Positions 1 through 64,000 of a stretch of DNA of 64,000 bases are shown here, in pieces. Origin of the DNA: an uncultured Verrucomicrobiae bacterium. GTDB taxonomy: Bacteria > Verrucomicrobiota > Verrucomicrobiia > Chthoniobacterales > UBA10450. Location of the stretch: positions 64,001 through 128,000 of the forward strand of contig CAVWPA010000001.1 in assembly GCA_963756875.1 (NCBI GenBank), written 5' to 3'. The position numbers were made by a program, and so were the translations under genes. The notes under the pieces were generated by a model, which ran no database searches, was not told where the DNA came from, and saw only the letters and a list, made by a program, of their open reading frames with translations. Numbering within the stretch: the stretch's first letter is position 1; every line of letters begins with the position of its first letter.

Positions 1-269
1 TGGCCGACCGTGCGGTGATAACCCTTGCGCCGTCGGTACTTGAACGCGATGACTTTTTTGTCCTTGCGTTGCTCCACCACTTCAGCGGTGACTTTTGCGC
101 CTGAAATGTGCGGATCGCCATGTGTGAGATTTTTCCCGTCGGCGTACATCAGTACATCTCCGAACGTGGCGGTCTTCCCGGCATCCAAGTCCAGAAGATC
201 GACATCAATCGTGTCGCCTTCCTCAACGCGGTATTGCCGCCCGCCAGTTTTGATAATTGCGTAAGCCAT
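1..269 (-). CDS. rplU: 50S ribosomal protein L21 (3' end runs off window)
   Basis: Manual translation of minus strand from ATG at 269: MAYAIIKTGGRQYRVEEGD...KKVIAFKYRRRKGYHRTVG, the L21 signature; absent from ORF track. Confidence 0.96.
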   Translation of the reverse strand, partial: MAYAIIKTGGRQYRVEEGDTIDVDLLDLDAGKTATFGDVLMYADGKNLTHGDPHISGAKVTAEVVEQRKDKKVIAFKYRRRKGYHRTVG

Positions 270-376
270 AAGCGTTTTCGGGGAGAAAAAGCCGCGAAAA
301 CTTCCATAGACCGGCCGCTTTGACAAGCGGAAAGAATCGATCTCTTGGAAGGACGCGTGCCGTCGTGTCCCAAACT

Positions 377-1069
377 TTAGGGCGCCGACGGCGCGGACGT
401 CCCGCGGCGGTGGTTTGAGATTACCAGCACAATCTCCCCTTTGGGTGGATGGGTTTCGTAGTGCTTCAACAGTTCGCCGGCCGTTCCGCGCCGGAATTCC
501 TCGAATTTTTTGGTCAGCTCGCGCGCAACGCAAAGCTGTCGGTCCGGCAGGATGTCGATGCAGGCCTTCAGCGTTTTCGTCAGCCGGTACGGGGACTCGA
601 AATAAATCGACGTTTCATCCCGCGCGGCAGCCATACCCAACTCGCGCCCGCGACGGCCGCTTTTGACGGGAAGAAATCCTCCGAAAAAGAACTGATCGGC
701 TGAAAATCCCGATCCGACCAACGCCATGAGGATGGATGACGGGCCGGGGATCATTGTGAATGGCAACGCGCGCCGAATGCATTCACGAATCAGCCGCGCT
801 CCGGGATCCGACAAGCCCGGTGTTCCAGCATCCGTGATTAATGCGATTTTTTCACCGGCTGCGAGGCGCTGGACGAGTTGGGCCGTACGCGCCGCCTCGT
901 TGTGTTGATGGAAACTGATAAACGGCTTTTCGATTTTGTAATGCTTTAGCAAAAGGCCGGAATGGCGCGTGTCTTCCGCCGCCACAAGGTCGACCTCTTT
1001 TAAGGCTTCAAGCGCGCGCAGAGTGATATCGCCCAGGTTTCCGATTGGCGTTGCGATCACGTAAAGCAT
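377..1069 (-). CDS. rsmI: 16S rRNA (cytidine1402-2'-O)-methyltransferase
   Basis: MLYVIATPIGNLGDITLRA, AEDTR, DAGTPGLSDPG, ARELTKKFEE motifs. Confidence 0.96.
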   Translation of the reverse strand: MLYVIATPIGNLGDITLRALEALKEVDLVAAEDTRHSGLLLKHYKIEKPFISFHQHNEAARTAQLVQRLAAGEKIALITDAGTPGLSDPGARLIRECIRRALPFTMIPGPSSILMALVGSGFSADQFFFGGFLPVKSGRRGRELGMAAARDETSIYFESPYRLTKTLKACIDILPDRQLCVARELTKKFEEFRRGTAGELLKHYETHPPKGEIVLVISNHRRGTSAPSAP

Positions 1070-1171
1070 GTTCGAGCATCGGGCAGGAATCTGTTTTTCG
1101 CTATTGATTGCGTTTCAGACAAAGCCAAGCGTTTAGGCGAAAACGATTAAAAAGAGGAGACACTTGAGTAT

Positions 1172-1528
1172 ATGAAAACAGGTATTTGTTTATTGGCTTT
1201 ACCTTTGGCGTTAATCGGTTGCGCGCAGAGGCCGCCACCGCCGGTGACAACAACGACAAGCGTTACCCATGAGGTGACAACAGCCGGCCTGCATGGCGGC
1301 GAACTCCTCGTGAGCAAGGCTCCTCCGCCAGCCCGCTTTGAGAAGGTGCCTGTCGCGCCCGCTCCGGACTACGCCTGGGTACGGGGTCACTGGCGCTGGA
1401 CCGGAAACCGCTATTTCTGGGCGCGCGGCCAATGGGTAGCGCGTCCCTCGGCTTCAGCTGCCTGGGTGCAGGGTCAATGGGTTCGGCGACCGGGTGGCTG
1501 GGTCTGGATTCGGGGCCGCTGGCAATAA
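1172..1528 (+). CDS. YXWGXW-repeat lipoprotein
   Basis: Lipobox LIGC, repeats WVRGHW/WARGQW/WVQGQW/WIRGRW; AGGAG RBS upstream. Confidence 0.8.
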   Translation: MKTGICLLALPLALIGCAQRPPPPVTTTTSVTHEVTTAGLHGGELLVSKAPPPARFEKVPVAPAPDYAWVRGHWRWTGNRYFWARGQWVARPSASAAWVQGQWVRRPGGWVWIRGRWQ

Positions 1529-1585
1529 ATCGATCCACCAGAAGCAAAAAACCCGGGTTATTCAGCGAATGTGATAGTCCGCCGC

Positions 1586-4500
1586 CTACCGTTTTGCCGG
1601 CCAGAGAAATTCGTCGCGATATTGCGGCGTTTCTTCAGGGGCGAAGCCGTGGCGCGTGATATTTTCGGTAACGACGCGCGGGACGAGGAAGTGGAGCAGA
1701 TAATCGGCGCCGCCGGCTTTCGTGCCGCCGCCGCTCATTTTGAATCCCCCAAACGGATGGCGGCCGACGATCGCGCCGGTGCAAGAGCGATTAATGTAAA
1801 CATTCCCGGCTTCGATTTGCGCTTTGGCGCGCTCGATGTTCGCGGGGCTGCGTGAAAAAAATCCCGCGGTCAACGCGTAATCCGTCCCATTGGCGACTTC
1901 GATTGCTTCGTCGAGATCGCGCACTTTGATGACGCTTAATACCGGCCCGAAAATTTCTTCGCGTGCAATCCGCATGTTTGGTTTCACGTTGGTGAAAATG
2001 GTCGGTGGAATGAAAAAACCTTTCTCCGGGATGTCCTTCCTCTGAAAGGCCAACTGGGCTTCCGATTTTCCGATCTCGATGTATTCCAGGATGCGTTTGT
2101 AAGCGGCACTATCGATCACCGGTCCGACCGTAACGCCGGGTTCTTCGGGATTGCCAACCCGCAGGCTGGCCACGGCGTTCAGCAACCGTTCCATCACGCG
2201 ATCGTAATTTTCTTCGAGCACGACCAGACGCGAACAGGCGGAACATTTCTGTCCCTGATAGCCGAACGCTGAATAAGTCGAATCGACAATCGCTTCGTCG
2301 AGATCGGCGTCCGAATCGATGATAATGGCGTTTTTCCCGCCCATTTCGCAAATGACGTGCTTGAGCTCTCGTTGTCCGGGCCGGGTTTTGCCGGCACTCT
2401 CCCAGATTCGCAGCCCCACTTCGCGTGAGCCGGTAAATGCAATGAGATCGATGTCCTTGTGATCGACCAGGTGCGCCCCCATGACCGAACCCTTGCCGGG
2501 CAGATAATTGAGGACGCCGGGAGGAACGCCCGCTTCCTCAAAGATCTCCATCAACATGGCGCCGACGACCGCCGACGGTTCAGCTGGTTTCATGATCACG
2601 GTGTTGCCCGTGACGAGCGCCGCCGAGGTCATGCCGGCCAAAATCGCCAACGGAAAATTCCACGGGGCGATGACGAAGGCGACTCCACGCGGCCAGTAGT
2701 GCTGATAACTTTCTTCGCCGAGGACCTGCTGGGTGAGGCGTGGCCGGCCGATCAACCGCATCTGATGCGCGTAGAAGTGGCAAAAATCGATCGCCTCGCG
2801 AATATCGCCATCGGCTTCAGACCATGGTTTGCCGACCTCGAAAATCTCGAGCGCGGAAAGTTCGTAACGCCGCCGTTCCATAATTTCGGCAGCGCGTTCA
2901 AGCAAGCGCGCGCGCGTTTCAAAGGATGTCCGTCCCCATTTTCCAGCCGCTTCGCGCGCAGCCACCACAGCCCGCTCCGTTTCGGGGATACCGGCTTCGG
3001 CGACGTGGCCGATGACTTCCTCCGGCGCGCTGGGGTTGACCGAGGCGATGGTCTTGCCCGTCCATACCTTCTCGCCGTTGATGACGAGCGGATATTTTTG
3101 GCCCAACTGAGAGCGCACATGCGCGAGCGCCGCGCGCATTCGTTCCTGATTTTGCGGGTTTCCGAAGCTCGCAAGCGGTGCATTCTCAAATGCGTCGCTG
3201 GGCGAGCCGTGTGATTGGATTTTATTCCCCGCTGACGAACCTCCGCGGGCCTCTTTATCTGGAATCTTGAAATTCTTCATACCATCCCCACTTTGCGTCA
3301 GGAGATCGTTTGGATCACGCAATAATTCTTCTTCAGAGACGTTCTCGGCAAATTTTGCTCGCAGGAAACCTTCGTTGGACGTGTTTTCGAGCAAGCGGCG
3401 AACGAGGTACGACATCCCCGGGAGAAGCTCGCCCACCGGGCAATATTCGCGAACGCGATAACCCATTTCTACGAGGGCGCGCTTGATCGGTCCGCCCATG
3501 CCGTAAAGCAATTGGAATTCGAAGCGGCTGCGATCGATCCCCAGTTGATCCGCGAACGCCTGCGCGTGCGCGATGCTGCGCACATTGTGCGAGCCGAATG
3601 CCGGAGTGACGATGTCTTCATTTTCAAGCAGGAGGCGCGTAAGCAGCTCGAAATTCGCGTCGCTCTCGGGCTTTTGCAGATAAACCGGGACACTCCAGCC
3701 GTTCTGCATCGATTTGATTTTTTCGTAGTCCCAGTACGCGCCTTTGACCAGCCGAACGGCGAACCGCGTGCCGCGTGACCGGCCCCACTCGAGCAGCCGG
3801 ACAAGGTCCGCTTCCGCATCGCGCAGATAGGCCTGGATCACAATGCCGGCATGCCGCCAATCGTGAAATTCCGCTTCGGTAAAAAGCATTTTGAAAAGCT
3901 CGAGCGTAGCGTTCTTATGCGCGTAACTTTCCATGTCGAAATTGACGAACGCGCCCAGTTCGCGGGCGCGGCGCAGAATGGGACGAAGCTTTGGCGCGAG
4001 ATGCGCAATCGCGTCCGCCGGATCGGCCGGATTCATCTGTGAATACAGTGCGGAAATTTTCACAGAGAGATTTACGACGGGGAATAATTCGGAATTCTTT
4101 CCAAGCGGATCGGTCCAGTCCCGTGTTTCGGCGGCCAGACGTTCAAGCAAGTCCAGGCAACGCGTTGCGTATTGCGTTGCTTCCTTTTCGCTTACCACCG
4201 CTTCGCCCAAAAGATCGACCGTGAAGTCAATTTTTTTTGCGTGGCGCTTGCGCAACGTTTTCATTACATCGTCGGGATTCCTTCCGGCAATGAATTGCCG
4301 GGCCATCCCGGCAACGTTCCAGCGCAGGACGCGGCCGCTCACCCAGGGCAGCGCCCTGGCGGCCCAGACGCCTGTTCGCAAAAGCGGGGCGAAGCCGTTG
4401 CGCGTCTCGGCGAAATATTCGTCGAGATGCCGCACGATCTCTCCATTGCGCCGAAGCGAAGCCAGAACATCGACAAAGCGAAACATCTGGACCTTGAAAT

Positions 4501-4633
4501 TCTCGTCGCGCATCGAGAACTCCATCAGGCGTTGATAGAATCCGGCTTTGCTGAAAAGCGAGTCGGAGTGGCGATCAACCAGATCGAAAATTGCGGCGCC
4601 GCGCCGCTCGATTTCACCCTGGAGAGAGCTCAT
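1586..4633 (-). CDS. putA: Bifunctional proline dehydrogenase / glutamate-semialdehyde (P5C) dehydrogenase
   Basis: RLVKGAYWD, YLVRRLLEN, EMGGKN, GQKCSA, EEIFGP motifs. Confidence 0.96.
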   Translation of the reverse strand: MSSLQGEIERRGAAIFDLVDRHSDSLFSKAGFYQRLMEFSMRDENFKVQMFRFVDVLASLRRNGEIVRHLDEYFAETRNGFAPLLRTGVWAARALPWVSGRVLRWNVAGMARQFIAGRNPDDVMKTLRKRHAKKIDFTVDLLGEAVVSEKEATQYATRCLDLLERLAAETRDWTDPLGKNSELFPVVNLSVKISALYSQMNPADPADAIAHLAPKLRPILRRARELGAFVNFDMESYAHKNATLELFKMLFTEAEFHDWRHAGIVIQAYLRDAEADLVRLLEWGRSRGTRFAVRLVKGAYWDYEKIKSMQNGWSVPVYLQKPESDANFELLTRLLLENEDIVTPAFGSHNVRSIAHAQAFADQLGIDRSRFEFQLLYGMGGPIKRALVEMGYRVREYCPVGELLPGMSYLVRRLLENTSNEGFLRAKFAENVSEEELLRDPNDLLTQSGDGMKNFKIPDKEARGGSSAGNKIQSHGSPSDAFENAPLASFGNPQNQERMRAALAHVRSQLGQKYPLVINGEKVWTGKTIASVNPSAPEEVIGHVAEAGIPETERAVVAAREAAGKWGRTSFETRARLLERAAEIMERRRYELSALEIFEVGKPWSEADGDIREAIDFCHFYAHQMRLIGRPRLTQQVLGEESYQHYWPRGVAFVIAPWNFPLAILAGMTSAALVTGNTVIMKPAEPSAVVGAMLMEIFEEAGVPPGVLNYLPGKGSVMGAHLVDHKDIDLIAFTGSREVGLRIWESAGKTRPGQRELKHVICEMGGKNAIIIDSDADLDEAIVDSTYSAFGYQGQKCSACSRLVVLEENYDRVMERLLNAVASLRVGNPEEPGVTVGPVIDSAAYKRILEYIEIGKSEAQLAFQRKDIPEKGFFIPPTIFTNVKPNMRIAREEIFGPVLSVIKVRDLDEAIEVANGTDYALTAGFFSRSPANIERAKAQIEAGNVYINRSCTGAIVGRHPFGGFKMSGGGTKAGGADYLLHFLVPRVVTENITRHGFAPEETPQYRDEFLWPAKR

Positions 4634-4901
4634 TGCGAAAAACTAATCTCGCGATTTGGGTTAGGCAAAAGAAGAACGCGCTGGTTGGAGCGAAAAGATC
4701 GATTTCTGCTGAGATACGGTCACTTTGCGCCCCGGATTCGAAGTAAGGCTGAAAGCGCTTCTCTTCGGGGGCAACTAGAGGTGATCTGGCCGGCGAGCCC
4801 TTGAAGCCCTGTGCGCCGGGGCTCGTTAGGCGATCTCTGTATTTAAGTGAGCGGTCGCTTCCGATTTGATCGCAACGCCAGAGTCGGTTAGCAAGATCGG
4901 G

Positions 4902-5969
4902 ATGCAAAACTCTGATGGGCGGTATGAACTGGCCAGCGACAACACGGCTGCGATTTGCCCCGAGGCGCTGGCCGCGCTGGAAAAGGCAAACATGGGCGCG
5001 ACGCCTTCCTACGGGGACGACCAGTGGACTGCGCAGCTTCGCGAACGAGTGCGCGAGATTTTCGAGACAGACTGCGTTGCTCACCTCGTTTTCAATGGCA
5101 CTGCCGCCAACGCGCTCGCTCTCGCGCAACTTTGCCAGTCTTTTCACAGCATTGTTTGTCATGAGAATGCCCATATTCAGACGGACGAATGTGGCGCGCC
5201 GGAATTCTTCACGAAGGGGTCGAAGCTGCTTCTCGTGGGCGGCGGCAATGGCAAGATCGACATTGGCCAGGCGGAAACAGTCATTGCACGTCAGCCGGAA
5301 CTGCATGCCCACAAGCCCCGCGCAATCAGTGTGACCCAGTCCACGGAGTTTGGGACGGTTTACCGACCCGAGGAGATCGCTGCAGTGGCCGAATTGGCGC
5401 GCAGACACGAAATGTTTTTACACATGGATGGCGCGCGCTTTGCGAATGCCATTGCCTCTCTCAATTGCGCACCCAAGGAAATTACATGGCAGCTTGGTGT
5501 CGATGTTCTCTGCTTTGGCGGAACCAAAAACGGCGTGGCCGCAGGCGAATTAGTTGTCTTTTTTAGAAAAGAACTGGCTCGGGAGTTTGATTATCGCCTC
5601 AAACAAGGCGGTCAACTTGCGTCGAAGATGCGTTTCCTGGCCGCGCCCTGGCTTGGGCTTTTGACCAACGATGCCTGGTTGCGCAATGCGAGACATGCCA
5701 ACCAAATGGCCGTCCGGTTGGCCGAACGTTTGCGAATGGAAGCCGGGTTAAATGTCGTTTTTCCGGTGGAAGCGAGCGGCGTTTTTGTTCAACTCAACGA
5801 GCAGATTGTGCGGGGCCTGCATGATCGCGGCTGGCATTTCTACAAATTTGTCGAGCCGGATATTTATCGAATGATGTGCTCGTGGTCTGCGACCGGTGCG
5901 GAGATCGATGCGTTCGTTGCCGGTGTCTGTTGCATTCAGCAGAAGCTCACCGATATAAGAACCAGATGA
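4902..5969 (+). CDS. ltaE: Low-specificity L-threonine aldolase (PLP)
   Basis: ASDN, FNGTAAN, HMDGARFANA, FGGTKNG motifs; ATG at 4902 chosen as start. Confidence 0.88.
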   Translation: MQNSDGRYELASDNTAAICPEALAALEKANMGATPSYGDDQWTAQLRERVREIFETDCVAHLVFNGTAANALALAQLCQSFHSIVCHENAHIQTDECGAPEFFTKGSKLLLVGGGNGKIDIGQAETVIARQPELHAHKPRAISVTQSTEFGTVYRPEEIAAVAELARRHEMFLHMDGARFANAIASLNCAPKEITWQLGVDVLCFGGTKNGVAAGELVVFFRKELAREFDYRLKQGGQLASKMRFLAAPWLGLLTNDAWLRNARHANQMAVRLAERLRMEAGLNVVFPVEASGVFVQLNEQIVRGLHDRGWHFYKFVEPDIYRMMCSWSATGAEIDAFVAGVCCIQQKLTDIRTR

Positions 5970-6439
5970 ATCCGGTAACGGTCGCGATCGTTCTTCTCGG
6001 AATCTCCGTTGCAGGTTGCGCCCCCACACAGACCGTCGCCGTAACATCGTACCACGCCGTGACCGCGCCCGTTAGAATGGTTCATCGGGCGATCGCAGGG
6101 AAACCGTCAGAGACAAAAGCCGCGAGTTCCGACGTAGCGCATCCCGGCCAACCGATCGCAACGCCGACGCCGCGGATGGTTAGACACAGCTCCACATCCG
6201 AACGGACGTTACAAGTCAGCTCGACCCGAACTGTGCCGAAGTCGTCGCCATCACCATCACCATCGTCTCGCGTGACCGCCAGGCAGCCGCAGTTTCCCGT
6301 CGCCCAGGCGGTCCCTGGAAAGCCGGGACTGGTTTATAGCCCGTTCAGCCCCAACGGCGCATTGATCGACGTCAGCGGGTACCCGCCTGGGAGCAAAGTC
6401 AAAGATCCGGATTCGCAAAAAATCTTCGTGGTGCCGTAG
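5966..6439 (+). CDS. Hypothetical lipoprotein with C-terminal VPGKPG...KDP..KIFVVP module
   Basis: ATGA overlap with ltaE stop; lipobox VAGC; C-terminal module similar to 30070..30474. Confidence 0.75.
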   Translation: MNPVTVAIVLLGISVAGCAPTQTVAVTSYHAVTAPVRMVHRAIAGKPSETKAASSDVAHPGQPIATPTPRMVRHSSTSERTLQVSSTRTVPKSSPSPSPSSRVTARQPQFPVAQAVPGKPGLVYSPFSPNGALIDVSGYPPGSKVKDPDSQKIFVVP

Positions 6440-6547
6440 CTTTCACCGGCGACTCACGGTCAATCAGGGAAATAAAATTGTCTGAAAACATGCGCGGTTT
6501 CGTCCGAATCGCGCACGAATATTGCTTTTATAGAGTTTATACTAGTT

Positions 6548-7882
<1,335 letters not shown>

Positions 7883-7911
7883 ACGTCAGTTTCTAATTTT
7901 TTACAGACTTT

Positions 7912-8493
7912 ATGAAAAAGACATACTTCTTAGCCCTCCTGGGCGGATTCATCCTCAATATTGGTTTCACCCAGGCCACAACCGTTATTCCCCCGACGTT
8001 CGACCAACTCGTCGGTCAGGCGGAATTTATATTTCAAGGATCGGTTACCGACACGCGTTCGATGTGGGTGGGCGAAGGCGCGCAACGCCACATTATCAGT
8101 TACATTACGTTCAAGGTGGAAGATACGATGAAGGGGAAGCCCGGCGCGTCGTTTGTTATGCGAATGCTTGGCGGCACCGTCGATGGAGAAACGATGGAAG
8201 TGACCGACTCACCGAAGTTCCAAATTGGCGACCGCGACATTCTATTCGTCGAAAACAATGGGCAGCAGTTCGTGCCCCTGGTTGGGATCAATCACGGCCG
8301 TTTTCATGTTAAAACCGATAGACAAACCGGCCGCGAAATTGTCACGAATGGCGAAGACGAGCCCGTTGGTGATGTGAACAGGCTTGGCCGCCGAGAAGAA
8401 GCGGCTGCGGCGGCCACGGCGTCCGAGGCTCTATCGCCTGTCAGCTTTAAGGCCGCAATTCAGAGCAAGCTGGCCGGCCAGTTGCTTAATTAA
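7912..8493 (+). CDS. Secreted hypothetical protein, possible TIMP/NTR-like OB fold
   Basis: Signal peptide ending TQA; QAEFIFQGSV, FKVEDTMKG, FQIGDRDILF pattern; directly after matrixin. Confidence 0.75.
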   Translation: MKKTYFLALLGGFILNIGFTQATTVIPPTFDQLVGQAEFIFQGSVTDTRSMWVGEGAQRHIISYITFKVEDTMKGKPGASFVMRMLGGTVDGETMEVTDSPKFQIGDRDILFVENNGQQFVPLVGINHGRFHVKTDRQTGREIVTNGEDEPVGDVNRLGRREEAAAAATASEALSPVSFKAAIQSKLAGQLLN

Positions 8494-8580
8494 GCTCGAG
8501 TCGGGACGGCAGCTCTCAGTCTCATCCTTCTCCGCCAGCGTCGCCCAACTGCGTCGCGCGGGTTGTGTCGCCAAACAGCC

Positions 8581-8645
8581 TCAAGAAGCAACGGCTTTCA
8601 GCCGCCGAGCTACATAAACGGCGGCTGGAAAGTCACCGCTCTTGA
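8581..8645. repeat. Intergenic inverted repeat (REP-doublet-like)
   Basis: TCAAGA...CTTTCAGCCGCCG / CGGCGGCTGGAAAG...TCTTGA arms. Confidence 0.6.
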
Positions 8646-8721
8646 ATGCTCGTTCTTCTTTTGCAACATCAGCCGACCGATTCTTTCGCGTTCGCGTTCC
8701 TCTCGCTTTAGATGATGTTAA

Positions 8722-10881
8722 ATGAGCGGTATGCATAAGGTTTGTCTGGCGACTTGCGTGTTCTCGATCTTCTGCGCAGGCGCACTGTTCGGTCAAACTT
8801 ACGAAGGACGGCAGTTGGTAAAAGCCGAACTCGTGGCAGGCACCTCGGCCGTGGTTCCGGGAAAGCCCTTCACCATCGGGCTGCTTCTTCGCATGGCCCC
8901 GCACTGGCACACTTATTGGAAATATTCCGGCGACGCCGGGTTACCGACCGAAATCCATTGGCACCTGCCGCAGGGTTGGAAAGCCGGAGAGATCCAGTGG
9001 CCAATTCCACTTAAAACCGCCGATCCGGGCGACATTCAGACCTACGGTTACCAGGATGAGGTGATGCTCATGCAAACAATCACGCCGGCGCCGGCGATCG
9101 ACAAGTCTGCGGTCACCTTGTCGGCGGACGCAAACTGGCTGGTTTGCGAAAAAATCTGCGTTCCGGGTAGCGCGACCCTGCAGATCGAACTGCCAGTATC
9201 GAAGACGGGCGAGCCGAAGAATACCGAGCTTTTCGAGCGCTATCGGCGTTTGCTTCCACAAAACTGGCCAGGCCCGGACGTCGCCAAAGCCGCTTGGAGC
9301 CACGCCGGATCCGCTCTTCGTCTGCGCCTGATGAGCGCGGCGTTGGCGAGCCATCCTTCGGTCGATTTTTTTCCTCTGCCACCGGACAGGGTAGTTATCG
9401 GTCACCCTGAGATCGAGTCTCGGAACAAGGACGAAATTGTCTTTCGAATTTCACTTGAGACGTCCAGCAAGAATCTGTTGTCGATGCAGGGTCTCGTCGT
9501 ATTCGGGCCGCATCCGAATAGCGACAATCGCGCGGCGTGGCAGCTTGGAGAAACTGCGGCGCGGGCGGGAGCCGCGGCGGGTGCCGCTTCGATTTCGGCC
9601 CCGGTTTCGCCTCGAACACCGGCCCGCGGCATCCTCGCGTTTCTCTTTCTGGGTTTTGTGGGCGGTTTCATTTTAAATCTGATGCCCTGTGTTCTGCCGG
9701 TTATCTCGCTTAAAATTTTCGGTTTCATCAAGCAGGCGGGACAGAGCCGTCAAAAAATTCTGCGCAGCGGTCTTGCGTTCACAGCAGGGATTTTCGCGTG
9801 GTTCGTTGCGCTCGCCTTGCTGTTGATTGCGCTGAAGATCGCCGGTCGCGACGTTACCTGGGGCGGCTTTCAATTTACAAACGCTTACTTCGTCCTCGCG
9901 CTTAGCATCGTCGTGCTTGTCTTTGCGCTAAATCTCTTTGGCGTATTCGAAATCTCGCTGCCGCAAAGTATGACGCGCGGTCTGCTCTCCACCACGGAAC
10001 GCAGAGACCATTTCGGTTCGTTTTTTCAAGGAGTGTTCGCCACTGTTCTGGCTACTCCGTGCACCGCGCCGTTTCTCGGCACCGCGCTCGGTTTTGCATT
10101 CACGCAATCGCCTCTCGTCATCTTCTTGATGTTTCTGGCTGTCGCCGCCGGAATGAGTGCACCCTATGTTCTGCTCAGCGCGCAACCCGCCTGGTTGCGG
10201 TTTATTCCGCAGCCCGGCCCGTGGATGCTGCATGTCAAACAGTTCATGGGTTTCCTTCTGCTGGCGACTCTGCTCTTCCTGCTCTACGTGCTCGGAGCGC
10301 AGCGCGGTCTCGAGGGCGCGATTTGGGCGAGCTGCTTTTTGCTGGTCGTCGCGATCGCGTGCTGGATGAAAGGGGCCTTTTTCGGTCCGACAACGACGGC
10401 TCGAGCGCGAGGCGTCGTGCTTGTTCTCATACTCGCGCTCCTGATCGGCTCCGGTTTTTATTTCATCGGCGACAAGTTTCGTTCGGCGACAATCCCCGCG
10501 GCGAATTCACAGCTGGGAGACGACTGGCAACCATTCACCGCGGAGCGTTTGAAAAGTGAACTCGCGCAAGGGCGTTCGGTATTTGTCGATTTTACGGCTG
10601 CCTGGTGTCTCACCTGTAAATTTAACGAAAAAACCGTGCTCGAGAGCGCGCCGGTGCGCGACGCATTCCGCCGTCACAGCATCGTCAAATTGAAAGCCGA
10701 CTGGACGAACGGCGACCCCGCAATCACAAAATTATTAAAACAATTTGGCCGGCCAGGTGTCCCATTGTATGTGCTTTATCCGGGCAAATCCGAGGAACCG
10801 GTTGTGTTGCCGGAGTTGCTCACTAAAAGTATCATCCTGGATAAACTGGAAAGCGTTTCACCTACTATTGTTTCAGAATAG
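8722..10881 (+). CDS. dsbD: Thiol:disulfide interchange protein DsbD family
   Basis: WHTYWK, WLVCEKIC, NLMPCVLPV, ATPCTAPF, WCLTC thioredoxin domain. Confidence 0.92.
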   Translation: MSGMHKVCLATCVFSIFCAGALFGQTYEGRQLVKAELVAGTSAVVPGKPFTIGLLLRMAPHWHTYWKYSGDAGLPTEIHWHLPQGWKAGEIQWPIPLKTADPGDIQTYGYQDEVMLMQTITPAPAIDKSAVTLSADANWLVCEKICVPGSATLQIELPVSKTGEPKNTELFERYRRLLPQNWPGPDVAKAAWSHAGSALRLRLMSAALASHPSVDFFPLPPDRVVIGHPEIESRNKDEIVFRISLETSSKNLLSMQGLVVFGPHPNSDNRAAWQLGETAARAGAAAGAASISAPVSPRTPARGILAFLFLGFVGGFILNLMPCVLPVISLKIFGFIKQAGQSRQKILRSGLAFTAGIFAWFVALALLLIALKIAGRDVTWGGFQFTNAYFVLALSIVVLVFALNLFGVFEISLPQSMTRGLLSTTERRDHFGSFFQGVFATVLATPCTAPFLGTALGFAFTQSPLVIFLMFLAVAAGMSAPYVLLSAQPAWLRFIPQPGPWMLHVKQFMGFLLLATLLFLLYVLGAQRGLEGAIWASCFLLVVAIACWMKGAFFGPTTTARARGVVLVLILALLIGSGFYFIGDKFRSATIPAANSQLGDDWQPFTAERLKSELAQGRSVFVDFTAAWCLTCKFNEKTVLESAPVRDAFRRHSIVKLKADWTNGDPAITKLLKQFGRPGVPLYVLYPGKSEEPVVLPELLTKSIILDKLESVSPTIVSE

Positions 10882-10884
10882 CTT

Positions 10885-11499
10885 ATGAAAACAAAACTGT
10901 TTCTCACTGTAATTACCGCGGTCATTGGCGGCGCAATTTACGCGTCGGACATTCCACCGGTCGGCAGCGCCGCTCCGGACTTCTCGCTCACCGATACCCA
11001 CGGCGAGACGCATTCGCTGTCGCAATACAAAGGCAAATACGTCGTGCTCGAGTGGTTCAATCCGGAATGCCCCTTTGTGAAAAAACATTACGGCAGCGAC
11101 AACATGCAGAAGCTGCAAAAGGAATACACAAGCAAGGGCGTGGTCTGGCTGACGATCGATTCCAACGCGCCGGGAACATACGGCAGCATGACACCGGAAG
11201 AAGCGCAAAAAATCATGACTTCCTGGAAAACGCATCAGACTGCGCTGCTTCTTGATCCGCAGGGGAAAGCCGGCCGCGCGTACGGCGCGAAAAACACGCC
11301 GGACATGGTGGTGATTAACCCCGAAGGCAAGATCGTTTACGAAGGCGCCATCGACAGCAAAGCCACGCCGAATCCGGCCGACATTCCAACTTCGACCAAC
11401 TATGTCAAAGCGGCTTTGGATGAATCGATGTCTGGCAAACCGGTCAGCAATCCAACCACGCGCCCATACGGTTGCCACGTGCAATACAAATCGTCGTAA
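10885..11499 (+). CDS. Secreted thioredoxin-like (AhpC/TSA redoxin) protein
   Basis: APDFSL, EWFNPECPFV, YEGAID, YGC. Confidence 0.88.
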   Translation: MKTKLFLTVITAVIGGAIYASDIPPVGSAAPDFSLTDTHGETHSLSQYKGKYVVLEWFNPECPFVKKHYGSDNMQKLQKEYTSKGVVWLTIDSNAPGTYGSMTPEEAQKIMTSWKTHQTALLLDPQGKAGRAYGAKNTPDMVVINPEGKIVYEGAIDSKATPNPADIPTSTNYVKAALDESMSGKPVSNPTTRPYGCHVQYKSS

Positions 11500-11512
11500 C
11501 GCGGGCCTGACC

Positions 11513-11541
11513 TGTAGCCGCGGTCGGCGACCCCGGCTACA
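11513..11541. repeat. GTAG-headed palindrome between convergent genes
   Basis: TGTAGCCGCGGTCGGCGACCCCGGCTACA. Confidence 0.7.
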
Positions 11542-11564
11542 ACTGCTGGAGGGTGATTTCGCAT

Positions 11565-12365
11565 TTATCGAGCCCGTTTTGCTGAACGCCGCAAAGCCCA
11601 ACGTAAAATCGGCATCGGCATGAGACGGACGAGTAACATCGACAGTTTCATGGCGAACCCCGGGACGACGAGCGGGCGATTGGCTTCCACGGCTGTGAGA
11701 GTGTCGCGCACGACTTGTTCGACGGAAACATAAACGAACTCCGGCCCCCGTTCCGGTTCGCGGCCCGGGCGTTTTGCGACTTCTCCGAATTCTGTGTGCA
11801 CCGGACCGGGGCAAAGCGCGGTCACACTGATGCCCGTGCCGTGAAGCTCCGCGCGCAACGCTTCGGAAAAACTGTTCACGTAAGCTTTACTCGCGGCATA
11901 AACGGCCATTCCGGGAATTGGAAGAAAACCGGCCGTAGAACTTACATTCAAGATCGCCCCGCGTTTTCTTGCGATCATCGGAGGAAGCAGACCCCGGGTC
12001 AGCAATGTGAGCGCGGCGACGTTTACCTGAATCATTCGATCGTCTCGCTCCAGATCGCTCGTGGCAAGCGGCCCGTAGTCGCCGAGTCCGGCGTTGTTGA
12101 TCAAGAAATCGATGTCGATCTTTTCCTGGTCGAGCCAGCTCACGAGCTGATCGATCTGCGCTTTATCGGCAAGGTCGGCAACGCGCGCGCGCACATCCAG
12201 CTTTGGATTACGTTGGATGAGTTCGTCGCGCGATTGCTCCAATCGCTCGCCGCGACGAGCGACGAGAACAAGCGTTCGCGCTCGCGTGACGAGCTGCCGG
12301 GCAAACTCGCGGCCAATCCCGGCGGAAGCTCCTGTGATCAGTGCAGTGCAGCTGTCGAGTTTCAT
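11565..12365 (-). CDS. SDR family oxidoreductase
   Basis: TGASAGIG, NNAG, YAASK. Confidence 0.93.
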   Translation of the reverse strand: MKLDSCTALITGASAGIGREFARQLVTRARTLVLVARRGERLEQSRDELIQRNPKLDVRARVADLADKAQIDQLVSWLDQEKIDIDFLINNAGLGDYGPLATSDLERDDRMIQVNVAALTLLTRGLLPPMIARKRGAILNVSSTAGFLPIPGMAVYAASKAYVNSFSEALRAELHGTGISVTALCPGPVHTEFGEVAKRPGREPERGPEFVYVSVEQVVRDTLTAVEANRPLVVPGFAMKLSMLLVRLMPMPILRWALRRSAKRAR

Positions 12366-13117
12366 TTTAGTCTTGCTCGCCGATGTGGCGGGCGTCTCGC
12401 CCGCGAGGTTTTTTGCTTTGCGGCCGGCGCGGGTGTCTTAAGGGCTTCCAACTCGTGTTTTGTCAGCATTCGCCAGTGGGCAGGTGGCAGATCGCCCAGG
12501 CGGAGATTGCCGATTCGAGTGCGGACCAGATGTTTGACGCGATATTCGAGCGTTTCAAACATGCGGCGAATTTGTCGATTGATTCCCTGACGCAACACCA
12601 CGCGCAATCGCGTCGGCGTAATGCAATGAAGATGGGCGATCTGCGCGCGCTGGCCGTCGAGAAAAATTCCACGGAGCAACTTTGGCGCGAGTGCGGGATC
12701 CCATCGCCTGTCCAGTGTCACTTCGTATTCCTTGTCGATCTTGTAGCGCGGGTGGGTGAGCCGTTGCGCGAGGTCGCCGTCATTCGTGAGCAAAAGCAGG
12801 CCTTCGCTTTGGGCGTCCAGCCGCCCGACGTTAAAAAGGCGGGGAAATTTCGAAGGAACCAAATCGAAAATGGTATCGCGCGCGTGCGGATCGCTCCTGG
12901 TCGCAACGAACCCGGCCGGTTTGTTTAAGACGAGATAGAGGGATGCATCGAGATGGACGAGTTTGCCGTCTACTTTGACATGATCGCTGGCAGTCGGTTG
13001 TGCGCTGAAATCGGCGCAGACCTTTCCGTTGATTGTTACGCGGCCGGCTGCGATCAGCTCATCACAATGACGACGGGATCCGACGCCGGCTGCGGCGAGG
13101 AAACGGTTTAGGCGCAT
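12362..13117 (-). CDS. rRNA pseudouridine synthase (RsuA/RluB family)
   Basis: S4 domain MRLNRFLA, NKPAG, GRLD, LLLTNDG, GINRQIRRM. Confidence 0.93.
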   Translation of the reverse strand: MRLNRFLAAAGVGSRRHCDELIAAGRVTINGKVCADFSAQPTASDHVKVDGKLVHLDASLYLVLNKPAGFVATRSDPHARDTIFDLVPSKFPRLFNVGRLDAQSEGLLLLTNDGDLAQRLTHPRYKIDKEYEVTLDRRWDPALAPKLLRGIFLDGQRAQIAHLHCITPTRLRVVLRQGINRQIRRMFETLEYRVKHLVRTRIGNLRLGDLPPAHWRMLTKHELEALKTPAPAAKQKTSRARRPPHRRARLK

Positions 13118-13126
13118 GGGGCTGAG

Positions 13127-13201
13127 GTTACAACGTTAAAAAGGTTACATTGTTAAAATGCAGGCTACGCTCGCCCGATTTAACGTTGTAACGTTTTTAA
13201 C
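13127..13201. repeat. AT-rich inverted array of approx. 8-nt GTTA-headed units
   Basis: GTTACAACGTTAAA ... TTTAACGTTGTAAC arms. Confidence 0.75.
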
Positions 13202-13216
13202 AAATCACCTCTGGCC

Positions 13217-13372
13217 TCACACGTCCGGCTTGGTTTTGGGCAAGCCGACGACTTTTCGGCCTTCTTTCCACTGTCCGCGTTTCTTGAGCAGTTCGACGCG
13301 TTCGAAGCGCTTCAGAACGTTGCGCTTGGCGATGATGGTGCTGGCTCCTCTCAGGCTGCGATGTTGCGACAT
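13217..13372 (-). CDS. PVC-superphylum signature small basic protein (TIGR04137-like)
   Basis: Manual translation MSQHRSLRGASTIIAKRNVLKRFERVELLKKRGQWKEGRKVVGLPKTKPDV (51 aa) with RNVLKRFER and GLPK motifs; below ORF-track cutoff. Confidence 0.9.
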   Translation of the reverse strand: MSQHRSLRGASTIIAKRNVLKRFERVELLKKRGQWKEGRKVVGLPKTKPDV

Positions 13373-13460
13373 AAATACTTTAAAAGGTTGAAGCTGGACG
13401 CGGGAAATGAGCGGGCAAGCTACGCGGTTTTACCGGATTTTCAAACGCCGCGCAGCAGAT

Positions 13461-13560
13461 GTTAAAACGATAAAAAAGTTACAAGGTTAAATCGAGTTGC
13501 ATCGTGACAGGCGACAAGTCCCATGTCTTTTGTAACCCTTGTAACGATTTAACAATTCAA
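13461..13560. repeat. AT-rich inverted array of approx. 8-nt GTTA-headed units
   Basis: GTTAAAAC..GTTACAAGGTTAAATCG ... TGTAACCCTTGTAACGATTTAACAATTCAA. Confidence 0.7.
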
Positions 13561-13564
13561 AGAC

Positions 13565-15355
13565 TCAGAGCTGATTGCTCAATACCACGTACGTGCCGCA
13601 GGCGGTGACCTGGTGGTAAATATGGATCCGCTCGGTGAGCAGTTTTCGCCAATATGGGAGTCGGTCCTGTTCAACAATCAAAAAGACAGGATTGGAAGTC
13701 TTCCAACGCGCCAGCACTGCCTCGGCATCGACGTGTAACCGGTTTGCGCCGAGGCGTTCTGCAAACGGGTCCCGGGGTTGATTTACCAAGAACACCTTGC
13801 GATTAAGATAAAAGAGCAGACTGCTGCCGACATCGAGCGATCCTTCGTAGTAAACTCTTCCGCCCCGCCCGATCCGCCCGTTCAAGTACTTTGCAGCATC
13901 GGCGAGTGAAAAGAACGGCGCCACACGCGCCACGCCTTCGATCGAGCTGAGACCGACGGGAATCATCGCCGCAAGCAAAATGGTAATCCCGATCCGTTCG
14001 CGATTCTTGGCCACGAAGTAGAGTGCCAGCGCTGCGGCAGGAACGAGCGCGCTCGCCGAAAGCGCGACCATTGGCCGCAAGGTGAGCCATGTTGGGCCGG
14101 GGATCGTTGCAAGGGTTCGCCACGCCGTTGCGCGGTCGCTCAGTTCTTTCCACTGGGTAGTTGCGCCGCTCACGATTTCCGGCAGGAAAAGCGCGGCTGC
14201 GCCGGCGAGCAGCCCGATGATGGCCACGCAGCAGACACCCGCGAGGCGGAACCGGCGCGGCATTCGGTCCCATGCCGATGTCGCAAAAAGGCCGAACGCG
14301 CTCCACATGCTCATCGAGTAATAATCCTGGCGTTGTCCGAGTACGAGCAGAGGCACGAAAACAACACCGATCCAGCAGATAGGCAGTGCGTCCGCGAACT
14401 CGATTTCACGCGGCCGGATGATTTTGCGGGCGGCAAAAATCAAACCGGGAACAATGAGGAACGAGGCGGGAAACCACCACGCGAGATGCAACGCGAGAAA
14501 CTGGAACCGGGGAACGTTTACGTAGCTATGCGTCGCATCAGGCCGGCCAAGGAGGTGCGAAGCCGATTCCGCGCCGAACGCATACGAAAGGTAACCGGGG
14601 AAATGTCGCGCGATCCATATGTGCCACGGCGCAATGATTAATAAAAAGAGGAGAAAATATTCCCAGCGCAGCAGGGCGCGAAAACGGATCCGAGATTCGC
14701 GAAAAAAAACGGCAAGCAGCGCGCAGACCGCTGCGGGATAAGCCAGTCCATGAAAGCCTTTTGTCATACAGGCGAGCGCGGCGAAAATCCAGAAGCCGGC
14801 GAACCAGGCGCGGCGATGCGCGCGACGCTGATGGCCCGCGATCGCGCAAAAAATCGCCGCCACCACAAACGCGGCGAAGACCGGTTCGGGCATGATGATG
14901 CGGCCAAGCAAAAACATGCCATACGAGCAGAGGTAAATGAGCCCGGCGATAAAGCCGCGCCAATAATCCATCAATCGTTCGCCGATCAAAAACGTGAGCG
15001 CGACCGACGCGACCGCCGCCACGGCGATTGGCAGCCTCGCGGCCGCGGCGTTGATCCCGAACAATTTGAACGACAGGATGATCATCCAGTAAAGCAGCGG
15101 CGGTTTTTGAAGGCGCGGAATGCCGTCGTTGGTGGGAACCAGCCATTGATGGGCGGCAATCATTTCGCGCGCGGCGCCGGCGTATTGGCCGTCGGTTTCA
15201 CCGTAAAGCTGGCCCCAGCCCGCAGTACAGACGTGGAGCACCACGGCGAGCGCGATGAGGCACGCGAACAAAGCATGGCGCGTCGGCGGCGGCGCGAGCG
15301 CCTGCGGTTCGAGCAGGGTCTGTTCAATGCTGAACGTGCGGGTGCCGGCAACCAT
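13565..15355 (-). CDS. ArnT/PMT family (GT-C) glycosyltransferase
   Basis: [23 protein letters not shown] motifs, many TM segments; start uncertain (15355 or 15379). Confidence 0.88.
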
Positions 15356-15359
15356 GATT

Positions 15360-15809
15360 CTACAAATCTCCTCCGTCACCTGGGTCTGCCGGGCTGGCAG
15401 AGCGATACTTTTCCCAATCTGCCGGCAATCGCAGCAATTTTGCAGCGGGCATTTCGATGAGCGCCAGCATCTGCCGGCATTCCGCGATCAAGGCATTGTC
15501 TTGCGGCCGCAGAATGCGAAACGCGCACCAAAAACGCACCCTTTCGAGGCGGTCGAGCCACCCTTCAACCACCAGGCGGTCACCCAGTTTGGCCGCGCGC
15601 CGATAATCGATTTCTGTCCGTACCACCACCGGATATCTTTCTGTTTTAACCATCTCGGAGAGGGCAAGACCGAGTTTTTCGGCAAGCAAACTGCGGCCGA
15701 TCTCGATGAAGCGCAGGTAGGCGATGTTGTGCACGACCCCGCCGCAATCGGTATCGAAAAACATCACCTGCACGTCTGTGCGAATTCTGGGCGTCGCGGG
15801 GTCTGTCAT
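15360..15809 (-). CDS. Acyl-CoA thioesterase (4HBT/YbgC family)
   Basis: [18 protein letters not shown] motif. Confidence 0.88.
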
Positions 15810-15852
15810 GCGTTACAGAGTAGTCTTATCAATATTCCGTGGATGGCGTCGA

Positions 15853-17802
15853 CTACGAAGCTGGCCTTTCCAACATCGACAAGACGGAATCGACCACTTC
15901 CTGAACCCCGACAGCTTTCATGCAGCGAAAATCGATCGGGCACTGGCGCAGGAAACAGGGACTGCATTCCACCTGGTGTCGAAGAATGATGTGATCGTTT
16001 CCGAGCGGCCCAGTCAGGCGCGGTTCGGTCGAGCCGAAAATGGCTACGACCGGGATGCCGATCAACGCGGCAAGGTGCATCGTGCCGGTATCGTTCGTGA
16101 GCAGCAATCGGCAGGCTCGCAGCTCATCGATCAACTGTTCGAGCGATGTTTGCCCGATTCGATTTCTGCACTGATCGCTCAACGCAGCCGCGATTGTTTC
16201 GCCAACTGCCGCGTCGTTTTGTGTTCCGAATAAAACCCATTGCGCTCCTGTCCGCTCCGTAATTGCCGTCGCAGCCTCGGCGAAACGTTCCGGCAACCAT
16301 CGCTTCGCCGGTCCGTACTCCGCACCGGGACAAAGAGCGAGCTGCAGAGGGACGGCCCCTGTGCTGTCCGTGACAAGAGGGACGCGATCCGCCTTCGCGC
16401 TGCTTCGGCGTGACAGGCGGGCGTCCCTCCAATTGTCGTCGACTTTCGCGCCGCAATCTTGTGCCAGGCGCAGATAGCGAAGCGATTGATGTTGTGGCGG
16501 CCCCGGCTTTCGCGGTTCCCGCACGATTTGATTTAGCAGCCAGCTTCGGGAATGGCCGCGGTAACCGACTCGTCGCGGAATTCTGCTCAGCCAGACTTCC
16601 AGCGCTGAGCGGAGCGAGTTTGGAAAAACAATGACAACATCGAAGGGCGGCTGCCGCCGGATTGCGCGGATGGTGGCAAACAAAGACTTCCTGGTCAGGG
16701 GAACGATTTCATCCACTTCGGGAACCAGTTTCCACATTGGCGCAATTTTTTCCGGAGCCGCAACAGTGACGTGCGCGTCGGGGCGGCCGGTTTTGATGGC
16801 GCGAACGGCCGGAACGCTCATGACCGAGTCGCCAAGCCAATTACTGGCCCGAATTAAAATGCGAAATGGTTTCAGACTGTGGCTCCTGAATCCGGATGGC
16901 AAATACACGCCGCGCTTGTAGTGCGCGAGAAGAAAATTTGGTCGCGGAGTTTTCCATCGATTGTGCACCCAGAACCAGTCTTCCGGGGCGCGACGAATCT
17001 GACCGGCGATGAGGTCGTTCGATTTCGCGGTCAGCAATTCGACCGAGTCGCGGCTGTTCTCCAATGCCTCGATAACGATTCGCCACCGTGCGACGCCCGC
17101 CGTGTAAACGGCAACGCCGACGAGCGCGGCGCCGGTGCGCCTGGCCAAGAGCGCGGGCAGAGAAGTTGTTGACGCAAGTCTCCCAAAAAAAGGGACCCAG
17201 AGCCCCTGGTCGCCCGCATGTTGGTCGCTAAGAATTCCGATCGCGCCACCCGCGCGTAGCAGCTCGATCGGTTTTCGGAAACCTTCTTTGCGATCGAACA
17301 TCTCCACTCCAGCGCGGGCGCGCAGTTTGCGGACGTGATTATCGATCAAACGATTGCCCAACCGCTGATAGATCGTGCTGTTGCGGGTGTAACCGATGAA
17401 TTTCGGCAGGATTTGAGAGATGAGTTCCCAATTGCCGAGATGGCTCAAAATCAGAACAACGCCGCGTTTGGCCTGAAGATGTTGATGGATTGCCTGAAGA
17501 TTTTCGATGGCAACGTGGTGTTCGAGTTGCTCGAGCGGCATGATTGCAACCTTGACTCCCGACAAAAGATTCGCGCCGAGCCGTTGGAAGTGGCGCCGAA
17601 CGAGGCGCCGCAGTTCGCGCGGCGATTTTTCATCGCCGAATGCGATGGCCTCATTGTGCGAGGCGAGCCGGCGATAGCGCGGCAGGATTAACCAGGCGCC
17701 GAACCCGAGCAACTGGCCGAGGCGGAACAGCACGGGCAATGGGAGCGCTGTAATGACAATCACGCCTGCCCGGTAGAGAAGGTAAAGACAGAATTCGCGC
17801 AT
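15853..17802 (-). CDS. waaF: Fusion: lipid A late acyltransferase (LpxL/HtrB-like) + LPS heptosyltransferase II
   Basis: N-half HLGNWE, SDQ, PFFG, WFWVHNRWK; C-half NWLGDSVM, PGAEYGPAKRW, NDTGTMHLA. Confidence 0.9.
   Translation of the reverse strand: MREFCLYLLYRAGVIVITALPLPVLFRLGQLLGFGAWLILPRYRRLASHNEAIAFGDEKSPRELRRLVRRHFQRLGANLLSGVKVAIMPLEQLEHHVAIENLQAIHQHLQAKRGVVLILSHLGNWELISQILPKFIGYTRNSTIYQRLGNRLIDNHVRKLRARAGVEMFDRKEGFRKPIELLRAGGAIGILSDQHAGDQGLWVPFFGRLASTTSLPALLARRTGAALVGVAVYTAGVARWRIVIEALENSRDSVELLTAKSNDLIAGQIRRAPEDWFWVHNRWKTPRPNFLLAHYKRGVYLPSGFRSHSLKPFRILIRASNWLGDSVMSVPAVRAIKTGRPDAHVTVAAPEKIAPMWKLVPEVDEIVPLTRKSLFATIRAIRRQPPFDVVIVFPNSLRSALEVWLSRIPRRVGYRGHSRSWLLNQIVREPRKPGPPQHQSLRYLRLAQDCGAKVDDNWRDARLSRRSSAKADRVPLVTDSTGAVPLQLALCPGAEYGPAKRWLPERFAEAATAITERTGAQWVLFGTQNDAAVGETIAAALSDQCRNRIGQTSLEQLIDELRACRLLLTNDTGTMHLAALIGIPVVAIFGSTEPRLTGPLGNDHIILRHQVECSPCFLRQCPIDFRCMKAVGVQEVVDSVLSMLERPAS
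16345..16431. repeat. Nested GGAG-type palindromic element inside waaF reading frame
   Basis: Similar to intergenic element 62527..62616. Confidence 0.7.
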
Positions 17803-17957
17803 GCGGGAGCGAAAAAGATGACCGATGTCGCGCCACAGCGTAAAATTGCCTGCGCCGGGCTTCAATGAATATAATGTCCCCCTGTGACAACCCGCCAGAT
17901 CCTTCTCGCCAATGCATCCATTTTTCGTTAGGCAACTGAATTGCTACCGGGACTGAC

Positions 17958-18713
17958 ATGAACAAACGCGAAAAGAACCTGTGGCTCGGCCTGAATGAAC
18001 CGGCGCGGAAGGCGCTGGCCGGCCGCGACTACAAGGCAGGATCTTTTTCCCAACGTCTTGCAGAGTCCGGAGTGGAGGCGGGTGAGCTGGTCGCGGCGGC
18101 CCGGCGTAAACCGGCGGTCACGCGGGTTTGGATTCCGGGCGTGGAAATTTTTCCGCGCACGATTCATTCGCAGCCGCACCGGGGCGCTTTTGGCGAGCTG
18201 GTTCGGCGCGACGAAGGAGTCCTGGCGAGGATCGGCCTCTGGCCGAAACAATGGTCGGCGGCCTCCATGTTTACGCACAGCGCGAAGGGGTTTCATGTGC
18301 ACCCGCCCAGCGTTCCGACCGACACAACTCCAGAGAAGTGGCTGCGGCGTTTGTTTGTCACGGACGCCCGGAATTATTCGTTGCGCCGGTACGATGACGA
18401 ACAGTGGGACGTGATGTTCTTTTTGCAGGGCAGAGCGGAAATGATCCTGCGCGACGTGCGTGCAGGGCTCCCGGCGCGCACGATGCGATTCTTCGTCGAC
18501 GGAGACAATCACCGCGGCGCAAACAACGTGGGCGTCGTGGTTCCACCAGGCGTGGCGCACGCACTCCGCGCGGAAGGGTCCGAGGATGTGATCATGGTTT
18601 ATGGGACGAGCACAATTTTCCATCCGGAGTTCGAAGGCCGCATTGCCAGTGAGGTCGAGACTGCGACGTTGCCGGAGTCATGGCGCAAATTTTTATCGAT
18701 GAGCGTTGGCTGA
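17958..18713 (+). CDS. RmlC-like (dTDP-4-dehydrorhamnose 3,5-epimerase family) cupin, divergent
   Basis: IPGV, RGAFGE, KGFHVH, DVR, VPPGVAH. Confidence 0.72.
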   Translation: MNKREKNLWLGLNEPARKALAGRDYKAGSFSQRLAESGVEAGELVAAARRKPAVTRVWIPGVEIFPRTIHSQPHRGAFGELVRRDEGVLARIGLWPKQWSAASMFTHSAKGFHVHPPSVPTDTTPEKWLRRLFVTDARNYSLRRYDDEQWDVMFFLQGRAEMILRDVRAGLPARTMRFFVDGDNHRGANNVGVVVPPGVAHALRAEGSEDVIMVYGTSTIFHPEFEGRIASEVETATLPESWRKFLSMSVG

Positions 18714-18723
18714 ATTAATGCGA

Positions 18724-18741
18724 CCCCGAATGCTTTCGGGG
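18724..18741. repeat. Short palindrome CCCCGAAnGCTTTCGGGG
   Basis: Second copy at 20421..20438. Confidence 0.65.
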
Positions 18742-18758
18742 CCGCTACAGGGTGGACG

Positions 18759-19460
18759 ATGAAACGAAAGTTCGATCCGGCCCTGCTGGAAATGATGGAC
18801 CGGCCGCAGCCGGTTTCCGTCGAGTTGGAGCGCGATTTGTTAAATCTTCGGCGCCTTAACCGCCATTTTGGCAGTTATGCCCTTGTGCTACGTTTCGTTA
18901 GACGCTGGATTAAACCCGGCGACCAGCTCCATATTCTCGATCTGGCGACCGGCTCCGGCGATGTCCCACGGGTGATTGTCGATTTCGCGCGAAAGATTGG
19001 CGCTACGGTGAAGATCGCTGCGGTGGATCGGCAACCGGCGATCCTGGAGATCGCCAGATATCTGAGCGGGAGCTATCCGGAGATCAGTTATGTCGAGGCA
19101 AATGTCCTGGAGTGGCAACCGCCCGAACGTTACGACATCGTGCTCTGCACCCTTGCGCTCCATCACTTCAGCGAACACGACGCCGCGACGTTGCTGCGGC
19201 GGTGCCGCGAGCTTTCACAAAGATTCGTCCTGGTATCGGATCTCTGCCGCAGTTGGTTTACCCGGGCAGGTGTTCAGCTTTTGACGGCGTTGATTTTTCG
19301 CGAACCGATGACCCGTTTCGACGGGCGACTTTCGGCCGAACGCGCATTTTCCTTCGCGGAAATGGATGATTTGGCCCGGCGGGCAGGTTGGGAAAATTTC
19401 GGCCACGAAGGTGTGCGGTTTGTGCGCCAGGCTATCTGGCTGGAAAATGGGCGACCCTGA
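18759..19460 (+). CDS. Class I SAM-dependent methyltransferase
   Basis: LDLATGSGD, YDIV, LALHH. Confidence 0.88.
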   Translation: MKRKFDPALLEMMDRPQPVSVELERDLLNLRRLNRHFGSYALVLRFVRRWIKPGDQLHILDLATGSGDVPRVIVDFARKIGATVKIAAVDRQPAILEIARYLSGSYPEISYVEANVLEWQPPERYDIVLCTLALHHFSEHDAATLLRRCRELSQRFVLVSDLCRSWFTRAGVQLLTALIFREPMTRFDGRLSAERAFSFAEMDDLARRAGWENFGHEGVRFVRQAIWLENGRP

Positions 19461-19568
19461 GTGCGGCGGTCGACCAATGCGCCCAGAGAAAGGCCCCGCC
19501 AGTAAGAAGTGTTTTTGCCGCCCGTTGAATTGCTCGCACCGGGCGCCTGATTCGACGATGATCGGGAG

Positions 19569-20390
19569 GTGAAGATCGTTTCGACCGTTGCAGGCGTTCC
19601 TCCGTCAAAGTCGAAGCGCGTGCTCGTTCCAACAATGGGCGCGCTGCACAAGGCGCATGGCGAACTGATCCGGGTGGCGCGCACGCGTGCCGGAAAAGAG
19701 GGCGAGCTGATCGTGAGCATTTTCGTGAACCCGCTTCAGTTTGAGCCGGGGAGTGACTACGAAAGATATCCGCGCCCGGAAGAAGCAGACGAGGAGTTTT
19801 GCCGGAATGCGGGTGCCGATCTCCTGTTCCGGCCGGCGGTCCACGAGATGTATTCCGGCGATTCCTCCGTGTTCGTGGAAGAGACGACGTTATCGAGCGT
19901 TCTTGAGGGGAAGGCGCGTCCCGGACACTTTCGCGGAGTCTGCACCGTCGTCGCGAAGTTGTTCCATATTATCCATCCCGATGTGGCTGTGTTTGGCGAA
20001 AAGGATTTCCAACAGCTGGCGATCATTCGCCGCATGGTGCGCGACCTCAATTTTCAGATCGAGATCGTGGCCATGCCGACGGCACGGGAAGAGGATGGAT
20101 TGGCGTGCAGCTCGCGGAATCGGTATCTCAACGCGGAAGAACGAAAACAGGCAACGGTTTTGCGCAGAGCATTACTGGCCGCAGCCGATGCGAGGGAAAA
20201 ATCCGCAAAAGAGATTGTCGATTTGGTTCGAAGCGTGATTAACGAGGCGCCGCTCGCACGGATCGATTATGTAGACGTTGTTGATGCGGAGAGTTTGCGA
20301 CCCATTGACAAGGTCCGGCCCAACTCCCTGCTGGCGGTCGCAGTATTCTTCGGCAAGACTCGCTTGATCGATAATATCCGGCTGCCATGA
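19569..20390 (+). CDS. panC: Pantoate--beta-alanine ligase
   Basis: PTMGALH, SIFVNPLQF, RPGHFRGV, FGEKDFQQ, SSRN, RLIDN. Confidence 0.96.
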   Translation: MKIVSTVAGVPPSKSKRVLVPTMGALHKAHGELIRVARTRAGKEGELIVSIFVNPLQFEPGSDYERYPRPEEADEEFCRNAGADLLFRPAVHEMYSGDSSVFVEETTLSSVLEGKARPGHFRGVCTVVAKLFHIIHPDVAVFGEKDFQQLAIIRRMVRDLNFQIEIVAMPTAREEDGLACSSRNRYLNAEERKQATVLRRALLAAADAREKSAKEIVDLVRSVINEAPLARIDYVDVVDAESLRPIDKVRPNSLLAVAVFFGKTRLIDNIRLP

Positions 20391-20420
20391 GGGAAGATGA
20401 GGTTGTGGCAACTGTGTCAG

Positions 20421-20438
20421 CCCCGAAAGCTTTCGGGG
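20421..20438. repeat. Perfect palindrome CCCCGAAAGCTTTCGGGG
   Basis: Seen directly; related copy at 18724. Confidence 0.7.
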
Positions 20439-20481
20439 TTCGCAGAAACGCCCTACAATTTGCGAGAAGGAGCGGCGCTCA

Positions 20482-22095
20482 GTGAAGGAATACGATTTCG
20501 TCGTCATTGGCAGCGGCATCGCCGGGCTGAGTTTTGCGCTAAAGGCGGCCGAACACGGCTCGGTCGCGGTGGTGACCAAGCGCAAAGGCGCGGACAGCAA
20601 TACGGCCTGGGCGCAAGGCGGGATCGCGTGCGTCACGAGTGACGAAGATTCGTTCGAACTGCATGTGCGCGATACGCTCGAGGCGGGCGCGGGACTGTGC
20701 GACGAAGCGGTGGTGCGCACCATTGTGACCGAAGGGCCCGCCCGGATCCAGGAACTGCTCGATCTGGGTCTGCATTTTGACGAGCGCGAGAATTCCGGAC
20801 ATCGCGAATTCGATCTGGGGCGCGAAGGGGGTCATTCCAAGCGGCGGGTGTTGCACGTGCAGGATGTGACCGGGAAAGAGATCGAGAAAACCCTGCTTCG
20901 GGAACTCGCGCGCCGGTCCCATGTCGATCTTTTGGAAAATCACATGGCGGTGGATCTGATCACAGCCGGCAAGCTCGGTTTCGCTTCCGAAGATCGTTGC
21001 CTGGGCGTTTACGTTCTCGATGAAAAAACGGGCCAGGTCGAAACGATCGGGTCCGATCGGATCGTTCTTGCGACCGGCGGTTGCGGAAAGGTCTATCTCT
21101 ACACGACCAATCCGGACATCGCGACCGGCGACGGAGTGGCCATGGCGTGGCGCGCCGGCGCAGTGATCGCGAACATGGAATTCATCCAGTTTCATCCGAC
21201 CTGTTTGTTTCATCCGAAGGCAAAATCGTTTTTGATATCGGAAGCAGTGCGTGGCGAAGGTGGCGTTTTGCGAAACAACCGCGGCGAAGATTTTATGAAG
21301 CGCTACGACCCTCGCGGGTCGCTCGCGCCACGCGATATCGTTGCTCGCGCCATCGACGCGGAGATGAAGCGCTCCGGCGCGCAATATGTCTTTCTCGATA
21401 TTACCGACAAACCGGTGGAGTTTTTGCAGGAGCGTTTTCCGAACATTTACGACACCTGCCTGCGGTTGGGGATCGATATGTCGAAGCAGCCGATTCCCGT
21501 TGTCCCGGCGGCGCATTATCAGTGCGGCGGAATTAGGACGGACGTGAACGGTGTGACGAGTTTGCCCGGCCTGTATGCGATTGGCGAAGTGGCCTGCACC
21601 GGATTGCACGGCGCAAACCGGCTTGCGAGCAACTCGCTGCTGGAAGGTCTGGTGGTAGCGCATCGCGCCGCGCAGGCCTCGATAAAGGAGAAGGAGTCTC
21701 GAAAGCATTCCAATGCGCGCGTCGCACGCAAGATTTCCCTGCCCGAATGGAAACCTGGTGAAGTGCAGGATGTCGACGAGTTGGTCGTAATCTATCATAA
21801 CTGGGACGAAATCCGGCGCCTGATGTGGGATTACGTTGGGATTGTGCGCACCGACAAGCGGCTGCAACGGGCCAGCGCCCGGCTGCGAAATCTCCAGCGG
21901 GAGATACACGAATTTTATTGGAATTTTAAGATCTCGGTGGATCTGCTTGAGCTGCGTAATCTGGCCACGGTCGCGGCGTTGATTGTCGATTCGGCCCTGA
22001 GCCGGAAGTCGAGCAGGGGTCTTCATTATACGCTCGATTATCCCCAGGCAGACGACCGGCAGTTTAACCAGCCGACATTGCTGAGCCGGGCCTGA
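20482..22095 (+). CDS. nadB: L-aspartate oxidase
   Basis: [36 protein letters not shown]. Confidence 0.96.
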
Positions 22096-22210
22096 ACTGG
22101 AATGGATAGTGCTTTTTACAAGAATGCCCCGCGCAGGCATCGGATTTTCCGGTAAAATGCCTTGCCTGGAGGGGAGATATCGGATACAAACAAGACCACC
22201 CTATTTGCCA

Positions 22211-23026
22211 ATGAGACGGATTTTTGTCCCCTTGCTCCTGGCTAGCGCCCTAAGCGCATGGGGACAATCGCCTTACGAAAGTGCCGCTGATTTCGCCAAA
22301 TACGCGATGAAGCTGCGGGAGACGGCGCTCTTGAAGGTAGAGCCGATGGTTCAAATCCCGACCACGTCGCACCCCAGCAGAATGCGCTTCGCGTGGAAGA
22401 CCAATATTGTTACGACGGTTTTCTGGGTGGGCGAACAGGCTGGGCCGAATAATCCGGTGCCAAATGTCAGAAGCTCCTGGGACGCGAATTGGACCAGCGA
22501 CTACGGTGGCTTCGATAACCCGGATTCATCGGCACGGCGCAGCTACATTCCAGTGAATTTCATTCCCAGGCAGAATCCGTTTTACTGCGCGCTCCCGTAC
22601 AATGACGTTAGCCAGGGCCACTTCAAACCGGAGGCGCCGCTGGTTATCCCGTGGTTTAAACAGGCCTATACCGCTCCCGGCCGCTCTGTCTGCTGGCACC
22701 ACTGGATCGCAATCCGAAAAGGCAATCGCACCTGCTACGCGCAATGGGAAGATTGCGGCCCGTTCCGCACCGACCATTTTCAGTACGTTTTTGGTAGCGC
22801 GCGTCCGAAACCGAACCTAAACCAGGGTGCGGGCCTCGATGTGTCACCGGCGGTGCGGGATTATCTCGGGCTCCGGCCGACTGACGTAACGGATTGGCAG
22901 TTTGTCGACGTCCGCGATGTTCCGCCAGGTCCGTGGCGGACTTATGGCGACAACAACAACTTTGTGCTGGCGCGCCGTCAAATCGAAAAGCGCCTGGTGC
23001 AGCGCGGCTCGGACACAAAGAAATAG
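22211..23026 (+). CDS. Secreted hypothetical protein, possible RlpA-like double-psi beta-barrel
   Basis: Signal peptide; WEDCGPF ... GLDVSPAVRDYLGL pattern. Confidence 0.7.
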   Translation: MRRIFVPLLLASALSAWGQSPYESAADFAKYAMKLRETALLKVEPMVQIPTTSHPSRMRFAWKTNIVTTVFWVGEQAGPNNPVPNVRSSWDANWTSDYGGFDNPDSSARRSYIPVNFIPRQNPFYCALPYNDVSQGHFKPEAPLVIPWFKQAYTAPGRSVCWHHWIAIRKGNRTCYAQWEDCGPFRTDHFQYVFGSARPKPNLNQGAGLDVSPAVRDYLGLRPTDVTDWQFVDVRDVPPGPWRTYGDNNNFVLARRQIEKRLVQRGSDTKK

Positions 23027-23036
23027 CGGTTTCGTC

Positions 23037-24755
23037 TTACCCAATACGCGCCTTCAAATTCTCGAAGGTTTCCTGCACTTCTTTCGCGCGCTTTAGCAGC
23101 GGCTCATAGGTTCGACGCTGGGTCAGGCAGAATATTGCGAGCGGTTGGAAAGCGGTCGCAACTTCCTTGTAAAACAGGGCGATCGCGTGGTTGAGCTGCT
23201 GCTCGATGGCTTTGCTCAGCTCGGCGCATTTTGCTTCCATTTGCTGCTCGTACACACGCAGGATTTTTCGCCTCTGGCCGAAGGCGACAATCGCTCCAAT
23301 CGCCGCGGCGGAGGCGGCCACGATGCCTGTTACATCGGCTACCGCGGCGCTACTCATGGCGGCAATCAATGCGACGATTCCACCGGCTGCGGCGACTCCC
23401 GCGGGCAGTCGCAACCGTGTCGACGTTTCGTGGAACATTCGCGCGAGCAGCTCTTCGATCGACTTGCCCGAAGCCCGCTCCATTAGTGCAAGCTGGATCG
23501 ATTGTAAAAGTTCCCGGCGCTGGCGCGCAAAGTCAGGAATGGTTTTCGGCACCTGGCGGCGCAATTCGGTTCCCAATTGCTGGTCGATCATATCGTGCAA
23601 TTGCGGCCAGAGCCCGCGCAGATCCGTCTCCAACAGGCGCACCGCCTGCTCGACCTCGGGCTGCACAGTTTGCTTCAGTTTTGCTTCAACTTCCCCCTGG
23701 AAATCGCGCAACGGCTGCTGCCGGCTCCAGAGCAATCTCCAGGTCCGCCAGAAGGATAATTTTCGCTCCAGAAGCTTTGTGCCCTCCCCGGCCGCCGTGC
23801 GACAGGATTGTTCCACTCCGCGCAGAAATCCCGCCACCTGCCGCGATGTTTGCTCATTCCGCGTTTGGAGCAGGAGATCGATGCGGGAAAGCCGCGCTTC
23901 ATCCTGAGCGATCACTTCAAAAGACTCCCGAAGCTGGCCCACGAACTCATCGAGCATCACGCGCGAAGTCTGCACGGTCGATCGCAACTTCAACATGCGC
24001 GCGCTTGATTCGCTCACGATCAGATTAATCTGCTCCTCCAATGGACCGAAATCGCTCTCGCGCCAGAGTTGTTCCTTGTCCATTCCGCTTGTTCGCGCCA
24101 GCAGCGCTTTGCGGGCCGAGACAGTAAAGATGGGTGGCACAAACCCGAGTCGCCGCATCGCGCTGTCCTGAAGGTGGCGGCGGATGATCTCAATCTCGGA
24201 AGGCTCGCGCAGGTCGACTTGTTGCAGAACAAAAACGACATTCTTTAGCCATTTCTTTTGCAGCAAGCCCAGGAAATCCCAGGCCGACTGGGTCCACGGG
24301 TTTGCCACGGAGAAGACGAACAGAATGAGATCGGCCCGGGGAACGAAGTTTTCGGTGATCGTCTGATGACCGGGAACCATGGTGTTGGTGCCGGGCGTAT
24401 CGACTACGTTGAAGTCGCGCAAAAAAGGAATCGGCAGGTAACGTTCCGTCAGCTGTGGCGAGATCTCCACGGATTTTTCATCGGTCCCGTAGCGAAAAAT
24501 ATAAACGCGATCCGTCGCGGGGAGGACGTCGACCTTGGCAAACTCCTTGCCGAAAAGTGCGTTGAGGAGCGACGATTTGCCCGATTTGACTTCGCCCACT
24601 GCAACGAAAAGCAGCGGCTCGCGAATGTCGGTCAGAAGAGCATGCAGCGTATCGAGCGCGGAAGAAGGCCGGCGCATTTCGGAGCCAAGCTTCAACAATC
24701 CGGCGAGCGCAGTTTCGAGCTCGCTTCGAAGCTGCAAGTATTGATCGGCAACCAT
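23037..24755 (-). CDS. Bacterial dynamin-like GTPase
   Basis: GEVKSGKSS, PAT, DTPG, helical stalk, C-terminal hydrophobic hairpin. Confidence 0.85.
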   Translation of the reverse strand: MVADQYLQLRSELETALAGLLKLGSEMRRPSSALDTLHALLTDIREPLLFVAVGEVKSGKSSLLNALFGKEFAKVDVLPATDRVYIFRYGTDEKSVEISPQLTERYLPIPFLRDFNVVDTPGTNTMVPGHQTITENFVPRADLILFVFSVANPWTQSAWDFLGLLQKKWLKNVVFVLQQVDLREPSEIEIIRRHLQDSAMRRLGFVPPIFTVSARKALLARTSGMDKEQLWRESDFGPLEEQINLIVSESSARMLKLRSTVQTSRVMLDEFVGQLRESFEVIAQDEARLSRIDLLLQTRNEQTSRQVAGFLRGVEQSCRTAAGEGTKLLERKLSFWRTWRLLWSRQQPLRDFQGEVEAKLKQTVQPEVEQAVRLLETDLRGLWPQLHDMIDQQLGTELRRQVPKTIPDFARQRRELLQSIQLALMERASGKSIEELLARMFHETSTRLRLPAGVAAAGGIVALIAAMSSAAVADVTGIVAASAAAIGAIVAFGQRRKILRVYEQQMEAKCAELSKAIEQQLNHAIALFYKEVATAFQPLAIFCLTQRRTYEPLLKRAKEVQETFENLKARIG

Positions 24756-24765
24756 GCCGGAATAA

Positions 24766-25596
24766 TTAGCCGCTCGGGATGATCGACGTGGCCAGTGACT
24801 TTGCGCTTTTCGATGGAACCTCGGCGTGCTTTGCCGGAACAGGTTTGGGCGCCTGTGGGACTGCCATCGAAATTAACTCGGACACGGTCACAAACTTGAA
24901 GCCCTTTGCTTCGAGTTGGTCGAGCGTCGCCGGCATCGCTTCGATCGTTCCGCGATGAATATCGTGCGACAGAACGATCGAGCCGGGCCGCGTCATCTTC
25001 AGAATGCGATTGCACACGACCATCGGCCCTGGGTTCTTCCAATCCAGCGGATCGACATCCCAGAGAACGATCTTGTAGCCGAATTCCTGCGTGATCCATC
25101 TTTTCTGGCGCGCCGTAAGCGATCCATAAGGCGGCCGCAGCAAAGTCGGGCGAACTCCCGTGGCCTCGCGAATCGCATCGTCCGTCTTTTGCAGCTCGCG
25201 ACGGACTCCTGCGTCCGACATTCTGGCAAAAACCGGATGGTCCCAGCTGTGGTTGCCGATCTCGTGACCTTCGCGCGCCGCCCGGGCGACGATCTCCGGA
25301 TGCGCAGCGACGTTTTGGCCGATAACAAAAAAAGTCGCCTTGATATGTTGGGCCGCCAGAAGATCGAGAAGCTTCGGCGTGAGTTGCGGATTCGGGCCGT
25401 CATCGAAAGTGAGGGCGATATCGCGTCCACTGACGTGGATCCAGCTGAAGGAGACAGGCGTCGCCACCCGCACGGGCGGTTCAGTTTTCTCCGGCGCCAG
25501 CGGGGAAGCGGAGGGGGACGGTTCCTGTGCCCAGAGAGCGCCCGCGGCGACAAGCGCTCCGAGCAGGCAAATATGAGGGGGACGAAAAACGAACAT
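24766..25596 (-). CDS. Polysaccharide/peptidoglycan deacetylase (NodB/CE4)
   Basis: LTFDDGP, NHSWDH, RPPYG, LSHD. Confidence 0.92.
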   Translation of the reverse strand: MFVFRPPHICLLGALVAAGALWAQEPSPSASPLAPEKTEPPVRVATPVSFSWIHVSGRDIALTFDDGPNPQLTPKLLDLLAAQHIKATFFVIGQNVAAHPEIVARAAREGHEIGNHSWDHPVFARMSDAGVRRELQKTDDAIREATGVRPTLLRPPYGSLTARQKRWITQEFGYKIVLWDVDPLDWKNPGPMVVCNRILKMTRPGSIVLSHDIHRGTIEAMPATLDQLEAKGFKFVTVSELISMAVPQAPKPVPAKHAEVPSKSAKSLATSIIPSG

Positions 25597-25839
25597 GAAG
25601 AGCGCCGTTGAGTGCCTTAAGACCTTTGCTGTTATGTAGCAGAGGCGGCTCATAACGCAAGGCCCGGACGTGTCCCATCACGGCGTTTAATGTGGAGCAA
25701 ATTAATTCCTGTTTCGGCCAGGATAAAGGCCGGCGACTGGCAGCTATCCTGCTGCTGAAAGTGCGGCGATCGGCGGCACTAAATTTCCGCTCCTGGAAGA
25801 TCGAGCTCGGGGACTTTTGGACCGGGGACACTCCAAAAA

Positions 25840-27735
25840 ATGAGAATATTGCTGGTCGAAGATCACCGGGAAAGTCGCAGAAGTCTGCAACGTTTACTCG
25901 AGCTGCGCGGCTACGACGTCGTTGCCGTGGAAAACGCAGAAGAAGCGGAAAAGGCCATTTCATCCGAGGCGTTTCTGTTCATCATCCTGGATTGGATGCT
26001 GCCGGGTAAGAGCGGCCTGGAGCTTTGCCGGGAGCTGAACGCGCACCCGCGTCGCGATGAGATGTTCATTCTTCTGGTGACGGCCCGCAGCCAGACCGAA
26101 GACCTCAAACAGGCCCTCGACGCGGGCGCGAATGATTACCTGACCAAGCCGCTCGATCTCGGTCTGTTAAATGTGCGGCTTGCCGTGGCGGAGCGGCGAA
26201 TTCTCGTTCTGGCTGAGCGCGCCCAGGCGCGGGCGCAATTACAGGCGGCGGCGAAGCGAATGGTCGACATTCTGGAGAACACGAACGACGGCTTCTTCGC
26301 ACTGGATCGGGATTGGAAATTTGCGTACCTCAATGCCAAGGCCGAGACCACTTTTGGCCGGTTTCGCAGCGAGTTGATCGGCCAGGATGCCCGAGACGAA
26401 CTTCCCTCTCTGGTCGGCTCCGTTTTTGAAAAGAGCTTTCGCACGGTGATGGACCAGCACCGCTCGATTGAGTTTGAAGCAACCGACCCGGACACAGGTA
26501 GAAATTGGTACGAAGTCAAAGCGTATCCGAACGGCGACGGCGTCTCGGTTTTTTTTCGCGACATCACGGAACGGAAACGTCTTGAAGACGAGCGGCTGAC
26601 GACGGGCAAACTCGAATCGCTCGGCACCCTGGCTGGCGGCATCGCGCACGATCTCAATAACATTTTGACCGTTATTTCGGGAAACATCGGCCTCGCGAAG
26701 GTTGAAGCGCCCGGCGACGCCGGGGTTCTGCTCTCGGCGCTCTCAAAGGCAGGTCGGGCGTCCCAACACGCTGCTCGTCTGGTCGGCCAGTTGCTCACTT
26801 TTGCCAAAGGGGGCGCGCCGCTCAAGAGCGTCACTGCCTTTTCGGAACTGCTTCGGCAATCGGCCGAATTCTCTTTGTACGGATCCAATCTTCACGCGGA
26901 GATCGATATCCCTCCCGATCTCTGGAGAGCGGAGGCCGACAGGGGACAGATCGAACAGGTGATCAACGCCCTCATGCTGAACGCGCGTGAAGCGATGCCG
27001 CAAGGTGGCACAGTGCATGTGTCGGCGCGCAACGTTGAATGGGACGAAGAAACGGGCGGCCAGCTTGCGCCAGGACGCTACATCAAGATCGCAATTGCCG
27101 ATAACGGCAACGGAATCGACGAAGCGCTCGCGAGAAAAATTTTCGATCCTTATTTTACAACCAAACCGGCTGGAAGCGGGCTGGGCCTCGCGATTGGTTA
27201 CTCGATCGTAAAAAGGCACGGCGGCATGCTGTATCTGGAAAGTTCGTCGTCTGAGGGATCGACATTCGTATTTTATCTCCCGGCGACCGACGTTCCCCCG
27301 GTCGCAGTCGAACAGCCGTCCGGGCAGCGCACGCTTCCTTTCCATCATCAGCGGATTTTGGTGATGGATGACGAAAGCGCCATTCGCGATCTCACGTCGC
27401 AACTGCTCGGGACCCTTGGATATCGGGTGACGGCGGTCCCCGACGGTCAGGAAGCCGTTAGGACTTATGAGCGCGCATTGCGCAAGGGCGAAAATTTTCA
27501 GGTGGTTATCCTCGATGCCACGATCCGCGGCGGCATGGGTGGGCTGGCGACGATCGAGTGCCTGAGAAAGATCGACCCCAACGTCAACGCGATTATTTGC
27601 AGCGGTTATTCCGACGAGGCGGCGCTTTCAGAATTTCTGACCTACGGCTTTCACGCCGCGTTGCCGAAGCCGTTCACCCGGCGCGAACTCGTCGATGTTC
27701 TGCAACGATCGTTGGAGGCAGGGGACGTCGACTGA
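25840..27735 (+). CDS. Hybrid histidine kinase (REC-PAS-HisKA-HATPase-REC)
   Basis: N-terminal REC (LDWMLP), PAS/DITERK, AHDLNN, GSGLGL, C-terminal REC. Confidence 0.93.
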   Translation: MRILLVEDHRESRRSLQRLLELRGYDVVAVENAEEAEKAISSEAFLFIILDWMLPGKSGLELCRELNAHPRRDEMFILLVTARSQTEDLKQALDAGANDYLTKPLDLGLLNVRLAVAERRILVLAERAQARAQLQAAAKRMVDILENTNDGFFALDRDWKFAYLNAKAETTFGRFRSELIGQDARDELPSLVGSVFEKSFRTVMDQHRSIEFEATDPDTGRNWYEVKAYPNGDGVSVFFRDITERKRLEDERLTTGKLESLGTLAGGIAHDLNNILTVISGNIGLAKVEAPGDAGVLLSALSKAGRASQHAARLVGQLLTFAKGGAPLKSVTAFSELLRQSAEFSLYGSNLHAEIDIPPDLWRAEADRGQIEQVINALMLNAREAMPQGGTVHVSARNVEWDEETGGQLAPGRYIKIAIADNGNGIDEALARKIFDPYFTTKPAGSGLGLAIGYSIVKRHGGMLYLESSSSEGSTFVFYLPATDVPPVAVEQPSGQRTLPFHHQRILVMDDESAIRDLTSQLLGTLGYRVTAVPDGQEAVRTYERALRKGENFQVVILDATIRGGMGGLATIECLRKIDPNVNAIICSGYSDEAALSEFLTYGFHAALPKPFTRRELVDVLQRSLEAGDVD

Positions 27736-27779
27736 TAAAACGAGGCCCGGACCTGCTGCCGGTCGCCGCGCGGAAAGGT

Positions 27780-28223
27780 TCAACCTTTTCGCAATTTTTC
27801 GAGCTCGGCGATGAACGCCTGCGGTCCGCCTTCCATGTACCCGAGCGTGCCAACCGCTTTGCCATCTCCATTTAGAACGATGACGGTGGGGAAACCTTCG
27901 ATCTGATATTGTTGCGCCAGTTGCTCGTTTTGTTTCCGAACATCGGGGTTGAGGCTTTTCCACCGTGGGAAATCCACTTCCATGAGCACCAGGTTCTTGC
28001 TCGCGTAATCCTTGAACTCCGGCTTGGAGAAAACTTCCTGGTTCAGTTTAATGCACCAGGGGCACCAATCTGAGCCGGTGAAATCGAGCAACAGGAGTTT
28101 GTTGTTTTCCCTGGCTTCTTCCTTCGCCTTTTTGAAATCGGTCCCCCATTCGGAATCGGCGCGAATGGGCGATACCGCCAGCAAGCTGGCGACTATTGCA
28201 ATGGCGAAGACGAAGCGTTGCAT
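27780..28223 (-). CDS. Secreted thioredoxin family protein
   Basis: FTGSDWCPWC, GFPT; signal peptide from ATG 28223. Confidence 0.9.
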   Translation of the reverse strand: MQRFVFAIAIVASLLAVSPIRADSEWGTDFKKAKEEARENNKLLLLDFTGSDWCPWCIKLNQEVFSKPEFKDYASKNLVLMEVDFPRWKSLNPDVRKQNEQLAQQYQIEGFPTVIVLNGDGKAVGTLGYMEGGPQAFIAELEKLRKG

Positions 28224-28374
28224 GCGACAAACTTCAGCCAACGCCGGCTGAAGCGCAAGTGCGCGGCCACGGGTTTGCCGTTGCCTGTGCAAGCATTCTG
28301 AACGGCGGACGGCGTCGGCCCAGCCCGGCGTCGCGACGCCGGGCCAAAGCGCTCTCTATGCCAGCTATGCCAGC

Positions 28375-28653
28375 CTAGCGGATATGCCCGGAGACGAGCT
28401 TCGTCATCTCGAACATGCTCACCTGGCTTTTGCCATTGAACACGGCTCGCATCGCGTCGTCGGCGTTAATCTGGGTTCTCTTCTTTTTGTCCTGAAGCCC
28501 GTTTTTCTTGATGTAGTCCCAAAGCTTTTTGGTGAGCTCGGAACGCGGTAACGGCTTGGAACCGACGATTGCAGAAAGCTTGTCGTCGGGTTGGACTGGT
28601 CTCATGAAGGCGGGATTCGGCTTACGTTTGGAAGTTTTTTTGGTTTTCGGCAT
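28375..28653 (-). CDS. Stand-alone SWIB/MDM2 domain protein
   Basis: LPRSELTKKLWDYIKKNGLQD, MFEMTKLV. Confidence 0.92.
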   Translation of the reverse strand: MPKTKKTSKRKPNPAFMRPVQPDDKLSAIVGSKPLPRSELTKKLWDYIKKNGLQDKKKRTQINADDAMRAVFNGKSQVSMFEMTKLVSGHIR

Positions 28654-28720
28654 AGACGCTGATTAATGCTTCACCTGCGGCAGGGCAATAATAATTTTAT
28701 GGAAACGAAATCTTTTTTTG

Positions 28721-29881
28721 CTAGGCGGCCCGGCGCACGACCAGCGCCGCGACATCGTCCGGCAGCTTCTCCTTCCCATCGTCCGGCGTTGCCTGGTTCA
28801 ACATAAGCGTCAAAAGCGTTTGGGCGTCCGGCGCAAATGGATTCAGCATTCCGGCAAGTTGTGTCGGCGTAAGCCGGGGACGATCTCCTCTTTCCGCGCC
28901 GAACAAGCCGTCGGTATAAAGAACCAGGGCATCGCCATGGCCAAGCTCGAGGATGGTCTCCGTGAATTCCGAGTGCTCCACCAGGCCCAGCGGCGGCGTG
29001 GAGGACAAGATGGCTTCGGTGCCTCGGCCGAATCGTGTGACCAGGAGCGGGGGATGCCCGGCCCCGGTCACGGCGGCCCGTCCCGTTTTTGGATCGAGCG
29101 CTACGCACATGGCGGTCATAAAGGAACGCCCGGCGAAGATGCTGCCGAAATCATTGTTCACGGCCTGCATAATCGCGGCGGGCGTCTCGTGCTGAATGGC
29201 GCCGTGATGGAAAAGAAGCTTGGAGAGCGCAGTGAGCAATGCCGCTGCGGCGCCATGACCGGTAGCGTCGGCAATCCAGAACAAATAGCGCCCGTCTTTC
29301 ATTGGCAGCCAGCCGTAAATGTCTCCTCCCACCTCCATCACCGGCCGATAACATGAAGCGATTTCCCATCCGGAAATGGTAGGCGGTTTCTGTGGGATGA
29401 GCGATCGCTGGGTCAATCGGGCCGCAGCCAGATCGCGTTCCAGGTTACTTCGCCATTCCTCCAGCTTCCTGTTTTGCTCCTGCAGCTGCATTCGCATGGA
29501 ACGAAGGCGCAGCTGCGTCTCGATCCGCGCGCGCAATACCGCCGGATTGATCGGCTTGATGACGAAATCATCGGCACCTGCCTCCAGGCAAAGCACCTCA
29601 TTCTCACCATGGCCGGTCATGACGATCACCGGGATCTGAGCAATGGCAGGGTTCTGGTCCGCGCGCAGTTGCCTGAGCATCTCCGCGGCGTTGAGCCCCG
29701 GCATTTTGAAGTCGGCCAGAATCAGGGAGGAAGGCTCTCCGCGCACCAGATTTAACGCGTCCTGCCCGTTGCCAAGCTCACGGCAAGTGTAGCCGGCGGA
29801 TGAGAGAGCCCTGGCGAGCAACCTGCGGCTGGTTGCATCATCGTCCACGATCACAAGCTGCGGAACGGCCTCTTCCATCAC
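28721..29881 (-). CDS. Response regulator fused to PP2C/SpoIIE phosphatase (RsbU-like)
   Basis: REC domain; VGGDIY, ADATGHG, YTDG, DD. Confidence 0.92.
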   Translation of the reverse strand: MMEEAVPQLVIVDDDATSRRLLARALSSAGYTCRELGNGQDALNLVRGEPSSLILADFKMPGLNAAEMLRQLRADQNPAIAQIPVIVMTGHGENEVLCLEAGADDFVIKPINPAVLRARIETQLRLRSMRMQLQEQNRKLEEWRSNLERDLAAARLTQRSLIPQKPPTISGWEIASCYRPVMEVGGDIYGWLPMKDGRYLFWIADATGHGAAAALLTALSKLLFHHGAIQHETPAAIMQAVNNDFGSIFAGRSFMTAMCVALDPKTGRAAVTGAGHPPLLVTRFGRGTEAILSSTPPLGLVEHSEFTETILELGHGDALVLYTDGLFGAERGDRPRLTPTQLAGMLNPFAPDAQTLLTLMLNQATPDDGKEKLPDDVAALVVRRAA

Positions 29882-30069
29882 GTTTTTCTTTTCATTCGCA
29901 CATGACGCGCCGTTTCATCGTATTTTTGTGCGGCCGCTGATCTGTGTCAGGGCATGCTCTGTAAATTTTTAGGCGAATCATGCCTTGGTGCCGGAATTGG
30001 GGCGAATTAACCATTGTCAGCGCGCTGGCAATGAATTAGAACGCATGTAAATTCGTCGAAGAAGATTTT

Positions 30070-30474
30070 ATGAAATTTTCTCTTTCACTCGCACTGCTCA
30101 CGGCCTTGTTTATTTCGGCATGCACCGATTACGATGAGCCGCCGCCGCGCCAGGCGGCTCATCGCCCAGTCGCCAGATATCCGGCTGAGGGACAATACCC
30201 TGTTACCCAGCAGCCGTTCAATCCAAACGCTGGTCCGCCTCAAAATGCGACGACGACGCCTCCGCCGGAACCGGTTTCACCTACTGCTCCCACGCCACCC
30301 GCGGCCCCTGTAAAGGCCAAGGGCGACTATCCTTACGGGACCCCGGTCCCGGGCAAGCCTGGCTTCGTTAAGAGCCCATTTGCTCCCGATCAGGGCCTGG
30401 TCGATGTCCGCGGTTTTCCGCCGGGGACGGAAGTGAAGGATCCATTCACGGGCAAGATTTTTCTGGTCCCTTAA
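30070..30474 (+). CDS. Hypothetical Pro-rich lipoprotein with C-terminal PVPGKPG...KDP..KIFLVP module
   Basis: Lipobox ISAC; paralogous C-terminus to 5966..6439. Confidence 0.8.
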
Positions 30475-30597
30475 GATTGGATTGCGATTAATTTTGTCCG
30501 ACCATTGCTGGACAAGCCGGTCCCATCTCCGATGGTATGACCACCCGCGCAGAAGGGCGGCGCAATATGTGCCGGGTCTTTGCGACTGGATTGCTTT

Positions 30598-31953
30598 ATG
30601 GAATTGCGCGTAAAACGAGCGCCTCGTATCGAAGCTGAGATCACGGTCCCGGGCGACAAGAGCATTTCGCATCGGGCCGCCATTATTGCCGCCTTATCTA
30701 ATGGGGTATGCACGCTGCACGGATTTCTTCCAAGCGACGATTGCATGCATACGGTCAACGCATTGCGCGCACTGGGAATCCAGATCGAGCAACCCGAGCC
30801 GGACCTGGTCGTTGTTCACGGGAAAAAGCGTGTTCTGACGCCGCCGTCGGCCGAAATCGATTGCGGCAATTCCGCCACCACGATGCGGCTTTTGGCCGGA
30901 TTGCTCGCCGGGCAGACTTTTGAGAGCCGTTTAGTGGGCGGCGCCTCTCTCTCACGGCGGCCGATGGATCGGATCATCGAGCCATTGCGCAAAATGGGCG
31001 CGGATATTGTGGCGGAAGGCCCCGGGCAAACACCGCCGCTTCGTATACGCGGCGGTTCGCTGCGTGGAATTCGATACCACTCACCCATCTGCAGCGCGCA
31101 GGTCAAAAGCGCCGTCCTCCTCGCCGGTCTCTTCGCCAAAGGCAAGACGACCTTCACCGAGCCTTCTCCCAGCCGCAATCACACGGAGCTCATGTTTAAC
31201 TACTTTCTGGTTCGCACGGTGAAGGACGACAACGGCGCAGTCAGCGTTTTCGGCGACCAGGTCCCTGAGTCCCGCGACTTCACCATTCCGGGAGACATTT
31301 CTTCCGCGGCATTTTGGTTGATCGCCGCCGCTGCCCAACGCGGCGGGCACCTTCTGGTGCGCGACATTGGATTGAACGATACGCGCACTGCGTGGCTTGG
31401 CGTTCTGGTGCGAATGGGCGCGCAGGTGCGCGAAGCGGTCGAAGATGTCGACCAAATCGAGCCACGCGGCATTGCGGAGGTGACCGGTGCGCCGCTCAAA
31501 GGCACCGTGATCCAGGGTAAGGAAATCCCGCAGTTGATCGACGAGTTGCCGGTGCTGGCGGTTGCCGGTGCTTTGGCCAACGGGACCACCATTATTCGCC
31601 ATGCGGCGGAATTGCGCGTCAAGGAAACCGATCGGATCGCGGCCATCGCGCACAATCTGCGCGGCATGGGTGCGCAGGTCATTGAGCTCAATGACGGGCT
31701 GGAGATTCATGGGCCGGCGCCGTTGCGCGGCGCCCGCCTGGCCAGTTTCGGCGATCATCGCGTGGCGATGGCTTTTGCCGTGGCCGGCTTGTTTGCCGAA
31801 GGCGAAACCGTCATTCAGGACAGCGATTGCATCCGTGAATCGTATCCGGGATTCGAAAGCATCTTGAACGAATTTATCAATCCGAAACGAATGCGCACGA
31901 GCACGCCTGTCATCGGATCGCTTGTGCCTGCAGCTCCCGCCGAAGGGGAGTAG
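30598..31953 (+). CDS. aroA: 3-phosphoshikimate 1-carboxyvinyltransferase (EPSP synthase)
   Basis: PGDKSISHRA, SAQVKSA, ELRVKETDRI, DHRVAM. Confidence 0.96.
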   Translation: MELRVKRAPRIEAEITVPGDKSISHRAAIIAALSNGVCTLHGFLPSDDCMHTVNALRALGIQIEQPEPDLVVVHGKKRVLTPPSAEIDCGNSATTMRLLAGLLAGQTFESRLVGGASLSRRPMDRIIEPLRKMGADIVAEGPGQTPPLRIRGGSLRGIRYHSPICSAQVKSAVLLAGLFAKGKTTFTEPSPSRNHTELMFNYFLVRTVKDDNGAVSVFGDQVPESRDFTIPGDISSAAFWLIAAAAQRGGHLLVRDIGLNDTRTAWLGVLVRMGAQVREAVEDVDQIEPRGIAEVTGAPLKGTVIQGKEIPQLIDELPVLAVAGALANGTTIIRHAAELRVKETDRIAAIAHNLRGMGAQVIELNDGLEIHGPAPLRGARLASFGDHRVAMAFAVAGLFAEGETVIQDSDCIRESYPGFESILNEFINPKRMRTSTPVIGSLVPAAPAEGE

Positions 31954-32028
31954 GACGCGAGCAGCGCCATCTCGCTTGCTTTCCACGCCGTCGCTGTGGA
32001 AAAAAGAAGCGCGGCCAAAAATTGTGAA

Positions 32029-32688
32029 ATGCAAGCAACGAATCAACATGTCGTCATCGCCATCGACGGACCGGCTGCCTCCGGAAAAAGTAGTGTGGCG
32101 CGCGAGCTGGCGGGACGGCTCGATTTTGTCTACGTGAATTCCGGCGCGATGTACCGCGCGCTTACGTGGCATCTTTTGCAACACGGAATCGACCCGCGCG
32201 ACGGCGCCGCGGTGGATCGTCAGCTTGCCCGGGCCCGTATCACTTGCGACCTGCAAAACAACGAATCGCGAATCTTAATAGACGATGTCGATCCCGGCGA
32301 TCATCTGCGTGACGACGACGTCAACGACAACGTCTCGTTAGTCAGCCGCTGGCCAAAAGTTCGCGAAATTCTGGTCGACAAAATGCGCAGCTACCGTCTC
32401 GATCACGATCTGGTCATGGAAGGCCGCGACATCGGCTCGGTCGTCTTTCCCGATACGCCGTACAAGTTTTACATCGATGCTTCTCCCGAAGTGCGTTCGC
32501 GCAGGCGCGCCGCCGAGGGATTGAAAGATGAAATCGCGACCCGCGACTACGCCGATTCTTCGAGGCACGCTTCGCCGCTCGTTATCGCGCGCGGTGCGGA
32601 TGTGATCGACAGCTCCCATCTCACCATCGAGGGCGTCGTAAACGAAATCGTCGCGCGACTGAAAGTGAAGAAATTGAAGATCGGCTGA
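32029..32688 (+). CDS. cmk: Cytidylate kinase
   Basis: AIDGPAASGKSS, GAMYR, EGRDIGSVVFP. Confidence 0.95.
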   Translation: MQATNQHVVIAIDGPAASGKSSVARELAGRLDFVYVNSGAMYRALTWHLLQHGIDPRDGAAVDRQLARARITCDLQNNESRILIDDVDPGDHLRDDDVNDNVSLVSRWPKVREILVDKMRSYRLDHDLVMEGRDIGSVVFPDTPYKFYIDASPEVRSRRRAAEGLKDEIATRDYADSSRHASPLVIARGADVIDSSHLTIEGVVNEIVARLKVKKLKIG

Positions 32689-32729
32689 ATTGCGCGATCG
32701 CCCGCCCTGACGCTTTAACGGTTCAACGA

Positions 32730-33341
32730 GTGAATTTCTACTACTGGCTTGGTTACAATCTTTCCCGGCTGATCGGGCGTTTGTGTTTCGGATTCCGAGT
32801 CGTTCACCGCGAGCGCGTCATCCAGAACGGCCCCGTCATTCTGGCGATGAATCACCAGAGTTTCCTCGACCCGCCACTGGCCGGCACGGCCTGCAACCGC
32901 GCAATCTATTTTCTGGCAAAAAAATCGCTGATGGACGTGCCGGTGCTGGGCTGGCTTTTGCCAAAGCTTAACGTCATTCCGGTCAATATCGAAGGTGCCG
33001 ATCGGACCGCGCTGAAGGCGGTGATTCGGGTCCTGCGCGCCGGAGATTGTGCGCTCCTGTTCCCGGAAGGGACGCGCACGCCCGACGGGAATCTGCAGCC
33101 GCCTTTGCCGGGCCTGGGCCTGATCATCGCGAAAACGCTGGCCCCGGTCGTTCCGATGCGAATCTTCGGAGCGTTCGATGCCTGGCCGATTCACGGAAAG
33201 ATTCACTTGTTTCGGCGAATCACTGTCGTCGTTGGCGAACCGCTTGTTTTTAGCGACGCCGAACTCGCTCCGCAGAGAGATCTTTACTCGGGTTTAAGCC
33301 AACGCGTTATGGACGCGATTTCAGCAATCCGCCTCGAATGA
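32730..33341 (+). CDS. plsC: 1-acyl-sn-glycerol-3-phosphate acyltransferase
   Basis: NHQSFLD, FPEGTR. Confidence 0.88.
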   Translation: MNFYYWLGYNLSRLIGRLCFGFRVVHRERVIQNGPVILAMNHQSFLDPPLAGTACNRAIYFLAKKSLMDVPVLGWLLPKLNVIPVNIEGADRTALKAVIRVLRAGDCALLFPEGTRTPDGNLQPPLPGLGLIIAKTLAPVVPMRIFGAFDAWPIHGKIHLFRRITVVVGEPLVFSDAELAPQRDLYSGLSQRVMDAISAIRLE

Positions 33342-33405
33342 GCAGATCTGTTCGGGGATCCGATCTTGCCATTGCGCGGAGGAGATCGGTATCGATATTC
33401 ATGGC

Positions 33406-33606
33406 GTGAACCTGCCGGGAACATCGCCGGAAGAATCCGAACCAGCGCGCGTCTCGAAAAACGTTTTTCGCCTGATGGTCGCAATAGTCGTCGCGCTGGC
33501 GCTGGTCGCGCTTTACGCCAATGTGCAGCGCTGGCGCCACGCCAGGATCGAAACCGTGACATTCACCCCGGCAGCCGTAACCTCTCCTTCGCCTGCGCCC
33601 CCTTAA
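33406..33606 (+). CDS. Small single-TM hypothetical protein
   Basis: 66 aa ORF with one hydrophobic helix, co-oriented with neighbours. Confidence 0.5.
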   Translation: MNLPGTSPEESEPARVSKNVFRLMVAIVVALALVALYANVQRWRHARIETVTFTPAAVTSPSPAPP

Positions 33607-33646
33607 TTTTCGAATAATCAATGCGGACCGCGGTCTAATTGTGTCG

Positions 33647-34174
33647 ATGAAATACATTTTTGGTTTGTCGATTTTTGCCCTGCTCGCGGCTTTGTCCGCG
33701 GGGGCGGCGCCAACACCTTCTTCAACGGCAACGGCGGCTTCTTCGCCAACCCCCGGCGTTTCTCCAGCTGCTGCTCCAAGTCCGGCGGCAACGATCGCGG
33801 CGCCGCGCGTTGGCGGGAAATTGCAATCGATGCGAAAACTGATGCGAGAAGAAGGTAAACAGGTGAAAGAACTTCCGACCTCTGCCGCGACAGAAGCTTC
33901 TCCTTCGGCTTCCGGATCGCCCGGCCCGATATTCCCGCATCCGCGACGGAAAATTAAGGCAGGGTCGCCGGCGCCGGGAACCGGTGCGGGCGCGGATAAA
34001 AAGCAAATGAGCAAACAGATGAAGTCGCAGGCGCACAAATTGCACCCGCGGCGGATCGTTCCGTTGGAGTCACCTGCTTCCGCGACTGCATCGCCTTCGC
34101 CTCAAAAGGGGAAACGCCAGAAAAAGAGCACCAAGGCGGGCGAGAGTCCGACTACTTCTTCGCCATTGCCTTGA
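33647..34174 (+). CDS. Secreted low-complexity (Ser/Pro/Ala/Lys) hypothetical protein
   Basis: Signal peptide MKYIFGL...AGA; disordered composition. Confidence 0.6.
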   Translation: MKYIFGLSIFALLAALSAGAAPTPSSTATAASSPTPGVSPAAAPSPAATIAAPRVGGKLQSMRKLMREEGKQVKELPTSAATEASPSASGSPGPIFPHPRRKIKAGSPAPGTGAGADKKQMSKQMKSQAHKLHPRRIVPLESPASATASPSPQKGKRQKKSTKAGESPTTSSPLP

Positions 34175-34322
34175 AGCCCGTTGAGGCGGGGATCTGATTC
34201 ATCGCTGCGTATTTTTATCGCGTCGCCAGTTGGCGGGCACGTTCCAGCGTATCGATCGAGGCAAAACGCGGCCGCGCAAAATTTCAGACCGCGGATTGCG
34301 CTGATAACTCACAGGTCGACCG

Positions 34323-34362
34323 GATCATGATCAAGAGCAGGAGCATGATTAAGAGCAGGAGG
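34323..34362. repeat. Hexamer tandem array (GATCAW/GAGCAN)
   Basis: GATCATGATCAAGAGCAGGAGCATGATTAAGAGCAGGAG. Confidence 0.65.
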
Positions 34363-34424
34363 AAGCGGTGGCGCCCGGTGGTGGCATTGACAGGGGAACC
34401 AATACCCAGTTTCATAACGTCCCG

Positions 34425-35021
34425 ATGAAGTTCTGTTTTCCCCTGTTCGTTTTGCTTGTCCTCGGTTGCGGCATGGTGCGGGCCGCGCCTCAGCCGAAAT
34501 TGCTGACGAAAGTGACGCCACTGCCGATGGCGCTCGATACGGACTTCGAATTCCGGAAGGTGAAACTGTACTTTCTGGGCGAAAAACCCGAAGCCCTGCC
34601 TACCAGCCAGAAGGGTTTGCGCAACGGCCAGAACGCACAGGGCCAGCCCGGAAGACTTGCCAAGTCGACGAAGACCGCGACCGGGCAGGACGCTTCGATT
34701 TTATTCGAGCGCCAATACCGCCTTTTTGGGGCTGTGACCAAGCTCGATCAACGCCAGCGCTTCGGAAACTATTTCGATTTCTATTGGCGCGCCAAACGTC
34801 CGGCTAACCTGAAAGTGCGGCTGGAATACCGGCAGGAAAAACTGCACGCCCACGTTCAGGCCCAGGAGGCTTCGTATCCCGACGCGCGCGAAAATTACAA
34901 AACGGAATTTAAAGTGGTGGGAGACGATTATCTCGATGACGGGCGCGTGATCGCGTGGCGCTGTGTGTTGATCGAAAACGGCAAAATCGTAGCGGAAAAA
35001 CGGTCCTACCTGTGGGAATGA
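34425..35021 (+). CDS. Secreted hypothetical protein
   Basis: Signal peptide; ordered C-terminal domain (FDFYW, LEYRQ, AWRC). Confidence 0.7.
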   Translation: MKFCFPLFVLLVLGCGMVRAAPQPKLLTKVTPLPMALDTDFEFRKVKLYFLGEKPEALPTSQKGLRNGQNAQGQPGRLAKSTKTATGQDASILFERQYRLFGAVTKLDQRQRFGNYFDFYWRAKRPANLKVRLEYRQEKLHAHVQAQEASYPDARENYKTEFKVVGDDYLDDGRVIAWRCVLIENGKIVAEKRSYLWE

Positions 35022-35046
35022 AGGCGCTCATTATGTGCGGCGCGGT

Positions 35047-35076
35047 TTGACAGGCGGGCTTTCGATCTTGTATCTT
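35047..35076 (+). promoter_or_regulatory. Putative sigma70 promoter of STAS-SpoIIE-grpE unit
   Basis: TTGACA-N18-TATCTT just upstream of GTG 35090. Confidence 0.45.
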
Positions 35077-35089
35077 TGGTAACTCAACC

Positions 35090-35602
35090 GTGCAGTCATC
35101 TATTTTAGTAGGCGTGAACGGTCCGACCGTTTGGATAAAGGTTGAGGGCAAGGGCAGTTTCCTCAACAGCGGGAACTTGAAGGAGTTCGCACGCGAGATG
35201 GTGGATCGTGGGTATCGCGAGTTCGTCATTGACCTCGAGAACTGCGCCATGATGGATTCCACCTTCATGGGGACGATGGCCGGCGTTGCCCTCCGGCTTA
35301 AAGAGCTTGGGCAGGGACATCTTCATGTTATTCATTGCGGCGGACGCAGCCGCGAGCTGCTCTCAGGCCTCGGACTCGACCAGGTTTTCAGTATTCATGT
35401 TGACGGCGCAACCGGTCCGGAATGCAAATCATTCGAGCACGACGCAACCGCTCCGGCAGCCGCAAACAAGACAGAACAGGCGCAGACCATGCTGGAGGCG
35501 CATGAGGCACTTTGCGAAGCCGCGCCGGAGAATATTTTCCGATTCAAAGACGTCCTGGATTATCTAAAACAAGACCTCCATCACGAGACAGTCGAGAAGT
35601 AA
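35090..35602 (+). CDS. STAS-domain anti-sigma factor antagonist (RsbV-like)
   Basis: VIDLENCAMMDSTFMG phosphoacceptor motif. Confidence 0.88.
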   Translation: MQSSILVGVNGPTVWIKVEGKGSFLNSGNLKEFAREMVDRGYREFVIDLENCAMMDSTFMGTMAGVALRLKELGQGHLHVIHCGGRSRELLSGLGLDQVFSIHVDGATGPECKSFEHDATAPAAANKTEQAQTMLEAHEALCEAAPENIFRFKDVLDYLKQDLHHETVEK

Positions 35603-35617
35603 ACTGGCCGATTCATC

Positions 35618-37054
35618 ATGTGGCCTATCGTTCTCTCCGGGCTGCTTGTGGCGTCTCTCGCGGGCTGGATTTATACGGCCTACTGCATGGCTCGCCGCGT
35701 TCGCGCCATCGAACGTTCGAAGGAGGAAATCCAGGTCGAGGAAACGCTCGTTTTCGATTTTTTGCACGGACTGGGCGAAGCGTTCACCGAAACGATTCGG
35801 CCTAACGAGTTACACCGGCTCATCGTCGAGGGGGCGGCGCGTATTCTCGACGCGCATGGCGGCGCGCTTTATCTGGCCGATCGCACCGGCGCGAATCTCG
35901 TGCCGGCCTATCTTTCCAAGAGCTGTCCGCCGCTGGTCGATGTTCCGTTGCACATTTTGCAGCAGGCCGCTTCCACTCCGGTCGCGCTCGAAAGCTATCT
36001 TCACCTGCACAACGTCGTCGCAGGTGAGGGGGCCCTCGGCCGGGTCTGGCAAAACGGTCAGCCGCTTTGTTTGACTGACCTTTCGGAAGCGCCCGAGCTG
36101 GCGAAACTGCGCGATACCGCGCATCGTACCGTTTCGGCCATGATCTCCCAGTTGCTGTACGGAAAACAAAACATGGGCGTCCTCGCGGTCGTTAACGGCG
36201 CCACTGGCACCGCATTCTCCCAGGGCGATTTTGTGGTCTTCAAATCGATCGCCGAGCAATCGGCCTTCGCTCTTTACAACGCCATCATTTATTCCGAGGC
36301 CAACGAGAAAAAACGGCTCGATCACGATCTGGAAATCGCGCGCGATATTCAGCGCGTTCTGCTTCCCGCCGAGGCCCCCAGCGTGAATGGTTTTGAAATC
36401 AGCGGAATTAATTTGTCCGCGCGCCAGGTGGGCGGCGATTATTTCGATTACATCAAAGTGGACGACGAGCGGCTGGGCGTGGCCATCGCCGATGTTTCTG
36501 GCAAAGGCGTGCCGGCCTCGCTGGTGATGGCGATTTGTCGCAGCGTCCTGCGCGCAGAGGCCGCGCACAATCCTTCGCCCGCGAATGTTCTGCAGAAGGT
36601 CAATCGCCAGCTTTATCCCGATATCAAGGAAGACATGTTTATCAGCATGGCTTATCTCGTTCTCGACCACGCCCACGGCGGGGTCACTCTCGCCCGCGCC
36701 GGTCATGACGCGCCGTTTCTTTATAAACACTCGACGCAAACCGTCACGCCGCTCAAACCGCCCGGCATGGTCGTGGGCATTGACAGTGGCAGCGTCTTCG
36801 ACAGGTTAACTGTGGATTTCGCCGTTCCTCTCGAGCGCGACGATTGTCTCCTTCTTTACACCGATGGGATAACCGAAGCACTCAACAGTAATGGCGACGA
36901 ATTTGGCGTTGAGCGGACAACGCAGGCAATTCGCGCCAGCGCGATGAACGGGGCCCAGGCCGTGGTCAAGCGCTTGATTGACGATTTGCGCAACTTCGTC
37001 GGTTCGCATCCGCAAAATGACGACATCACCCTGATCGCCATTCGCAAGACATGA
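35618..37054 (+). CDS. Membrane-anchored GAF + PP2C/SpoIIE phosphatase
   Basis: N-terminal TM, GAF, VGGDYFD, ADVSGKG, YTDG, DDIT. Confidence 0.92.
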   Translation: MWPIVLSGLLVASLAGWIYTAYCMARRVRAIERSKEEIQVEETLVFDFLHGLGEAFTETIRPNELHRLIVEGAARILDAHGGALYLADRTGANLVPAYLSKSCPPLVDVPLHILQQAASTPVALESYLHLHNVVAGEGALGRVWQNGQPLCLTDLSEAPELAKLRDTAHRTVSAMISQLLYGKQNMGVLAVVNGATGTAFSQGDFVVFKSIAEQSAFALYNAIIYSEANEKKRLDHDLEIARDIQRVLLPAEAPSVNGFEISGINLSARQVGGDYFDYIKVDDERLGVAIADVSGKGVPASLVMAICRSVLRAEAAHNPSPANVLQKVNRQLYPDIKEDMFISMAYLVLDHAHGGVTLARAGHDAPFLYKHSTQTVTPLKPPGMVVGIDSGSVFDRLTVDFAVPLERDDCLLLYTDGITEALNSNGDEFGVERTTQAIRASAMNGAQAVVKRLIDDLRNFVGSHPQNDDITLIAIRKT

Positions 37055-37647
37055 AGAAAATTCCAATCAGAGAATCCGAAGAGACAAACGAGTCTGACGA
37101 CGCGAACAAAAAACCGACTCCGGCGTCCGCCGCAGACGGGAGGGCGTCGGACCCTTCGCAAGTGGTTCGCGGCGATGGCGACGGCGACGATCCAATGGCG
37201 GGAGTGCAGGCCGACCTCGATCGCTTTCGCGATCTGGCCATGCGCACCCAGGCCGACTTTCAGAATTACAAGAAACGCTGCGCGCGCGAAAAGGAGGAAG
37301 CGATCAAGTACGCCAACACTTCCCTGCTCGAACGGCTCGTCGCGATTGTCGATAATTTCGAGCTCGGCCTGGAGGCCGCCCGAAGCGAAGGCGAGAAGTC
37401 GCCCATCTTTTCCGGAATGAGCCTGGTGTTCAAACAACTCCAGGACTTTCTGGCCGATAACGGGTTGCAGCCGATCGAGGCGGTCGGCCAAAAATTCGAC
37501 CCGAATCTGCACGAAGCCATCGGCCACGAACCAAGCGACCAGGTTCGGGAGGGAAGCGTGATCCGCCAGAACCGCCGTGGCTATCGTCTCAAAGACCGCT
37601 TGTTGCGGGCGGCAAGCGTCGTGGTTTCATCCGGCCCGGCTAAATAG
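37051..37647 (+). CDS. grpE: Nucleotide exchange factor GrpE
   Basis: ADFQNYKKR, FDPNLHEA, GYRLKDRLLR. Confidence 0.95.
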   Translation: MKKIPIRESEETNESDDANKKPTPASAADGRASDPSQVVRGDGDGDDPMAGVQADLDRFRDLAMRTQADFQNYKKRCAREKEEAIKYANTSLLERLVAIVDNFELGLEAARSEGEKSPIFSGMSLVFKQLQDFLADNGLQPIEAVGQKFDPNLHEAIGHEPSDQVREGSVIRQNRRGYRLKDRLLRAASVVVSSGPAK

Positions 37648-37699
37648 CTGCTACTTTGTTGTTCCGATCGCGGTTAAGGGACCTCCACTGTTAGAGTGT

Positions 37700-37837
37700 C
37701 GATCATGATCACGATCAAGAGATTCCGGGGAGCGCACGCGCCTCGCGTGCTGGTCTCGGCGCCTCGCCGAGACGAACTTTGCTTCGATCACGAGCACGAG
37801 CACGAGCACGAGCATGAGTAAGAGCAAGAGGAAGAGC
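37700..37837. repeat. Hexamer arrays (GATCAY, GAGCAC) enclosing a GC-rich double-hairpin element
   Basis: CGATCATGATCACGATCAA; GCACGCGCCTCGCGTGC and TCTCGGCGCCTCGCCGAGA hairpins; (GAGCAC)n. Confidence 0.7.
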
Positions 37838-37845
37838 TGAGCGAG

Positions 37846-38997
37846 ATGGCGACGAAGAAAAGAGATTATTACGATATTCTCGGGGTTGAGAAACAGGCTT
37901 CCGAAGAGGAGATCAAACGCTCCTATCGCAAGTTGGCGGTGAAGTTTCATCCCGACAAAAACCCGGACGACCCGCACGCGGAAGAGAAATTCAAGGAACT
38001 GGGCGAAGCGTACGACGTCCTGATGGATGGAGACAAACGCGCCGCGTACGATCGGTTCGGCCACGCCGCGTTTGCGCAGGGGGGTGCCGGTTTCGGCGGC
38101 GGTTTTCACGATCCGTTCGATATTTTCCGGGAAGTTTTCAGCGGTGGCGGCGGTGGTGGTATTGGCGGCGGAATTTTCGAGACATTCTTCGGCGGAGGGG
38201 GCGGCATGCGCGGCGAGGACCGGCAGCGCGGCTCGGATCTTCGTTACGACATGCAAATCACGCTCGAGGAAGCGGCTTTCGGCGTGGACAAGGAAATCGA
38301 GGTGCGCAAGCTCGATGCCTGCGACAAGTGCCACGGCTCGGGCGCGGAACCCGGGTCGCGCTCCATCAAGTGTCCCACCTGCGGCGGCCGCGGCCAGGTG
38401 GTTACTTCGCGCGGATTTTTTCACGTTTCGCAAACGTGTCCCCGTTGCCACGGCGTCGGTCACGTGGTGGAAAAACCATGTCGCGCATGCGGCGGCGAAG
38501 GCCGTGTGGAGAAAACGAGCCGCATTAAATTGAAAATTCCTGCCGGAATCGCCGATGGCTCGCGTCTGCGTTCAGCCCGCAACGGAGAAGCTGGCATTCG
38601 CGGCGGTCCACAGGGCGATCTCTACGTCGTTGTCCACTTGAAGGAGCACGAAATTTTCCAGCGTGAAGAGGACAACCTTTATTGTGAAGTGCCGATTCCG
38701 TTCCCGCTCGCGGCCCTCGGCGGCGAAGTGGAAGTGCCGACCTTGGAAGGAAAAGCGCACGTGAAAGTGCCGGCCGGCACCCAGAGCGGCCAGGTGTTTA
38801 AATTGCGCGGAAAGGGAATCGTCCATGTGAACAGCCGCGAGCGTGGCGACCTGTTGGCGCGCCTGATGGTGGAAGTGCCGACGCGACTGAACGCCGGGCA
38901 ACGCCAAAAGCTGGAGGAATTCGCCAGCTCGTGCGGGGAAGAAAACACCCCGATCCGCAAAACATTTTTCGAGCGCGCAAAAGAATTCTTCAAGTGA
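37846..38997 (+). CDS. dnaJ: Chaperone DnaJ
   Basis: HPD J-domain, G/F region, four CxxCxGxG. Confidence 0.97.
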
Positions 38998-39016
38998 TCC
39001 GCGACCGCGGTCGCGG

Positions 39017-39197
39017 AAGTTCCAAATTCCAAGCACCAACCTCCAAAGAAACAACAAGCACCAAATTTCAAAAGAGGTGATTCGTAGTTGAAGTTTGGGA
39101 TTTGGAGCTTCACTGGGGTTTGGTGCTTGGAACTTGGTGCTTCCGCCGCAGGCGGTTCGTATTTCTTTGGTGCTTGGATGTTGGAGCTTGGAGCTTC
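39017..39197. repeat. Inverted heptamer array (AAGCWCC / GGWGCTT type)
   Basis: Left arm CCAA-periodic, right arm TTGG-periodic with 7-nt period. Confidence 0.8.
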
Positions 39198-39207
39198 TTA
39201 ATTAAGC

Positions 39208-40068
39208 GTGCACCGATTTTACATTTCGCCTGACGAATGGAATCCCGACGCGCTCGTTCTGAGCGGCCCGGAAGCGCACCATGCCCGGGACGTGTTGCGG
39301 ATGAAGCCGGGTGAAAAAGCGGTGCTTTTTAACGGGCGCGGCCACGAAGTCACCGCCGAGTTGCTCGGTTCCGATAACCGGATCCAACGTCACGTTGGCG
39401 AAATCCGGTTTCGCAAACTGCACGAAGCCAGAACGCCGCCGTTGCGTTGCCGCATCACGCTGGGCCAGGCCATTCCCAAAGGAAAAAACATGGACCTGAT
39501 CGTGCAAAAAGCCGTCGAGATCGGCGCGGCCGAGATCGCGCCGCTGATTTCCGAGCGCACGATCGTGGATCTCGATCCGAAGGAAGCCGCTCAAAAGCAA
39601 CTGAAATGGCAACAGGTGGCGATCGAGGCGGCCAAGCAATGCGGGCAAAACTGGCTGCCGCAGGTACAGCGCCCGAAAAAGCTGAAAGATTTCTTCGCCC
39701 AATTCCCTGTAGAGGCAGGCGTGTCGCCTGCGCGTCCTGCAATTTCGCAGCCGACACGGCTGCCGCCACAGAAGAGCGATCCAAATTTCGAGCTTCGCCT
39801 GATCGGCTCGCTCCAATCCGACGCGAAACATCTGAAGAAAGTCCTGGCTGATTATTCAGCTGAAACTGCCAGTCCGGTCGAAGACTCGCCGTGGAGAGCT
39901 CGGACCGTGCTTATGCTGATCGGCCCGGAAGGCGATTTCACGCCGGCCGAGCTAGCCCTGGCCAAAACCAACGGCTGCCGTCCCATCACGCTCGGCCCCA
40001 TCATCCTCCGTGTCGAGACTGCGGCGATCTACTGCCTCAGCGTTTTATCTTATGAATTGCTCGGCTAA
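39208..40068 (+). CDS. rsmE: 16S rRNA m3U1498 methyltransferase, with repeat-derived insertion
   Basis: HARDVLRM, QKAVEIG, AAKQCG, IGPEGDF, LGPIILRVETA. Confidence 0.95.
   Translation: MHRFYISPDEWNPDALVLSGPEAHHARDVLRMKPGEKAVLFNGRGHEVTAELLGSDNRIQRHVGEIRFRKLHEARTPPLRCRITLGQAIPKGKNMDLIVQKAVEIGAAEIAPLISERTIVDLDPKEAAQKQLKWQQVAIEAAKQCGQNWLPQVQRPKKLKDFFAQFPVEAGVSPARPAISQPTRLPPQKSDPNFELRLIGSLQSDAKHLKKVLADYSAETASPVEDSPWRARTVLMLIGPEGDFTPAELALAKTNGCRPITLGPIILRVETAAIYCLSVLSYELLG
39708..39770. repeat. Family-A REP doublet inside rsmE
   Basis: TGTAGAGGCAGGCGTGTCGCCTGC-N15-GCAGCCGACACGGCTGCCGCCACA. Confidence 0.9.
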
Positions 40069-40178
40069 GGGGCGTGGAATGGAGCCGCTGGGGAAGCGGC
40101 GACATAGATTGCAAGACCCGAGGGGCGAGGGTGAGCGAGCGGGAGGCGAGCGAATCAAACTCGCCGCGATTCTGGATT

Positions 40179-40213
40179 CGGCGTTGAGCGTTGGGCGTTG
40201 GACGTTGGACGTT
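40179..40213. repeat. Heptamer array (NNNCGTT)x5, single arm
   Basis: CGGCGTT GAGCGTT GGGCGTT GGACGTT GGACGTT. Confidence 0.75.
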
Positions 40214-40492
40214 GTTTGCCCATTGTCCAAAAAAGTGGGAGGGCCTGAAGCCCCGACTTTCCCTGGTAGGGGACGCGGCTCGCTTCCGCGGCTCGCTTGC
40301 GAAGGCGGGGCGTCAGACTTGCTCGGGCTGTCGAGCCGGGCAGAATTCCGTAGGAATCCCGTCACGGCTGAATGTCAAAGAAAGCCGGGCAAAATACTGC
40401 AGAAAAGGATTGACTTTTTCCGCGGAACTCCTCAACCTCGGAATCTTCACGGGTAAGGGAAAACAACGGAAAACAGTAATAATTGTAAGCTT

Positions 40493-41881
40493 ATGAAATC
40501 TCTGGGAACTCTCATTAAAGGAACTCTCTGGTGCAGCTTGTTAGGCATTTCGCTCATCGCGATCGAAAACGCTCAGGGCGCGGCGCAAACTTGGGGCAAT
40601 ACAGGCACTGACTTCAATGCCTCAGCAAGCTGGAATGCGGGTGCCGGCCCCGCGCCCGATTCCAACGGCGTCGGTCTTTTTACTACCGCGCCGACGATGC
40701 AGCCAAACGTAACCGCGGACCTTACGATCGCGGGACTTCGTTTTTCTGACGGCAGTTCTGGATACGATTTCACAAACTCCGGTGGCGCTGTGCTCACCCT
40801 TAACGGGGTTGATACGACCGGCTCCGGTGGCACTACGACCGCGAGTGCGACTGCTTTCCGCAACGACAATACGAGCGGCACCACTACAGTTGACGCTCCT
40901 TTGAACCTCGCGCCGTCCACAGGTATTTCCACAATCTATCAGGCCTCAGGAGATGGCAGTACATTGATCTTGAATGGCGACATTGGGCAGACCGGCACGG
41001 TGCATTTGAGCCTGAAGAACGGCACGATTCAACTTAACGGCAACAATTCCTTCACTAATGCAAGCATCGATGCGGCTGGCACGACCGTAGTTGTCGGTAA
41101 CAACAACGGTTTGGGTGCAGGTACCTTTACTATTAACAGCACTTCGGCACTCCAGGCGGGCGGTGGAGCGCGCACGCTTCCCAACAGCGTGGTGGTCGGT
41201 GGCACCACCACGATTAGTGGAAGTAATGCCATTACCTTTAACGGTAGTGTTACGAGTTCAGGTTCCAGTAGCCGCACACTGACAGTTAGCAATACCGGTG
41301 GCGTTACATTCGGCGGCACGGTGAATCTTGAAGAATCAGGCGCGCCCGCGGGGCGGGCGTTCACAATTAATGGAACTTCGGCCGTCAACATGAACGGTAC
41401 GGTGCAGGATGGCAGCGCTCAACCAGCCCTGCTGAAATACACCGGCTCAAATACTCTTACGCTCAATAATGCCAACACCTATTCCGGCGGCACCCAGGAG
41501 ACGATCGCCGGTAGCACGATTGTCGCGGCTCACGACGGCGCGCTCGGGACAGGCAACATCAGCCTCACAACTACAGGGGTGACATTGACCCTGCAGGGCG
41601 GTTCGCTCAACGATTACATCAACAACAACGCCATTTTGAGCTTCGTCACCGGGGATACCGTGAATCTTAACTTTAGCGGTGTGGACGTGATTGGTGGTCT
41701 GACCGTGGACGGTGTTATGCAGGGCCCCGGCCTTTACGGTGCGGGTGGCACCAACCCGGACAGCGCGTTTACCGGGAATGGCTTCCTGCAGATTGTTCCC
41801 GAGCCGGGCACATGGCTGCTGCTTTGCCTGGGTGCCGGGTTGCTCGGTGGCGTGCAGAGACTTCGCCGCAAACACGTCTAA
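40493..41881 (+). CDS. PEP-CTERM surface protein with autotransporter-associated beta-strand repeat
   Basis: Signal peptide, G/T/N-rich beta-helix, LTLNNANTYSGGT, C-terminal VPEPGTW-TM-RLRRK. Confidence 0.9.
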   Translation: MKSLGTLIKGTLWCSLLGISLIAIENAQGAAQTWGNTGTDFNASASWNAGAGPAPDSNGVGLFTTAPTMQPNVTADLTIAGLRFSDGSSGYDFTNSGGAVLTLNGVDTTGSGGTTTASATAFRNDNTSGTTTVDAPLNLAPSTGISTIYQASGDGSTLILNGDIGQTGTVHLSLKNGTIQLNGNNSFTNASIDAAGTTVVVGNNNGLGAGTFTINSTSALQAGGGARTLPNSVVVGGTTTISGSNAITFNGSVTSSGSSSRTLTVSNTGGVTFGGTVNLEESGAPAGRAFTINGTSAVNMNGTVQDGSAQPALLKYTGSNTLTLNNANTYSGGTQETIAGSTIVAAHDGALGTGNISLTTTGVTLTLQGGSLNDYINNNAILSFVTGDTVNLNFSGVDVIGGLTVDGVMQGPGLYGAGGTNPDSAFTGNGFLQIVPEPGTWLLLCLGAGLLGGVQRLRRKHV

Positions 41882-41913
41882 GGAATTACCTAAAACTTTC
41901 TCCTTAAGGTCTC

Positions 41914-41951
41914 CCCCGCTACTTGGCAGCAAGTAGCGGGGTTCTTGTTTT
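41914..41951 (+). terminator. Intrinsic terminator
   Basis: CCCCGCTACTTG-GCAG-CAAGTAGCGGGG followed by TTCTTGTTTT. Confidence 0.75.
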
Positions 41952-41979
41952 CCGTCTTCCTCCTTTCTGCCGCTGCCCC

Positions 41980-42042
41980 TGTAGAGGCAGCCGTGTCGGC
42001 TGCAAATCTATGTGAACCGCAGGCGGCACGCCTGCCTCTACA
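41980..42042. repeat. Family-A REP doublet, intergenic
   Basis: TGTAGAGGCAGCCGTGTCGGCTGC-N15-GCAGGCGGCACGCCTGCCTCTACA. Confidence 0.9.
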
Positions 42043-42167
42043 GTTTATGGAACAATTCGTCGGACAGATCGGAGAACACTTACCTGATGGAGCTGTGCAA
42101 TTCGCGCCTCGCCCAACTCTCAACGAAAGGGCCGCTTGCCGGCCCGTTCTCTCAACTCTCAACTTCC

Positions 42168-42638
42168 TCAGTAAATATACGGCCGCGGAAGCTGGAAGGC
42201 GTTCTGGATCAGTTCCAGCTGCGGTTTGGCGCCTTCGGGCATCAGCACTTCCACCACGTCGAACCGGAAGAAAATATCCGGATTATCGAGCAACCGCAGC
42301 CAGGCCAGGCCGCCCTGCGCGATGCGCCGCTGCTGGTCCCGATGCACCGCTGTCAGCGGACGCCCGAAATCCTGGCTGCCACGCGTTTTGACTTCCACGA
42401 ACACCAGCGTGTCTTGGTCGCGGCAAACGATGTCGATCTGGCCGCCGCGCCGCCCGCGAAAATCGCGATAGAGCACCTTGTAACCGTGCCGGCGTAAAAA
42501 GCGGCAGGCCAGTTTTTCGCCGAGCGCGCCACGCCGAATATGCTCAGGCTTAGGCTTGGGCGATTTCTTCGAGCGCCAGAAGCGGTTGCGCCACCGGCTC
42601 AAAAGAGCGGCGATGGATCGGACAGGGCCCGAATTCAT
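42168..42638 (-). CDS. yraN: YraN family (PD-(D/E)xK) protein
   Basis: GALGEKLA, GQIDIV, VFVEVKTR, RFDVV; start uncertain, overlaps rnhB end. Confidence 0.85.
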   Translation of the reverse strand: MNSGPVRSIAALLSRWRNRFWRSKKSPKPKPEHIRRGALGEKLACRFLRRHGYKVLYRDFRGRRGGQIDIVCRDQDTLVFVEVKTRGSQDFGRPLTAVHRDQQRRIAQGGLAWLRLLDNPDIFFRFDVVEVLMPEGAKPQLELIQNAFQLPRPYIY

Positions 42639-43194
42639 GGAGCTTGGTGAGGTGCAGTTCTGTGCCGTAACCTTTGTGCCGGCTGAAACAGTATGCGGGG
42701 AATTCACAACAGAAGTCACGCATCATCCGGTCCCGCGTTACCTTGGCGATCACGCTCGCGGCGGCGATGGTCAGGCTGTAACAATCGCCGTCGATGATCG
42801 CCGTCTGCGGAAACGGAAACGGAAAAACCGGCAGCCCATCGAGCAGAACATGGTCGGGTGGCGGCCCGGCCAGCGCAGTGATGGCGATGCGCATCGCTTT
42901 GTGGCTCGCGCGCAAAATGTTGATCCGGTCGATCTCGACGGAATCGACCACACCGATGGCCCATTGGATCCCGGAATTAGAGATTAGTTCGCCGTAGATT
43001 TTTTCCCGCAGCTCGGGTGCGAGTTGTTTGGAATCGTTCAGCTTCCGGTGCCGGAATTTTTCGGGGAGAACGACCGCGGCAGCCACGACAGGTCCGGCCA
43101 GCGCGCCGCGGCCTGCTTCATCGATCCCGGCGATCCGCGCGATACCAGTGGCGCGCAGTTTCTTTTCGTGACGAAATCCGCAGCGCCGGCGCAT
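42550..43194 (-). CDS. rnhB: Ribonuclease HII
   Basis: GIDEAGRG, DSKQL, AASVIAKVTRD, HKGYGT, HRRSF. Confidence 0.96.
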   Translation of the reverse strand: MRRRCGFRHEKKLRATGIARIAGIDEAGRGALAGPVVAAAVVLPEKFRHRKLNDSKQLAPELREKIYGELISNSGIQWAIGVVDSVEIDRINILRASHKAMRIAITALAGPPPDHVLLDGLPVFPFPFPQTAIIDGDCYSLTIAAASVIAKVTRDRMMRDFCCEFPAYCFSRHKGYGTELHLTKLHEFGPCPIHRRSFEPVAQPLLALEEIAQA

Positions 43195-43279
43195 CGCGCC
43201 ACTTTATGCACAAATCGTCCGAGTGTTCACAACGAAAAATGGCAAGGGGTAATTGGGCGGCATCGGTGATAGCGTGGCG

Positions 43280-43565
43280 AAGTTCCAAATCCCAACCACC
43301 GGCCGCCTTCGGCGGAAGCGCCAAATCCCAAGCTCCAAACCCCAGGGAAACTTCAAATCCCAAGCTCCAAAATTCAAAAGAGAGGTAGGGACGCCGTCCG
43401 GCAGCCGCCGGAGCCGGCCGATCGGCGCAGCGCGCCGACCCTACCAGACGGAGGCCAATTCCCAACGCCGAATTAAAAGAGACGCGGCACCCGGACAGCT
43501 CCCTGGGTTTTGAAGGTTGAATCTTGGAGCTTCCCTGGTGCTTGGAGGTTGGAGCTTGGTGCTTC
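43280..43565. repeat. Inverted heptamer array enclosing a GGTAGGG...CCCTACC element (43384..43445)
   Basis: Same heptamer units as 39017 and 44034. Confidence 0.78.
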
Positions 43566-43597
43566 GCGCCTGGGTTTGATGCTCCGGGTAGGCGCGT

Positions 43598-43939
43598 TTA
43601 TTCCCTGACAGCCGTCGCTTCCTTGCCTTTGCGGGTGCGCAGATAATTGAGCCGGGCGCGGCGTGCTTTGCCTGGTTGGTCTACTTCGACCTTGGCGATG
43701 CGCGGCGAATGGACCGGAAACCCGCGCTCCACCCCTTCCCCGTAGGAAATGCGGCGCACGGTGAATGTTTCGTTCAATCCACGGCCCTTGCGGCCGATGA
43801 CGATTCCGGCGAAGATCTGGATCCGCTCCTTGTCCCCTTCCACCACACGCGTGTGCACACGCACGCTGTCACCGACCTTGAAGTTGTTCGCTTCGGTTTT
43901 CTGCTGTTCTTTTTCGATCGCGTCGATGATCCGGTTCAT
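43598..43939 (-). CDS. rplS: 50S ribosomal protein L19
   Basis: [37 protein letters not shown]. Confidence 0.97.
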
Positions 43940-44033
43940 AAAGCTGCCCCTCGAATGTTACTTTGGCTCCGATAACGGGGCCGATATCTTCAGCGCGCGG
44001 GCGAAAAAATCAAATGAAACATGGAGGGGCAGC

Positions 44034-44166
44034 AAGCACCAAGTTCCAAGCACCAAATCCCAAGGAAGCTCCAAGCATCAAGCTTCAAATGAAGTGTTCG
44101 CGATCTCCCATTGTTGTTTGAAGATTGAAGTTTCCCTGGAGCTTGGATGTTGGAGCTTGGGGTTTC
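44034..44166. repeat. Inverted heptamer array
   Basis: AAGCACC AAGTTCC AAGCACC AAATCCC ... GGAGCTT GGATGTT GGAGCTT GGGGTTT. Confidence 0.8.
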
Positions 44167-44252
44167 GCGCAGGGCATCTCTCTTCGTCGCACCGCATACT
44201 GGAAAATTTTGGCGTGTAAAAGAACGAACGATGGCTAAGTTGCACGCCCTGC

Positions 44253-44326
44253 GCGCCCGTAGCTCAACTGGATAGAGCGTCGGCCTCCGGAGCCGAAGGT
44301 TGTGGGTTCGACCCCCGCCGGGCGCA
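44253..44326 (+). tRNA. tRNA-Arg(CCG), CCA not encoded
   Basis: Acceptor GCGCCCG/CGGGCGC, D-arm AGCTCAACTGGATAGAGC, anticodon arm TCGGC-CTCCGGA-GCCGA, GGTTCGA T-loop. Confidence 0.95.
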
Positions 44327-44389
44327 GTTGGGGCTTCGGGACTGCCCAACGCCGGTCGCCAATATCTGGATTGCCGCTCAGCGTTAGTT

Positions 44390-44620
44390 CAAAGTTTTGG
44401 CTATGATAGCTATGGCTATATCGGCGGCAATTGGGCCATCAGCCACAACACGATCCCAAACGTCTGTAACGACGAAGGCGACATTTACGAGCGTGAACGC
44501 TATAGCTCACCCAATCAGGACTTCCGCTCCCTCTTCAATTGCCCGCCGGGGGTCTATCAAGTCGACATCCTGGAGGCCGAGACGTTCATGAACGGGCCTA
44601 ACCAGAGGCGCTGTCCTTAG
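44390..44620 (+). pseudogene. Possible malectin-like domain fragment
   Basis: Reading frame IYERERYS...PPGVYQVDILEAETFMNGPNQR resembles malectin YxxERY...G.Y.V.L.FAE....PGQR; no plausible start, early stop. Confidence 0.4.
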
Positions 44621-44725
44621 GAGAGCATTCGGGCAAATCGCTAGTCGCTGCTGGAAAGCGACTTTTACTCAATCGAAAAGCTTGCTTTTGATGACGGTTC
44701 AAGTGCTCCGGTGCAAGGCCAAGAA

Positions 44726-44763
44726 TGTCCGATATCATGACACGAGTGTCCTATTAATAGACA
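44726..44763. promoter_or_regulatory. Two TGTC-N9-GACA boxes (putative bEBP upstream activator sites)
   Basis: TGTCCGATATCATGACA (44726) and TGTCCTATTAATAGACA (44747), 21 bp apart. Confidence 0.55.
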
Positions 44764-44806
44764 TAATTTTGGACGGTAATACGTCCTCCACCTAGGTAAA
44801 GGCGTT

Positions 44807-44823
44807 TTGGTACCGCCGTTGCT
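44807..44823 (+). promoter_or_regulatory. Putative sigma54 (-24/-12) promoter
   Basis: TTGGTACCGCCGTTGCT, GG-N10-GC spacing. Confidence 0.55.
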
Positions 44824-44839
44824 AACTGGGATTGGCCAT

Positions 44840-45316
44840 ATGTTTCTGCAAAAAACCCTACACATGAGTCAGTCGCTGGAAGAGTGCAAGGCGCGCTTCT
44901 CCAACATTCAGTCATACTGTCGCCAGTCTCTGACGCGTACTGAGGCGACCGTGACATCTTCCAAAACGGTTAACTTCAGTTTTAGCGGACCACTGGGCTT
45001 TCAAGCTCACACGGCGCTTCTGGCGGTCGACACCGAGTCGTCCGACGAATGCGCGTTTGAATCGGCGGGCGGTAACATTGATGTGATGGGCCTGGTTGAC
45101 CTCAGTGAGATCCGACCACACTGGACCGAGGTCACACTCATGGTGCATTACGACATCAAAAACAAGCTATTCGCATGGCTTGATCGGCGGTTGCACTTCG
45201 TCGACGCGTGCTTGAATTCGGAGCTCCGCAGTATCCGAGCACACTTCGAAGGAATTGCAGTGCCACGCGTCGTGCATTTGCCAATGCCACCGGTATTCGA
45301 AGCGTCTGCAATCTAG
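44840..45316 (+). CDS. SRPBCC/START-like hypothetical protein
   Basis: Beta-rich core with TEVTLMVHY and C-terminal helix; weak pattern match only. Confidence 0.55.
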   Translation: MFLQKTLHMSQSLEECKARFSNIQSYCRQSLTRTEATVTSSKTVNFSFSGPLGFQAHTALLAVDTESSDECAFESAGGNIDVMGLVDLSEIRPHWTEVTLMVHYDIKNKLFAWLDRRLHFVDACLNSELRSIRAHFEGIAVPRVVHLPMPPVFEASAI

Positions 45317-45367
45317 TGTTCAGCCATTTTATTTCTCTGCTAAGTCCGTTCGAATAAATCGAAGAAC

Positions 45368-46150
45368 ATGATCACACCTCTTGCTGAAATTGAAATCACC
45401 GCGACTAACGAATTCAGCGGCCCGGTTCACTTGGAGCGATTTCGGAGACCGGTCAGCTGCAAAGTTAAAGAAAACGTGCAGCGCTTCGATGCAATGCACG
45501 TCAATCTCGACGAACCAACCACGTCTCTCGAAACGGAGAAGGATCTGCCGCTTGGGCAGGCTTCGGCGCCGCTGCTCGATCCGGGGGTGCCATCGGACCT
45601 TGAATTAATGCATGGGATACAACGTAAAGATCCCAACGCTCTCTCCGAGCTTTATGACCGCTATAGTGGAATAATAAAAGCATTGGTTTTACGCGTAGTG
45701 AATAACGACGCGGAGGCGGATGATTTGCTGCAAGAAATATTTATGGAGATCTGGAATCAGGCCGGGAATTTCTCGGCTGGCAAAGGCAAGCCGCTGGGTT
45801 GGATGGTTACCTTAGCGCGCCGACGCGCCATCGACCGGCTAAGACAAAGACAAGCTTACGCCCGCGCCGGGGAGCGTCTGCAAAACGAGATTGACCAGCG
45901 ACAAAAGGCGTGTGGGAACGATTCCACGGCCGAAATTAACCTCGGCGATAAACGCCAGTTGATTCGCAAGGTGCTCGACTTGCTACCCCATCCGCAAAAG
46001 CAGGCTGTCGAACTTGCATTTTTTTTAGGTATGAGTCAGCGTGAAATCGCCGCGAATACGAATACACCATTAGGGACAGTCAAGACCCGGCTTGAATTAG
46101 GACTAAAAAAAATATATGAAGAGCTCAAAGGGTTAAGAGATGAACTTTGA
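45368..46150 (+). CDS. ECF sigma-70 factor (SigK-like)
   Basis: ALSELYDRY, ADDLLQEIF, RRAIDRLR, SQREIA..TPLGTVKTR; start may be later. Confidence 0.9.
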   Translation: MITPLAEIEITATNEFSGPVHLERFRRPVSCKVKENVQRFDAMHVNLDEPTTSLETEKDLPLGQASAPLLDPGVPSDLELMHGIQRKDPNALSELYDRYSGIIKALVLRVVNNDAEADDLLQEIFMEIWNQAGNFSAGKGKPLGWMVTLARRRAIDRLRQRQAYARAGERLQNEIDQRQKACGNDSTAEINLGDKRQLIRKVLDLLPHPQKQAVELAFFLGMSQREIAANTNTPLGTVKTRLELGLKKIYEELKGLRDEL

Positions 46151-46376
46151 GGCGTTCCAAAGCTATTCGCGGCTTTATGTGATAGGCACCCTTGAGCCCG
46201 AGGAACTCGAAGAGTTCGAAGAAGCGCGAAAGCATTTTGGTCAGCAAGCCGAAGATTTTATCCGCGACTGCTATGCGTTGCATGAAGCCTTTGCCCTTAG
46301 CCTTAAGCCGGCCAAATCCTCAGCCTCTCTCAAAGATAGGTTAATGTCGATGGTGCGCGAAAAGCAGCGGCGTTAA
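46140..46376 (+). CDS. Putative soluble anti-sigma domain protein
   Basis: LYVIGTLEPEELEEFE ... LKDRLM, typical of ASD N-termini; overlaps sigma 3' end. Confidence 0.65.
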   Translation: MNFEAFQSYSRLYVIGTLEPEELEEFEEARKHFGQQAEDFIRDCYALHEAFALSLKPAKSSASLKDRLMSMVREKQRR

Positions 46377-46483
46377 TCGCCGGAGTTTCCCGGTATCCAT
46401 TGGTCCACCCAGACTAAAATTCCGCAGGTGAATGGCAGAAGCGTCGGCCCGTTTCTTCTGTCTCTGCACCGCAATCGACTTTG

Positions 46484-47877
46484 TCACAGCTCGATGGCGT
46501 AACGCTTCATTTTGTTATAAAGCGTCGGCCGCCCAATTCCGAGAAGCCGTGCCGCCTTCTTCTTGTTGCCGTGGCATCGCGCGAGCGCTTGCAAAATGGT
46601 CGCGCGCTCAACGTCATCGAGACTTAGCGCTCCATGCCACGGCTCAGTGCCACGCTCACTTTGTTGCAGCACCATTGGCAATTGCACTTCGGCCGGAAGT
46701 TCCTTTACGCCGATGAGATCTTGACGCGCCAACACGACTGCGTATTCCATCGCGTTTTGCAGCTCACGCACGTTGCCGGGCCACGTGTAGTCGAGCAGCT
46801 TTTCGAAAGCATCGGGCGCAATCGCCGGCTCCCGCTTTCCTAGTTGCTGCGCGAATTGTTTTACGAAAGAGGCGATGAGCGGCGGAATATCCTGCTTCCT
46901 ATCACGAAGCGGCGGTACTTCGATCTGAAATGTGTTCAGCCGGTAATACAAATCCGGACGCAAGCGCTTTTCGGCTAACGCTTGAGCAATCGGTCGATTC
47001 GTCGCTGCGATCACGCGGAAATCAACTTTCAGCGTTTCTGTGCTTCCAAGTGGTCGGTATTCACGTTCCTGCAGCACACGGAGAAAACGTGTCTGCAGTT
47101 CGATCGGCATATCAGAGATTTCGTCCAGAAACAGGGTGCTCCCTCCTGCCTCACCAATCATTCCGGTGAAATCGTTGGTCGCGCCGGTGAAAGCACCTTT
47201 TACGTACCGAAAAGCTCTCCTTCGATCATGGCTTGCGGAAACGCCGCGCAATTGAGTTTTACCATCGGCTTGGCCGCGCGGCGGCTGCGATGGTGAATCA
47301 TATTGGCAATCACTTCTTTGCCCACACCACTCTCGCCTGTGATGAGCACATTCGCTTCGGAAGGTGCCATGGCGTTGATTAACTCTTCGATTTCCTGCAT
47401 CGGCTTGCTTTTGAAGACTGGAGTAAGCCGCGTCTCGGCAATCTCGAGACGCTTCTCCAACTGCGCCGTCTTTTCTCGAAGTTCCGCCGTCTCGCGAAGC
47501 AATGTCTGTTTTTCCAACGCTTTCTCGACCAGACTGAGCAATTCCTCCGGAGCGTATGGTTTGCTGATGAAATGATAAGCACCGCGCTTGATCGATTCGA
47601 TCGCGTTGCTCAAAGAATCGTGCGCCGTCAGAATGATGACCGGCGTTTCTGGATGCTCGCTTTTGATTTGGTCGAGCATTTGGAATCCTTCTGCGTCAGG
47701 TAGTTGCAAATCGAGTAACACCAAGTCGGGCGATTTATTCTTCAATGCGCGCAAGCCTGTGGTCGCAGTTGCGGCCGTCTCCGTTTGATAACCGTGTCTG
47801 CCCAGAAGCGCCTCGAGTGTGAGAAGGATCGATCGCTGGTCGTCAACAATCAGGATTCGACGATTCTCCGTCATCAT
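46484..47877 (-). pseudogene. NtrC-family sigma54-dependent response regulator, 1-nt frameshift near 47205
   Basis: REC + GESGVGKE in one frame; GAFTGA, LDEI, WPGNVREL, HTH in another; GGTAC where GGT TAC expected. Confidence 0.85.
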
Positions 47878-47990
47878 AATGACTGCTTGTGCTCCACCAG
47901 CGGCAACGGCATGCTTGTGAGCAGCGCCAACCCGGGCGGATCATCCCGAGCGCGCAATCCGCTGTTGTGGGCCTCGACAATAACGCGCAT
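47874..47990 (-). pseudogene. Histidine kinase HATPase C-terminal remnant
   Basis: MRVIVEAHNSGLRARDDPPG...LPL, with stop overlapping regulator start (ATGA). Confidence 0.5.
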
Positions 47991-48204
47991 GAGATTTAGA
48001 TCAAGATTGTAACAGCCCCAGCCGAACTTGTGAAGTGGCTCGCGATCCTAATTTTCCCGTGGAGGTTGAGCGCCTTTGGGTCCCCGAAGCACGAACACAA
48101 AAAATTACCCGAACGTATGGGGTGATTTCGCGCGAGGCCCTGGCGCTTCGTCCTTGACGGTCGAGGTGAGAGGTTGAGCATCTTCAGCGAAGGTTAAGTT
48201 TTCT

Positions 48205-48417
48205 ATGGCGGCCCCCACCAAGCGTGCAGAGCGGGAACTGATCCGGGCCAAGGAAGCGCTGAAGCGGAGGACCGAGGAACTCGCCAACTCGCTCTTGGGA
48301 GATCTACGCGTGTTCCGGGTGATCGGAACTCTGGTGGGTATCAGCCTGATCTTCAGCGGTGTCTCCAGATTTATGCTTTCAATGGCCATCCGCAGGACAG
48401 GCGCTGCGGCAGCATAA
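48205..48417 (+). pseudogene. Chimeric remnant: kinase coiled-coil linker + HdeD-like membrane protein C-terminus
   Basis: KRAERELIRAKEALKRRTEELANS joined to VIGTLVGISLIFSGVSRFML. Confidence 0.4.
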
Positions 48418-48503
48418 TTTTGGGAGCTCTCGCTCCGCGCGCGCTGCCGGCGAAAGCAGCCCCAGGGAGCGCCTGCGGCCCGTCAACAAACCGTTCAAGA
48501 ATC

Positions 48504-48527
48504 GCAGGCGACACGCCTGCCGCTACA
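48504..48527. repeat. Family-A REP single unit
   Basis: GCAGGCGACACGCCTGCCGCTACA. Confidence 0.8.
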
Positions 48528-48544
48528 GCAGAATCGCAGGCGAT

Positions 48545-48875
48545 CTACGCCAGCGCTTCGATCCGGTTGAGCAAATCCTTCTTGCTCGTCATTCCGGTAA
48601 CTTGGTCGCGAAGCTGGCCATTCTTGAAAAGGAGCAGCGAAGGAATGGCCCGGATATTGTCACTTGGAGGAGAGGCTCTGGTTATCGTCCACGTTGACCT
48701 TGGCCACTTTGAGCGCGCCCGCTTTTTCCCTGGCGATTTCGTCGAGCAGCGGCGCAATCAGTTTGCATGGGCCGCACCATTCCGCCCAAAAATCGACCAG
48801 CACCGGCTTGTCGCTATGCACTACTTCCTGGTCAAAATTCGATTCGTTCAGATTAATCGTCTCTGAGTTTTCCAT
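48545..48875 (-). pseudogene. trxA: Thioredoxin with apparent 1-nt insertion near 48661 (pseudogene or sequence error)
   Basis: [19 protein letters not shown] where AAG TAC AAT (KYNIRAIP) expected. Confidence 0.85.
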
Positions 48876-49480
48876 CAGGAAATGTAATTCAAGATTTGAA
48901 TAATCAAAACGACCGCGGAGACACCAAGGAGAGCCCAGTAAAATACGCCGGGGACTTCCTCGAAAACCGGGCTGTCACCGGTGCTCGGGCTTGGACCCGC
49001 CTCGCTTGCCGCCGTCGTCATGATCGGTGCGGCGGGCGCGGAGCTCGCGGGCATGTCGATCAGCGGCTGGGTCTTTTTCATCTGCACCGCGGGACCGGCT
49101 GTCTTTACCGGATCCGGGAGCACTGTGATTCGTGCCGTTTCTTTTTTCAGGCTGGTCGCTGAAGGAGTGGCAGGCGCAGGTGCGGGCGCAGCGCTTGAGG
49201 CGGGCGCATTCGACTGACTTGGCGACGCGCCTGGCGGCGGCGGAATAAAACGCGGCGCCTGGACGGGTTTGCTCGGCGCGGGAGGGACCAATGTCCTGGC
49301 CATGGGAGGACGAGGAGCGCCTTCACGAGGCGGATTAGCGGGTGGGAGAGGCGCGCTCACGGGTGGACGCGTCGGTAAAGTGATTCGCACCGTGTCGCGC
49401 CCTTCACCGGCCTTCGCCGGTTGCGGCGGCGGAACCGCGATGCGGACCGTCTCTTTTTTTGGTTCAGTCGGCTCGGCCAT
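48875..49480 (-). CDS. Pro-rich disordered protein with C-terminal TM anchor
   Basis: Repeated KKETVRI/RDTVRI/KKETARI motifs; stop overlaps trxA start. Confidence 0.7.
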
Positions 49481-49633
49481 GAGATTGTTAATGCAATTAA
49501 AGATTGCCCGAAAATGCCCGCTTTGTCACTGGTTAACTTAAAAAACAACCTCTTCGCAACCGGCGGAGCCGTGTAATCAATGGCGCAATTCGGAGGCATA
49601 GGGCAGGTGGAGCGCCCGCCCTACAATGATTGC

Positions 49634-51181
49634 TCAGGCGAGCAGATCGTAGCCGCGGCTTCCGGATATTCTTCGGCGCACGAATTCGCCCACGGGCGCC
49701 GCTTCTGACAGAACGACGCGCGCATCGACGTCCGGCGCGTCCGCTTCGGTCCGCGCAATAAGCGGTTGGTCTACCAGTAACTTCAATTCGCAGCCAATCT
49801 TTGCGGAGGCAATTTCGTGCGCGATCTTTTGCTGAAGGGACATCGCGGCCCGGTACCGGGCGTTTTTCGTTTTCGCGGGAACCTGCTCCTCCATCTTCGC
49901 GGCGCGCGAGCCCTCTTCCCGGGAATACTTGAAAATACCGAGTCGTTCGAATCGCGTACGCTCGATAAAATCCATGAGCGTTTCGAATTGCCGGTCTGTT
50001 TCTCCCGGGAAACCAGCGATAAACGTCGTGCGCAACGCCACGCCCGGAATTCCCGCGCGCAATCTGTCGATCAGATTCTCGATGTGTTCTCGCGACGTTT
50101 CCCGGCGCATTTGCGCCAGCATCGTTTCGTCGATGTGCTGAAGCGGGATATCGATGTAACGGGCGACCTTGTCGCATTGCGCGACGGTCTCGATTAATTC
50201 GTCGCTCCAGTGCGCCGGATGAGTGTAAAGAAGCCGCACCCAAAATTCGCCGTCGATCTCCTGTATTTCACGCAACAGTCCGGCAAGGGTCGGGCCACGC
50301 GAAGAATCGACCGCCTGCCGTGGCCCCGCCTTCTCGCTCCACAAGTCCATTCCGTAGTAGGTTGTATCCTGGCTGATCAAATTAATTTCGCGCACGCCTT
50401 CGGCGACGAGCCCGCGGAGTTCCGCCAGCACGGACTCGGGCGAACGGGAGCGATGTTTCCCGCGCATTTGCGGAATCACGCAAAAACTGCACGGATGATT
50501 GCACCCCTCGGCGATTTTTAGATAAGCCGAGTGAGCGGGCGTAAGTCGAAACCGCGGCGTATCGTAATCGGGAATGTAATGGGGACGCGCGGTGACAAAA
50601 TCAAGAGGGCTCTGTTCATCGTGCGAAATAGAAGAAACGCCGAACGTCCAACGCCCAACGTCCAACGCCGAAGTCTGATTCGGCCCGGCGTTGCCTGCGT
50701 TGGGCGTTGGGCGTTCGACGTTGAGCGTTCGGCGTTTGCTTATGATTTTCTCAACAATCGCTCCCAATTCGCTCACCTGGTCCAGCCCGATAAAGGCATC
50801 TACCTCCGGCAGAGCTTCGCGCAATTCCCGCGCAAAGCGCTGCGACATGCAGCCGCTGACGATCAATTTTTGTTCCGGCCGCTTTTGCAGGCCGCGACGT
50901 TGATGCGCTTCAAGGATCGCGTTGATCGATTCTTCCTTGGCGGAATCGATAAACGCACAAGTGTTCACCACCAGAACGTCGGCTTCCTCCGCGCTCGAAG
51001 TGATTTGCATTCCTCGCTGCAACACACTTCCCAGCATGATCTCCGCGTCGACCAGGTTCTTCGCGCAGCCGAGGCTGATCATGCCGACCTTCGGCGGCTT
51101 TGGTGGCAGGCGTGTCGCCTGTTTCCATTCGGGGTTCGCAGCCGACACGGCTGCCTCTACAGAAGAATCATCTTCGCGCAT
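49634..51181 (-). CDS. rimO: Ribosomal protein S12 methylthiotransferase, with two repeat-derived insertions
   Basis: SLGCAKNLVD, NTCAFI, KIAEGCNHPCSFC, APDVD. Confidence 0.95.
   Translation of the reverse strand: MREDDSSVEAAVSAANPEWKQATRLPPKPPKVGMISLGCAKNLVDAEIMLGSVLQRGMQITSSAEEADVLVVNTCAFIDSAKEESINAILEAHQRRGLQKRPEQKLIVSGCMSQRFARELREALPEVDAFIGLDQVSELGAIVEKIISKRRTLNVERPTPNAGNAGPNQTSALDVGRWTFGVSSISHDEQSPLDFVTARPHYIPDYDTPRFRLTPAHSAYLKIAEGCNHPCSFCVIPQMRGKHRSRSPESVLAELRGLVAEGVREINLISQDTTYYGMDLWSEKAGPRQAVDSSRGPTLAGLLREIQEIDGEFWVRLLYTHPAHWSDELIETVAQCDKVARYIDIPLQHIDETMLAQMRRETSREHIENLIDRLRAGIPGVALRTTFIAGFPGETDRQFETLMDFIERTRFERLGIFKYSREEGSRAAKMEEQVPAKTKNARYRAAMSLQQKIAHEIASAKIGCELKLLVDQPLIARTEADAPDVDARVVLSEAAPVGEFVRRRISGSRGYDLLA
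50635..50737. repeat. Inverted heptamer array (AACGYCS) inside rimO
   Basis: Five AACGYCS units, spacer, then complementary units. Confidence 0.85.
51099..51161. repeat. Family-A REP doublet in rimO N-terminus
   Basis: GGCAGGCGTGTCGCCTG ... GCAGCCGACACGGCTGCCTCTACA. Confidence 0.88.
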
Positions 51182-51193
51182 GATCCCGGCCCG

Positions 51194-52156
51194 TTATTCG
51201 ACGGTGACATCGCTGTCGCCTTCCGCGATCAGCTTTCCGTTTTTTCTGATCTGAATCGCGTCGCGATCCAGGACCCGCACGGCGATGTGTTGCCCGCTAA
51301 ATTCCATTGCCCCGTCATCTGGAGAAATCCAACGCTCGAAAGGCGGTTTCTTTGTTCCGCTATCGACCACTACCTTGATGTAAGTTTTCTTGAGCGGCTT
51401 GATTGTTACGTGATTTGGCCCGCCTGATTCAGCGGCCTTCTCGGTCGCGCCGGCTTTCGCCAAATCCTCCGGGCGCACGGGTTCTGCTCGACGGATCACC
51501 GGCTCTTTTGGCGCCGGCGTGGAGATAGGCGCCGCGGTTGCCGCGCTGGCGAGGACAGGAGAATTGGCCGCAACGGGAGCAGCCGCCGTCGGAACGGCCG
51601 TTGGCAAAGGCACAACCTTCCTTGGCGTGTTTGCGGGCGCCACCGCATGCGGCGTCGCGCGAGGCCCGGTAATCACCGGCGGTTGCACGGGCGATGAGAC
51701 TTCGGCTACGCCGATCCGTTCCTCTTTCCGCGGTGCGAGCCTTTGAATATTGAGAAACAATCTCATGAGGAGAAATCCGATGAGAATTGCCCCGACGGCG
51801 ATAATCAGCGGCCACGACGACGAGCGACCCGTTCTGGGACGGCGAACCCGCGGAGCGCGCTCCCTTCGTGACACCGGCGCAGGTTCCTCCTGCAGGTAGG
51901 AATAACCGTCCACCGTCACTTGCGCGGGTGTCTCAAACATCTCCAGATAAGGACTCACGTCGACATCAAGAAACTTTCCATAAATGAGAAGAAAACCCTT
52001 CGCGTAGGCCAAACTGGGAAATCGCGAAAAATCGTCGGCCTCGATCTCCGCCAGACGCGACGGGCGGATCTTGGTCATCCGAGCGGCTTCGTCCAGAGTC
52101 AGGCCTCGAGCCATGCGGGCTTCCTGAAATTTTTTTCCGAGACCTTCGATGGACAT
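51194..52156 (-). CDS. rodZ: RodZ-like HTH membrane protein
   Basis: N-terminal HTH (YAKGFL), single TM, Pro/Ala linker, C-terminal beta domain; between ftsK and rimO. Confidence 0.8.
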   Translation of the reverse strand: MSIEGLGKKFQEARMARGLTLDEAARMTKIRPSRLAEIEADDFSRFPSLAYAKGFLLIYGKFLDVDVSPYLEMFETPAQVTVDGYSYLQEEPAPVSRRERAPRVRRPRTGRSSSWPLIIAVGAILIGFLLMRLFLNIQRLAPRKEERIGVAEVSSPVQPPVITGPRATPHAVAPANTPRKVVPLPTAVPTAAAPVAANSPVLASAATAAPISTPAPKEPVIRRAEPVRPEDLAKAGATEKAAESGGPNHVTIKPLKKTYIKVVVDSGTKKPPFERWISPDDGAMEFSGQHIAVRVLDRDAIQIRKNGKLIAEGDSDVTVE

Positions 52157-52174
52157 GTTTTGGGGGCTTTCCGG

Positions 52175-54643
52175 CTAAACGGCGGCGTCAAGATCTACCA
52201 GAATCTCGCGCGGCTTTGCACCTTCGCCGGGACCCAAAATACCGCGCTGCTCGAGAATATCAACGATGCGCGCCGCGCGTGTGTAGCCGAGACGAAGCCG
52301 GCGCTGCAACAATGAGGTGGATGCGCGCTTTTCCTGGCGGATGATTTCGAGACATTTTTCCACAAGCTCTTCGTCTTCGTCGCTCACCTCCTCTGCGGGC
52401 GCCGCAGTGGATTCCAGTTTTTCATGCATGGTCGGGTCGAAAGCGGGGCGGCCCTGCCCGGAAACAAATTCTACGAGGCGCCGGATCTCTTCGTCGGTCA
52501 CCAGGACGCCTTGAGCGCGGGTCAATCGCGAAGCGCTCGGCGGAAGATAAAGCATGTCTCCCTGGCCTAACAAACGGTCCGCGCCGTTCTCATCGAGAAT
52601 CACCCGGCTATCGATCTTGCTCGCGACCTGAAAGGCAATCCGGCTTGGAATGTTGGCTTTGATCACGCCGGTGATGACGTCGGCCCGCGGCGTTTGAGTG
52701 GCGACAATCAAATGAATGCCGGCCGCGCGCGCCATTTGCGTGATCCGCGCAATCGCGCTCTCCACATCGGCCGGCGCCGTTTGCATCAAATCGGCCAGCT
52801 CGTCGATGACGACGACGAAATAAGGTAATTTGTCCGGGATCGGAATTTCAGCTTTTTCCGCTTCTGTAGTGGCAGCCGTGTCGGCTGCGTTTGAAGATTT
52901 TGCAGGCGACACGCCTGCCTCTACAGCATCAGCGTCATGCTTCTTTTTCACTGGTCGCCCGTTAAAACCAATGATGTTACGGACTCCAACCCGCGCGAAA
53001 AGTTTATAGCGCCGCTCCATTTCATCGATGAGCCAGCGCAAGGCGAGCAGCACTTTTTTGGGATCGGTCACGACGGGGAAGGCCAGATGAGGCAGCGAAT
53101 TGTAAAGCTGCATCTCCACAACTTTGGGATCGATCATGATAAAACGCAGTTCTTCCGGTGTGAAACGGAAGAGCATGCTGGCGATGAGCGCGTTGATGCA
53201 GACGCTTTTGCCGCTGCCAGTCGTCCCGGCGACCAGTAAATGCGGCATTTGTCCCAGATCGGTGATGATGGCCTTGCCGTACACGTCTTTGCCCAGAGCG
53301 AGCGGGATTCGCGCGTGCGTTCTCGCTTCCTCCCAGTCCGGCGATTCCAACAGTTCCCGCAGCGTGACAGTCACTTTGCGCGTGTTCGCGAGCTCGATTC
53401 CCACCGTGTCCTTACCCGGGATCGGCGCGAGAATGTTGATCCGCTCAGCGCGAGTGGCCCGGGCCAGGTCGCGTTCGAGGCTGACGATTTTGTCCACCCG
53501 AACCCCCTTGGCCGGATAGACTTCGTAGCGCGTAATTGTCGGTCCTTTGGTAATGTCGCCCGCTGCGACCGCAATTCCGAATTGGCCGAGCGTTTCAATC
53601 AAAGTCTGCTGAACGCGTTGCAGCTCTGCCGGGTCGGCTCCGCCGCGCCCTTCGGGATCGTGTTCGGCGAGCAGGTCGAGCCCGGGGAGCGTGTAAGTTT
53701 TCGGGTCCCAGACCCGGCTCGTTAGGCCAGGCGTCGCCACCGCTCTTTTCCCGCCGCCGCGCAACTCGGCGAGCGACGGTTTCCTGCGTGGCGTCGCTGC
53801 GTCGCTTGGCAGCGCAGTGGTATCGACCACTTTCGGTTTCGGGCGATCGGCCAGTTCTTCAGGCGAAATGAATGTGGCTGCCGGTTCGGGCACCGCGGCA
53901 CCCTTTTTCTTTAATCGTTTCTCAAGCTGGCGGCTTTGCTTTGCCAGCTCCTTTTGGCTGATCTCGAGCTGGCCTTTAAGATCCGATTTTCGCAGTTGCC
54001 GATGCAAACGCCATTCGTGCAATTTGGCGAAGGCCGCGCGTGTGCCCAATACCGTTTGCCTGACCAGATAAATCGGCCGCAGCCCGGTCATAAGAATTAA
54101 CGTTGCAACGTAAACACCGGCGAGAAGAATGAGCGATCCGACTTTGCCCATGGAGCTGAGCAGCAGCGTTTTTCCAAAAAAGTAGCCGATCCAGCCGCCG
54201 GGACCGGGGATATTGAAAGCTGCTTTCCAACCCAGGAGATGGCGTGTCTGCAATTGCAACAGGCAGGCCCCGGACGCGATGAACAAAACCATCCACGGGA
54301 GGCGCCGCGTCACGCGTAAACTCGGGTGGAACAGTTTTGCGGCGCCGAAACCGAGCAGGATCGCCGCGAGCAAGTACGACGCGGCACCAATCATGAAGTA
54401 GCAAATACTTGCCAGGATTGCGCCGAACGGTCCGATGAAGTTCTGGGCCGGCCAGTTGGGCGGGGAGAGATAGCTCCACGGCACCCAGGACGGAAGATCC
54501 TTTGGATTGTACGAAACCAGCGCGAGAAAAGTTACAGTTCCGACGACAAGCAGAATGAGAGCGAAGACTTCGTTCCAGGCGTTGCTTTTTTTTGCGCTGC
54601 GTGCCACCGGCCAAGATAGTAATCCCGTGCTCGCGCCTTTCAA
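52175..54643 (-). CDS. ftsK: DNA translocase FtsK, with repeat-derived insertion
   Basis: 4TM N-terminus, GTTGSGKS, IDELAD, ATQTP, gamma domain LQRRLRLGY. Confidence 0.96.
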   Translation of the reverse strand: MKGASTGLLSWPVARSAKKSNAWNEVFALILLVVGTVTFLALVSYNPKDLPSWVPWSYLSPPNWPAQNFIGPFGAILASICYFMIGAASYLLAAILLGFGAAKLFHPSLRVTRRLPWMVLFIASGACLLQLQTRHLLGWKAAFNIPGPGGWIGYFFGKTLLLSSMGKVGSLILLAGVYVATLILMTGLRPIYLVRQTVLGTRAAFAKLHEWRLHRQLRKSDLKGQLEISQKELAKQSRQLEKRLKKKGAAVPEPAATFISPEELADRPKPKVVDTTALPSDAATPRRKPSLAELRGGGKRAVATPGLTSRVWDPKTYTLPGLDLLAEHDPEGRGGADPAELQRVQQTLIETLGQFGIAVAAGDITKGPTITRYEVYPAKGVRVDKIVSLERDLARATRAERINILAPIPGKDTVGIELANTRKVTVTLRELLESPDWEEARTHARIPLALGKDVYGKAIITDLGQMPHLLVAGTTGSGKSVCINALIASMLFRFTPEELRFIMIDPKVVEMQLYNSLPHLAFPVVTDPKKVLLALRWLIDEMERRYKLFARVGVRNIIGFNGRPVKKKHDADAVEAGVSPAKSSNAADTAATTEAEKAEIPIPDKLPYFVVVIDELADLMQTAPADVESAIARITQMARAAGIHLIVATQTPRADVITGVIKANIPSRIAFQVASKIDSRVILDENGADRLLGQGDMLYLPPSASRLTRAQGVLVTDEEIRRLVEFVSGQGRPAFDPTMHEKLESTAAPAEEVSDEDEELVEKCLEIIRQEKRASTSLLQRRLRLGYTRAARIVDILEQRGILGPGEGAKPREILVDLDAAV
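52865..52925. repeat. Family-A REP doublet inside ftsK
   Basis: TGTAGTGGCAGCCGTGTCGGCTGC-N13-GCAGGCGACACGCCTGCCTCTACA. Confidence 0.9.
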
Positions 54644-54657
54644 TCCCTCTTACGAGT

Positions 54658-54805
54658 TACTCCTGCTCTTGCTCGTGATCGAACCCGCAATTGGATCAGA
54701 GTCGCGCTCCTGCTCCTGCTCATGATCATGCTCCTGCTCCTGATCGATCAGCGGAATTCGATCAGGATCATGAGCAGGATCAGGATCATGATGAGGACCA
54801 GGAGT
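54658..54805. repeat. Inverted hexamer array (CTGCTC/ATGATC vs GATCAG/GAGCAG)
   Basis: 6-nt periodic arms around GATCAGCGGAATTCGATC. Confidence 0.78.
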
Positions 54806-54862
54806 CCGCTGCGCTTTCGCCTTGCGTTACCGGCTGCTCGCCCGTTAGTCTCCCTGCGCACT

Positions 54863-55090
54863 ATGCGATTTCGTCTTGGGAAATGCGTCGCGATTCTGGG
54901 TGGCGCGGCGGGAATGCTGATCTTCTGTTCGTGCGAAAAACATCACGTAGGCGAAATGCCGGAGGTGCAGCGAGAACATCCCGATCTGGTTACCGGGTCG
55001 GGGGAGGCTCCGGCTGCGGGTTCGGAAACATCACCATCGCCCTCGCCGTCGGCCAAGCCGACACCGGGTGAGTATTTCCCGGGAACCTAG
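54863..55090 (+). CDS. Small hypothetical lipoprotein
   Basis: Signal-like N-terminus, FCSC lipobox, SP-rich tail. Confidence 0.55.
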   Translation: MRFRLGKCVAILGGAAGMLIFCSCEKHHVGEMPEVQREHPDLVTGSGEAPAAGSETSPSPSPSAKPTPGEYFPGT

Positions 55091-55111
55091 GACCGTTAGG
55101 CAAATAAGAAC

Positions 55112-56608
55112 ATGGCCAAAGCTCAATACCTGACTACGCCGCCGAAGATCGCCACCATGCCGCCCGGCGTGCCGTACATCGTTGGGAACGAGGCCGCAGA
55201 ACGATTTTCGTATTACGGGATGAATTCCGTCCTGACCATTTTCATGACCACCTATCTCGTAAACAAGGTGGGTCATCTGGATGTAATGGCCCCGGCAAGA
55301 GCCGAAGCGTGGTATCACACTTTTGTTACATCGCTTTACCTGCTGCCAATTCTCGGCGCGGTTCTCGCCGATGCGATCTTCGGCAAATTCTGGGTCGTGT
55401 TTTGGCTGTCGATCGTTTACTGCGGGGGACATCTCACCCTGGCTCTGATGGGTTCCTCGGTCGCGCACGCGATTGAGCCGCGCTATCTTCTCGCGATCGG
55501 TCTTCTCTTGATCGCGCTCGGCGCCGGCGGAATTAAACCCTGCGTTTCAACAAACGTCGGCGATCAGTTCGGCGAATCGAACAAGCACTTACTGACTCGG
55601 GTGTTTAACTGGTTTTATTTTTCCATCAACGCCGGGTCCGCCATTTCGACGTTGCTCATTCCATGGCTCCTGGCGCCGGCAAGCGGGCTTCCAAACTGGC
55701 TCACGAATTTGTTGCCGACTTCCGTCTCAAATTTCCTGGTGAGTCCGCAACTGCACAGCCCGGACTTCGCATTTGGCCTTCCGGGCGTTTTCATGGCCAT
55801 CGCCACGGTCATTTTCTGGATGGGACGCAAGAAATTTGTCCATATCCCGCCAGTTGGGCTGCGACCGTACGGACGCGAGATTTTCAGCAAGGAAACATTC
55901 AAGATCCTGCTCAACATTTTGCTGCCTGTCCCGTTTATGGCCATGTTTTGGGCTTTATGGCAGCAGAATTTTTCCTCATGGATCGTTCAAGCGCAGTCAA
56001 TGGATCGACATCTCTTCGGGATTAACTGGCTGTCGTCGCAAATCCAGACCGTTAATCCGATTTTCATTCTGGTCATGCTGCCGCTCTTTTCCTATTTCCT
56101 TTATCCCGCCGTCGAGAAGCTGATTCCGCTGAGTCCGCTGCGGAAGATGGGCGCCGGATTATTTGTCGCTGCGGCATCGTTTTTTTTGGTGGCGATGATT
56201 CAAACGCGCATTGACGGCGGCGCGCGACCCAGCATCATCTGGCAGATTTGGGCGTTTGTGATCTTAACGGCCTCTGAAACGCTGGCCTCGCCGACTCACC
56301 TTGAGTTCTCCTACACGCAAGGACCAGTCAAGCTCAAGTCGCTTTGCATGTGTACCTATTTGCTCGCGATCTCACTCGGGAATGCTTTCACCGCCGGAGT
56401 CAATTTCTTCATCGAAAATCCGGACGGATCCGTGAAGCTGCAGGGAGCGAGTTACTTTATGTTCTTTTTCTGGATCATGCTGGGAACGGCGGTGCTGTTT
56501 GCCATCGTGACGCCGTTTTACAAGGGCCGGACGTATCTGCAGGATCAAACGAAGGTTACCGGTGACGCGGAGCCGGCGGTGGGATTTGCGGTTCAACCGG
56601 AGTCATAG
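55112..56608 (+). CDS. POT/PTR2 family proton-dependent oligopeptide transporter
   Basis: EAAERFSYYG, GGIKPCVS, FYFSINAGS. Confidence 0.93.
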   Translation: MAKAQYLTTPPKIATMPPGVPYIVGNEAAERFSYYGMNSVLTIFMTTYLVNKVGHLDVMAPARAEAWYHTFVTSLYLLPILGAVLADAIFGKFWVVFWLSIVYCGGHLTLALMGSSVAHAIEPRYLLAIGLLLIALGAGGIKPCVSTNVGDQFGESNKHLLTRVFNWFYFSINAGSAISTLLIPWLLAPASGLPNWLTNLLPTSVSNFLVSPQLHSPDFAFGLPGVFMAIATVIFWMGRKKFVHIPPVGLRPYGREIFSKETFKILLNILLPVPFMAMFWALWQQNFSSWIVQAQSMDRHLFGINWLSSQIQTVNPIFILVMLPLFSYFLYPAVEKLIPLSPLRKMGAGLFVAAASFFLVAMIQTRIDGGARPSIIWQIWAFVILTASETLASPTHLEFSYTQGPVKLKSLCMCTYLLAISLGNAFTAGVNFFIENPDGSVKLQGASYFMFFFWIMLGTAVLFAIVTPFYKGRTYLQDQTKVTGDAEPAVGFAVQPES

Positions 56609-56615
56609 CATCAAA

Positions 56616-58349
56616 ATGAAAAGAACGGTTCTCGCAGCGATGCTTTTTGTGCTGCTATCGATCCCCGTGGCCAACGCGAATCCCAAGGACGACGCGTTCG
56701 AGAAAATCGCCAGGGATTATGTGGAAGGGTATCTCGCCGAGCATCCCGAACGGGCCACCGAGCTTGGCGACCATCGTTTTGACGATCAACTGAGCGATTA
56801 CTCGGCCGCCACGCGAACCCGGCAGCTGGCCCGGGCAAAACAGTTTCGCGAAGAGCTAAAAAAATTCGACGATTACACTCAGCTAACGGGCCCGAATCGG
56901 GTGGATGTCCGCATCCTGCGCGACAACGTCGATAACGAAATCTTCCAGTTGGAAGAGTTGAAGGAACCCGATTGGAACCCATTGGTTTACACTCAGAGCC
57001 TCGCCGACAGCCTTTATCTCATTGTCGCACGCGAATTCGACACGCCGGAAAATCGCATTCCGAACCTGCGCAAACGCATGGAAGCGATCCCGCTTGTGAT
57101 CGAGGAAGCCGAGAAAAATCTGCAGCATCCGCCGCGTATCCACACGGAGACGGCGATCGAACAGACCGAAGGCGCAATCAAACTGGTGCGCGAGGGGCTC
57201 TCACCGCTTCTGGATCGGGCGCCGCAAATGAAGAAAGATCTCGCGCCGGTCCAGGAAAAAACAGCGAAGGCGTTGGAGGCCTACAAGAAGTGGTTGCAAA
57301 ACGATCTGCTTAAACGTTCCGACGGCAACTTCCGCCTCGGCGCTGAGAAGTACCGTAAGAAATTGCATTTCGCGCTCGCCTCGGACCTGTCGATGGAAGA
57401 AATCATGAAACGGGCGCAAACCGATCTGCATCAAACGCAGGACGCTCTTTATGAAACGGCGCTTCCGCTTTACAAAAAATATTTTCCGAAGGCCGATCAG
57501 GCAGCGCTCAACGACAAAAAGAAAGTCACGACTGCGGTCTTGAACAAGCTGGCCGAGCAGCGCCCGGACGACAACACGATCGTCGGGTTCTGCCAGAAGG
57601 TGGTCAGCGAGGCGACTAATTTTGTAAAGTCACACAACCTTGTCACCGTCCCGAACACACCGCTCGATGTGATTATCATGCCCGAATTCAAGCGGGGCGC
57701 GGCGGTTGCGTATTGCGACGCCGCGGGGCCGCTTGAGAAGCACGGCAAGACGTTTTTCGCCGTGGCGCCGACGCCTGACGATTGGTCGAAGGAACGAAAG
57801 GAATCTTTTTTCCGCGAATATAACAATTACATGATCCGCGATCTTACGGTGCACGAGGCGATGCCCGGGCATTATCTCCAGCTTGCTCATGCCAACGAGT
57901 TTCACGCTCCGACCCTGGTGCGCGCGATTTTCGAGAGCGGCACGTTCATCGAAGGCTGGGCGGTTTACTGCGAGCAGATGATGGCCCAGCAGGGCTATGG
58001 CGGACCCGATGTGAAAATGCAGCAGCTAAAGATGCGGCTGCGCGTCGATTGCAACGCCATTCTCGATCAGAGTATCCACGCTGGAAACATGACCGAAAAG
58101 GAAGCAATGGATTTAATGATGAAGGAAGGATACCAGCAGGAGGGCGAGGCGGTTGCGAAATGGAAACGCGCCCAGCTCACCTCCGCGCAGCTCTCCACCT
58201 ACTTTGTCGGAGTGAGCGAGCATCTCGATCTCCGCGCGGCTGCGGAAAAGAAGCTGGGCAAGGATTTCGATCTGGAGAAGTACAACGACCAGGTGATTTC
58301 ATACGGCAGCCCGCCGGTAAAATACGTCCGCGAATTGATGGGGCTGTGA
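56616..58349 (+). CDS. DUF885 family secreted protein (putative metallopeptidase)
   Basis: Signal peptide; HEAMPGH and EGWAVY motifs. Confidence 0.88.
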   Translation: MKRTVLAAMLFVLLSIPVANANPKDDAFEKIARDYVEGYLAEHPERATELGDHRFDDQLSDYSAATRTRQLARAKQFREELKKFDDYTQLTGPNRVDVRILRDNVDNEIFQLEELKEPDWNPLVYTQSLADSLYLIVAREFDTPENRIPNLRKRMEAIPLVIEEAEKNLQHPPRIHTETAIEQTEGAIKLVREGLSPLLDRAPQMKKDLAPVQEKTAKALEAYKKWLQNDLLKRSDGNFRLGAEKYRKKLHFALASDLSMEEIMKRAQTDLHQTQDALYETALPLYKKYFPKADQAALNDKKKVTTAVLNKLAEQRPDDNTIVGFCQKVVSEATNFVKSHNLVTVPNTPLDVIIMPEFKRGAAVAYCDAAGPLEKHGKTFFAVAPTPDDWSKERKESFFREYNNYMIRDLTVHEAMPGHYLQLAHANEFHAPTLVRAIFESGTFIEGWAVYCEQMMAQQGYGGPDVKMQQLKMRLRVDCNAILDQSIHAGNMTEKEAMDLMMKEGYQQEGEAVAKWKRAQLTSAQLSTYFVGVSEHLDLRAAAEKKLGKDFDLEKYNDQVISYGSPPVKYVRELMGL

Positions 58350-58350
58350 G

Positions 58351-58386
58351 ATTGTAGGGCGTTCGCCGCGGCGAACGCCCTACAAT
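58351..58386. repeat. Perfect 36-bp GTAG-headed palindrome
   Basis: ATTGTAGGGCGTTCGCCGCGGCGAACGCCCTACAAT. Confidence 0.85.
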
Positions 58387-58397
58387 TTGATCGTATC

Positions 58398-59036
58398 ATG
58401 CCGAACCTGGTCACATGGCTGCGCGAGAAGGACGTGAAATGGTTTCAACCGTTTTTCGCAAAGCACCCCGGCCTTCGCATTTGCAACGTCCGGGAAAATA
58501 CCGTGGTCCTGGAAGAAATGGAGGGCTTGCTTTTGACCGGAGGCTCCGATATCGCTCCGGAATTTCTTCGGCAGGAGGTTGTTGATCCCGGCGTGCTTGA
58601 GAAAGATGTCGACCCGGAACGGGACCGCTGGGAATTCGAAGCCCTCGAGCTGGCGATCGCGCAGGGGATCCCGATCCTGGCTATTTGCAAAGGCCTGCAG
58701 GTTCTTAATGTAGCGCTCGGCGGCACGCTCAAACTCGACATTCAAGGCCACAACCTGCCGGAACAAAAAGAGCGCGACATCCAGCCGCTGCGGCACGATG
58801 TCCGGGCGCAGCATCGGTTTGAGAAAGTGAACAGCCTGCATCATCAGGCGATTGACCGGTTGGGCAACGAGCTGGAGATCGAAGCCTGGTGCGCCGCCGA
58901 CGATATCATCGAACAGGTCCGGCTGCGCGATCATCCGTTTGCCGTGGGAGTGCAATATCATCCGGAACGCGGAAAGATTTACGACGGACTATTCGAGGAT
59001 TTCTTTTCGCATGTAAGAAATCTGTTGAATCGTTAG
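58398..59036 (+). CDS. Peptidase C26 / gamma-glutamyl hydrolase (PuuD-like, class I GATase)
   Basis: TGGSD, ICKGLQ, NSLHHQA, VQYHPE. Confidence 0.88.
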   Translation: MPNLVTWLREKDVKWFQPFFAKHPGLRICNVRENTVVLEEMEGLLLTGGSDIAPEFLRQEVVDPGVLEKDVDPERDRWEFEALELAIAQGIPILAICKGLQVLNVALGGTLKLDIQGHNLPEQKERDIQPLRHDVRAQHRFEKVNSLHHQAIDRLGNELEIEAWCAADDIIEQVRLRDHPFAVGVQYHPERGKIYDGLFEDFFSHVRNLLNR

Positions 59037-59092
59037 ACTCGAAAGACGGAACCATGTAACCATATAACGGTTTAACGAATCACGTTTCTGTC

Positions 59093-59974
59093 ATGTCCAC
59101 GCCGCAAAATACCATCGCCATCGTTTACGATTACGATCAAACGCTCAGTCCCAGTTACATGCAGGACGAGGTGCTCTTTCCCCGGTTTGGAATTGATGGC
59201 GGAAAGTTTTGGAAACGTTGCACCGAGCTCGTGCGCGAGGGGAACTACGATAACGAGCTCGCTTACATGAAAGTGCTCCTCGACACGCTCGGCATGGACA
59301 GGCCGACCAATGCGGAGCTGGAAAAGCTTGGCGCGAATTTGAATTTTTACAAAGGACTTCCAGAGATGTTCGAGGAGTTCCGCGACGGCCTGTTAAGCGC
59401 GGAACACAAAGCACATGGCGTTACCGTCGAGCATTACATCATCTCATCGGGCCTGAAGGTGCTGCTCGATGGAAGCCGCCTTCAGCCCTACGTGCGGGCC
59501 ATCTTCGGCTGCGAATTTGCCGAGGACGAACAGGGTCGAATCACGTTTCCGAAGCGCGTCATCAGTCACACGCAGAAGACGCAGTTTTTGTTTCGAATTA
59601 ACAAGGGCCTGCTCGACATGGCGCAGGACGTCAACGATCACATGGAGCAGGATATCCGTCCGGTGCCGTTCCTGAACATGATTTACGTCGGTGACGGCCC
59701 CACCGACGTCCCCTGCTTCACAGTAATGAAGAAAAACGGCGGGCAGGCCATCGCCGTTTATAATCCTGACGATCCGCAGCGTGCCGGTTTTAAAAAGTGT
59801 TACCAGCTTTCGACCCATGCGGACCGGGTCAAACACATCGCGCCGTCGGATTATCGGCCGAACACGCACCTGCGCATGCTGCTCGAACAAATGGTGGAAG
59901 AAATTGCCGACCGTATCGTCGAACAGCGCAAGACCGCGATCGAGACCGGCACCGTCCACGCGCCGAAACACTGA
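59093..59974 (+). CDS. HAD-like hydrolase
   Basis: YDYDQTL, IISSG, YVGDGPTDVP. Confidence 0.85.
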   Translation: MSTPQNTIAIVYDYDQTLSPSYMQDEVLFPRFGIDGGKFWKRCTELVREGNYDNELAYMKVLLDTLGMDRPTNAELEKLGANLNFYKGLPEMFEEFRDGLLSAEHKAHGVTVEHYIISSGLKVLLDGSRLQPYVRAIFGCEFAEDEQGRITFPKRVISHTQKTQFLFRINKGLLDMAQDVNDHMEQDIRPVPFLNMIYVGDGPTDVPCFTVMKKNGGQAIAVYNPDDPQRAGFKKCYQLSTHADRVKHIAPSDYRPNTHLRMLLEQMVEEIADRIVEQRKTAIETGTVHAPKH

Positions 59975-60041
59975 CGTGGCACCGGCATCTTGCCGATGAC
60001 TCATGGGTTGGCCTCCGGCTCGGAGAGAAGCCCATGCCACA
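59975..60041. repeat. GTGG-headed REP doublet with extra 16-nt insert
   Basis: CGTGGCACCGGCATCTTGCCGATGACTCATGGG...GAAGCCCATGCCACA; sister at 60822. Confidence 0.8.
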
Positions 60042-60189
60042 GCCGTCCGTCGATTTTCCGCAAGCGGGGAAAGCGAACAGAATAAGTCGGACATCTCGGA
60101 GAGATGTCCCTGCCTGCGGTCAGACGCCTTACAGAGGCGTGGCTGCAGGCGCAATTTTCCGGCGGTGGTGGGGTACCCCCCTGTGAAAA

Positions 60190-60696
60190 CTAATTGCCTG
60201 TTGGCGGCCGAGGGACGCTCGATTGCATCATTTGTCTGACAGCTTGTCCCTTGAGCGTCTCCACGTTTACGTTGTCATTAACGACTCTGCCCTTGTCGTC
60301 GACTTCGACCCAGCGATCGCCGCCAATGTGCGTTCCTGTCTGCGCCGGGACATACACCAAATGCGTTTTCGTCGCGACCTTATCCTTTTTTAAATCGAAG
60401 TTGAGCGTTGCCGGTTTACCCGAACGCGCACTCGCATTTAGAATCGATGCTTTGACCGTTCCTTTAACGATCAGGGTCACTTTGTAGGATATTCCGAGCG
60501 CCATCCGATCTGAAAAATAATGGCCACGAGCGTCCGTCTTAACGGTCTTGGAGAATGTTCCGGTTCTTGCTTCAATCTTAACGTCCGCTCCTTTTATGGG
60601 ATGCCCGCTGGCATCTTTCACAATACCTTCAAGCGCGGGAGTTCCAGCGAACGCGACCGAACTCAATAGGAAAAAACAGATAGTGGTGAGTTTCAT
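60190..60696 (-). CDS. Secreted protein with carboxypeptidase-regulatory-like (transthyretin-type) domain
   Basis: Signal peptide; LEGIVKDASGHPIKGADV, KTDARGHY. Confidence 0.78.
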   Translation of the reverse strand: MKLTTICFFLLSSVAFAGTPALEGIVKDASGHPIKGADVKIEARTGTFSKTVKTDARGHYFSDRMALGISYKVTLIVKGTVKASILNASARSGKPATLNFDLKKDKVATKTHLVYVPAQTGTHIGGDRWVEVDDKGRVVNDNVNVETLKGQAVRQMMQSSVPRPPTGN

Positions 60697-60821
60697 AGTT
60701 CCTCGATTTCTGGATCAATGGAACCATCTTTCCGCGCAGCAAAGCAAGGACTTTTAATCCACAAAATCCAATAAAGATGGGGTTAAACACAGGCCGCCGC
60801 TTTTTTCGCGGGGAGACTCGA

Positions 60822-60872
60822 CGTGGCATCGGCATCTTGTCGATAAGTCATGGGCTGGAAGCCCATGCCACA
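60822..60872. repeat. GTGG-headed REP doublet
   Basis: CGTGGCATCGGCATCTTGTCGATAAGTCATGGGCTGGAAGCCCATGCCACA. Confidence 0.8.
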
Positions 60873-60875
60873 ACC

Positions 60876-61535
60876 TCACACGCCGCGCTGCGTGGGCGAC
60901 CAGATGAACTTGTGCATCTGGAGCTGAAAACGGACGTCCAGCTTGTCGGCCAGGATCCATTCCACGATCTGGCGGGGATCGATTCGGCCGAAAATCGGCG
61001 AGAAGAGAACCGCGCGACAACGCTTGACCAAATCAAAGCGTTGCACCTTGTCGCGGGACCATTCGTAATCTTCCCGCGAGCCCATTACGAATTTTACTTC
61101 GTCACCCGCCGTAAGATGATCGAGGTTCGACCAGAGGTTTTTGCCGGCTTCATCGCTGCCCGGCGTTTTCAGGTCCATGATCCGATGAACACGCGGATCG
61201 ACCGCCGAAATATCGTGCGCGCCGCTCGTTTCTAGCAGCACCGTATGTCCCGCGTCGCACAGCATCGACATCAACGGCAGCACATTTTTTTGCAGAAGCG
61301 GTTCGCCGCCGGTGATCTCGACCAGTGGACATTGAAAGGTCGCAACACGATCCATGATCTCCGGCAACGACATTTTTTCTCCTTCGTAAAATGCGTATTC
61401 GGTGTCGCAGTAACTACAGCGCAAATCGCAGAAAGTCAGCCGGACAAAAACGCAACGTTCTCCCGCCCAGGTGCTCTCTCCCTGGATGGACTCGTAGATC
61501 TCGTTAATGGTGAGCGTCTGTTCGCGGTTTGCCAT
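60876..61535 (-). CDS. queE: 7-carboxy-7-deazaguanine synthase (radical SAM)
   Basis: SIQGE, CDLRCSYCDT, TGGEP, ETSG, QLQMHK. Confidence 0.9.
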   Translation of the reverse strand: MANREQTLTINEIYESIQGESTWAGERCVFVRLTFCDLRCSYCDTEYAFYEGEKMSLPEIMDRVATFQCPLVEITGGEPLLQKNVLPLMSMLCDAGHTVLLETSGAHDISAVDPRVHRIMDLKTPGSDEAGKNLWSNLDHLTAGDEVKFVMGSREDYEWSRDKVQRFDLVKRCRAVLFSPIFGRIDPRQIVEWILADKLDVRFQLQMHKFIWSPTQRGV

Positions 61536-61539
61536 TGGT

Positions 61540-61599
61540 TTGTAGGGCGTCTGTTTCAGACGCCAGCGGTAATAGCCATCTCACAGAGACGGCCTACAA
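61540..61599. repeat. GTAG-headed REP doublet
   Basis: TTGTAGGGCGTCTGTTTCAGACGCC ... CAGAGACGGCCTACAA. Confidence 0.7.
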
Positions 61600-61674
61600 T
61601 ACCACGCAAAATATGGTCCCGCGCAGCAATTGGGCGTTGAACGTTACGCTTTCTGTCTTGAGAGTTCCAGCGCT

Positions 61675-62523
61675 GTGAATAACCGGATCGACAACTGCTT
61701 CGCGCAATTGCGCTCGGGCAAACGCAAAGGATTTATTCCCTACATTTGCGCGGGCGATCCGACGCTCGAGACAACCGTTGATCTGGCGCTGGCACTGGAA
61801 AAAGCCGGCGCCGATCTTCTCGAGCTGGGCCTGCCCTTCTCCGATCCGCTGGCCGACGGCATCGTGAATCAGCTTGCAGCCCAGCGCGCCCTGGCTGGCG
61901 GCGCCACCGTTCACGGCGTCCTCGATTGCGTCTCCGAAATCCGTCGCCGCTCGCAAATTCCAATTGTCCTCTACACTTATCTGAACCCCATCTTTCAAGT
62001 CGGGCTCGACCGCTTTCACAGCGAAGCGAAGGCTGCCGGTGTGGATGGACTGCTCATCCTTGACCTGCCGCCAGAGGAAGACGCGAAGGTCAGCAAACTT
62101 GACTGCTTAAAGCAGTCAAGTTTGAAAGCCGAGAATCATCGTGCCACCGATGTTGACAGTGTGTTTCACATTCGATTGATTGCGCCGACAACTTCACCCG
62201 AGCGCGTCGCGAAAATTGCGGCGACTGCGCAAGGCTTTCTTTATTACGTCTCGCGGGAAGGTGTGACGGGCGCGCGGGACAAGGTGGCTTCTTCGTTAGC
62301 CGAAAAAATCGCGGCGCTTCGAAAATTATCGGATCTCCCGATTGCGGTCGGCTTTGGGATTTCAAATGCCGAGCAGGCTCGCGAAGTCGCTCGTTCTGCC
62401 GATGCGGTTGTCGTCGGCAGCGCGATTGTGGATTTGATCGCGAAGTACGGGAACAAAGCGGAATTGCCCGAGAAGATCGGTGCGTTTGCGCGAGAGTTAG
62501 CCGGCGCAATCAAATCGGTCTGA
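61675..62523 (+). CDS. trpA: Tryptophan synthase alpha subunit
   Basis: ELGLPFSDPLADG, YLNP, DLPPEE, GVTG, VGFGIS, VVGSA. Confidence 0.95.
   Translation: MNNRIDNCFAQLRSGKRKGFIPYICAGDPTLETTVDLALALEKAGADLLELGLPFSDPLADGIVNQLAAQRALAGGATVHGVLDCVSEIRRRSQIPIVLYTYLNPIFQVGLDRFHSEAKAAGVDGLLILDLPPEEDAKVSKLDCLKQSSLKAENHRATDVDSVFHIRLIAPTTSPERVAKIAATAQGFLYYVSREGVTGARDKVASSLAEKIAALRKLSDLPIAVGFGISNAEQAREVARSADAVVVGSAIVDLIAKYGNKAELPEKIGAFARELAGAIKSV
62094..62124. repeat. 15-bp perfect inverted repeat inside trpA
   Basis: CAAACTTGACTGCTT-A-AAGCAGTCAAGTTTG. Confidence 0.8.
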
Positions 62524-62526
62524 AGC

Positions 62527-62616
62527 TGGAGGGCGCTGCGCCGTCAGCGCCTATGAATTGGGACACGACCCGCCTTCGCCAAGGCTACGGTGCGACAAGC
62601 GGCGCGTGTCCCTCCA
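62527..62616. repeat. GGAG-headed REP doublet with nested CCGCCTTCGC element
   Basis: TGGAGGG...GGGACACGA[CCCGCCTTCGCCAAGGCTACGGTGCGACAAG]CGGCGCGTGTCCCTCCA. Confidence 0.75.
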
Positions 62617-62620
62617 TTTC

Positions 62621-63397
62621 TTAGTCCGATCCGCACTTGCGCGTCGCTTCGGCGAAGTTCGAGCGTTTCCGAAGTAGCGAAGCGAGATAATGGTCGACGA
62701 CTGGCACGTCGTTGATGCGCGAAAGATTCTCCGGGTGCTGAAGCCGCGAGAAAATCGCGTGCGCGATTTTGTTCCGCGGCACGGTTTTCTCGCCATAACC
62801 GGCCGGAATGTTGCTCGACCAGTAGCGGACATATTCCATTCCGAAATGGCTTTCTGTTCCCATGAAAATACAGGAGTGCCCGTGTTCGTTTCGGCCAACG
62901 CTCCGGGACCAGAAAATTTTCATAAAATCACCCGGGCGCGCCTCTGTGAAATCATCGAAGTTTGGGCCGAGCCCGATCTCGTGAAAGAGGCGTGCGGTGC
63001 CTGGGCCGTTGGCGTTCCAGCGGCCCCAGATGCCTTCTCCATCGCGCTGGTTACGAATCATGAGTTGTTCGAGCGTGGCGAAATCGAGATGAAGCCGTCC
63101 GCGCGCGCGCAAGGCCTCGATGGTCCTGATGAAGACGAGATAGGTTGCTCCCGAGCAAAAACTCGGTGACGCTGCCGACGGCAAAAGGAAAAACTTTCCC
63201 GATTCAAAATGAGCGGCGGATTGCAGGCGGATATTCGCAAAATGCGAAGTCGAATAACGCCCGCCTCGCGGCATTTTTCTTACCTGTTCTAGAACAAGCG
63301 CATTGAGGTCTTCGGCAAAAACCCGGACTGCGCTAAATGCCAGAAGAACGGCACATGAAAACCCGATTACCCTGGACACGGACAAACAAGTAAGCAT
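62621..63397 (-). CDS. Secreted hypothetical protein, possible NlpC/P60-like cysteine hydrolase
   Basis: FCSG, RPGDFMKIFW, HGHSCIFMG. Confidence 0.7.
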   Translation of the reverse strand: MLTCLSVSRVIGFSCAVLLAFSAVRVFAEDLNALVLEQVRKMPRGGRYSTSHFANIRLQSAAHFESGKFFLLPSAASPSFCSGATYLVFIRTIEALRARGRLHLDFATLEQLMIRNQRDGEGIWGRWNANGPGTARLFHEIGLGPNFDDFTEARPGDFMKIFWSRSVGRNEHGHSCIFMGTESHFGMEYVRYWSSNIPAGYGEKTVPRNKIAHAIFSRLQHPENLSRINDVPVVDHYLASLLRKRSNFAEATRKCGSD

Positions 63398-63459
63398 CGA
63401 ATCCCCGAAGAGCAACGCCTGCCCTTGGATTTGCGACCAAGCTGTGCTAAACGAAAAAC

Positions 63460-64000
63460 ATGCTGCGCTTCATTAAAATGAACGGCGCCGGAAACGATTT
63501 TGTCATGGTCGACAACCGGGCGGGCGACGTGCGTTTGAGCCCCGGGCAAATCGCGCGGATTTGCGATCGCCATCGCGGTGTGGGCGCGGACGGAATTTTG
63601 TTGCTGGAAAAAGCGGATAACGGCGCGGATTTCCGAATGCGCTATTTCAATCGCGACGGCGGCGAGGCCGAAATGTGCGGGAACGGCGCGCGCTGTTTCG
63701 CGCGATTTGCCAATAAAGTTGCCGGCGGCCGCGAGAAGATTTCGTTCGAGACGCCGGCAGGGGTAATTGGCGCAGAGCTTCGTGACGGGCTGGTCACGTT
63801 GCGAATGAGCGAGCCGAAAGACTTGCGGCTCGGGATCGAGTTGGATGTCGCTGGAAACAAGGAGCATGTGCACTTCATCAACAGTGGGGTGCCGCATGCA
63901 GTCGTACCGGTGGCACGAGTAGAAGGGGTTGATGTCCGCGCCAGGGGCGCGGCCATTCGGCGGCACGAACTGTTTTCACCGAGTGGCGCGAACGTAAATT
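63460..64000 (+). CDS. dapF: Diaminopimelate epimerase (3' end runs off window)
   Basis: Manual translation MLRFIKMNGAGNDF, GVGADG, EMCGNGARC, NSGVPH. Confidence 0.95.
   Translation, partial: MLRFIKMNGAGNDFVMVDNRAGDVRLSPGQIARICDRHRGVGADGILLLEKADNGADFRMRYFNRDGGEAEMCGNGARCFARFANKVAGGREKISFETPAGVIGAELRDGLVTLRMSEPKDLRLGIELDVAGNKEHVHFINSGVPHAVVPVARVEGVDVRARGAAIRRHELFSPSGANVN

Follow-up and report, generated by a model that had tools for sequence, protein, structure and literature searches.

Arrays in the Window

The window, a stretch of 64,000 nucleotides from the genome under study (G000, an uncultured Verrucomicrobiae bacterium), contains degenerate tandem arrays with 6-, 7- and 8-nt units at all the sites named in the original prediction; on reading the sequence, most are paired with their reverse complement, and most were also detected by TRF. 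A GTTA-type hairpin with 8-9-nt units (GGTTACAAC/GTTAAAAA) is situated at 13124-13210, where the period of 17 reported by TRF corresponds to a pair of 8-9-nt units. Its RNA fold reaches -30.6 kcal/mol, compared with -14.6 ± 3.1 for shuffles (z -5.2). This hairpin lies downstream of a gene for a small basic protein of 51 aa (13217-13372, minus strand; TIGR04137, NCBIfam E 2.7e-27, 94.4 bits vs a cut-off of 50), which has a GTTA-type hairpin on either side; the second, at 13460-13556, is weaker (z -2.9, 1 of 200 shuffles equalling the fold). A single arm of 8-nt units (AACCATGT, AACCATAT, AACGGTTT, AACGAATC) was found by TRF and sequence reading at 59050-59080 on the plus strand.

Hexamers of the GAKCAN type form a single arm at 34322-34366 (plus strand; TRF and genome scan row C1:98317-98364), which precedes a plus-strand ORF. 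In the grpE-dnaJ spacer, a short GAKCAN arm read from the sequence (37701-37722, plus strand) and a second arm found by TRF and the scan (37786-37839, plus strand) flank a nested REP-like double hairpin of about 57-61 nt (37723-37783), which belongs to a separate dispersed family. The second arm ends 6 nt before the ATG of dnaJ (37846; gene identified by Pfam), with its purine-rich end (GAGGAAGAG) at the position expected for a ribosome-binding site. These two arms are direct and make no hairpin (fold z -0.3), and the hairpins of the REP-like element appear in the fold. The predicted architecture, a tandem array followed by its reverse complement, therefore holds at most sites but fails at 37700-37837. 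Another GAKCAN arm, in sense orientation and recognised by reading and scan, is located just upstream of ftsK (arm 54657-54686, minus strand; ftsK 52175-54643, minus strand, by Pfam), and next to it a hexamer hairpin at 54698-54807 has its NTGMTC arm first and its GAKCAN arm second (-58.4 kcal/mol vs -38.0 ± 3.7, z -5.6).

The heptads belong to two families in the window. The AAGCWCC family is represented by a hairpin in the dnaJ-rsmE spacer (39017-39142; -58.2 kcal/mol vs -33.3 ± 3.2, z -7.9), an extra single arm of GGWGCTT units (39164-39199, minus strand; TRF and reading), a hairpin in the rnhB to rplS spacer (43279-43566), and a hairpin in the rplS to tRNA spacer (44029-44160; tRNA gene at 44253-44326) with a weak fold (z -2.25, equalled by 4 of 200 shuffles). 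The copy at 43279-43566 carries nested inserts in its loop and left arm, and its two centre motifs are 197 nt apart; the inserts include a REP-like palindrome at about 43386-43447, which together with 37723-37783 bears out the prediction that some arrays enclose REP-like elements. The AACGYCS family is represented by a single arm at 40177-40218 (minus strand, GGCGTTG units on the plus strand; TRF and reading) and by a hairpin at 50635-50738 (z -8.3), located in frame in rimO rather than in a spacer. As had been predicted, some copies are single arms (34322-34366, 40177-40218, 59050-59080).

Abundance, Pairing, and Polarity across the Genome

With self-match segments defined by at least 17 of 21 matching positions, the whole genome has 173 at period 7, 56 at period 6 and 13 at period 8, compared with 0, 1 and 1 in a Markov-1 shuffle; since the detector overlooks degenerate copies such as those at 39017 and 44034, the counts of segments and of partners are lower bounds. 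A chance origin of the arrays is excluded genome-wide, and the 6-, 7- and 8-nt arrays are real, as predicted; the term “graded set”, however, overstates their order, because the three types are separate families.

Partners within 200 nt were sought with a PSSM test for each array, the threshold being the 99th percentile of random segments. Inverted partners were found for 52 of the 173 period-7 arrays and direct partners for 17, which answers the objection that arm pairing may be no more frequent than chance; about 60% of the arrays have no partner by this test. Local alignment (+2/-3) proved too strict for degenerate arms (31/173), and the PSSM test was used instead. The segments are mostly outside crude ORFs in 110 of 173 cases, though ORFs cover 82% of the genome. 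By crude gene calls from a simple ORF model, the spacers with period-7 loci comprise 60 tandem, 17 divergent and 13 convergent ones, against a background of 903, 285 and 254, and divergent spacers are not depleted.

The arrays could be simple repeats born in place, in which case slippage favouring 7-nt units would make the array, a snap-back or template switch would make the inverted arm, and nothing would move; we regard this as unlikely. Polymerase slippage with a preference for 7-nt units was reportedly proposed by Mrazek and colleagues in 2007. The 161 distinct period-7 unit types that TRF finds genome-wide are consistent with such an origin, and both the heptamer excess and the slippage idea are in print in the accessible text of two papers (PMC4679880, PMC4692102). 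Slippage combined with random snap-back should nevertheless produce both polarities, and the 55 AAGCWCC clusters have the A-rich arm before the T-rich arm in 37 cases and the opposite order in none; the polarity of AATGACG clusters is 17 vs 0, and by our own reading of the scan every hexamer hairpin, seven of them in G000 and seven in relatives, begins with the NTGMTC arm. Because inversion leaves the polarity of an inverted repeat unchanged, the fixed polarity favours common descent. The original prediction had set the arrays apart from CRISPR and from plain slippage; rightly so, since the units abut without spacers, which rejects a CRISPR array, and the polarities are 37:0 and 17:0.

The AAGCWCC Family

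A common plan is shared by 28 copies of the AAGCWCC family: three heptads, CCAGRGAA, three heptads, loop, TTCYCTGG, and the mirror image. More than 40 loci carry the family, and neither its non-repetitive centre motif nor its number of units changes from one to the next, which argues against repeats born in place. Copy-copy identity has a mean of 0.666 and a maximum of 0.817, and no pair attains 0.85 or more; the family is without recent copies. G000 has 86 occurrences of the arm motif, G033 has 94, G047 has 33 and G012 has 10; 15 more genomes have 1-7, and the remaining 22 of 41 have none (reversed-pattern control, 0-1). The spread among genera is patchy and burst-like, with expansion in some lineages and not in others; copy numbers ranging from 0 to 94 across genera also speak against slippage in place.

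At least 85% conservation is observed at 29 of the 60 arm positions, and the remainder look saturated. The conserved cores are CCAA/TTGG together with the centre CCAGRGAA/TTCYCTGG, and the positions between them vary freely; the variable triplets resemble a shuffled small set of unit variants, a feature in line with slippage. Position-specific conservation of this sort is unlike the neutral decay of dead copies, and a function at the level of the host or of the element is therefore possible. Compensatory base pairing, sought as a sign of conserved RNA structure, was not found in the family: the match between arms is 0.661 within a copy and 0.667 between different copies, and 1455 of 2000 permutations attain the observed within-copy figure. 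At the variable positions the corresponding figures are 0.416 and 0.431. The cores appear not to be held by base pairing alone.

Conservation of the cores as sequence, with free positions between them and pairing as such not maintained, would be expected if the arrays were binding sites in DNA or RNA for a sequence-specific protein, such as a PF05635 pentamer or a nucleoid protein, that reads 4-nt cores 7 nt apart in two opposed orientations. The location of PF05635 genes between such arms, described below, points the same way. The units are, however, too diverse between families and genomes for one protein, and with only three PF05635 genes in G000, none having arms of an abundant family, we consider this explanation very improbable.

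The units of the four largest families (AAGCWCC, AACGYCS, AATGACG and AATCCGC) can be written as NNN-S-S-A-A; the formula was dropped as a general rule, as it misfits ACAGAGG, AAGGGGT, GTGACNA and the hexamers.

Copies in 23S rRNA and in Coding Sequences

In the 23S rRNA gene, the loop of one helix is replaced by an AAGCWCC element of 147-155 nt that carries no gene; the insert of 155 nt stands against 2 positions in the Rfam model. Other heptad hairpins are found at the corresponding place in G008 and G012 and a 95-nt insert in G017, and in 8 of 11 relatives nothing of 15 nt or longer is inserted there; G012 has an additional octamer hairpin near position 580. The G000 insert gives a weak MIR2646 match, at 26.6 bits vs a gathering score of 245, which is noise.

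In-frame arrays occur in twelve housekeeping genes: of the 19 array-containing ORFs, 12 encode Pfam domains both before and after the array. Comparison with homologues of solved structure confirmed the inserts of Dxr, Tgt and ThiC, and comparison with relatives confirmed that of RimO. The rimO gene of the window (49634-51181, minus strand; TIGR01125, 456.6 bits) contains the array 50635-50738, which encodes about 35 residues in the linker between the UPF0004 and radical SAM domains; the segment is missing in 8 of 13 relatives. The linker units differ among genera, being AACGYCS-like in G000 and G009, AGTGCTC in G025 and GCCATCC in G023, which is a point in favour of slippage in place.

Orthologous Sites and Possible RNA Function

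L020 and L056 lack the dnaJ-rsmE spacer, and in other genomes it contains different unit families; unit types that differ among genomes at the dnaJ spacer are again compatible with slippage. The orthologous sites of relatives either are empty or contain units of another type, i.e., there is turnover, and the objection that the arrays may be ordinary terminators conserved at orthologous positions thus falls away. The best dnaJ DNA match among relatives has 79% identity, and the spacers are not alignable base by base. A MITE would have terminal inverted repeats, target-site duplications and a parent insertion sequence. The arrays have inverted arms; no target-site duplication was recognised in the flanks examined, the relatives being too distant for junctions, and no parent transposase gene was found.

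Arrays that serve the host as RNA elements, by operon punctuation via RNase III, transcript-end protection or bidirectional termination, would account for several observations. Of the seven window sites that were folded, five are much more stable than their shuffles (z -5.2 to -8.3 at four, -2.9 at one). Besides the variant in G000, hexamer hairpins are present in the grpE-dnaJ spacer of 7 of the 25 relatives displayed; G000, G036 and G018 have hexamer-arm PF05635 cassettes between gap and pgk; and GAKCAN arms end 2-21 nt ahead of 11 called starts, the starts being set by the longest-ORF rule. The excision of IVS stems in rRNA by RNase III, described in the accessible text of PMC4990558, also fits. 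Against these stand the lack of compensatory change between arms, the undepleted divergent spacers, the empty orthologous sites in some genomes and the copies within coding sequences, as well as the T-run: none was seen after the stems on reading window sites 39017 to 54807. At gathering thresholds Rfam matches only the tRNA in the window, and no described RNA family lies over the arrays. A host-serving role of the arrays as a whole is accordingly judged quite unlikely, and for intrinsic terminators the missing T-run, the divergent spacers and the empty or different orthologous sites lead to rejection.

PF05635 Genes and REP-Like Guests

Association with genes of the TIGR02436/PF05635 type (“23S rRNA intervening-sequence protein”), an idea raised with the original prediction, is borne out: all three PF05635 genes in G000 are bracketed by inverted arrays, one by ACAGAGG heptads and two by hexamers, and at 24 of 30 loci (one per genome, chosen as its best PF05635 hit, with G000 among them) the two flanks of the gene align in reverse complement with z of at least 6, the arms being inverted and periodic. 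No PF05635 cassette in G000 has arms of AAGCWCC, AACGYCS or AATGACG, the most abundant families. A PF05635 protein of G000 matches XCC0516 (2GSC) with E 1.5e-7. The family includes the IVS protein S23p, is related to Avd in the literature, and is not known to carry an enzymatic motif.

The REP-like elements are separate guests nested in the arrays. Copies of the ~57-61-nt element at 88-96% identity were found in G000, G001, G004, G007, G008, G015, G016 and G017, and the sequence type of 37723-37783 also flanks RAYT-like genes. G000 has six Y1-transposase (PF01797) hits. Five are stand-alone and flanked by other sequences, which at three of them are palindromes, either GC-rich or of the classical GTAG type. 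The remaining hit lies within metH; the REP-like 57-nt element flanks it, and a single heptad array is found next to it. Heptad arrays never make the inverted flanks of PF01797 genes, so their membership in REP/RAYT was rejected, and RAYT was likewise rejected as their mobilising enzyme since RAYT genes are flanked by other repeats.

Nature of the Elements and Relation to Known Systems

The prediction of a class of structured dispersed elements stands, with several dispersed families found, and we somewhat favour the view that these are small hairpin-forming selfish repeats of the same kind as bacterial rRNA IVS. An element would consist of two inverted arms, each with roughly 3 to 10 degenerate 6-8-nt units (mostly 7), around a loop; full-size versions would carry a gene for a PF05635 four-helix bundle in the loop, most copies being gene-less. 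This view is supported by the fixed plan and polarity, the patchy spread, the PF05635 link, the copies in 23S rRNA and in reading frames, the turnover and the placement unlike that of terminators. Counting against it are the low identity among copies, the lack of recognised target-site duplications, the absence from G000 of a cassette with arms of an abundant family, a PF05635 family with no known enzymatic motif, the position-specific conservation, the copies that fold weakly or are unpaired, and the crude gene calls behind the spacer counts. Copies persist in spacers of every gene orientation, in a 23S rRNA helix loop and in in-frame surface linkers of housekeeping proteins, that is, wherever an extra hairpin is tolerated. 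Transcribed copies would form double-stranded RNA stems cut by RNase III, by analogy with the classic IVS; the conserved 4-nt cores at 7-nt spacing may be read by a sequence-specific factor, and some copies have probably been co-opted, e.g., the purine-rich GAKCAN arms at ribosome-binding-site distance from starts.

Several tandem heptamers that differ from one another and are dispersed in the intergenic DNA of one genome, as here, are familiar from the cyanobacterial STRR heptanucleotide repeats, reportedly described by Mazel et al. in 1990; to our knowledge, that description includes no inverted-arm design, PF05635 link or intragenic copies. STRR repeats are cited for Calothrix in the accessible text of PMC4692102. 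The same text describes heptameric intergenic repeats in Xanthomonas (GGGAATC) and Nostoc PCC 7120 (GGGGAYT), with 70-75 convergent repeat pairs per Xanthomonas genome as potential stem-loops (Rehm et al. 2015, PMC4692102). The present elements are best read as a many-family variant of these heptamer repeats of Xanthomonas and cyanobacteria: in both cases, degenerate 7-nt tandem arrays are mostly intergenic and vary in length and sequence among related genomes. In contrast to the single G-rich unit described there, many unit families are present here, and G-quadruplexes therefore cannot be what they have in common. Further differences are a non-repetitive centre that is conserved in one family, and copies located within rRNA, within the reading frames of genes and on the flanks of PF05635 genes. 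The terms “s23” and “xcc0516” are absent from its main text.

The rRNA IVS with an S23p/PF05635 ORF is described for the 23S rRNA of Coxiella, Leptospira and Xanthomonas (PMC4990558). As far as that paper's accessible text goes, the shared features are a stem of complementary termini around a PF05635 gene, the replacement of a 23S helix loop by an extended stem-loop, and a sporadic distribution described as selfish; the differences are that most copies here are gene-less and outside rRNA, and that the stems are periodic with many mismatches, while the Coxiella IVS stem is a nearly perfect 28-bp duplex. With inverted heptamer arrays and PF05635 hairpins both in print (PMC4692102, PMC4990558), the class is not a new one, which corrects the prediction of a poorly characterised class.

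Other likenesses are more limited. Rickettsia palindromic elements (RPE) are also small palindromic repeats that lie in frame in unrelated housekeeping genes and are translated, a likeness of behaviour only, as sequence family and host phylum are unrelated; at about 150 bp they encode a conserved peptide rather than heptad arrays, and no PF05635 or rRNA link is described in the accessible text (PMC10969869). The TAACTGA heptamers of marine Beggiatoaceae are direct repeats a few nt from starts, similar to the GAKCAN arms before dnaJ, ftsK and pgk; there, according to the accessible text, a single unit occurs almost only as direct repeats with a 7-nt period, whereas the arms here are hexamers and usually half a hairpin (PMC4679880). 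In the open-access literature covered by our searches, we found no paper that ties heptamer-repeat hairpins to PF05635 or IVS, and none on such hairpins in Verrucomicrobia.

REP/RAYT systems (REPIN) are short palindromic intergenic repeats in which gene-carrying and gene-less forms coexist, as in the elements described here. By analogy with these, periodic-arm hairpins and PF05635 (Avd-like) genes might constitute one widespread, unrecognised class of bacterial element, with the rRNA IVS only its best-known landing site and with gene-carrying (autonomous) and gene-less (dependent) forms, as in IS/MITE or RAYT/REP. The arms might be written or maintained by templated, repeat-adding or register-slipping synthesis involving the four-helix-bundle protein, as Avd acts with reverse transcriptase in diversity-generating retroelements. 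Synthesis of this sort would explain together why the period is 6-8 nt, why conserved cores stand next to free positions and why different units recur at one site; we put this reading forward as speculation of rather low probability.

Significance

Heptamer repeats have been known since 1990 in cyanobacteria, Xanthomonas and others, and rRNA IVS since about the same time; the two have been studied separately and both are unexplained. The genome of this soil Verrucomicrobia member unites them, in that one element family is intergenic, present in 23S rRNA and translated in a dozen essential enzymes, and the IVS protein gene is found between arms of the same design as the dispersed hairpins. In practical terms, the arrays swell the set of called ORFs, cause predicted genes to be fused or lengthened, and are a probable cause of breaks in short-read assemblies. 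If the PF05635 link is true across phyla, it would give a role to the large PF05635 family, and it would explain a common component of the intergenic DNA of soil bacteria as well as a route to new surface loops of proteins.

Periodic arrays in the window and in the genome

The periodic arrays that the original prediction placed in the window are real; all of the sites were inspected, and Tandem Repeats Finder (TRF) detects arrays of period 6, 7, 8, 14, 17 or 18 at most of them. The inverted design, in which an array is followed by its reverse complement, holds at 50630-50742, 39010-39142, 54700-54808 and 13122-13212, where RNA folds score z -8.3, -7.9, -5.6 and -5.2 against shuffles, with values of -2.9 at 13458-13560 and -2.25 at 44025-44166. 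It does not hold at 37690-37838 (z -0.3), where the two hexamer arms are direct rather than inverted and therefore form no long hairpin. GTTA-type hairpins also flank the gene of a 51-residue TIGR04137 ‘small basic protein’ (13217-13372, minus strand) on both sides, the whole spanning 13124-13556. A long CCAACA-type hexamer array at 7250-7461 (~35 units; periods 6, 18 and 24) lies within a crude ORF and is probably a coding low-complexity repeat outside the hairpin families. A sigma-54 activator at 46484-47877 (minus strand) appears to be divided between two overlapping ORFs, of which 47200-47877 (minus) holds the receiver domain and AAA positions 4-73, and 46484-47251 (minus) holds AAA positions 71-168 and HTH_8, which points to a frameshift, a sequencing error or a broken gene.

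The source genome, G000, comprises 2.69 Mb in three contigs (C1 to C3) with 56.8% G+C, and the window corresponds to C1:64001-128000. Period 7 is the commonest, with 430 TRF rows and 161 distinct unit types, followed by period 9 with 287 rows. Self-match segments, with 17 or more of 21 positions equal to the base one period ahead, total 173, 56 and 13 for periods 7, 6 and 8, against 0, 1 and 1 in a Markov-1 shuffle control. A per-array PSSM test found an inverted partner within 200 nt for 52 of the 173 period-7 arrays and a direct partner for 17, as well as an inverted partner for 7 of the 13 period-8 arrays; both segment and partner counts are lower bounds, because the detector misses degenerate copies such as those at 39017 and 44034.

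Architecture, polarity and spread of the families

AAGCWCC-type words form 55 clusters, in which an A-rich arm precedes a T-rich arm 37 times and the reverse order never occurs, the single arms numbering 17; the corresponding polarity of AATGACG clusters is 17 to 0. The 28 AAGCWCC copies that can be anchored on a non-repetitive centre share a common plan of about three heptads, CCAGRGAA, about three heptads, a loop, and the mirror image with TTCYCTGG. The distance from centre to centre is 70-93 nt in 25 of the 28, and the remaining copies hold nested inserts. AATGACG elements possess an analogous centre, GAAGGAA/TTCCTTC. Since an inverted repeat cannot flip its polarity by inversion, the fixed polarity and the shared centre argue for descent from founders rather than for independent local origins. 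A 22-position AAGCWCC arm motif was searched in 41 family members with one mismatch allowed. It has 86 matches in G000 (44 forward, 42 reverse), 94 in G033, 33 in G047, 10 in G012 and 1-7 in 15 further genomes, and is absent from 22 of the 41; a reversed-pattern control gave 0-1 matches. Patchiness and bursts of this kind are typical of amplified repeats. Many AAGCWCC elements have, as judged by eye, a short GC-rich hairpin directly outside one end (for example 39143-39157, C2:148805, C2:152373 and C1:454030), which may be an actual terminator or an insertion landmark.

When the left arm of an anchored AAGCWCC copy is compared with reverse-complemented right arms, identity is 0.661 within the copy and 0.667 to other copies; 1455 of 2000 permutations reached the observed within-copy pairing, and counting G-U pairs gives 0.737 within copies vs 0.744 between copies. 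Identity among copies has a mean of 0.666 and a maximum of 0.817. With pairing within copies no better than between copies, and identities of this order, the 28 copies give no sign of compensatory change in the arms and include no recent copy. A host-serving RNA role for the arrays is possible. Conservation of at least 85% is confined to 29 of the 60 arm positions, namely the CCAA cores and the centre, while identity at the other 31 is 0.416 within and 0.431 between copies. Such position-specific conservation is unlike the product of neutral decay. It fits either recognition of the cores by some factor or constant reshuffling among a few unit variants that share the core. A protein-binding role for the arrays is likewise possible.

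Placement in spacers and turnover

The DnaJ of G000 is closest to those of metagenome-assembled genomes labelled Chthoniobacterales, Spartobacteria or Candidatus Udaeobacter (Verrucomicrobiota), with protein identity of at most 85%. The nearest compared genomes represent other genera of the same family, and their dnaJ DNA is at most 79% identical, so spacers are not comparable base by base. The content of orthologous sites differs between genomes. The dnaJ-rsmE spacer was compared in 25 related loci and is highly diverse. L020 and L056 have no spacer, the stop codon being followed directly by the next start; some other genomes have a short, plain one, and in others it holds hairpins of various units. 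A hexamer hairpin, in which an NTGMTC arm precedes a GAKCAN arm, stands in the grpE-dnaJ spacer of the relatives' loci L005, L019, L028, L029, L035, L044 and L054. In L001, L010, L031 and L063 this spacer has heptad hairpins of GTGA type, and in the remaining loci other small repeats or none; the recurrence of the hexamer hairpin in several relatives indicates some positional persistence of this element. Its GAKCAN arm faces the dnaJ start in every case inspected. In G000, 11 GAKCAN arms end 2-21 nt 5' of a called start codon on the same strand, the starts being set by a longest-ORF rule that TAA-containing arrays can bias; the start of dnaJ is secure by Pfam. A GTCATTCCGAGCG-N-AGTCGAGGAATC element also recurs in dnaJ spacers of relatives (L002, L010, L011, L016 and L064) and represents one more repeat family dispersed in this group of bacteria.

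Ordinary terminators were considered and rejected. No T-runs were seen after the stems at the sites inspected; period-7 loci fall in 60 tandem, 17 divergent and 13 convergent spacers against a background of 903, 285 and 254 (crude gene calls); and Rfam at gathering thresholds finds only a tRNA in the window and no described RNA family over the arrays.

In-frame copies within genes

The hairpin at 50635-50738 is situated within ORF 49634-51181, which is rimO (TIGR01125, 456.6 bits vs a cut-off of 356.95), and encodes about 35 residues of an inter-domain linker of RimO, whose Pfam domains are UPF0004 (residues 31-132), Radical_SAM (223-406) and TRAM (462-515). In the comparison with 13 relatives the segment is missing in eight (L096-L103, including L097 of G007 and L102 of G002, both unpublished genomes). 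The same place holds a different AACGYCS-like hairpin in G009, AGTGCTC heptads in G025 and GCCATCC heptads in G023; the linker of L093 is longer and non-periodic, and L104 is interrupted and not scorable.

Nineteen confident ORFs of G000 contain a period-7 array with no less than 240 nt of ORF on its 5' side and 150 nt on its 3' side. Pfam domains flank or span the array in 12 of them, which are rimO, an hpnH-like radical SAM/DUF3463 gene, tgt, metH, thiC (two sites), uvrC, uvrA, dxr, the aconitase gene, uvrB, thrS and ubiD; the other seven may be over-extended or fused ORFs. Relative to solved homologues the array peptides are extra sequence, with 36 residues vs 14 in 4zn6 for Dxr, 31 vs 7 in the best-matching chain for Tgt, and 37 vs 0 in 3epm at one site and 47 vs 15 at the other for ThiC. 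These in-frame extra peptides resemble the behaviour of Rickettsia palindromic elements (PMC10969869).

REP-like and other dispersed repeats

The REP-like inserts nested in the arrays at ~37723-37783 and ~43386-43447 belong to a system distinct from their hosts. The former has many copies of 88-96% identity in seven relatives and flanks RAYT-like Y1 transposase genes. Five stand-alone RAYT genes of G000 are flanked by sequences of their own, with GTAG-type or GC-rich palindromes at three, and heptad arrays flank none of the five. The REP-like element at 37723-37783, ~57 nt long, is 88-96% identical across genera whose dnaJ is only ~76-79% identical, and is either highly mobile or under strong constraint. 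In metH (L112; C2:23183-27799, minus strand, outside the window), a single open frame of 1538 residues, a complete unit sits in frame between the homocysteine and pterin domains. It consists, in order, of a REP-like element, a RAYT-like Y1 transposase (Pfam Y1_Tnp, residues 406-501), an inverted copy of the REP-like element and AATCCGC heptads; the in-frame fusion of a transposase gene into an essential enzyme is unusual. Tandem units of ~130 nt and ~100 nt with GTAG-type REP palindromes occur at C2:27890-28505 and in the flanks of C3:12137, and one of these arrays surrounds a RAYT-like gene. A dispersed element of ~82 nt (40077-40158), just upstream of a single AACGYCS arm, has copies of 79-87% identity in G000 (C1:682653), G008, G013, G015 and G017.

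PF05635 genes and the insert in 23S rRNA

The association with TIGR02436-type genes, which the original prediction had raised, was found: all three genes of the 23S rRNA intervening-sequence protein family (PF05635, S23p) in G000, and 24 of 30 loci across the family, lie between inverted periodic arms. In G000, ten ACAGAGG units and a degenerate CCTCTGT array enclose the gene at C1:688011-688328. The genes at C1:485635-485943 and C3:103913-104221, the latter in the gap-pgk spacer, each have an NTGMTC arm on one side and a GAKCAN arm on the other. A PF05635 protein of G000 matches XCC0516 (PDB 2GSC; E 1.5e-7), a pentameric four-helix-bundle S23p protein, and a review (PMC10053308) links the S23p family with Avd, a protein of diversity-generating retroelements. 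Of the 41 genomes, 34 have PF05635 genes, with up to 14 in one genome. The 30 loci are the best match per genome, G000 included; in 24, an alignment of the 230-nt upstream flank with the reverse-complemented 260-nt downstream flank scores z of at least 6 vs shuffles, and two of the six below this value, L129 (G007) and L141 (G014), belong to unpublished genomes. Most arms are built of heptads (GTGACNA, GTTGAGA, CTTTAAG, GTTGATG and CAGAGGG), and some of octamers or hexamers.

The single 23S rRNA gene of G000 (C1:202042-205086) carries 155 nt in place of a 2-position hairpin loop of the Rfam model, after about model position 1763, in what we take to be helix 63, a variable helix. The insert is an AAGCWCC-family hairpin. 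Other heptad hairpins occupy the same place in G008 and G012, and a 95-nt insert in G017, while 8 of 11 relatives have no insert of at least 15 nt there; G012 has an additional 103-nt octamer hairpin of GTTGAAGC type near position 580. Classic intervening sequences (IVS), according to PMC4990558, are stem-loops in place of helix tetraloops, which are excised by RNase III, occur sporadically and are thought to be selfish.

Nature of the elements

The overabundance of heptamer repeats in bacterial genomes and the idea of polymerase slippage date from Mrazek et al. 2007, as summarised in PMC4679880. Another report describes 70-75 convergent inverted pairs of GGGAATC arrays per Xanthomonas genome and GGGGAYT arrays in Nostoc, and cites Calothrix heptamers (STRR) (PMC4692102). 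A limited open-access collection yielded no paper that ties heptad arrays to PF05635, IVS or Verrucomicrobia. The observation of the arrays stands, and ordinary terminators do not account for the elements, whose variability very probably owes something to slippage within arrays. On balance we lean, by a modest degree, toward reading the arrays as IVS-like selfish hairpin repeats in many unit families.

What the first reader, a model, noticed from the sequence alone, without database searches (positions are those of the whole stretch)
39708..52925. One REP-doublet family inserted in frame in three conserved housekeeping proteins (rsmE, rimO, ftsK)
Seen: a 61-63 nt element (two inverted 24-nt units, TGTAGWGGCAGSCGTGTCGSCTGC, with a 13-15 nt spacer) occurs intergenically (41980..42042; half copy 48504). 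It also occurs inside three open frames: rsmE 39708..39770 (VEAGVSPARPAISQPTRLPPQ), rimO 51099..51161 (VEAAVSAANPEWKQATRLPPK) and ftsK 52865..52925 (VEAGVSPAKSSNAADTAATT). All three are read in the same entry frame (GTA GAG GCA = VEA). Known: Rickettsia palindromic elements create peptide inserts this way, while REPs are normally extragenic. Inference: an RPE-like system donating peptide segments to proteins in a probably free-living verrucomicrobium, with three of four full copies here being coding.
Basis: partly seen in the sequence, partly recalled or inferred. Interest (0 to 1): 0.82.

Follow-up and report, generated by a model that had tools for sequence, protein, structure and literature searches.

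The report
Mobile REP hairpins translated inside housekeeping genes
A small mobile DNA palindrome (a REP element moved by its own transposase) sits in frame inside the rsmE and ftsK genes of a soil verrucomicrobium and adds floppy loop peptides; this was already described for another verrucomicrobium, but these copies are old and have kept their hairpins.

Summary
The 24-nt unit occurs 9 times in the window (0 expected) and 120 times in the 2.69-Mb genome, at 63 loci. It is a classic GTAG-headed REP/REPIN family. Its cognate RAYT transposase gene (G000:C3:11960-12409) is flanked by REP arrays on both sides.

The rsmE and ftsK copies are truly internal and in frame. Outgroup orthologues and some close relatives lack them, and the RsmE segment models as a disordered loop. 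The rimO copy lies in an N-terminal extension, so its translation is uncertain.

Genome-wide, 9 of 63 loci are internal to conserved proteins: RsmE, FtsK, MutS, UvrA, PolB, DnaX, GGT, E2 and PurL.

The phenomenon is published (Di Nocera et al. 2013, Opitutus terrae), so this is a new member of a known kind.

What may be new is the age of two inserts. The rsmE and ftsK inserts are shared across many genera of the family. Their unit hairpins are kept by compensatory changes, including at paired synonymous sites. The cause is open: selection, self-templated correction or renewal from the REP pool.

The parts
39708..39770 (+). REP doublet (two inverted 24-nt GTAG-headed units, 15-nt spacer) read in frame inside rsmE as PVEAGVSPARPAISQPTRLPPQ (residues 167-188)
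   Evidence: missing from 13 of 19 orthologues; pLDDT below 50 and no secondary structure at residues 171-190; RNA hairpin -36.9 kcal/mol, z -4.8
39208..40068 (+). rsmE (16S rRNA m3U methyltransferase, PUA + SPOUT domains), the only copy found in the genome
   Evidence: Pfam PF04452 and PF20260; 1 match in G000; PDB 5o95 aligns to query 7-165 and 207-281, leaving 166-206 unaligned
41980..42042 (.). intergenic REP doublet of the same family
   Evidence: flank coding scores 1.7 and -12.1; hairpin -44.8 kcal/mol
48504..48527 (-). single REP unit, intergenic
   Evidence: flank coding scores -9.6 and 2.3
51099..51161 (-). REP doublet between the stop of the upstream gene and the conserved start region of rimO. 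In frame with rimO if translation starts at ATG 51181 (residues 8-28) or at the GTG inside the REP; untranslated if it starts at ATG 51082.
49634..51181 (-). rimO-like radical-SAM methylthiotransferase (longest ORF)
   Evidence: Pfam UPF0004, Radical_SAM and TRAM_2; orthologues in 20 of 20 relatives searched
50627..50725 (-). inverted repeat of another family (arms built of CAACGCC / GGCGTTG heptads) read in frame inside rimO, about residues 153-185
   Evidence: 139 blastn-short HSPs in the genome; no segment there in 11 of 17 informative orthologues, a related one only in G009
52865..52925 (-). REP doublet (13-nt spacer) read in frame inside ftsK as AVEAGVSPAKSSNAADTAATT (residues 573-593)
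   Evidence: variable loop of the motor domain relative to PDB 2iuu; orthologous copies in many genera; hairpin -38.9 kcal/mol, z -6.2
52175..54643 (-). ftsK (DNA translocase), the only copy found in the genome
   Evidence: Pfam FtsK_4TM, FtsK_alpha, FtsK_SpoIIIE and FtsK_gamma; 1 match in G000

Best explanation
The element is a GTAG-headed REP, mostly arranged as inverted doublets (REPINs). It belongs to a REP-RAYT system that is inherited vertically in a family of soil Verrucomicrobiota (Chthoniobacterales, close to Ca. Udaeobacter). The HUH/Y1 transposase (RAYT) at G000:C3:11960-12409 presumably cuts and moves single-stranded REP hairpins. That step is inferred from what is established for RAYTs and the IS200/IS605 family. 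Copies land throughout the genome. Those that survive inside genes add a whole number of codons, avoid the stop-containing frame (TG|TAG) and the Cys/Arg/His-rich frames (CRGRRVAC, RRHACLY), and fall in loops, linkers or variable segments. They are then translated as 8-22-residue Ala/Gly/Ser/Pro/Thr-rich segments (VEAGVSPA ... QPTRLPPQ or AADTAATT). The rsmE and ftsK inserts are of this kind and are old. They arose within the family and are still recognisable in many genera. They have been lost or replaced in some lineages, in rsmE by a second GTAG REP family at the same site. Their two small hairpins have been kept by compensatory substitutions. The peptides are most likely tolerated passengers and not designed additions.
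For: Family and transposase:
- There are 120 units at 63 loci: 28 simple doublets, 30 single units and 5 clusters.
- A 149-aa ORF scores 95.6 bits against NCBIfam NF047646, REP-associated tyrosine transposase (cut-off 80). It is flanked by REP arrays at C3:11641-11958 and C3:12419-12650.
- 20 of the 80 kept RAYT relatives in public MAGs have the same REP unit within about 70 nt of the gene.
- The REP was found in 12 of 18 same-family genomes and in 0 of 12 genomes of other families of the order.

Insertion:
- RsmE: 13 of 19 orthologues have nothing at the site.
- MutS: none of 21 orthologues has the REP.
- GGT: 9 of 10 orthologues lack an insert.
- FtsK: G010 and G006 lack it.

Functional hosts:
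- Pfam domains span the inserts.
- The genes are single-copy, with 72-86% identity to orthologues and no stops.

Tolerated sites:
- RsmE model has mean pLDDT 83.6, with residues 171-178 and 180-190 below 50 and without secondary structure.
- The FtsK insert lies in a loop that is variable in all orthologues and relative to PDB 2iuu.
- The E2 copy is in the lipoyl/E3-binding linker, and the DnaX copy follows domain III.

Frames:
- 8 of 9 internal copies enter as V-x-A-G/A-V-S/P-P/A-A. The ninth is a reversed single unit read as AGDTPAST.
- No internal copy uses the Cys/Arg frames. Those appear only in ORFs without coding signal or at 5' ends.

Age:
- A REP unit is recognisable in the FtsK loop DNA of 16 of 29 parsed genomes. 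The peptide is recognisable throughout the 17-row family clade, which has 100% support.
- The spacer is shared between G000 and G012, whereas spacers of different loci within G000 are unrelated.
- In the RsmE loop the REP is recognisable in 12 of 32 parsed genomes.

Hairpins kept:
- ftsK, 17 genomes: 83.1% of cells paired against 74.9% in shuffles (0/500); 21 cells changed on both sides against 7.6 (0/500); slid controls 26-61%.
- rsmE, 13 genomes: 92.9% against 87.8% (0/500); 8 cells against 2.5 (0/500); slid controls 29-50%.
- The pair formed by the third codon positions of Ala (GCN) and Pro (CCN) reads AU:6, CG:4, GC:4, other:3.

Precedent: PMC3733652.
Against: - No direct evidence of translation or transcription. 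No RNA run was found.
- Mobility of the REP and activity of the RAYT are inferred, not shown.
- Doublets of 61, 63 and 64 nt all occur in frame, so the exact inserted unit and target are not defined. No target duplication is visible.
- Spacers differ between all loci. That does not fit simple copying of a whole REPIN.
- Gene calls outside the window rest on my own codon-usage score plus Pfam, not on an annotation.
- The 30 loci returned per family search are the best-scoring ones, which favours genomes that share the insert.
- Overall nucleotide identity of the ftsK REP between genomes is not clearly above the gene average: G012 0.84 against 0.75, with 21% of windows as high; G001 and G011 are not higher.
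- In the slid controls for ftsK, the count of pairs with both-side changes is as high as in the real structure (3-8 against 7). Only the cell counts, percentage paired and covariation score discriminate.
Confidence: 0.85

Rival explanations
1. The hairpins inside ftsK and rsmE are kept because the host, or the REP-RAYT system, needs the nucleic-acid structure there. Possible roles are an mRNA stability or translation-pausing element, a DNA site for RAYT, gyrase or IHF, or a protected 'safe harbour' from which the REPIN population renews itself.
For: Compensatory changes keep both unit stems in orthologous coding copies at two independent loci, including at paired synonymous third positions. 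Meanwhile the encoded residues change: S to L, W or S, and P to S or A. The doublets fold at -37 to -45 kcal/mol, z -4.8 to -6.7.
Against: The same pattern is expected without any function, from quasi-palindrome templated correction during replication (a known mutational process; recalled, not tested here) or from gene conversion or re-insertion from each genome's REP pool. The insert was lost or replaced in G010, G006, G017, G084, G098 and G046 for ftsK, and in G010, G008 and G012 for rsmE. Identity of the region is not above the gene average in 2 of 4 comparisons.
Confidence: 0.2
2. The REP-encoded loops have been co-opted for a protein-level function in FtsK and/or RsmE.
For: The peptides persist across at least 11 genera. 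Amino-acid identity of the FtsK segment between G000 and G012 is 0.90, against 0.80 for the rest of the protein.
Against: The segment is predicted to be disordered. Several lineages lack it, or carry an unrelated repeat peptide at the same site. Conservation follows base pairing rather than residues. Against G001, G009 and G011, amino-acid identity of the segment is below the gene average.
Confidence: 0.07
3. The rimO copy is an ordinary extragenic REP in the 5' leader or intercistronic spacer. Translation starts at ATG 51082 and the in-frame reading is a by-product of two of three REP frames being open.
For: Pfam and orthologue similarity begin after the REP. A GAAGG lies 5 nt before ATG 51082. 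The published catalogue warns that N-terminal REPs are often mis-annotated.
Against: Starting at 51082 drops the K-V-G residues that are conserved, or nearly so, in the 17 informative orthologues. No other start codon lies between the REP and them. ATG 51181 follows the upstream stop by 12 nt. Orthologues carry N-terminal tails of 3-27 residues. G011 has a decayed REP upstream in the same frame, differing by a 3-nt indel. The copy is in the same benign frames as the internal ones.
Confidence: 0.4
4. Assembly or binning artefact: the REPs were spliced into genes by mis-assembly of a metagenome-derived genome.
For: REPs are repeats and the genome is only 87.6% complete.
Against: The same inserts, at the same codon positions, occur in many independently assembled genomes. 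Reading frames are intact on both sides.
Confidence: 0.01

Closest known systems
Intragenic GTAG-tagged REPs, especially families GTAG-17/18/19 of Opitutus terrae (Di Nocera, De Gregorio and Rocco 2013, BMC Genomics 14:522, PMC3733652; I read passages and Additional file 3 part 1)
   Same: GTAG head plus a 6-9-bp stem. Dimers encode about 20-30 residues in frame. The host is a verrucomicrobium. The same kinds of host proteins are hit (uvrA, PurL-type synthase, E2 acyltransferases, polymerases), with an excess in replication and repair. The same caveat applies to N-terminal copies.
   Different: A different sequence family: their peptides are VAGVADPGPGSASPA, GTGVPPV and VGPALAAG, ours VEAGVSPA..QPTRLPPQ/AADTAATT. 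The order is different (Chthoniobacterales-like, not Opitutales). In the passages I read, that paper does not follow orthologous copies across genera or test stem covariation.
REPIN-RAYT systems (Nunvar et al. 2010, PMC2817692; Bertels and Rainey 2011, PMC3116915; search listings and abstracts only)
   Same: Inverted REP doublets that fold into one long hairpin. There is a single cognate RAYT flanked by REPs. Inheritance is vertical and persistence in a lineage is long.
   Different: Described as extragenic, whereas here 9 of 63 loci are inside genes. Spacers here are unrelated between loci.
Rickettsia palindromic elements (Ogata et al. 2000, 2002; known to me from passages in PMC10969869 and PMC3733652; the 2002 paper could not be opened)
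   Same: Palindromic repeats inserted in frame in many unrelated housekeeping genes, compatible with protein folding.
   Different: RPE-1 is about 150 bp. The short RPE-4/-6 belong to the CGTC-tagged super-family. Here the element is 61-64 nt, GTAG-tagged and has a cognate RAYT. The host is free-living and not an obligate intracellular parasite.

Membership tests
GTAG-type REP / REPIN-RAYT system | Short (20-40 bp) imperfect palindrome preceded by a GTAG (GTRG) tetranucleotide | tested here: met
   T-GTAG-WGGCAGSCG-TGT-CGSCTGC: a 7-bp stem with a 3-nt loop. The S...S positions co-vary.
GTAG-type REP / REPIN-RAYT system | Many dispersed copies, commonly as inverted pairs that can fold into one long hairpin | tested here: met
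   120 units at 63 loci; 28 simple doublets and 5 clusters. Folds of -28 to -45 kcal/mol.
GTAG-type REP / REPIN-RAYT system | Cognate RAYT (HUH/Y1 transposase) gene flanked by the same REPs | tested here: met
   PF01797 hit. NF047646 at 95.6 bits, above the cut-off of 80. REP arrays on both sides. The same arrangement in 20 of 80 related loci.
GTAG-type REP / REPIN-RAYT system | Extragenic location | tested here: not met
   9 of 63 loci are internal to conserved genes, 2 more lie in C-terminal tails and at least 7 at 5' ends of long ORFs. The 2013 catalogue shows that this feature is not absolute for the family.
GTAG-type REP / REPIN-RAYT system | Mobilisation by the RAYT | not testable with these tools
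   Only presence/absence between genomes is seen.
Rickettsia palindromic elements | Sequence families of Rickettsia: RPE-1 about 150 bp; short RPEs CGTC-tagged | tested here: not met
   The element is 61-64 nt, GTAG-tagged and in a verrucomicrobium.
O. terrae GTAG-17/18/19 families | Same consensus and encoded peptides | tested here: not met
   None of the 70 O. terrae rows shows VEAGVSPA, QPTRLPPQ or AADTAATT.
MITE | Terminal inverted repeats with a target-site duplication | tested here: not met
   Flanks of 28 doublets show only a degenerate extension of the inverted repeat (yTTCC...GGAAr) and no direct repeat. This was visual inspection, not a formal test.

The most novel reading that the evidence does not exclude
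In this verrucomicrobial family, REP hairpins embedded in essential genes (ftsK, rsmE) are not decaying passengers. They have been actively maintained as hairpins since the family arose. The cause would be either host selection for an mRNA or DNA structure, or RAYT-dependent renewal: precise excision and re-insertion at the same codon-phase site, including exchange between two GTAG REP families in the RsmE loop. On this reading, disordered protein loops act as long-term safe harbours of a REPIN population, and loop length becomes a reversible character.
Probability: 0.25. Interest if true: 0.65.

Novelty: new member of a known kind. Interest (0 to 1): 0.42.

Why it matters
The finding explains odd 20-residue low-complexity segments in otherwise highly conserved proteins of a very abundant but uncultured soil lineage. 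It warns annotators that such segments are mobile DNA and not lineage-specific motifs. It also offers natural tests of which loops of RsmE, FtsK, MutS, UvrA and other proteins tolerate insertions. The cross-genus data add a testable question: why do palindromes that have become coding sequence keep their stems for so long?

Tried and rejected
- Expression: the look-up of sequencing runs listed no RNA holder. The three soil-metagenome DNA runs that I laid gave only short contigs. None bridges a REP site of this strain. The joints near 39661-39787 and elsewhere have sides under 30 nt and were taken at 88% likeness, so they say nothing.
- FtsK structure: the fragment model (residues 425-700) came out poor, mean pLDDT 57.9. 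I do not use it beyond noting the unstructured insert. No fold search was run.
- Test for extra DNA-level conservation of the ftsK REP against the rest of the gene: inconclusive.
- Long REPIN hairpin (unit 1 paired with unit 2) in orthologous ftsK copies: weaker support than for the unit hairpins, 80.1% paired with 14/500 shuffles as high.
- Two regular expressions failed at first and were corrected. G067 and G112 and G101 could not be parsed and are left out of the counts.
- Ogata et al. 2002 (PMC186582) is not held. Whether stem covariation of coding palindromes was already shown for RPEs therefore stays open. Searches for 'palindromic element' + compensatory + in-frame + Rickettsia and for Udaeobacter + palindrom found nothing.
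- Earlier notes of this scan: nothing on this genome or this sequence.
- Considered and rejected: translational bypass, or intron- or intein-like removal. The frames are open and the insert adds whole codons, so no such mechanism is needed.
Full report
**Observation.** The 24-nt unit TGTAGWGGCAGSCGTGTCGSCTGC (up to 3 mismatches) occurs 9 times in the window. None is expected in 100 dinucleotide-preserving shuffles. The matches are four inverted doublets (39708-39770, 41980-42042, 51099-51161, 52865-52925) and one single unit (48504-48527). Pfam names them:
- RsmE: PUA_4 plus Methyltrans_RNA. The latter covers residues 79-280 and so spans the insert at 167-188.
- A RimO-type methylthiotransferase: UPF0004 31-132, Radical_SAM, TRAM_2.
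- FtsK: four domains. FtsK_SpoIIIE covers 428-652 and spans the insert at 573-593.

**What the element is.** The window is G000:C1:64001-128000 of a 2.69-Mb, three-contig genome with 56.8% G+C and 87.6% completeness.
- Genome-wide there are 120 units at 63 loci: 28 simple head-out doublets, 30 single units and 5 clusters.
- Each unit is a GTAG head followed by a 7-bp stem and a 3-nt loop. The two S positions co-vary.
- Doublets fold into one long hairpin of -28 to -45 kcal/mol (z -2.6 to -6.7).
- A search for Y1_Tnp found six genes. The best hit is a 149-aa ORF at C3:11960-12409. It carries the HIH motif and a YVRDNP motif (the motif names are from my own knowledge). It scores 95.6 bits against NCBIfam 'REP-associated tyrosine transposase' (cut-off 80).
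- REP arrays lie directly on both sides of that gene, at C3:11641-11958 and C3:12419-12650.
- Its closest public relatives (72-56% identity) are in MAGs labelled Ca. Udaeobacter, Chthoniobacterales or Verrucomicrobiae. 20 of the 80 kept loci have the same REP unit next to the gene.
- The REP (up to 2 mismatches) was found in 12 of 18 genomes of the same family and in 0 of 12 genomes of other families of the order. One of the 12 is the unpublished G014.

This is therefore a GTAG-type REP/REPIN-RAYT system in a soil verrucomicrobium.

**Are the segments insertions?**
- *RsmE.* 13 of 19 orthologues read FF-AQQSAF-DLRLIGSLQ with nothing in between. Two of those 13 are the unpublished G002 and G007. 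The other six carry some insert. PDB RsmE 5o95 aligns to query 7-165 and 207-281 only.
- *FtsK.* G010 and G006 lack the segment. Against P. aeruginosa FtsK (2iuu) the query loop is 12 residues longer.
- *Single copy.* Both genes gave one match each in G000. They are 72-86% identical to their orthologues and contain no stops.
- *Structure.* An AlphaFold2 model of RsmE built on 17 sequences has mean pLDDT 83.6. Residues 171-178 and 180-190 are below 50 and lack secondary structure; they lie between helix 159-164 and strand 196-200. The FtsK fragment model was poor (57.9) and is not relied on.

**rimO.** The REP lies between the stop of the upstream gene (12 nt before ATG 51181) and the conserved K-V-G-M-I-S-L-G-C start region.
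- The only in-frame start codons are ATG 51181, a GTG inside the REP, and ATG 51082. The last follows the conserved KVG and has GAAGG 5 nt upstream.
- Orthologues show no similarity upstream of KVGM but do have tails of 3-27 residues. G011 has a decayed REP there in the same frame.
- I put translation of this copy at about 0.6.
- Independently, rimO residues ~153-185 (window ~50627-50725) are an inverted repeat of a different family, with 139 blastn-short HSPs in the genome. It is missing from 11 of 17 informative orthologues, replaced by shorter unrelated segments in 5, and related only in G009. So rimO does carry an internal in-frame repeat, but not the one reported.

**Genome-wide count.** I asked three things of each locus: a spanning ORF, at least 150 nt of ORF on each side, and a positive codon-usage score on both flanks. 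9 of 63 loci passed. Pfam supports the hosts.
- Doublets: RsmE, FtsK, MutS (domain III), gamma-glutamyltranspeptidase (just before the DTIY autoprocessing threonine; that role is from my own knowledge), a UvrA-like protein (between LSGGE and the Walker B motif) and a family-B DNA polymerase.
- Single units: the E2 acyltransferase linker, DnaX after domain III, and a PurL-like protein.
- Two more loci lie in C-terminal tails, and at least seven at 5' ends of long ORFs (rimO, rho and others) where translation is doubtful.
- Five of the nine hosts act on DNA, echoing the published remark on replication and repair genes.
- 8 of 9 internal copies enter in the frame V-x-A-G/A-V-S/P-P/A-A. Doublets leave as QPTRLPPQ (3) or AADTAATT (3). 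None uses the CRGRRVAC or RRHACLY frames, and the third forward frame starts with TAG. With two open entry frames, six of six doublets in one frame has a chance of 1/64. This is my own arithmetic and assumes independence.

**Age.**
- The MutS and GGT inserts are specific to G000: none of 21 MutS orthologues has the REP, and 9 of 10 GGT orthologues have no insert.
- The FtsK and RsmE inserts are old. REP-derived peptides sit at the same FtsK position throughout the family clade (17 rows, 100% SH-aLRT) in a tree built from FtsK plus MutS with the insert columns removed.
- In a wider sample (best 30 loci of 100 genomes), a REP unit is recognisable in the loop DNA of 16 of 29 parsed genomes.
- G000 and G012 share the spacer, whereas spacers of different loci within G000 are unrelated. 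These are therefore one orthologous insertion.
- G010, the closest relative, lacks it, which implies loss or replacement.
- In the RsmE loop, 12 of 32 parsed genomes show the REP at the DNA level and several more in decayed form. Six carry a second GTAG REP family (peptide VAAVYDRR) at the same site. G010, G008 and G012 are empty. Genomes of other families of the order are empty. Both samples favour genomes resembling G000.

**Hairpins kept.**
- Seven orthologous ftsK copies: the two unit stems are paired in 87.8% of cells, and 5 of 14 pairs show changes on both sides (1/500 shuffles as high).
- Seventeen ftsK copies: 83.1% paired against 74.9% (0/500); 21 cells changed on both sides against 7.6 (0/500); covariation 0.256 against 0.117 (0/500); slid controls 26-61% paired. 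One caveat: the number of pairs with a both-side change (7) is matched by some slid controls (3-8).
- The stem pair formed by the third positions of the Ala and Pro codons reads AU:6, CG:4, GC:4, other:3. Meanwhile the encoded residues change.
- rsmE replicates this with 13 copies: 92.9% against 87.8% (0/500); 8 cells against 2.5 (0/500); slid controls 29-50%.
- Overall identity of the region is not clearly above the gene average.
- The stems are therefore maintained. Whether this is by selection, by self-templated correction of quasi-palindromes (recalled mechanism) or by renewal from the REP pool cannot be decided here.

**What is known.** Di Nocera et al. 2013 (passages and Additional file 3 part 1) list intragenic GTAG and CGTC REPs.
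- The most GTAG cases (70 rows) are in the verrucomicrobium Opitutus terrae, including both uvrA genes, a PurL-type synthase, E2 acyltransferases and polymerases.
- They note the excess in replication and repair genes and the doubt about N-terminal copies.
- Their peptides differ from ours, so this is a different REP family in a different order.
- RPEs of Rickettsia are the classical parallel but are not the same family.
- Notes of this scan report the same phenomenon in other phyla.
- I found no paper on such repeats in Udaeobacter, and none of the passages I read reports stem covariation of orthologous coding copies. I could not open Ogata et al. 2002.

**Verdict.** The insertion reading is right for rsmE and ftsK and open for rimO. 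The mechanism is a REP-RAYT system filtered by selection, not a peptide-donating device. The phenomenon is published, so the novelty is that of a new member, with one possibly new aspect: ancient coding copies that keep their hairpins.

Noticed in passing
window 50627-50725 (rimO residues ~153-185); a further copy at window 40177-40214, just downstream of rsmE: A second repeat family: inverted arms made of CAACGCC/GGCGTTG heptads (peptides ERPTPNA... and ...LDVGRWTFGV). It gives 139 blastn-short HSPs in the genome. It is read in frame inside rimO and is absent from most orthologues.
   Followed up: partly
whole genome G000: At least 13 high-copy palindromic families, several with GTAG heads, and six Y1_Tnp genes. 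The Y1_Tnp genes of L003 and L004 are flanked by inverted copies of family 1 (GGGGAGCGCACGCGCCTCGCGTGC). That of L005 has a family 13 unit about 200 nt away. A crude k-mer count finds in-frame copies inside long coding ORFs for 13 of the 16 largest families.
   Followed up: partly
G000:C3:700925-705364 (UvrA-like ORF, 1479 aa): This one protein carries in-frame pieces of several repeat families: GSARALAC/GSARASRA, IASTRGACAPQ, SVAAVYDRRMNSSDAHRAPLQ, ASPART and the REP studied here. It is far longer than a usual UvrA.
   Followed up: no
G000:C2, about 24.1-28 kb (L004): A Y1_Tnp domain lies inside an open frame of about 1540 aa that also contains in-frame repeat peptides. This may be read-through of repeat arrays or a real fusion.
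   Followed up: no
RsmE loop in G063, G006, G073, G076, G058 and G033: A different GTAG REP family (peptide SVAAVYDRR...) occupies exactly the site that the VEAGVSPA REP occupies in G000. A third peptide type (VATGLRPV) appears in G055 and G033. The site is either a hot spot or a place where REPs replace one another.
   Followed up: partly
G000:C3:92952-93014 (GGT) and orthologues: The native sequence at the landing site reads K-x-V-E-P-G-x-P (GTCGAGCCGGGA..CC) and resembles the REP head V-E-A-G-V-P (GTAGAGGCAGGCGTGCC). G009 has an unrelated palindromic insert directly after the same motif. This may hint at target preference or microhomology.
   Followed up: no
window 62095-62123 (G000:C1:126095-126123): An AT-rich perfect palindrome, AAACTTGACTGCTTAAAGCAGTCAAGTTT (19 regions genome-wide), lies in frame (KLDCLKQSSL) in a 297-aa ORF.
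   Followed up: no
FtsK matches in G001, G003, G016 and G047: Each match is reported with one in-frame TGA inside ftsK.
   Followed up: no
G000:C3:470207, 903720 and 1661657: Three 58-nt doublets share identical spacers and identical 15-nt flanks, so they are parts of a larger repeated unit.
   Followed up: no
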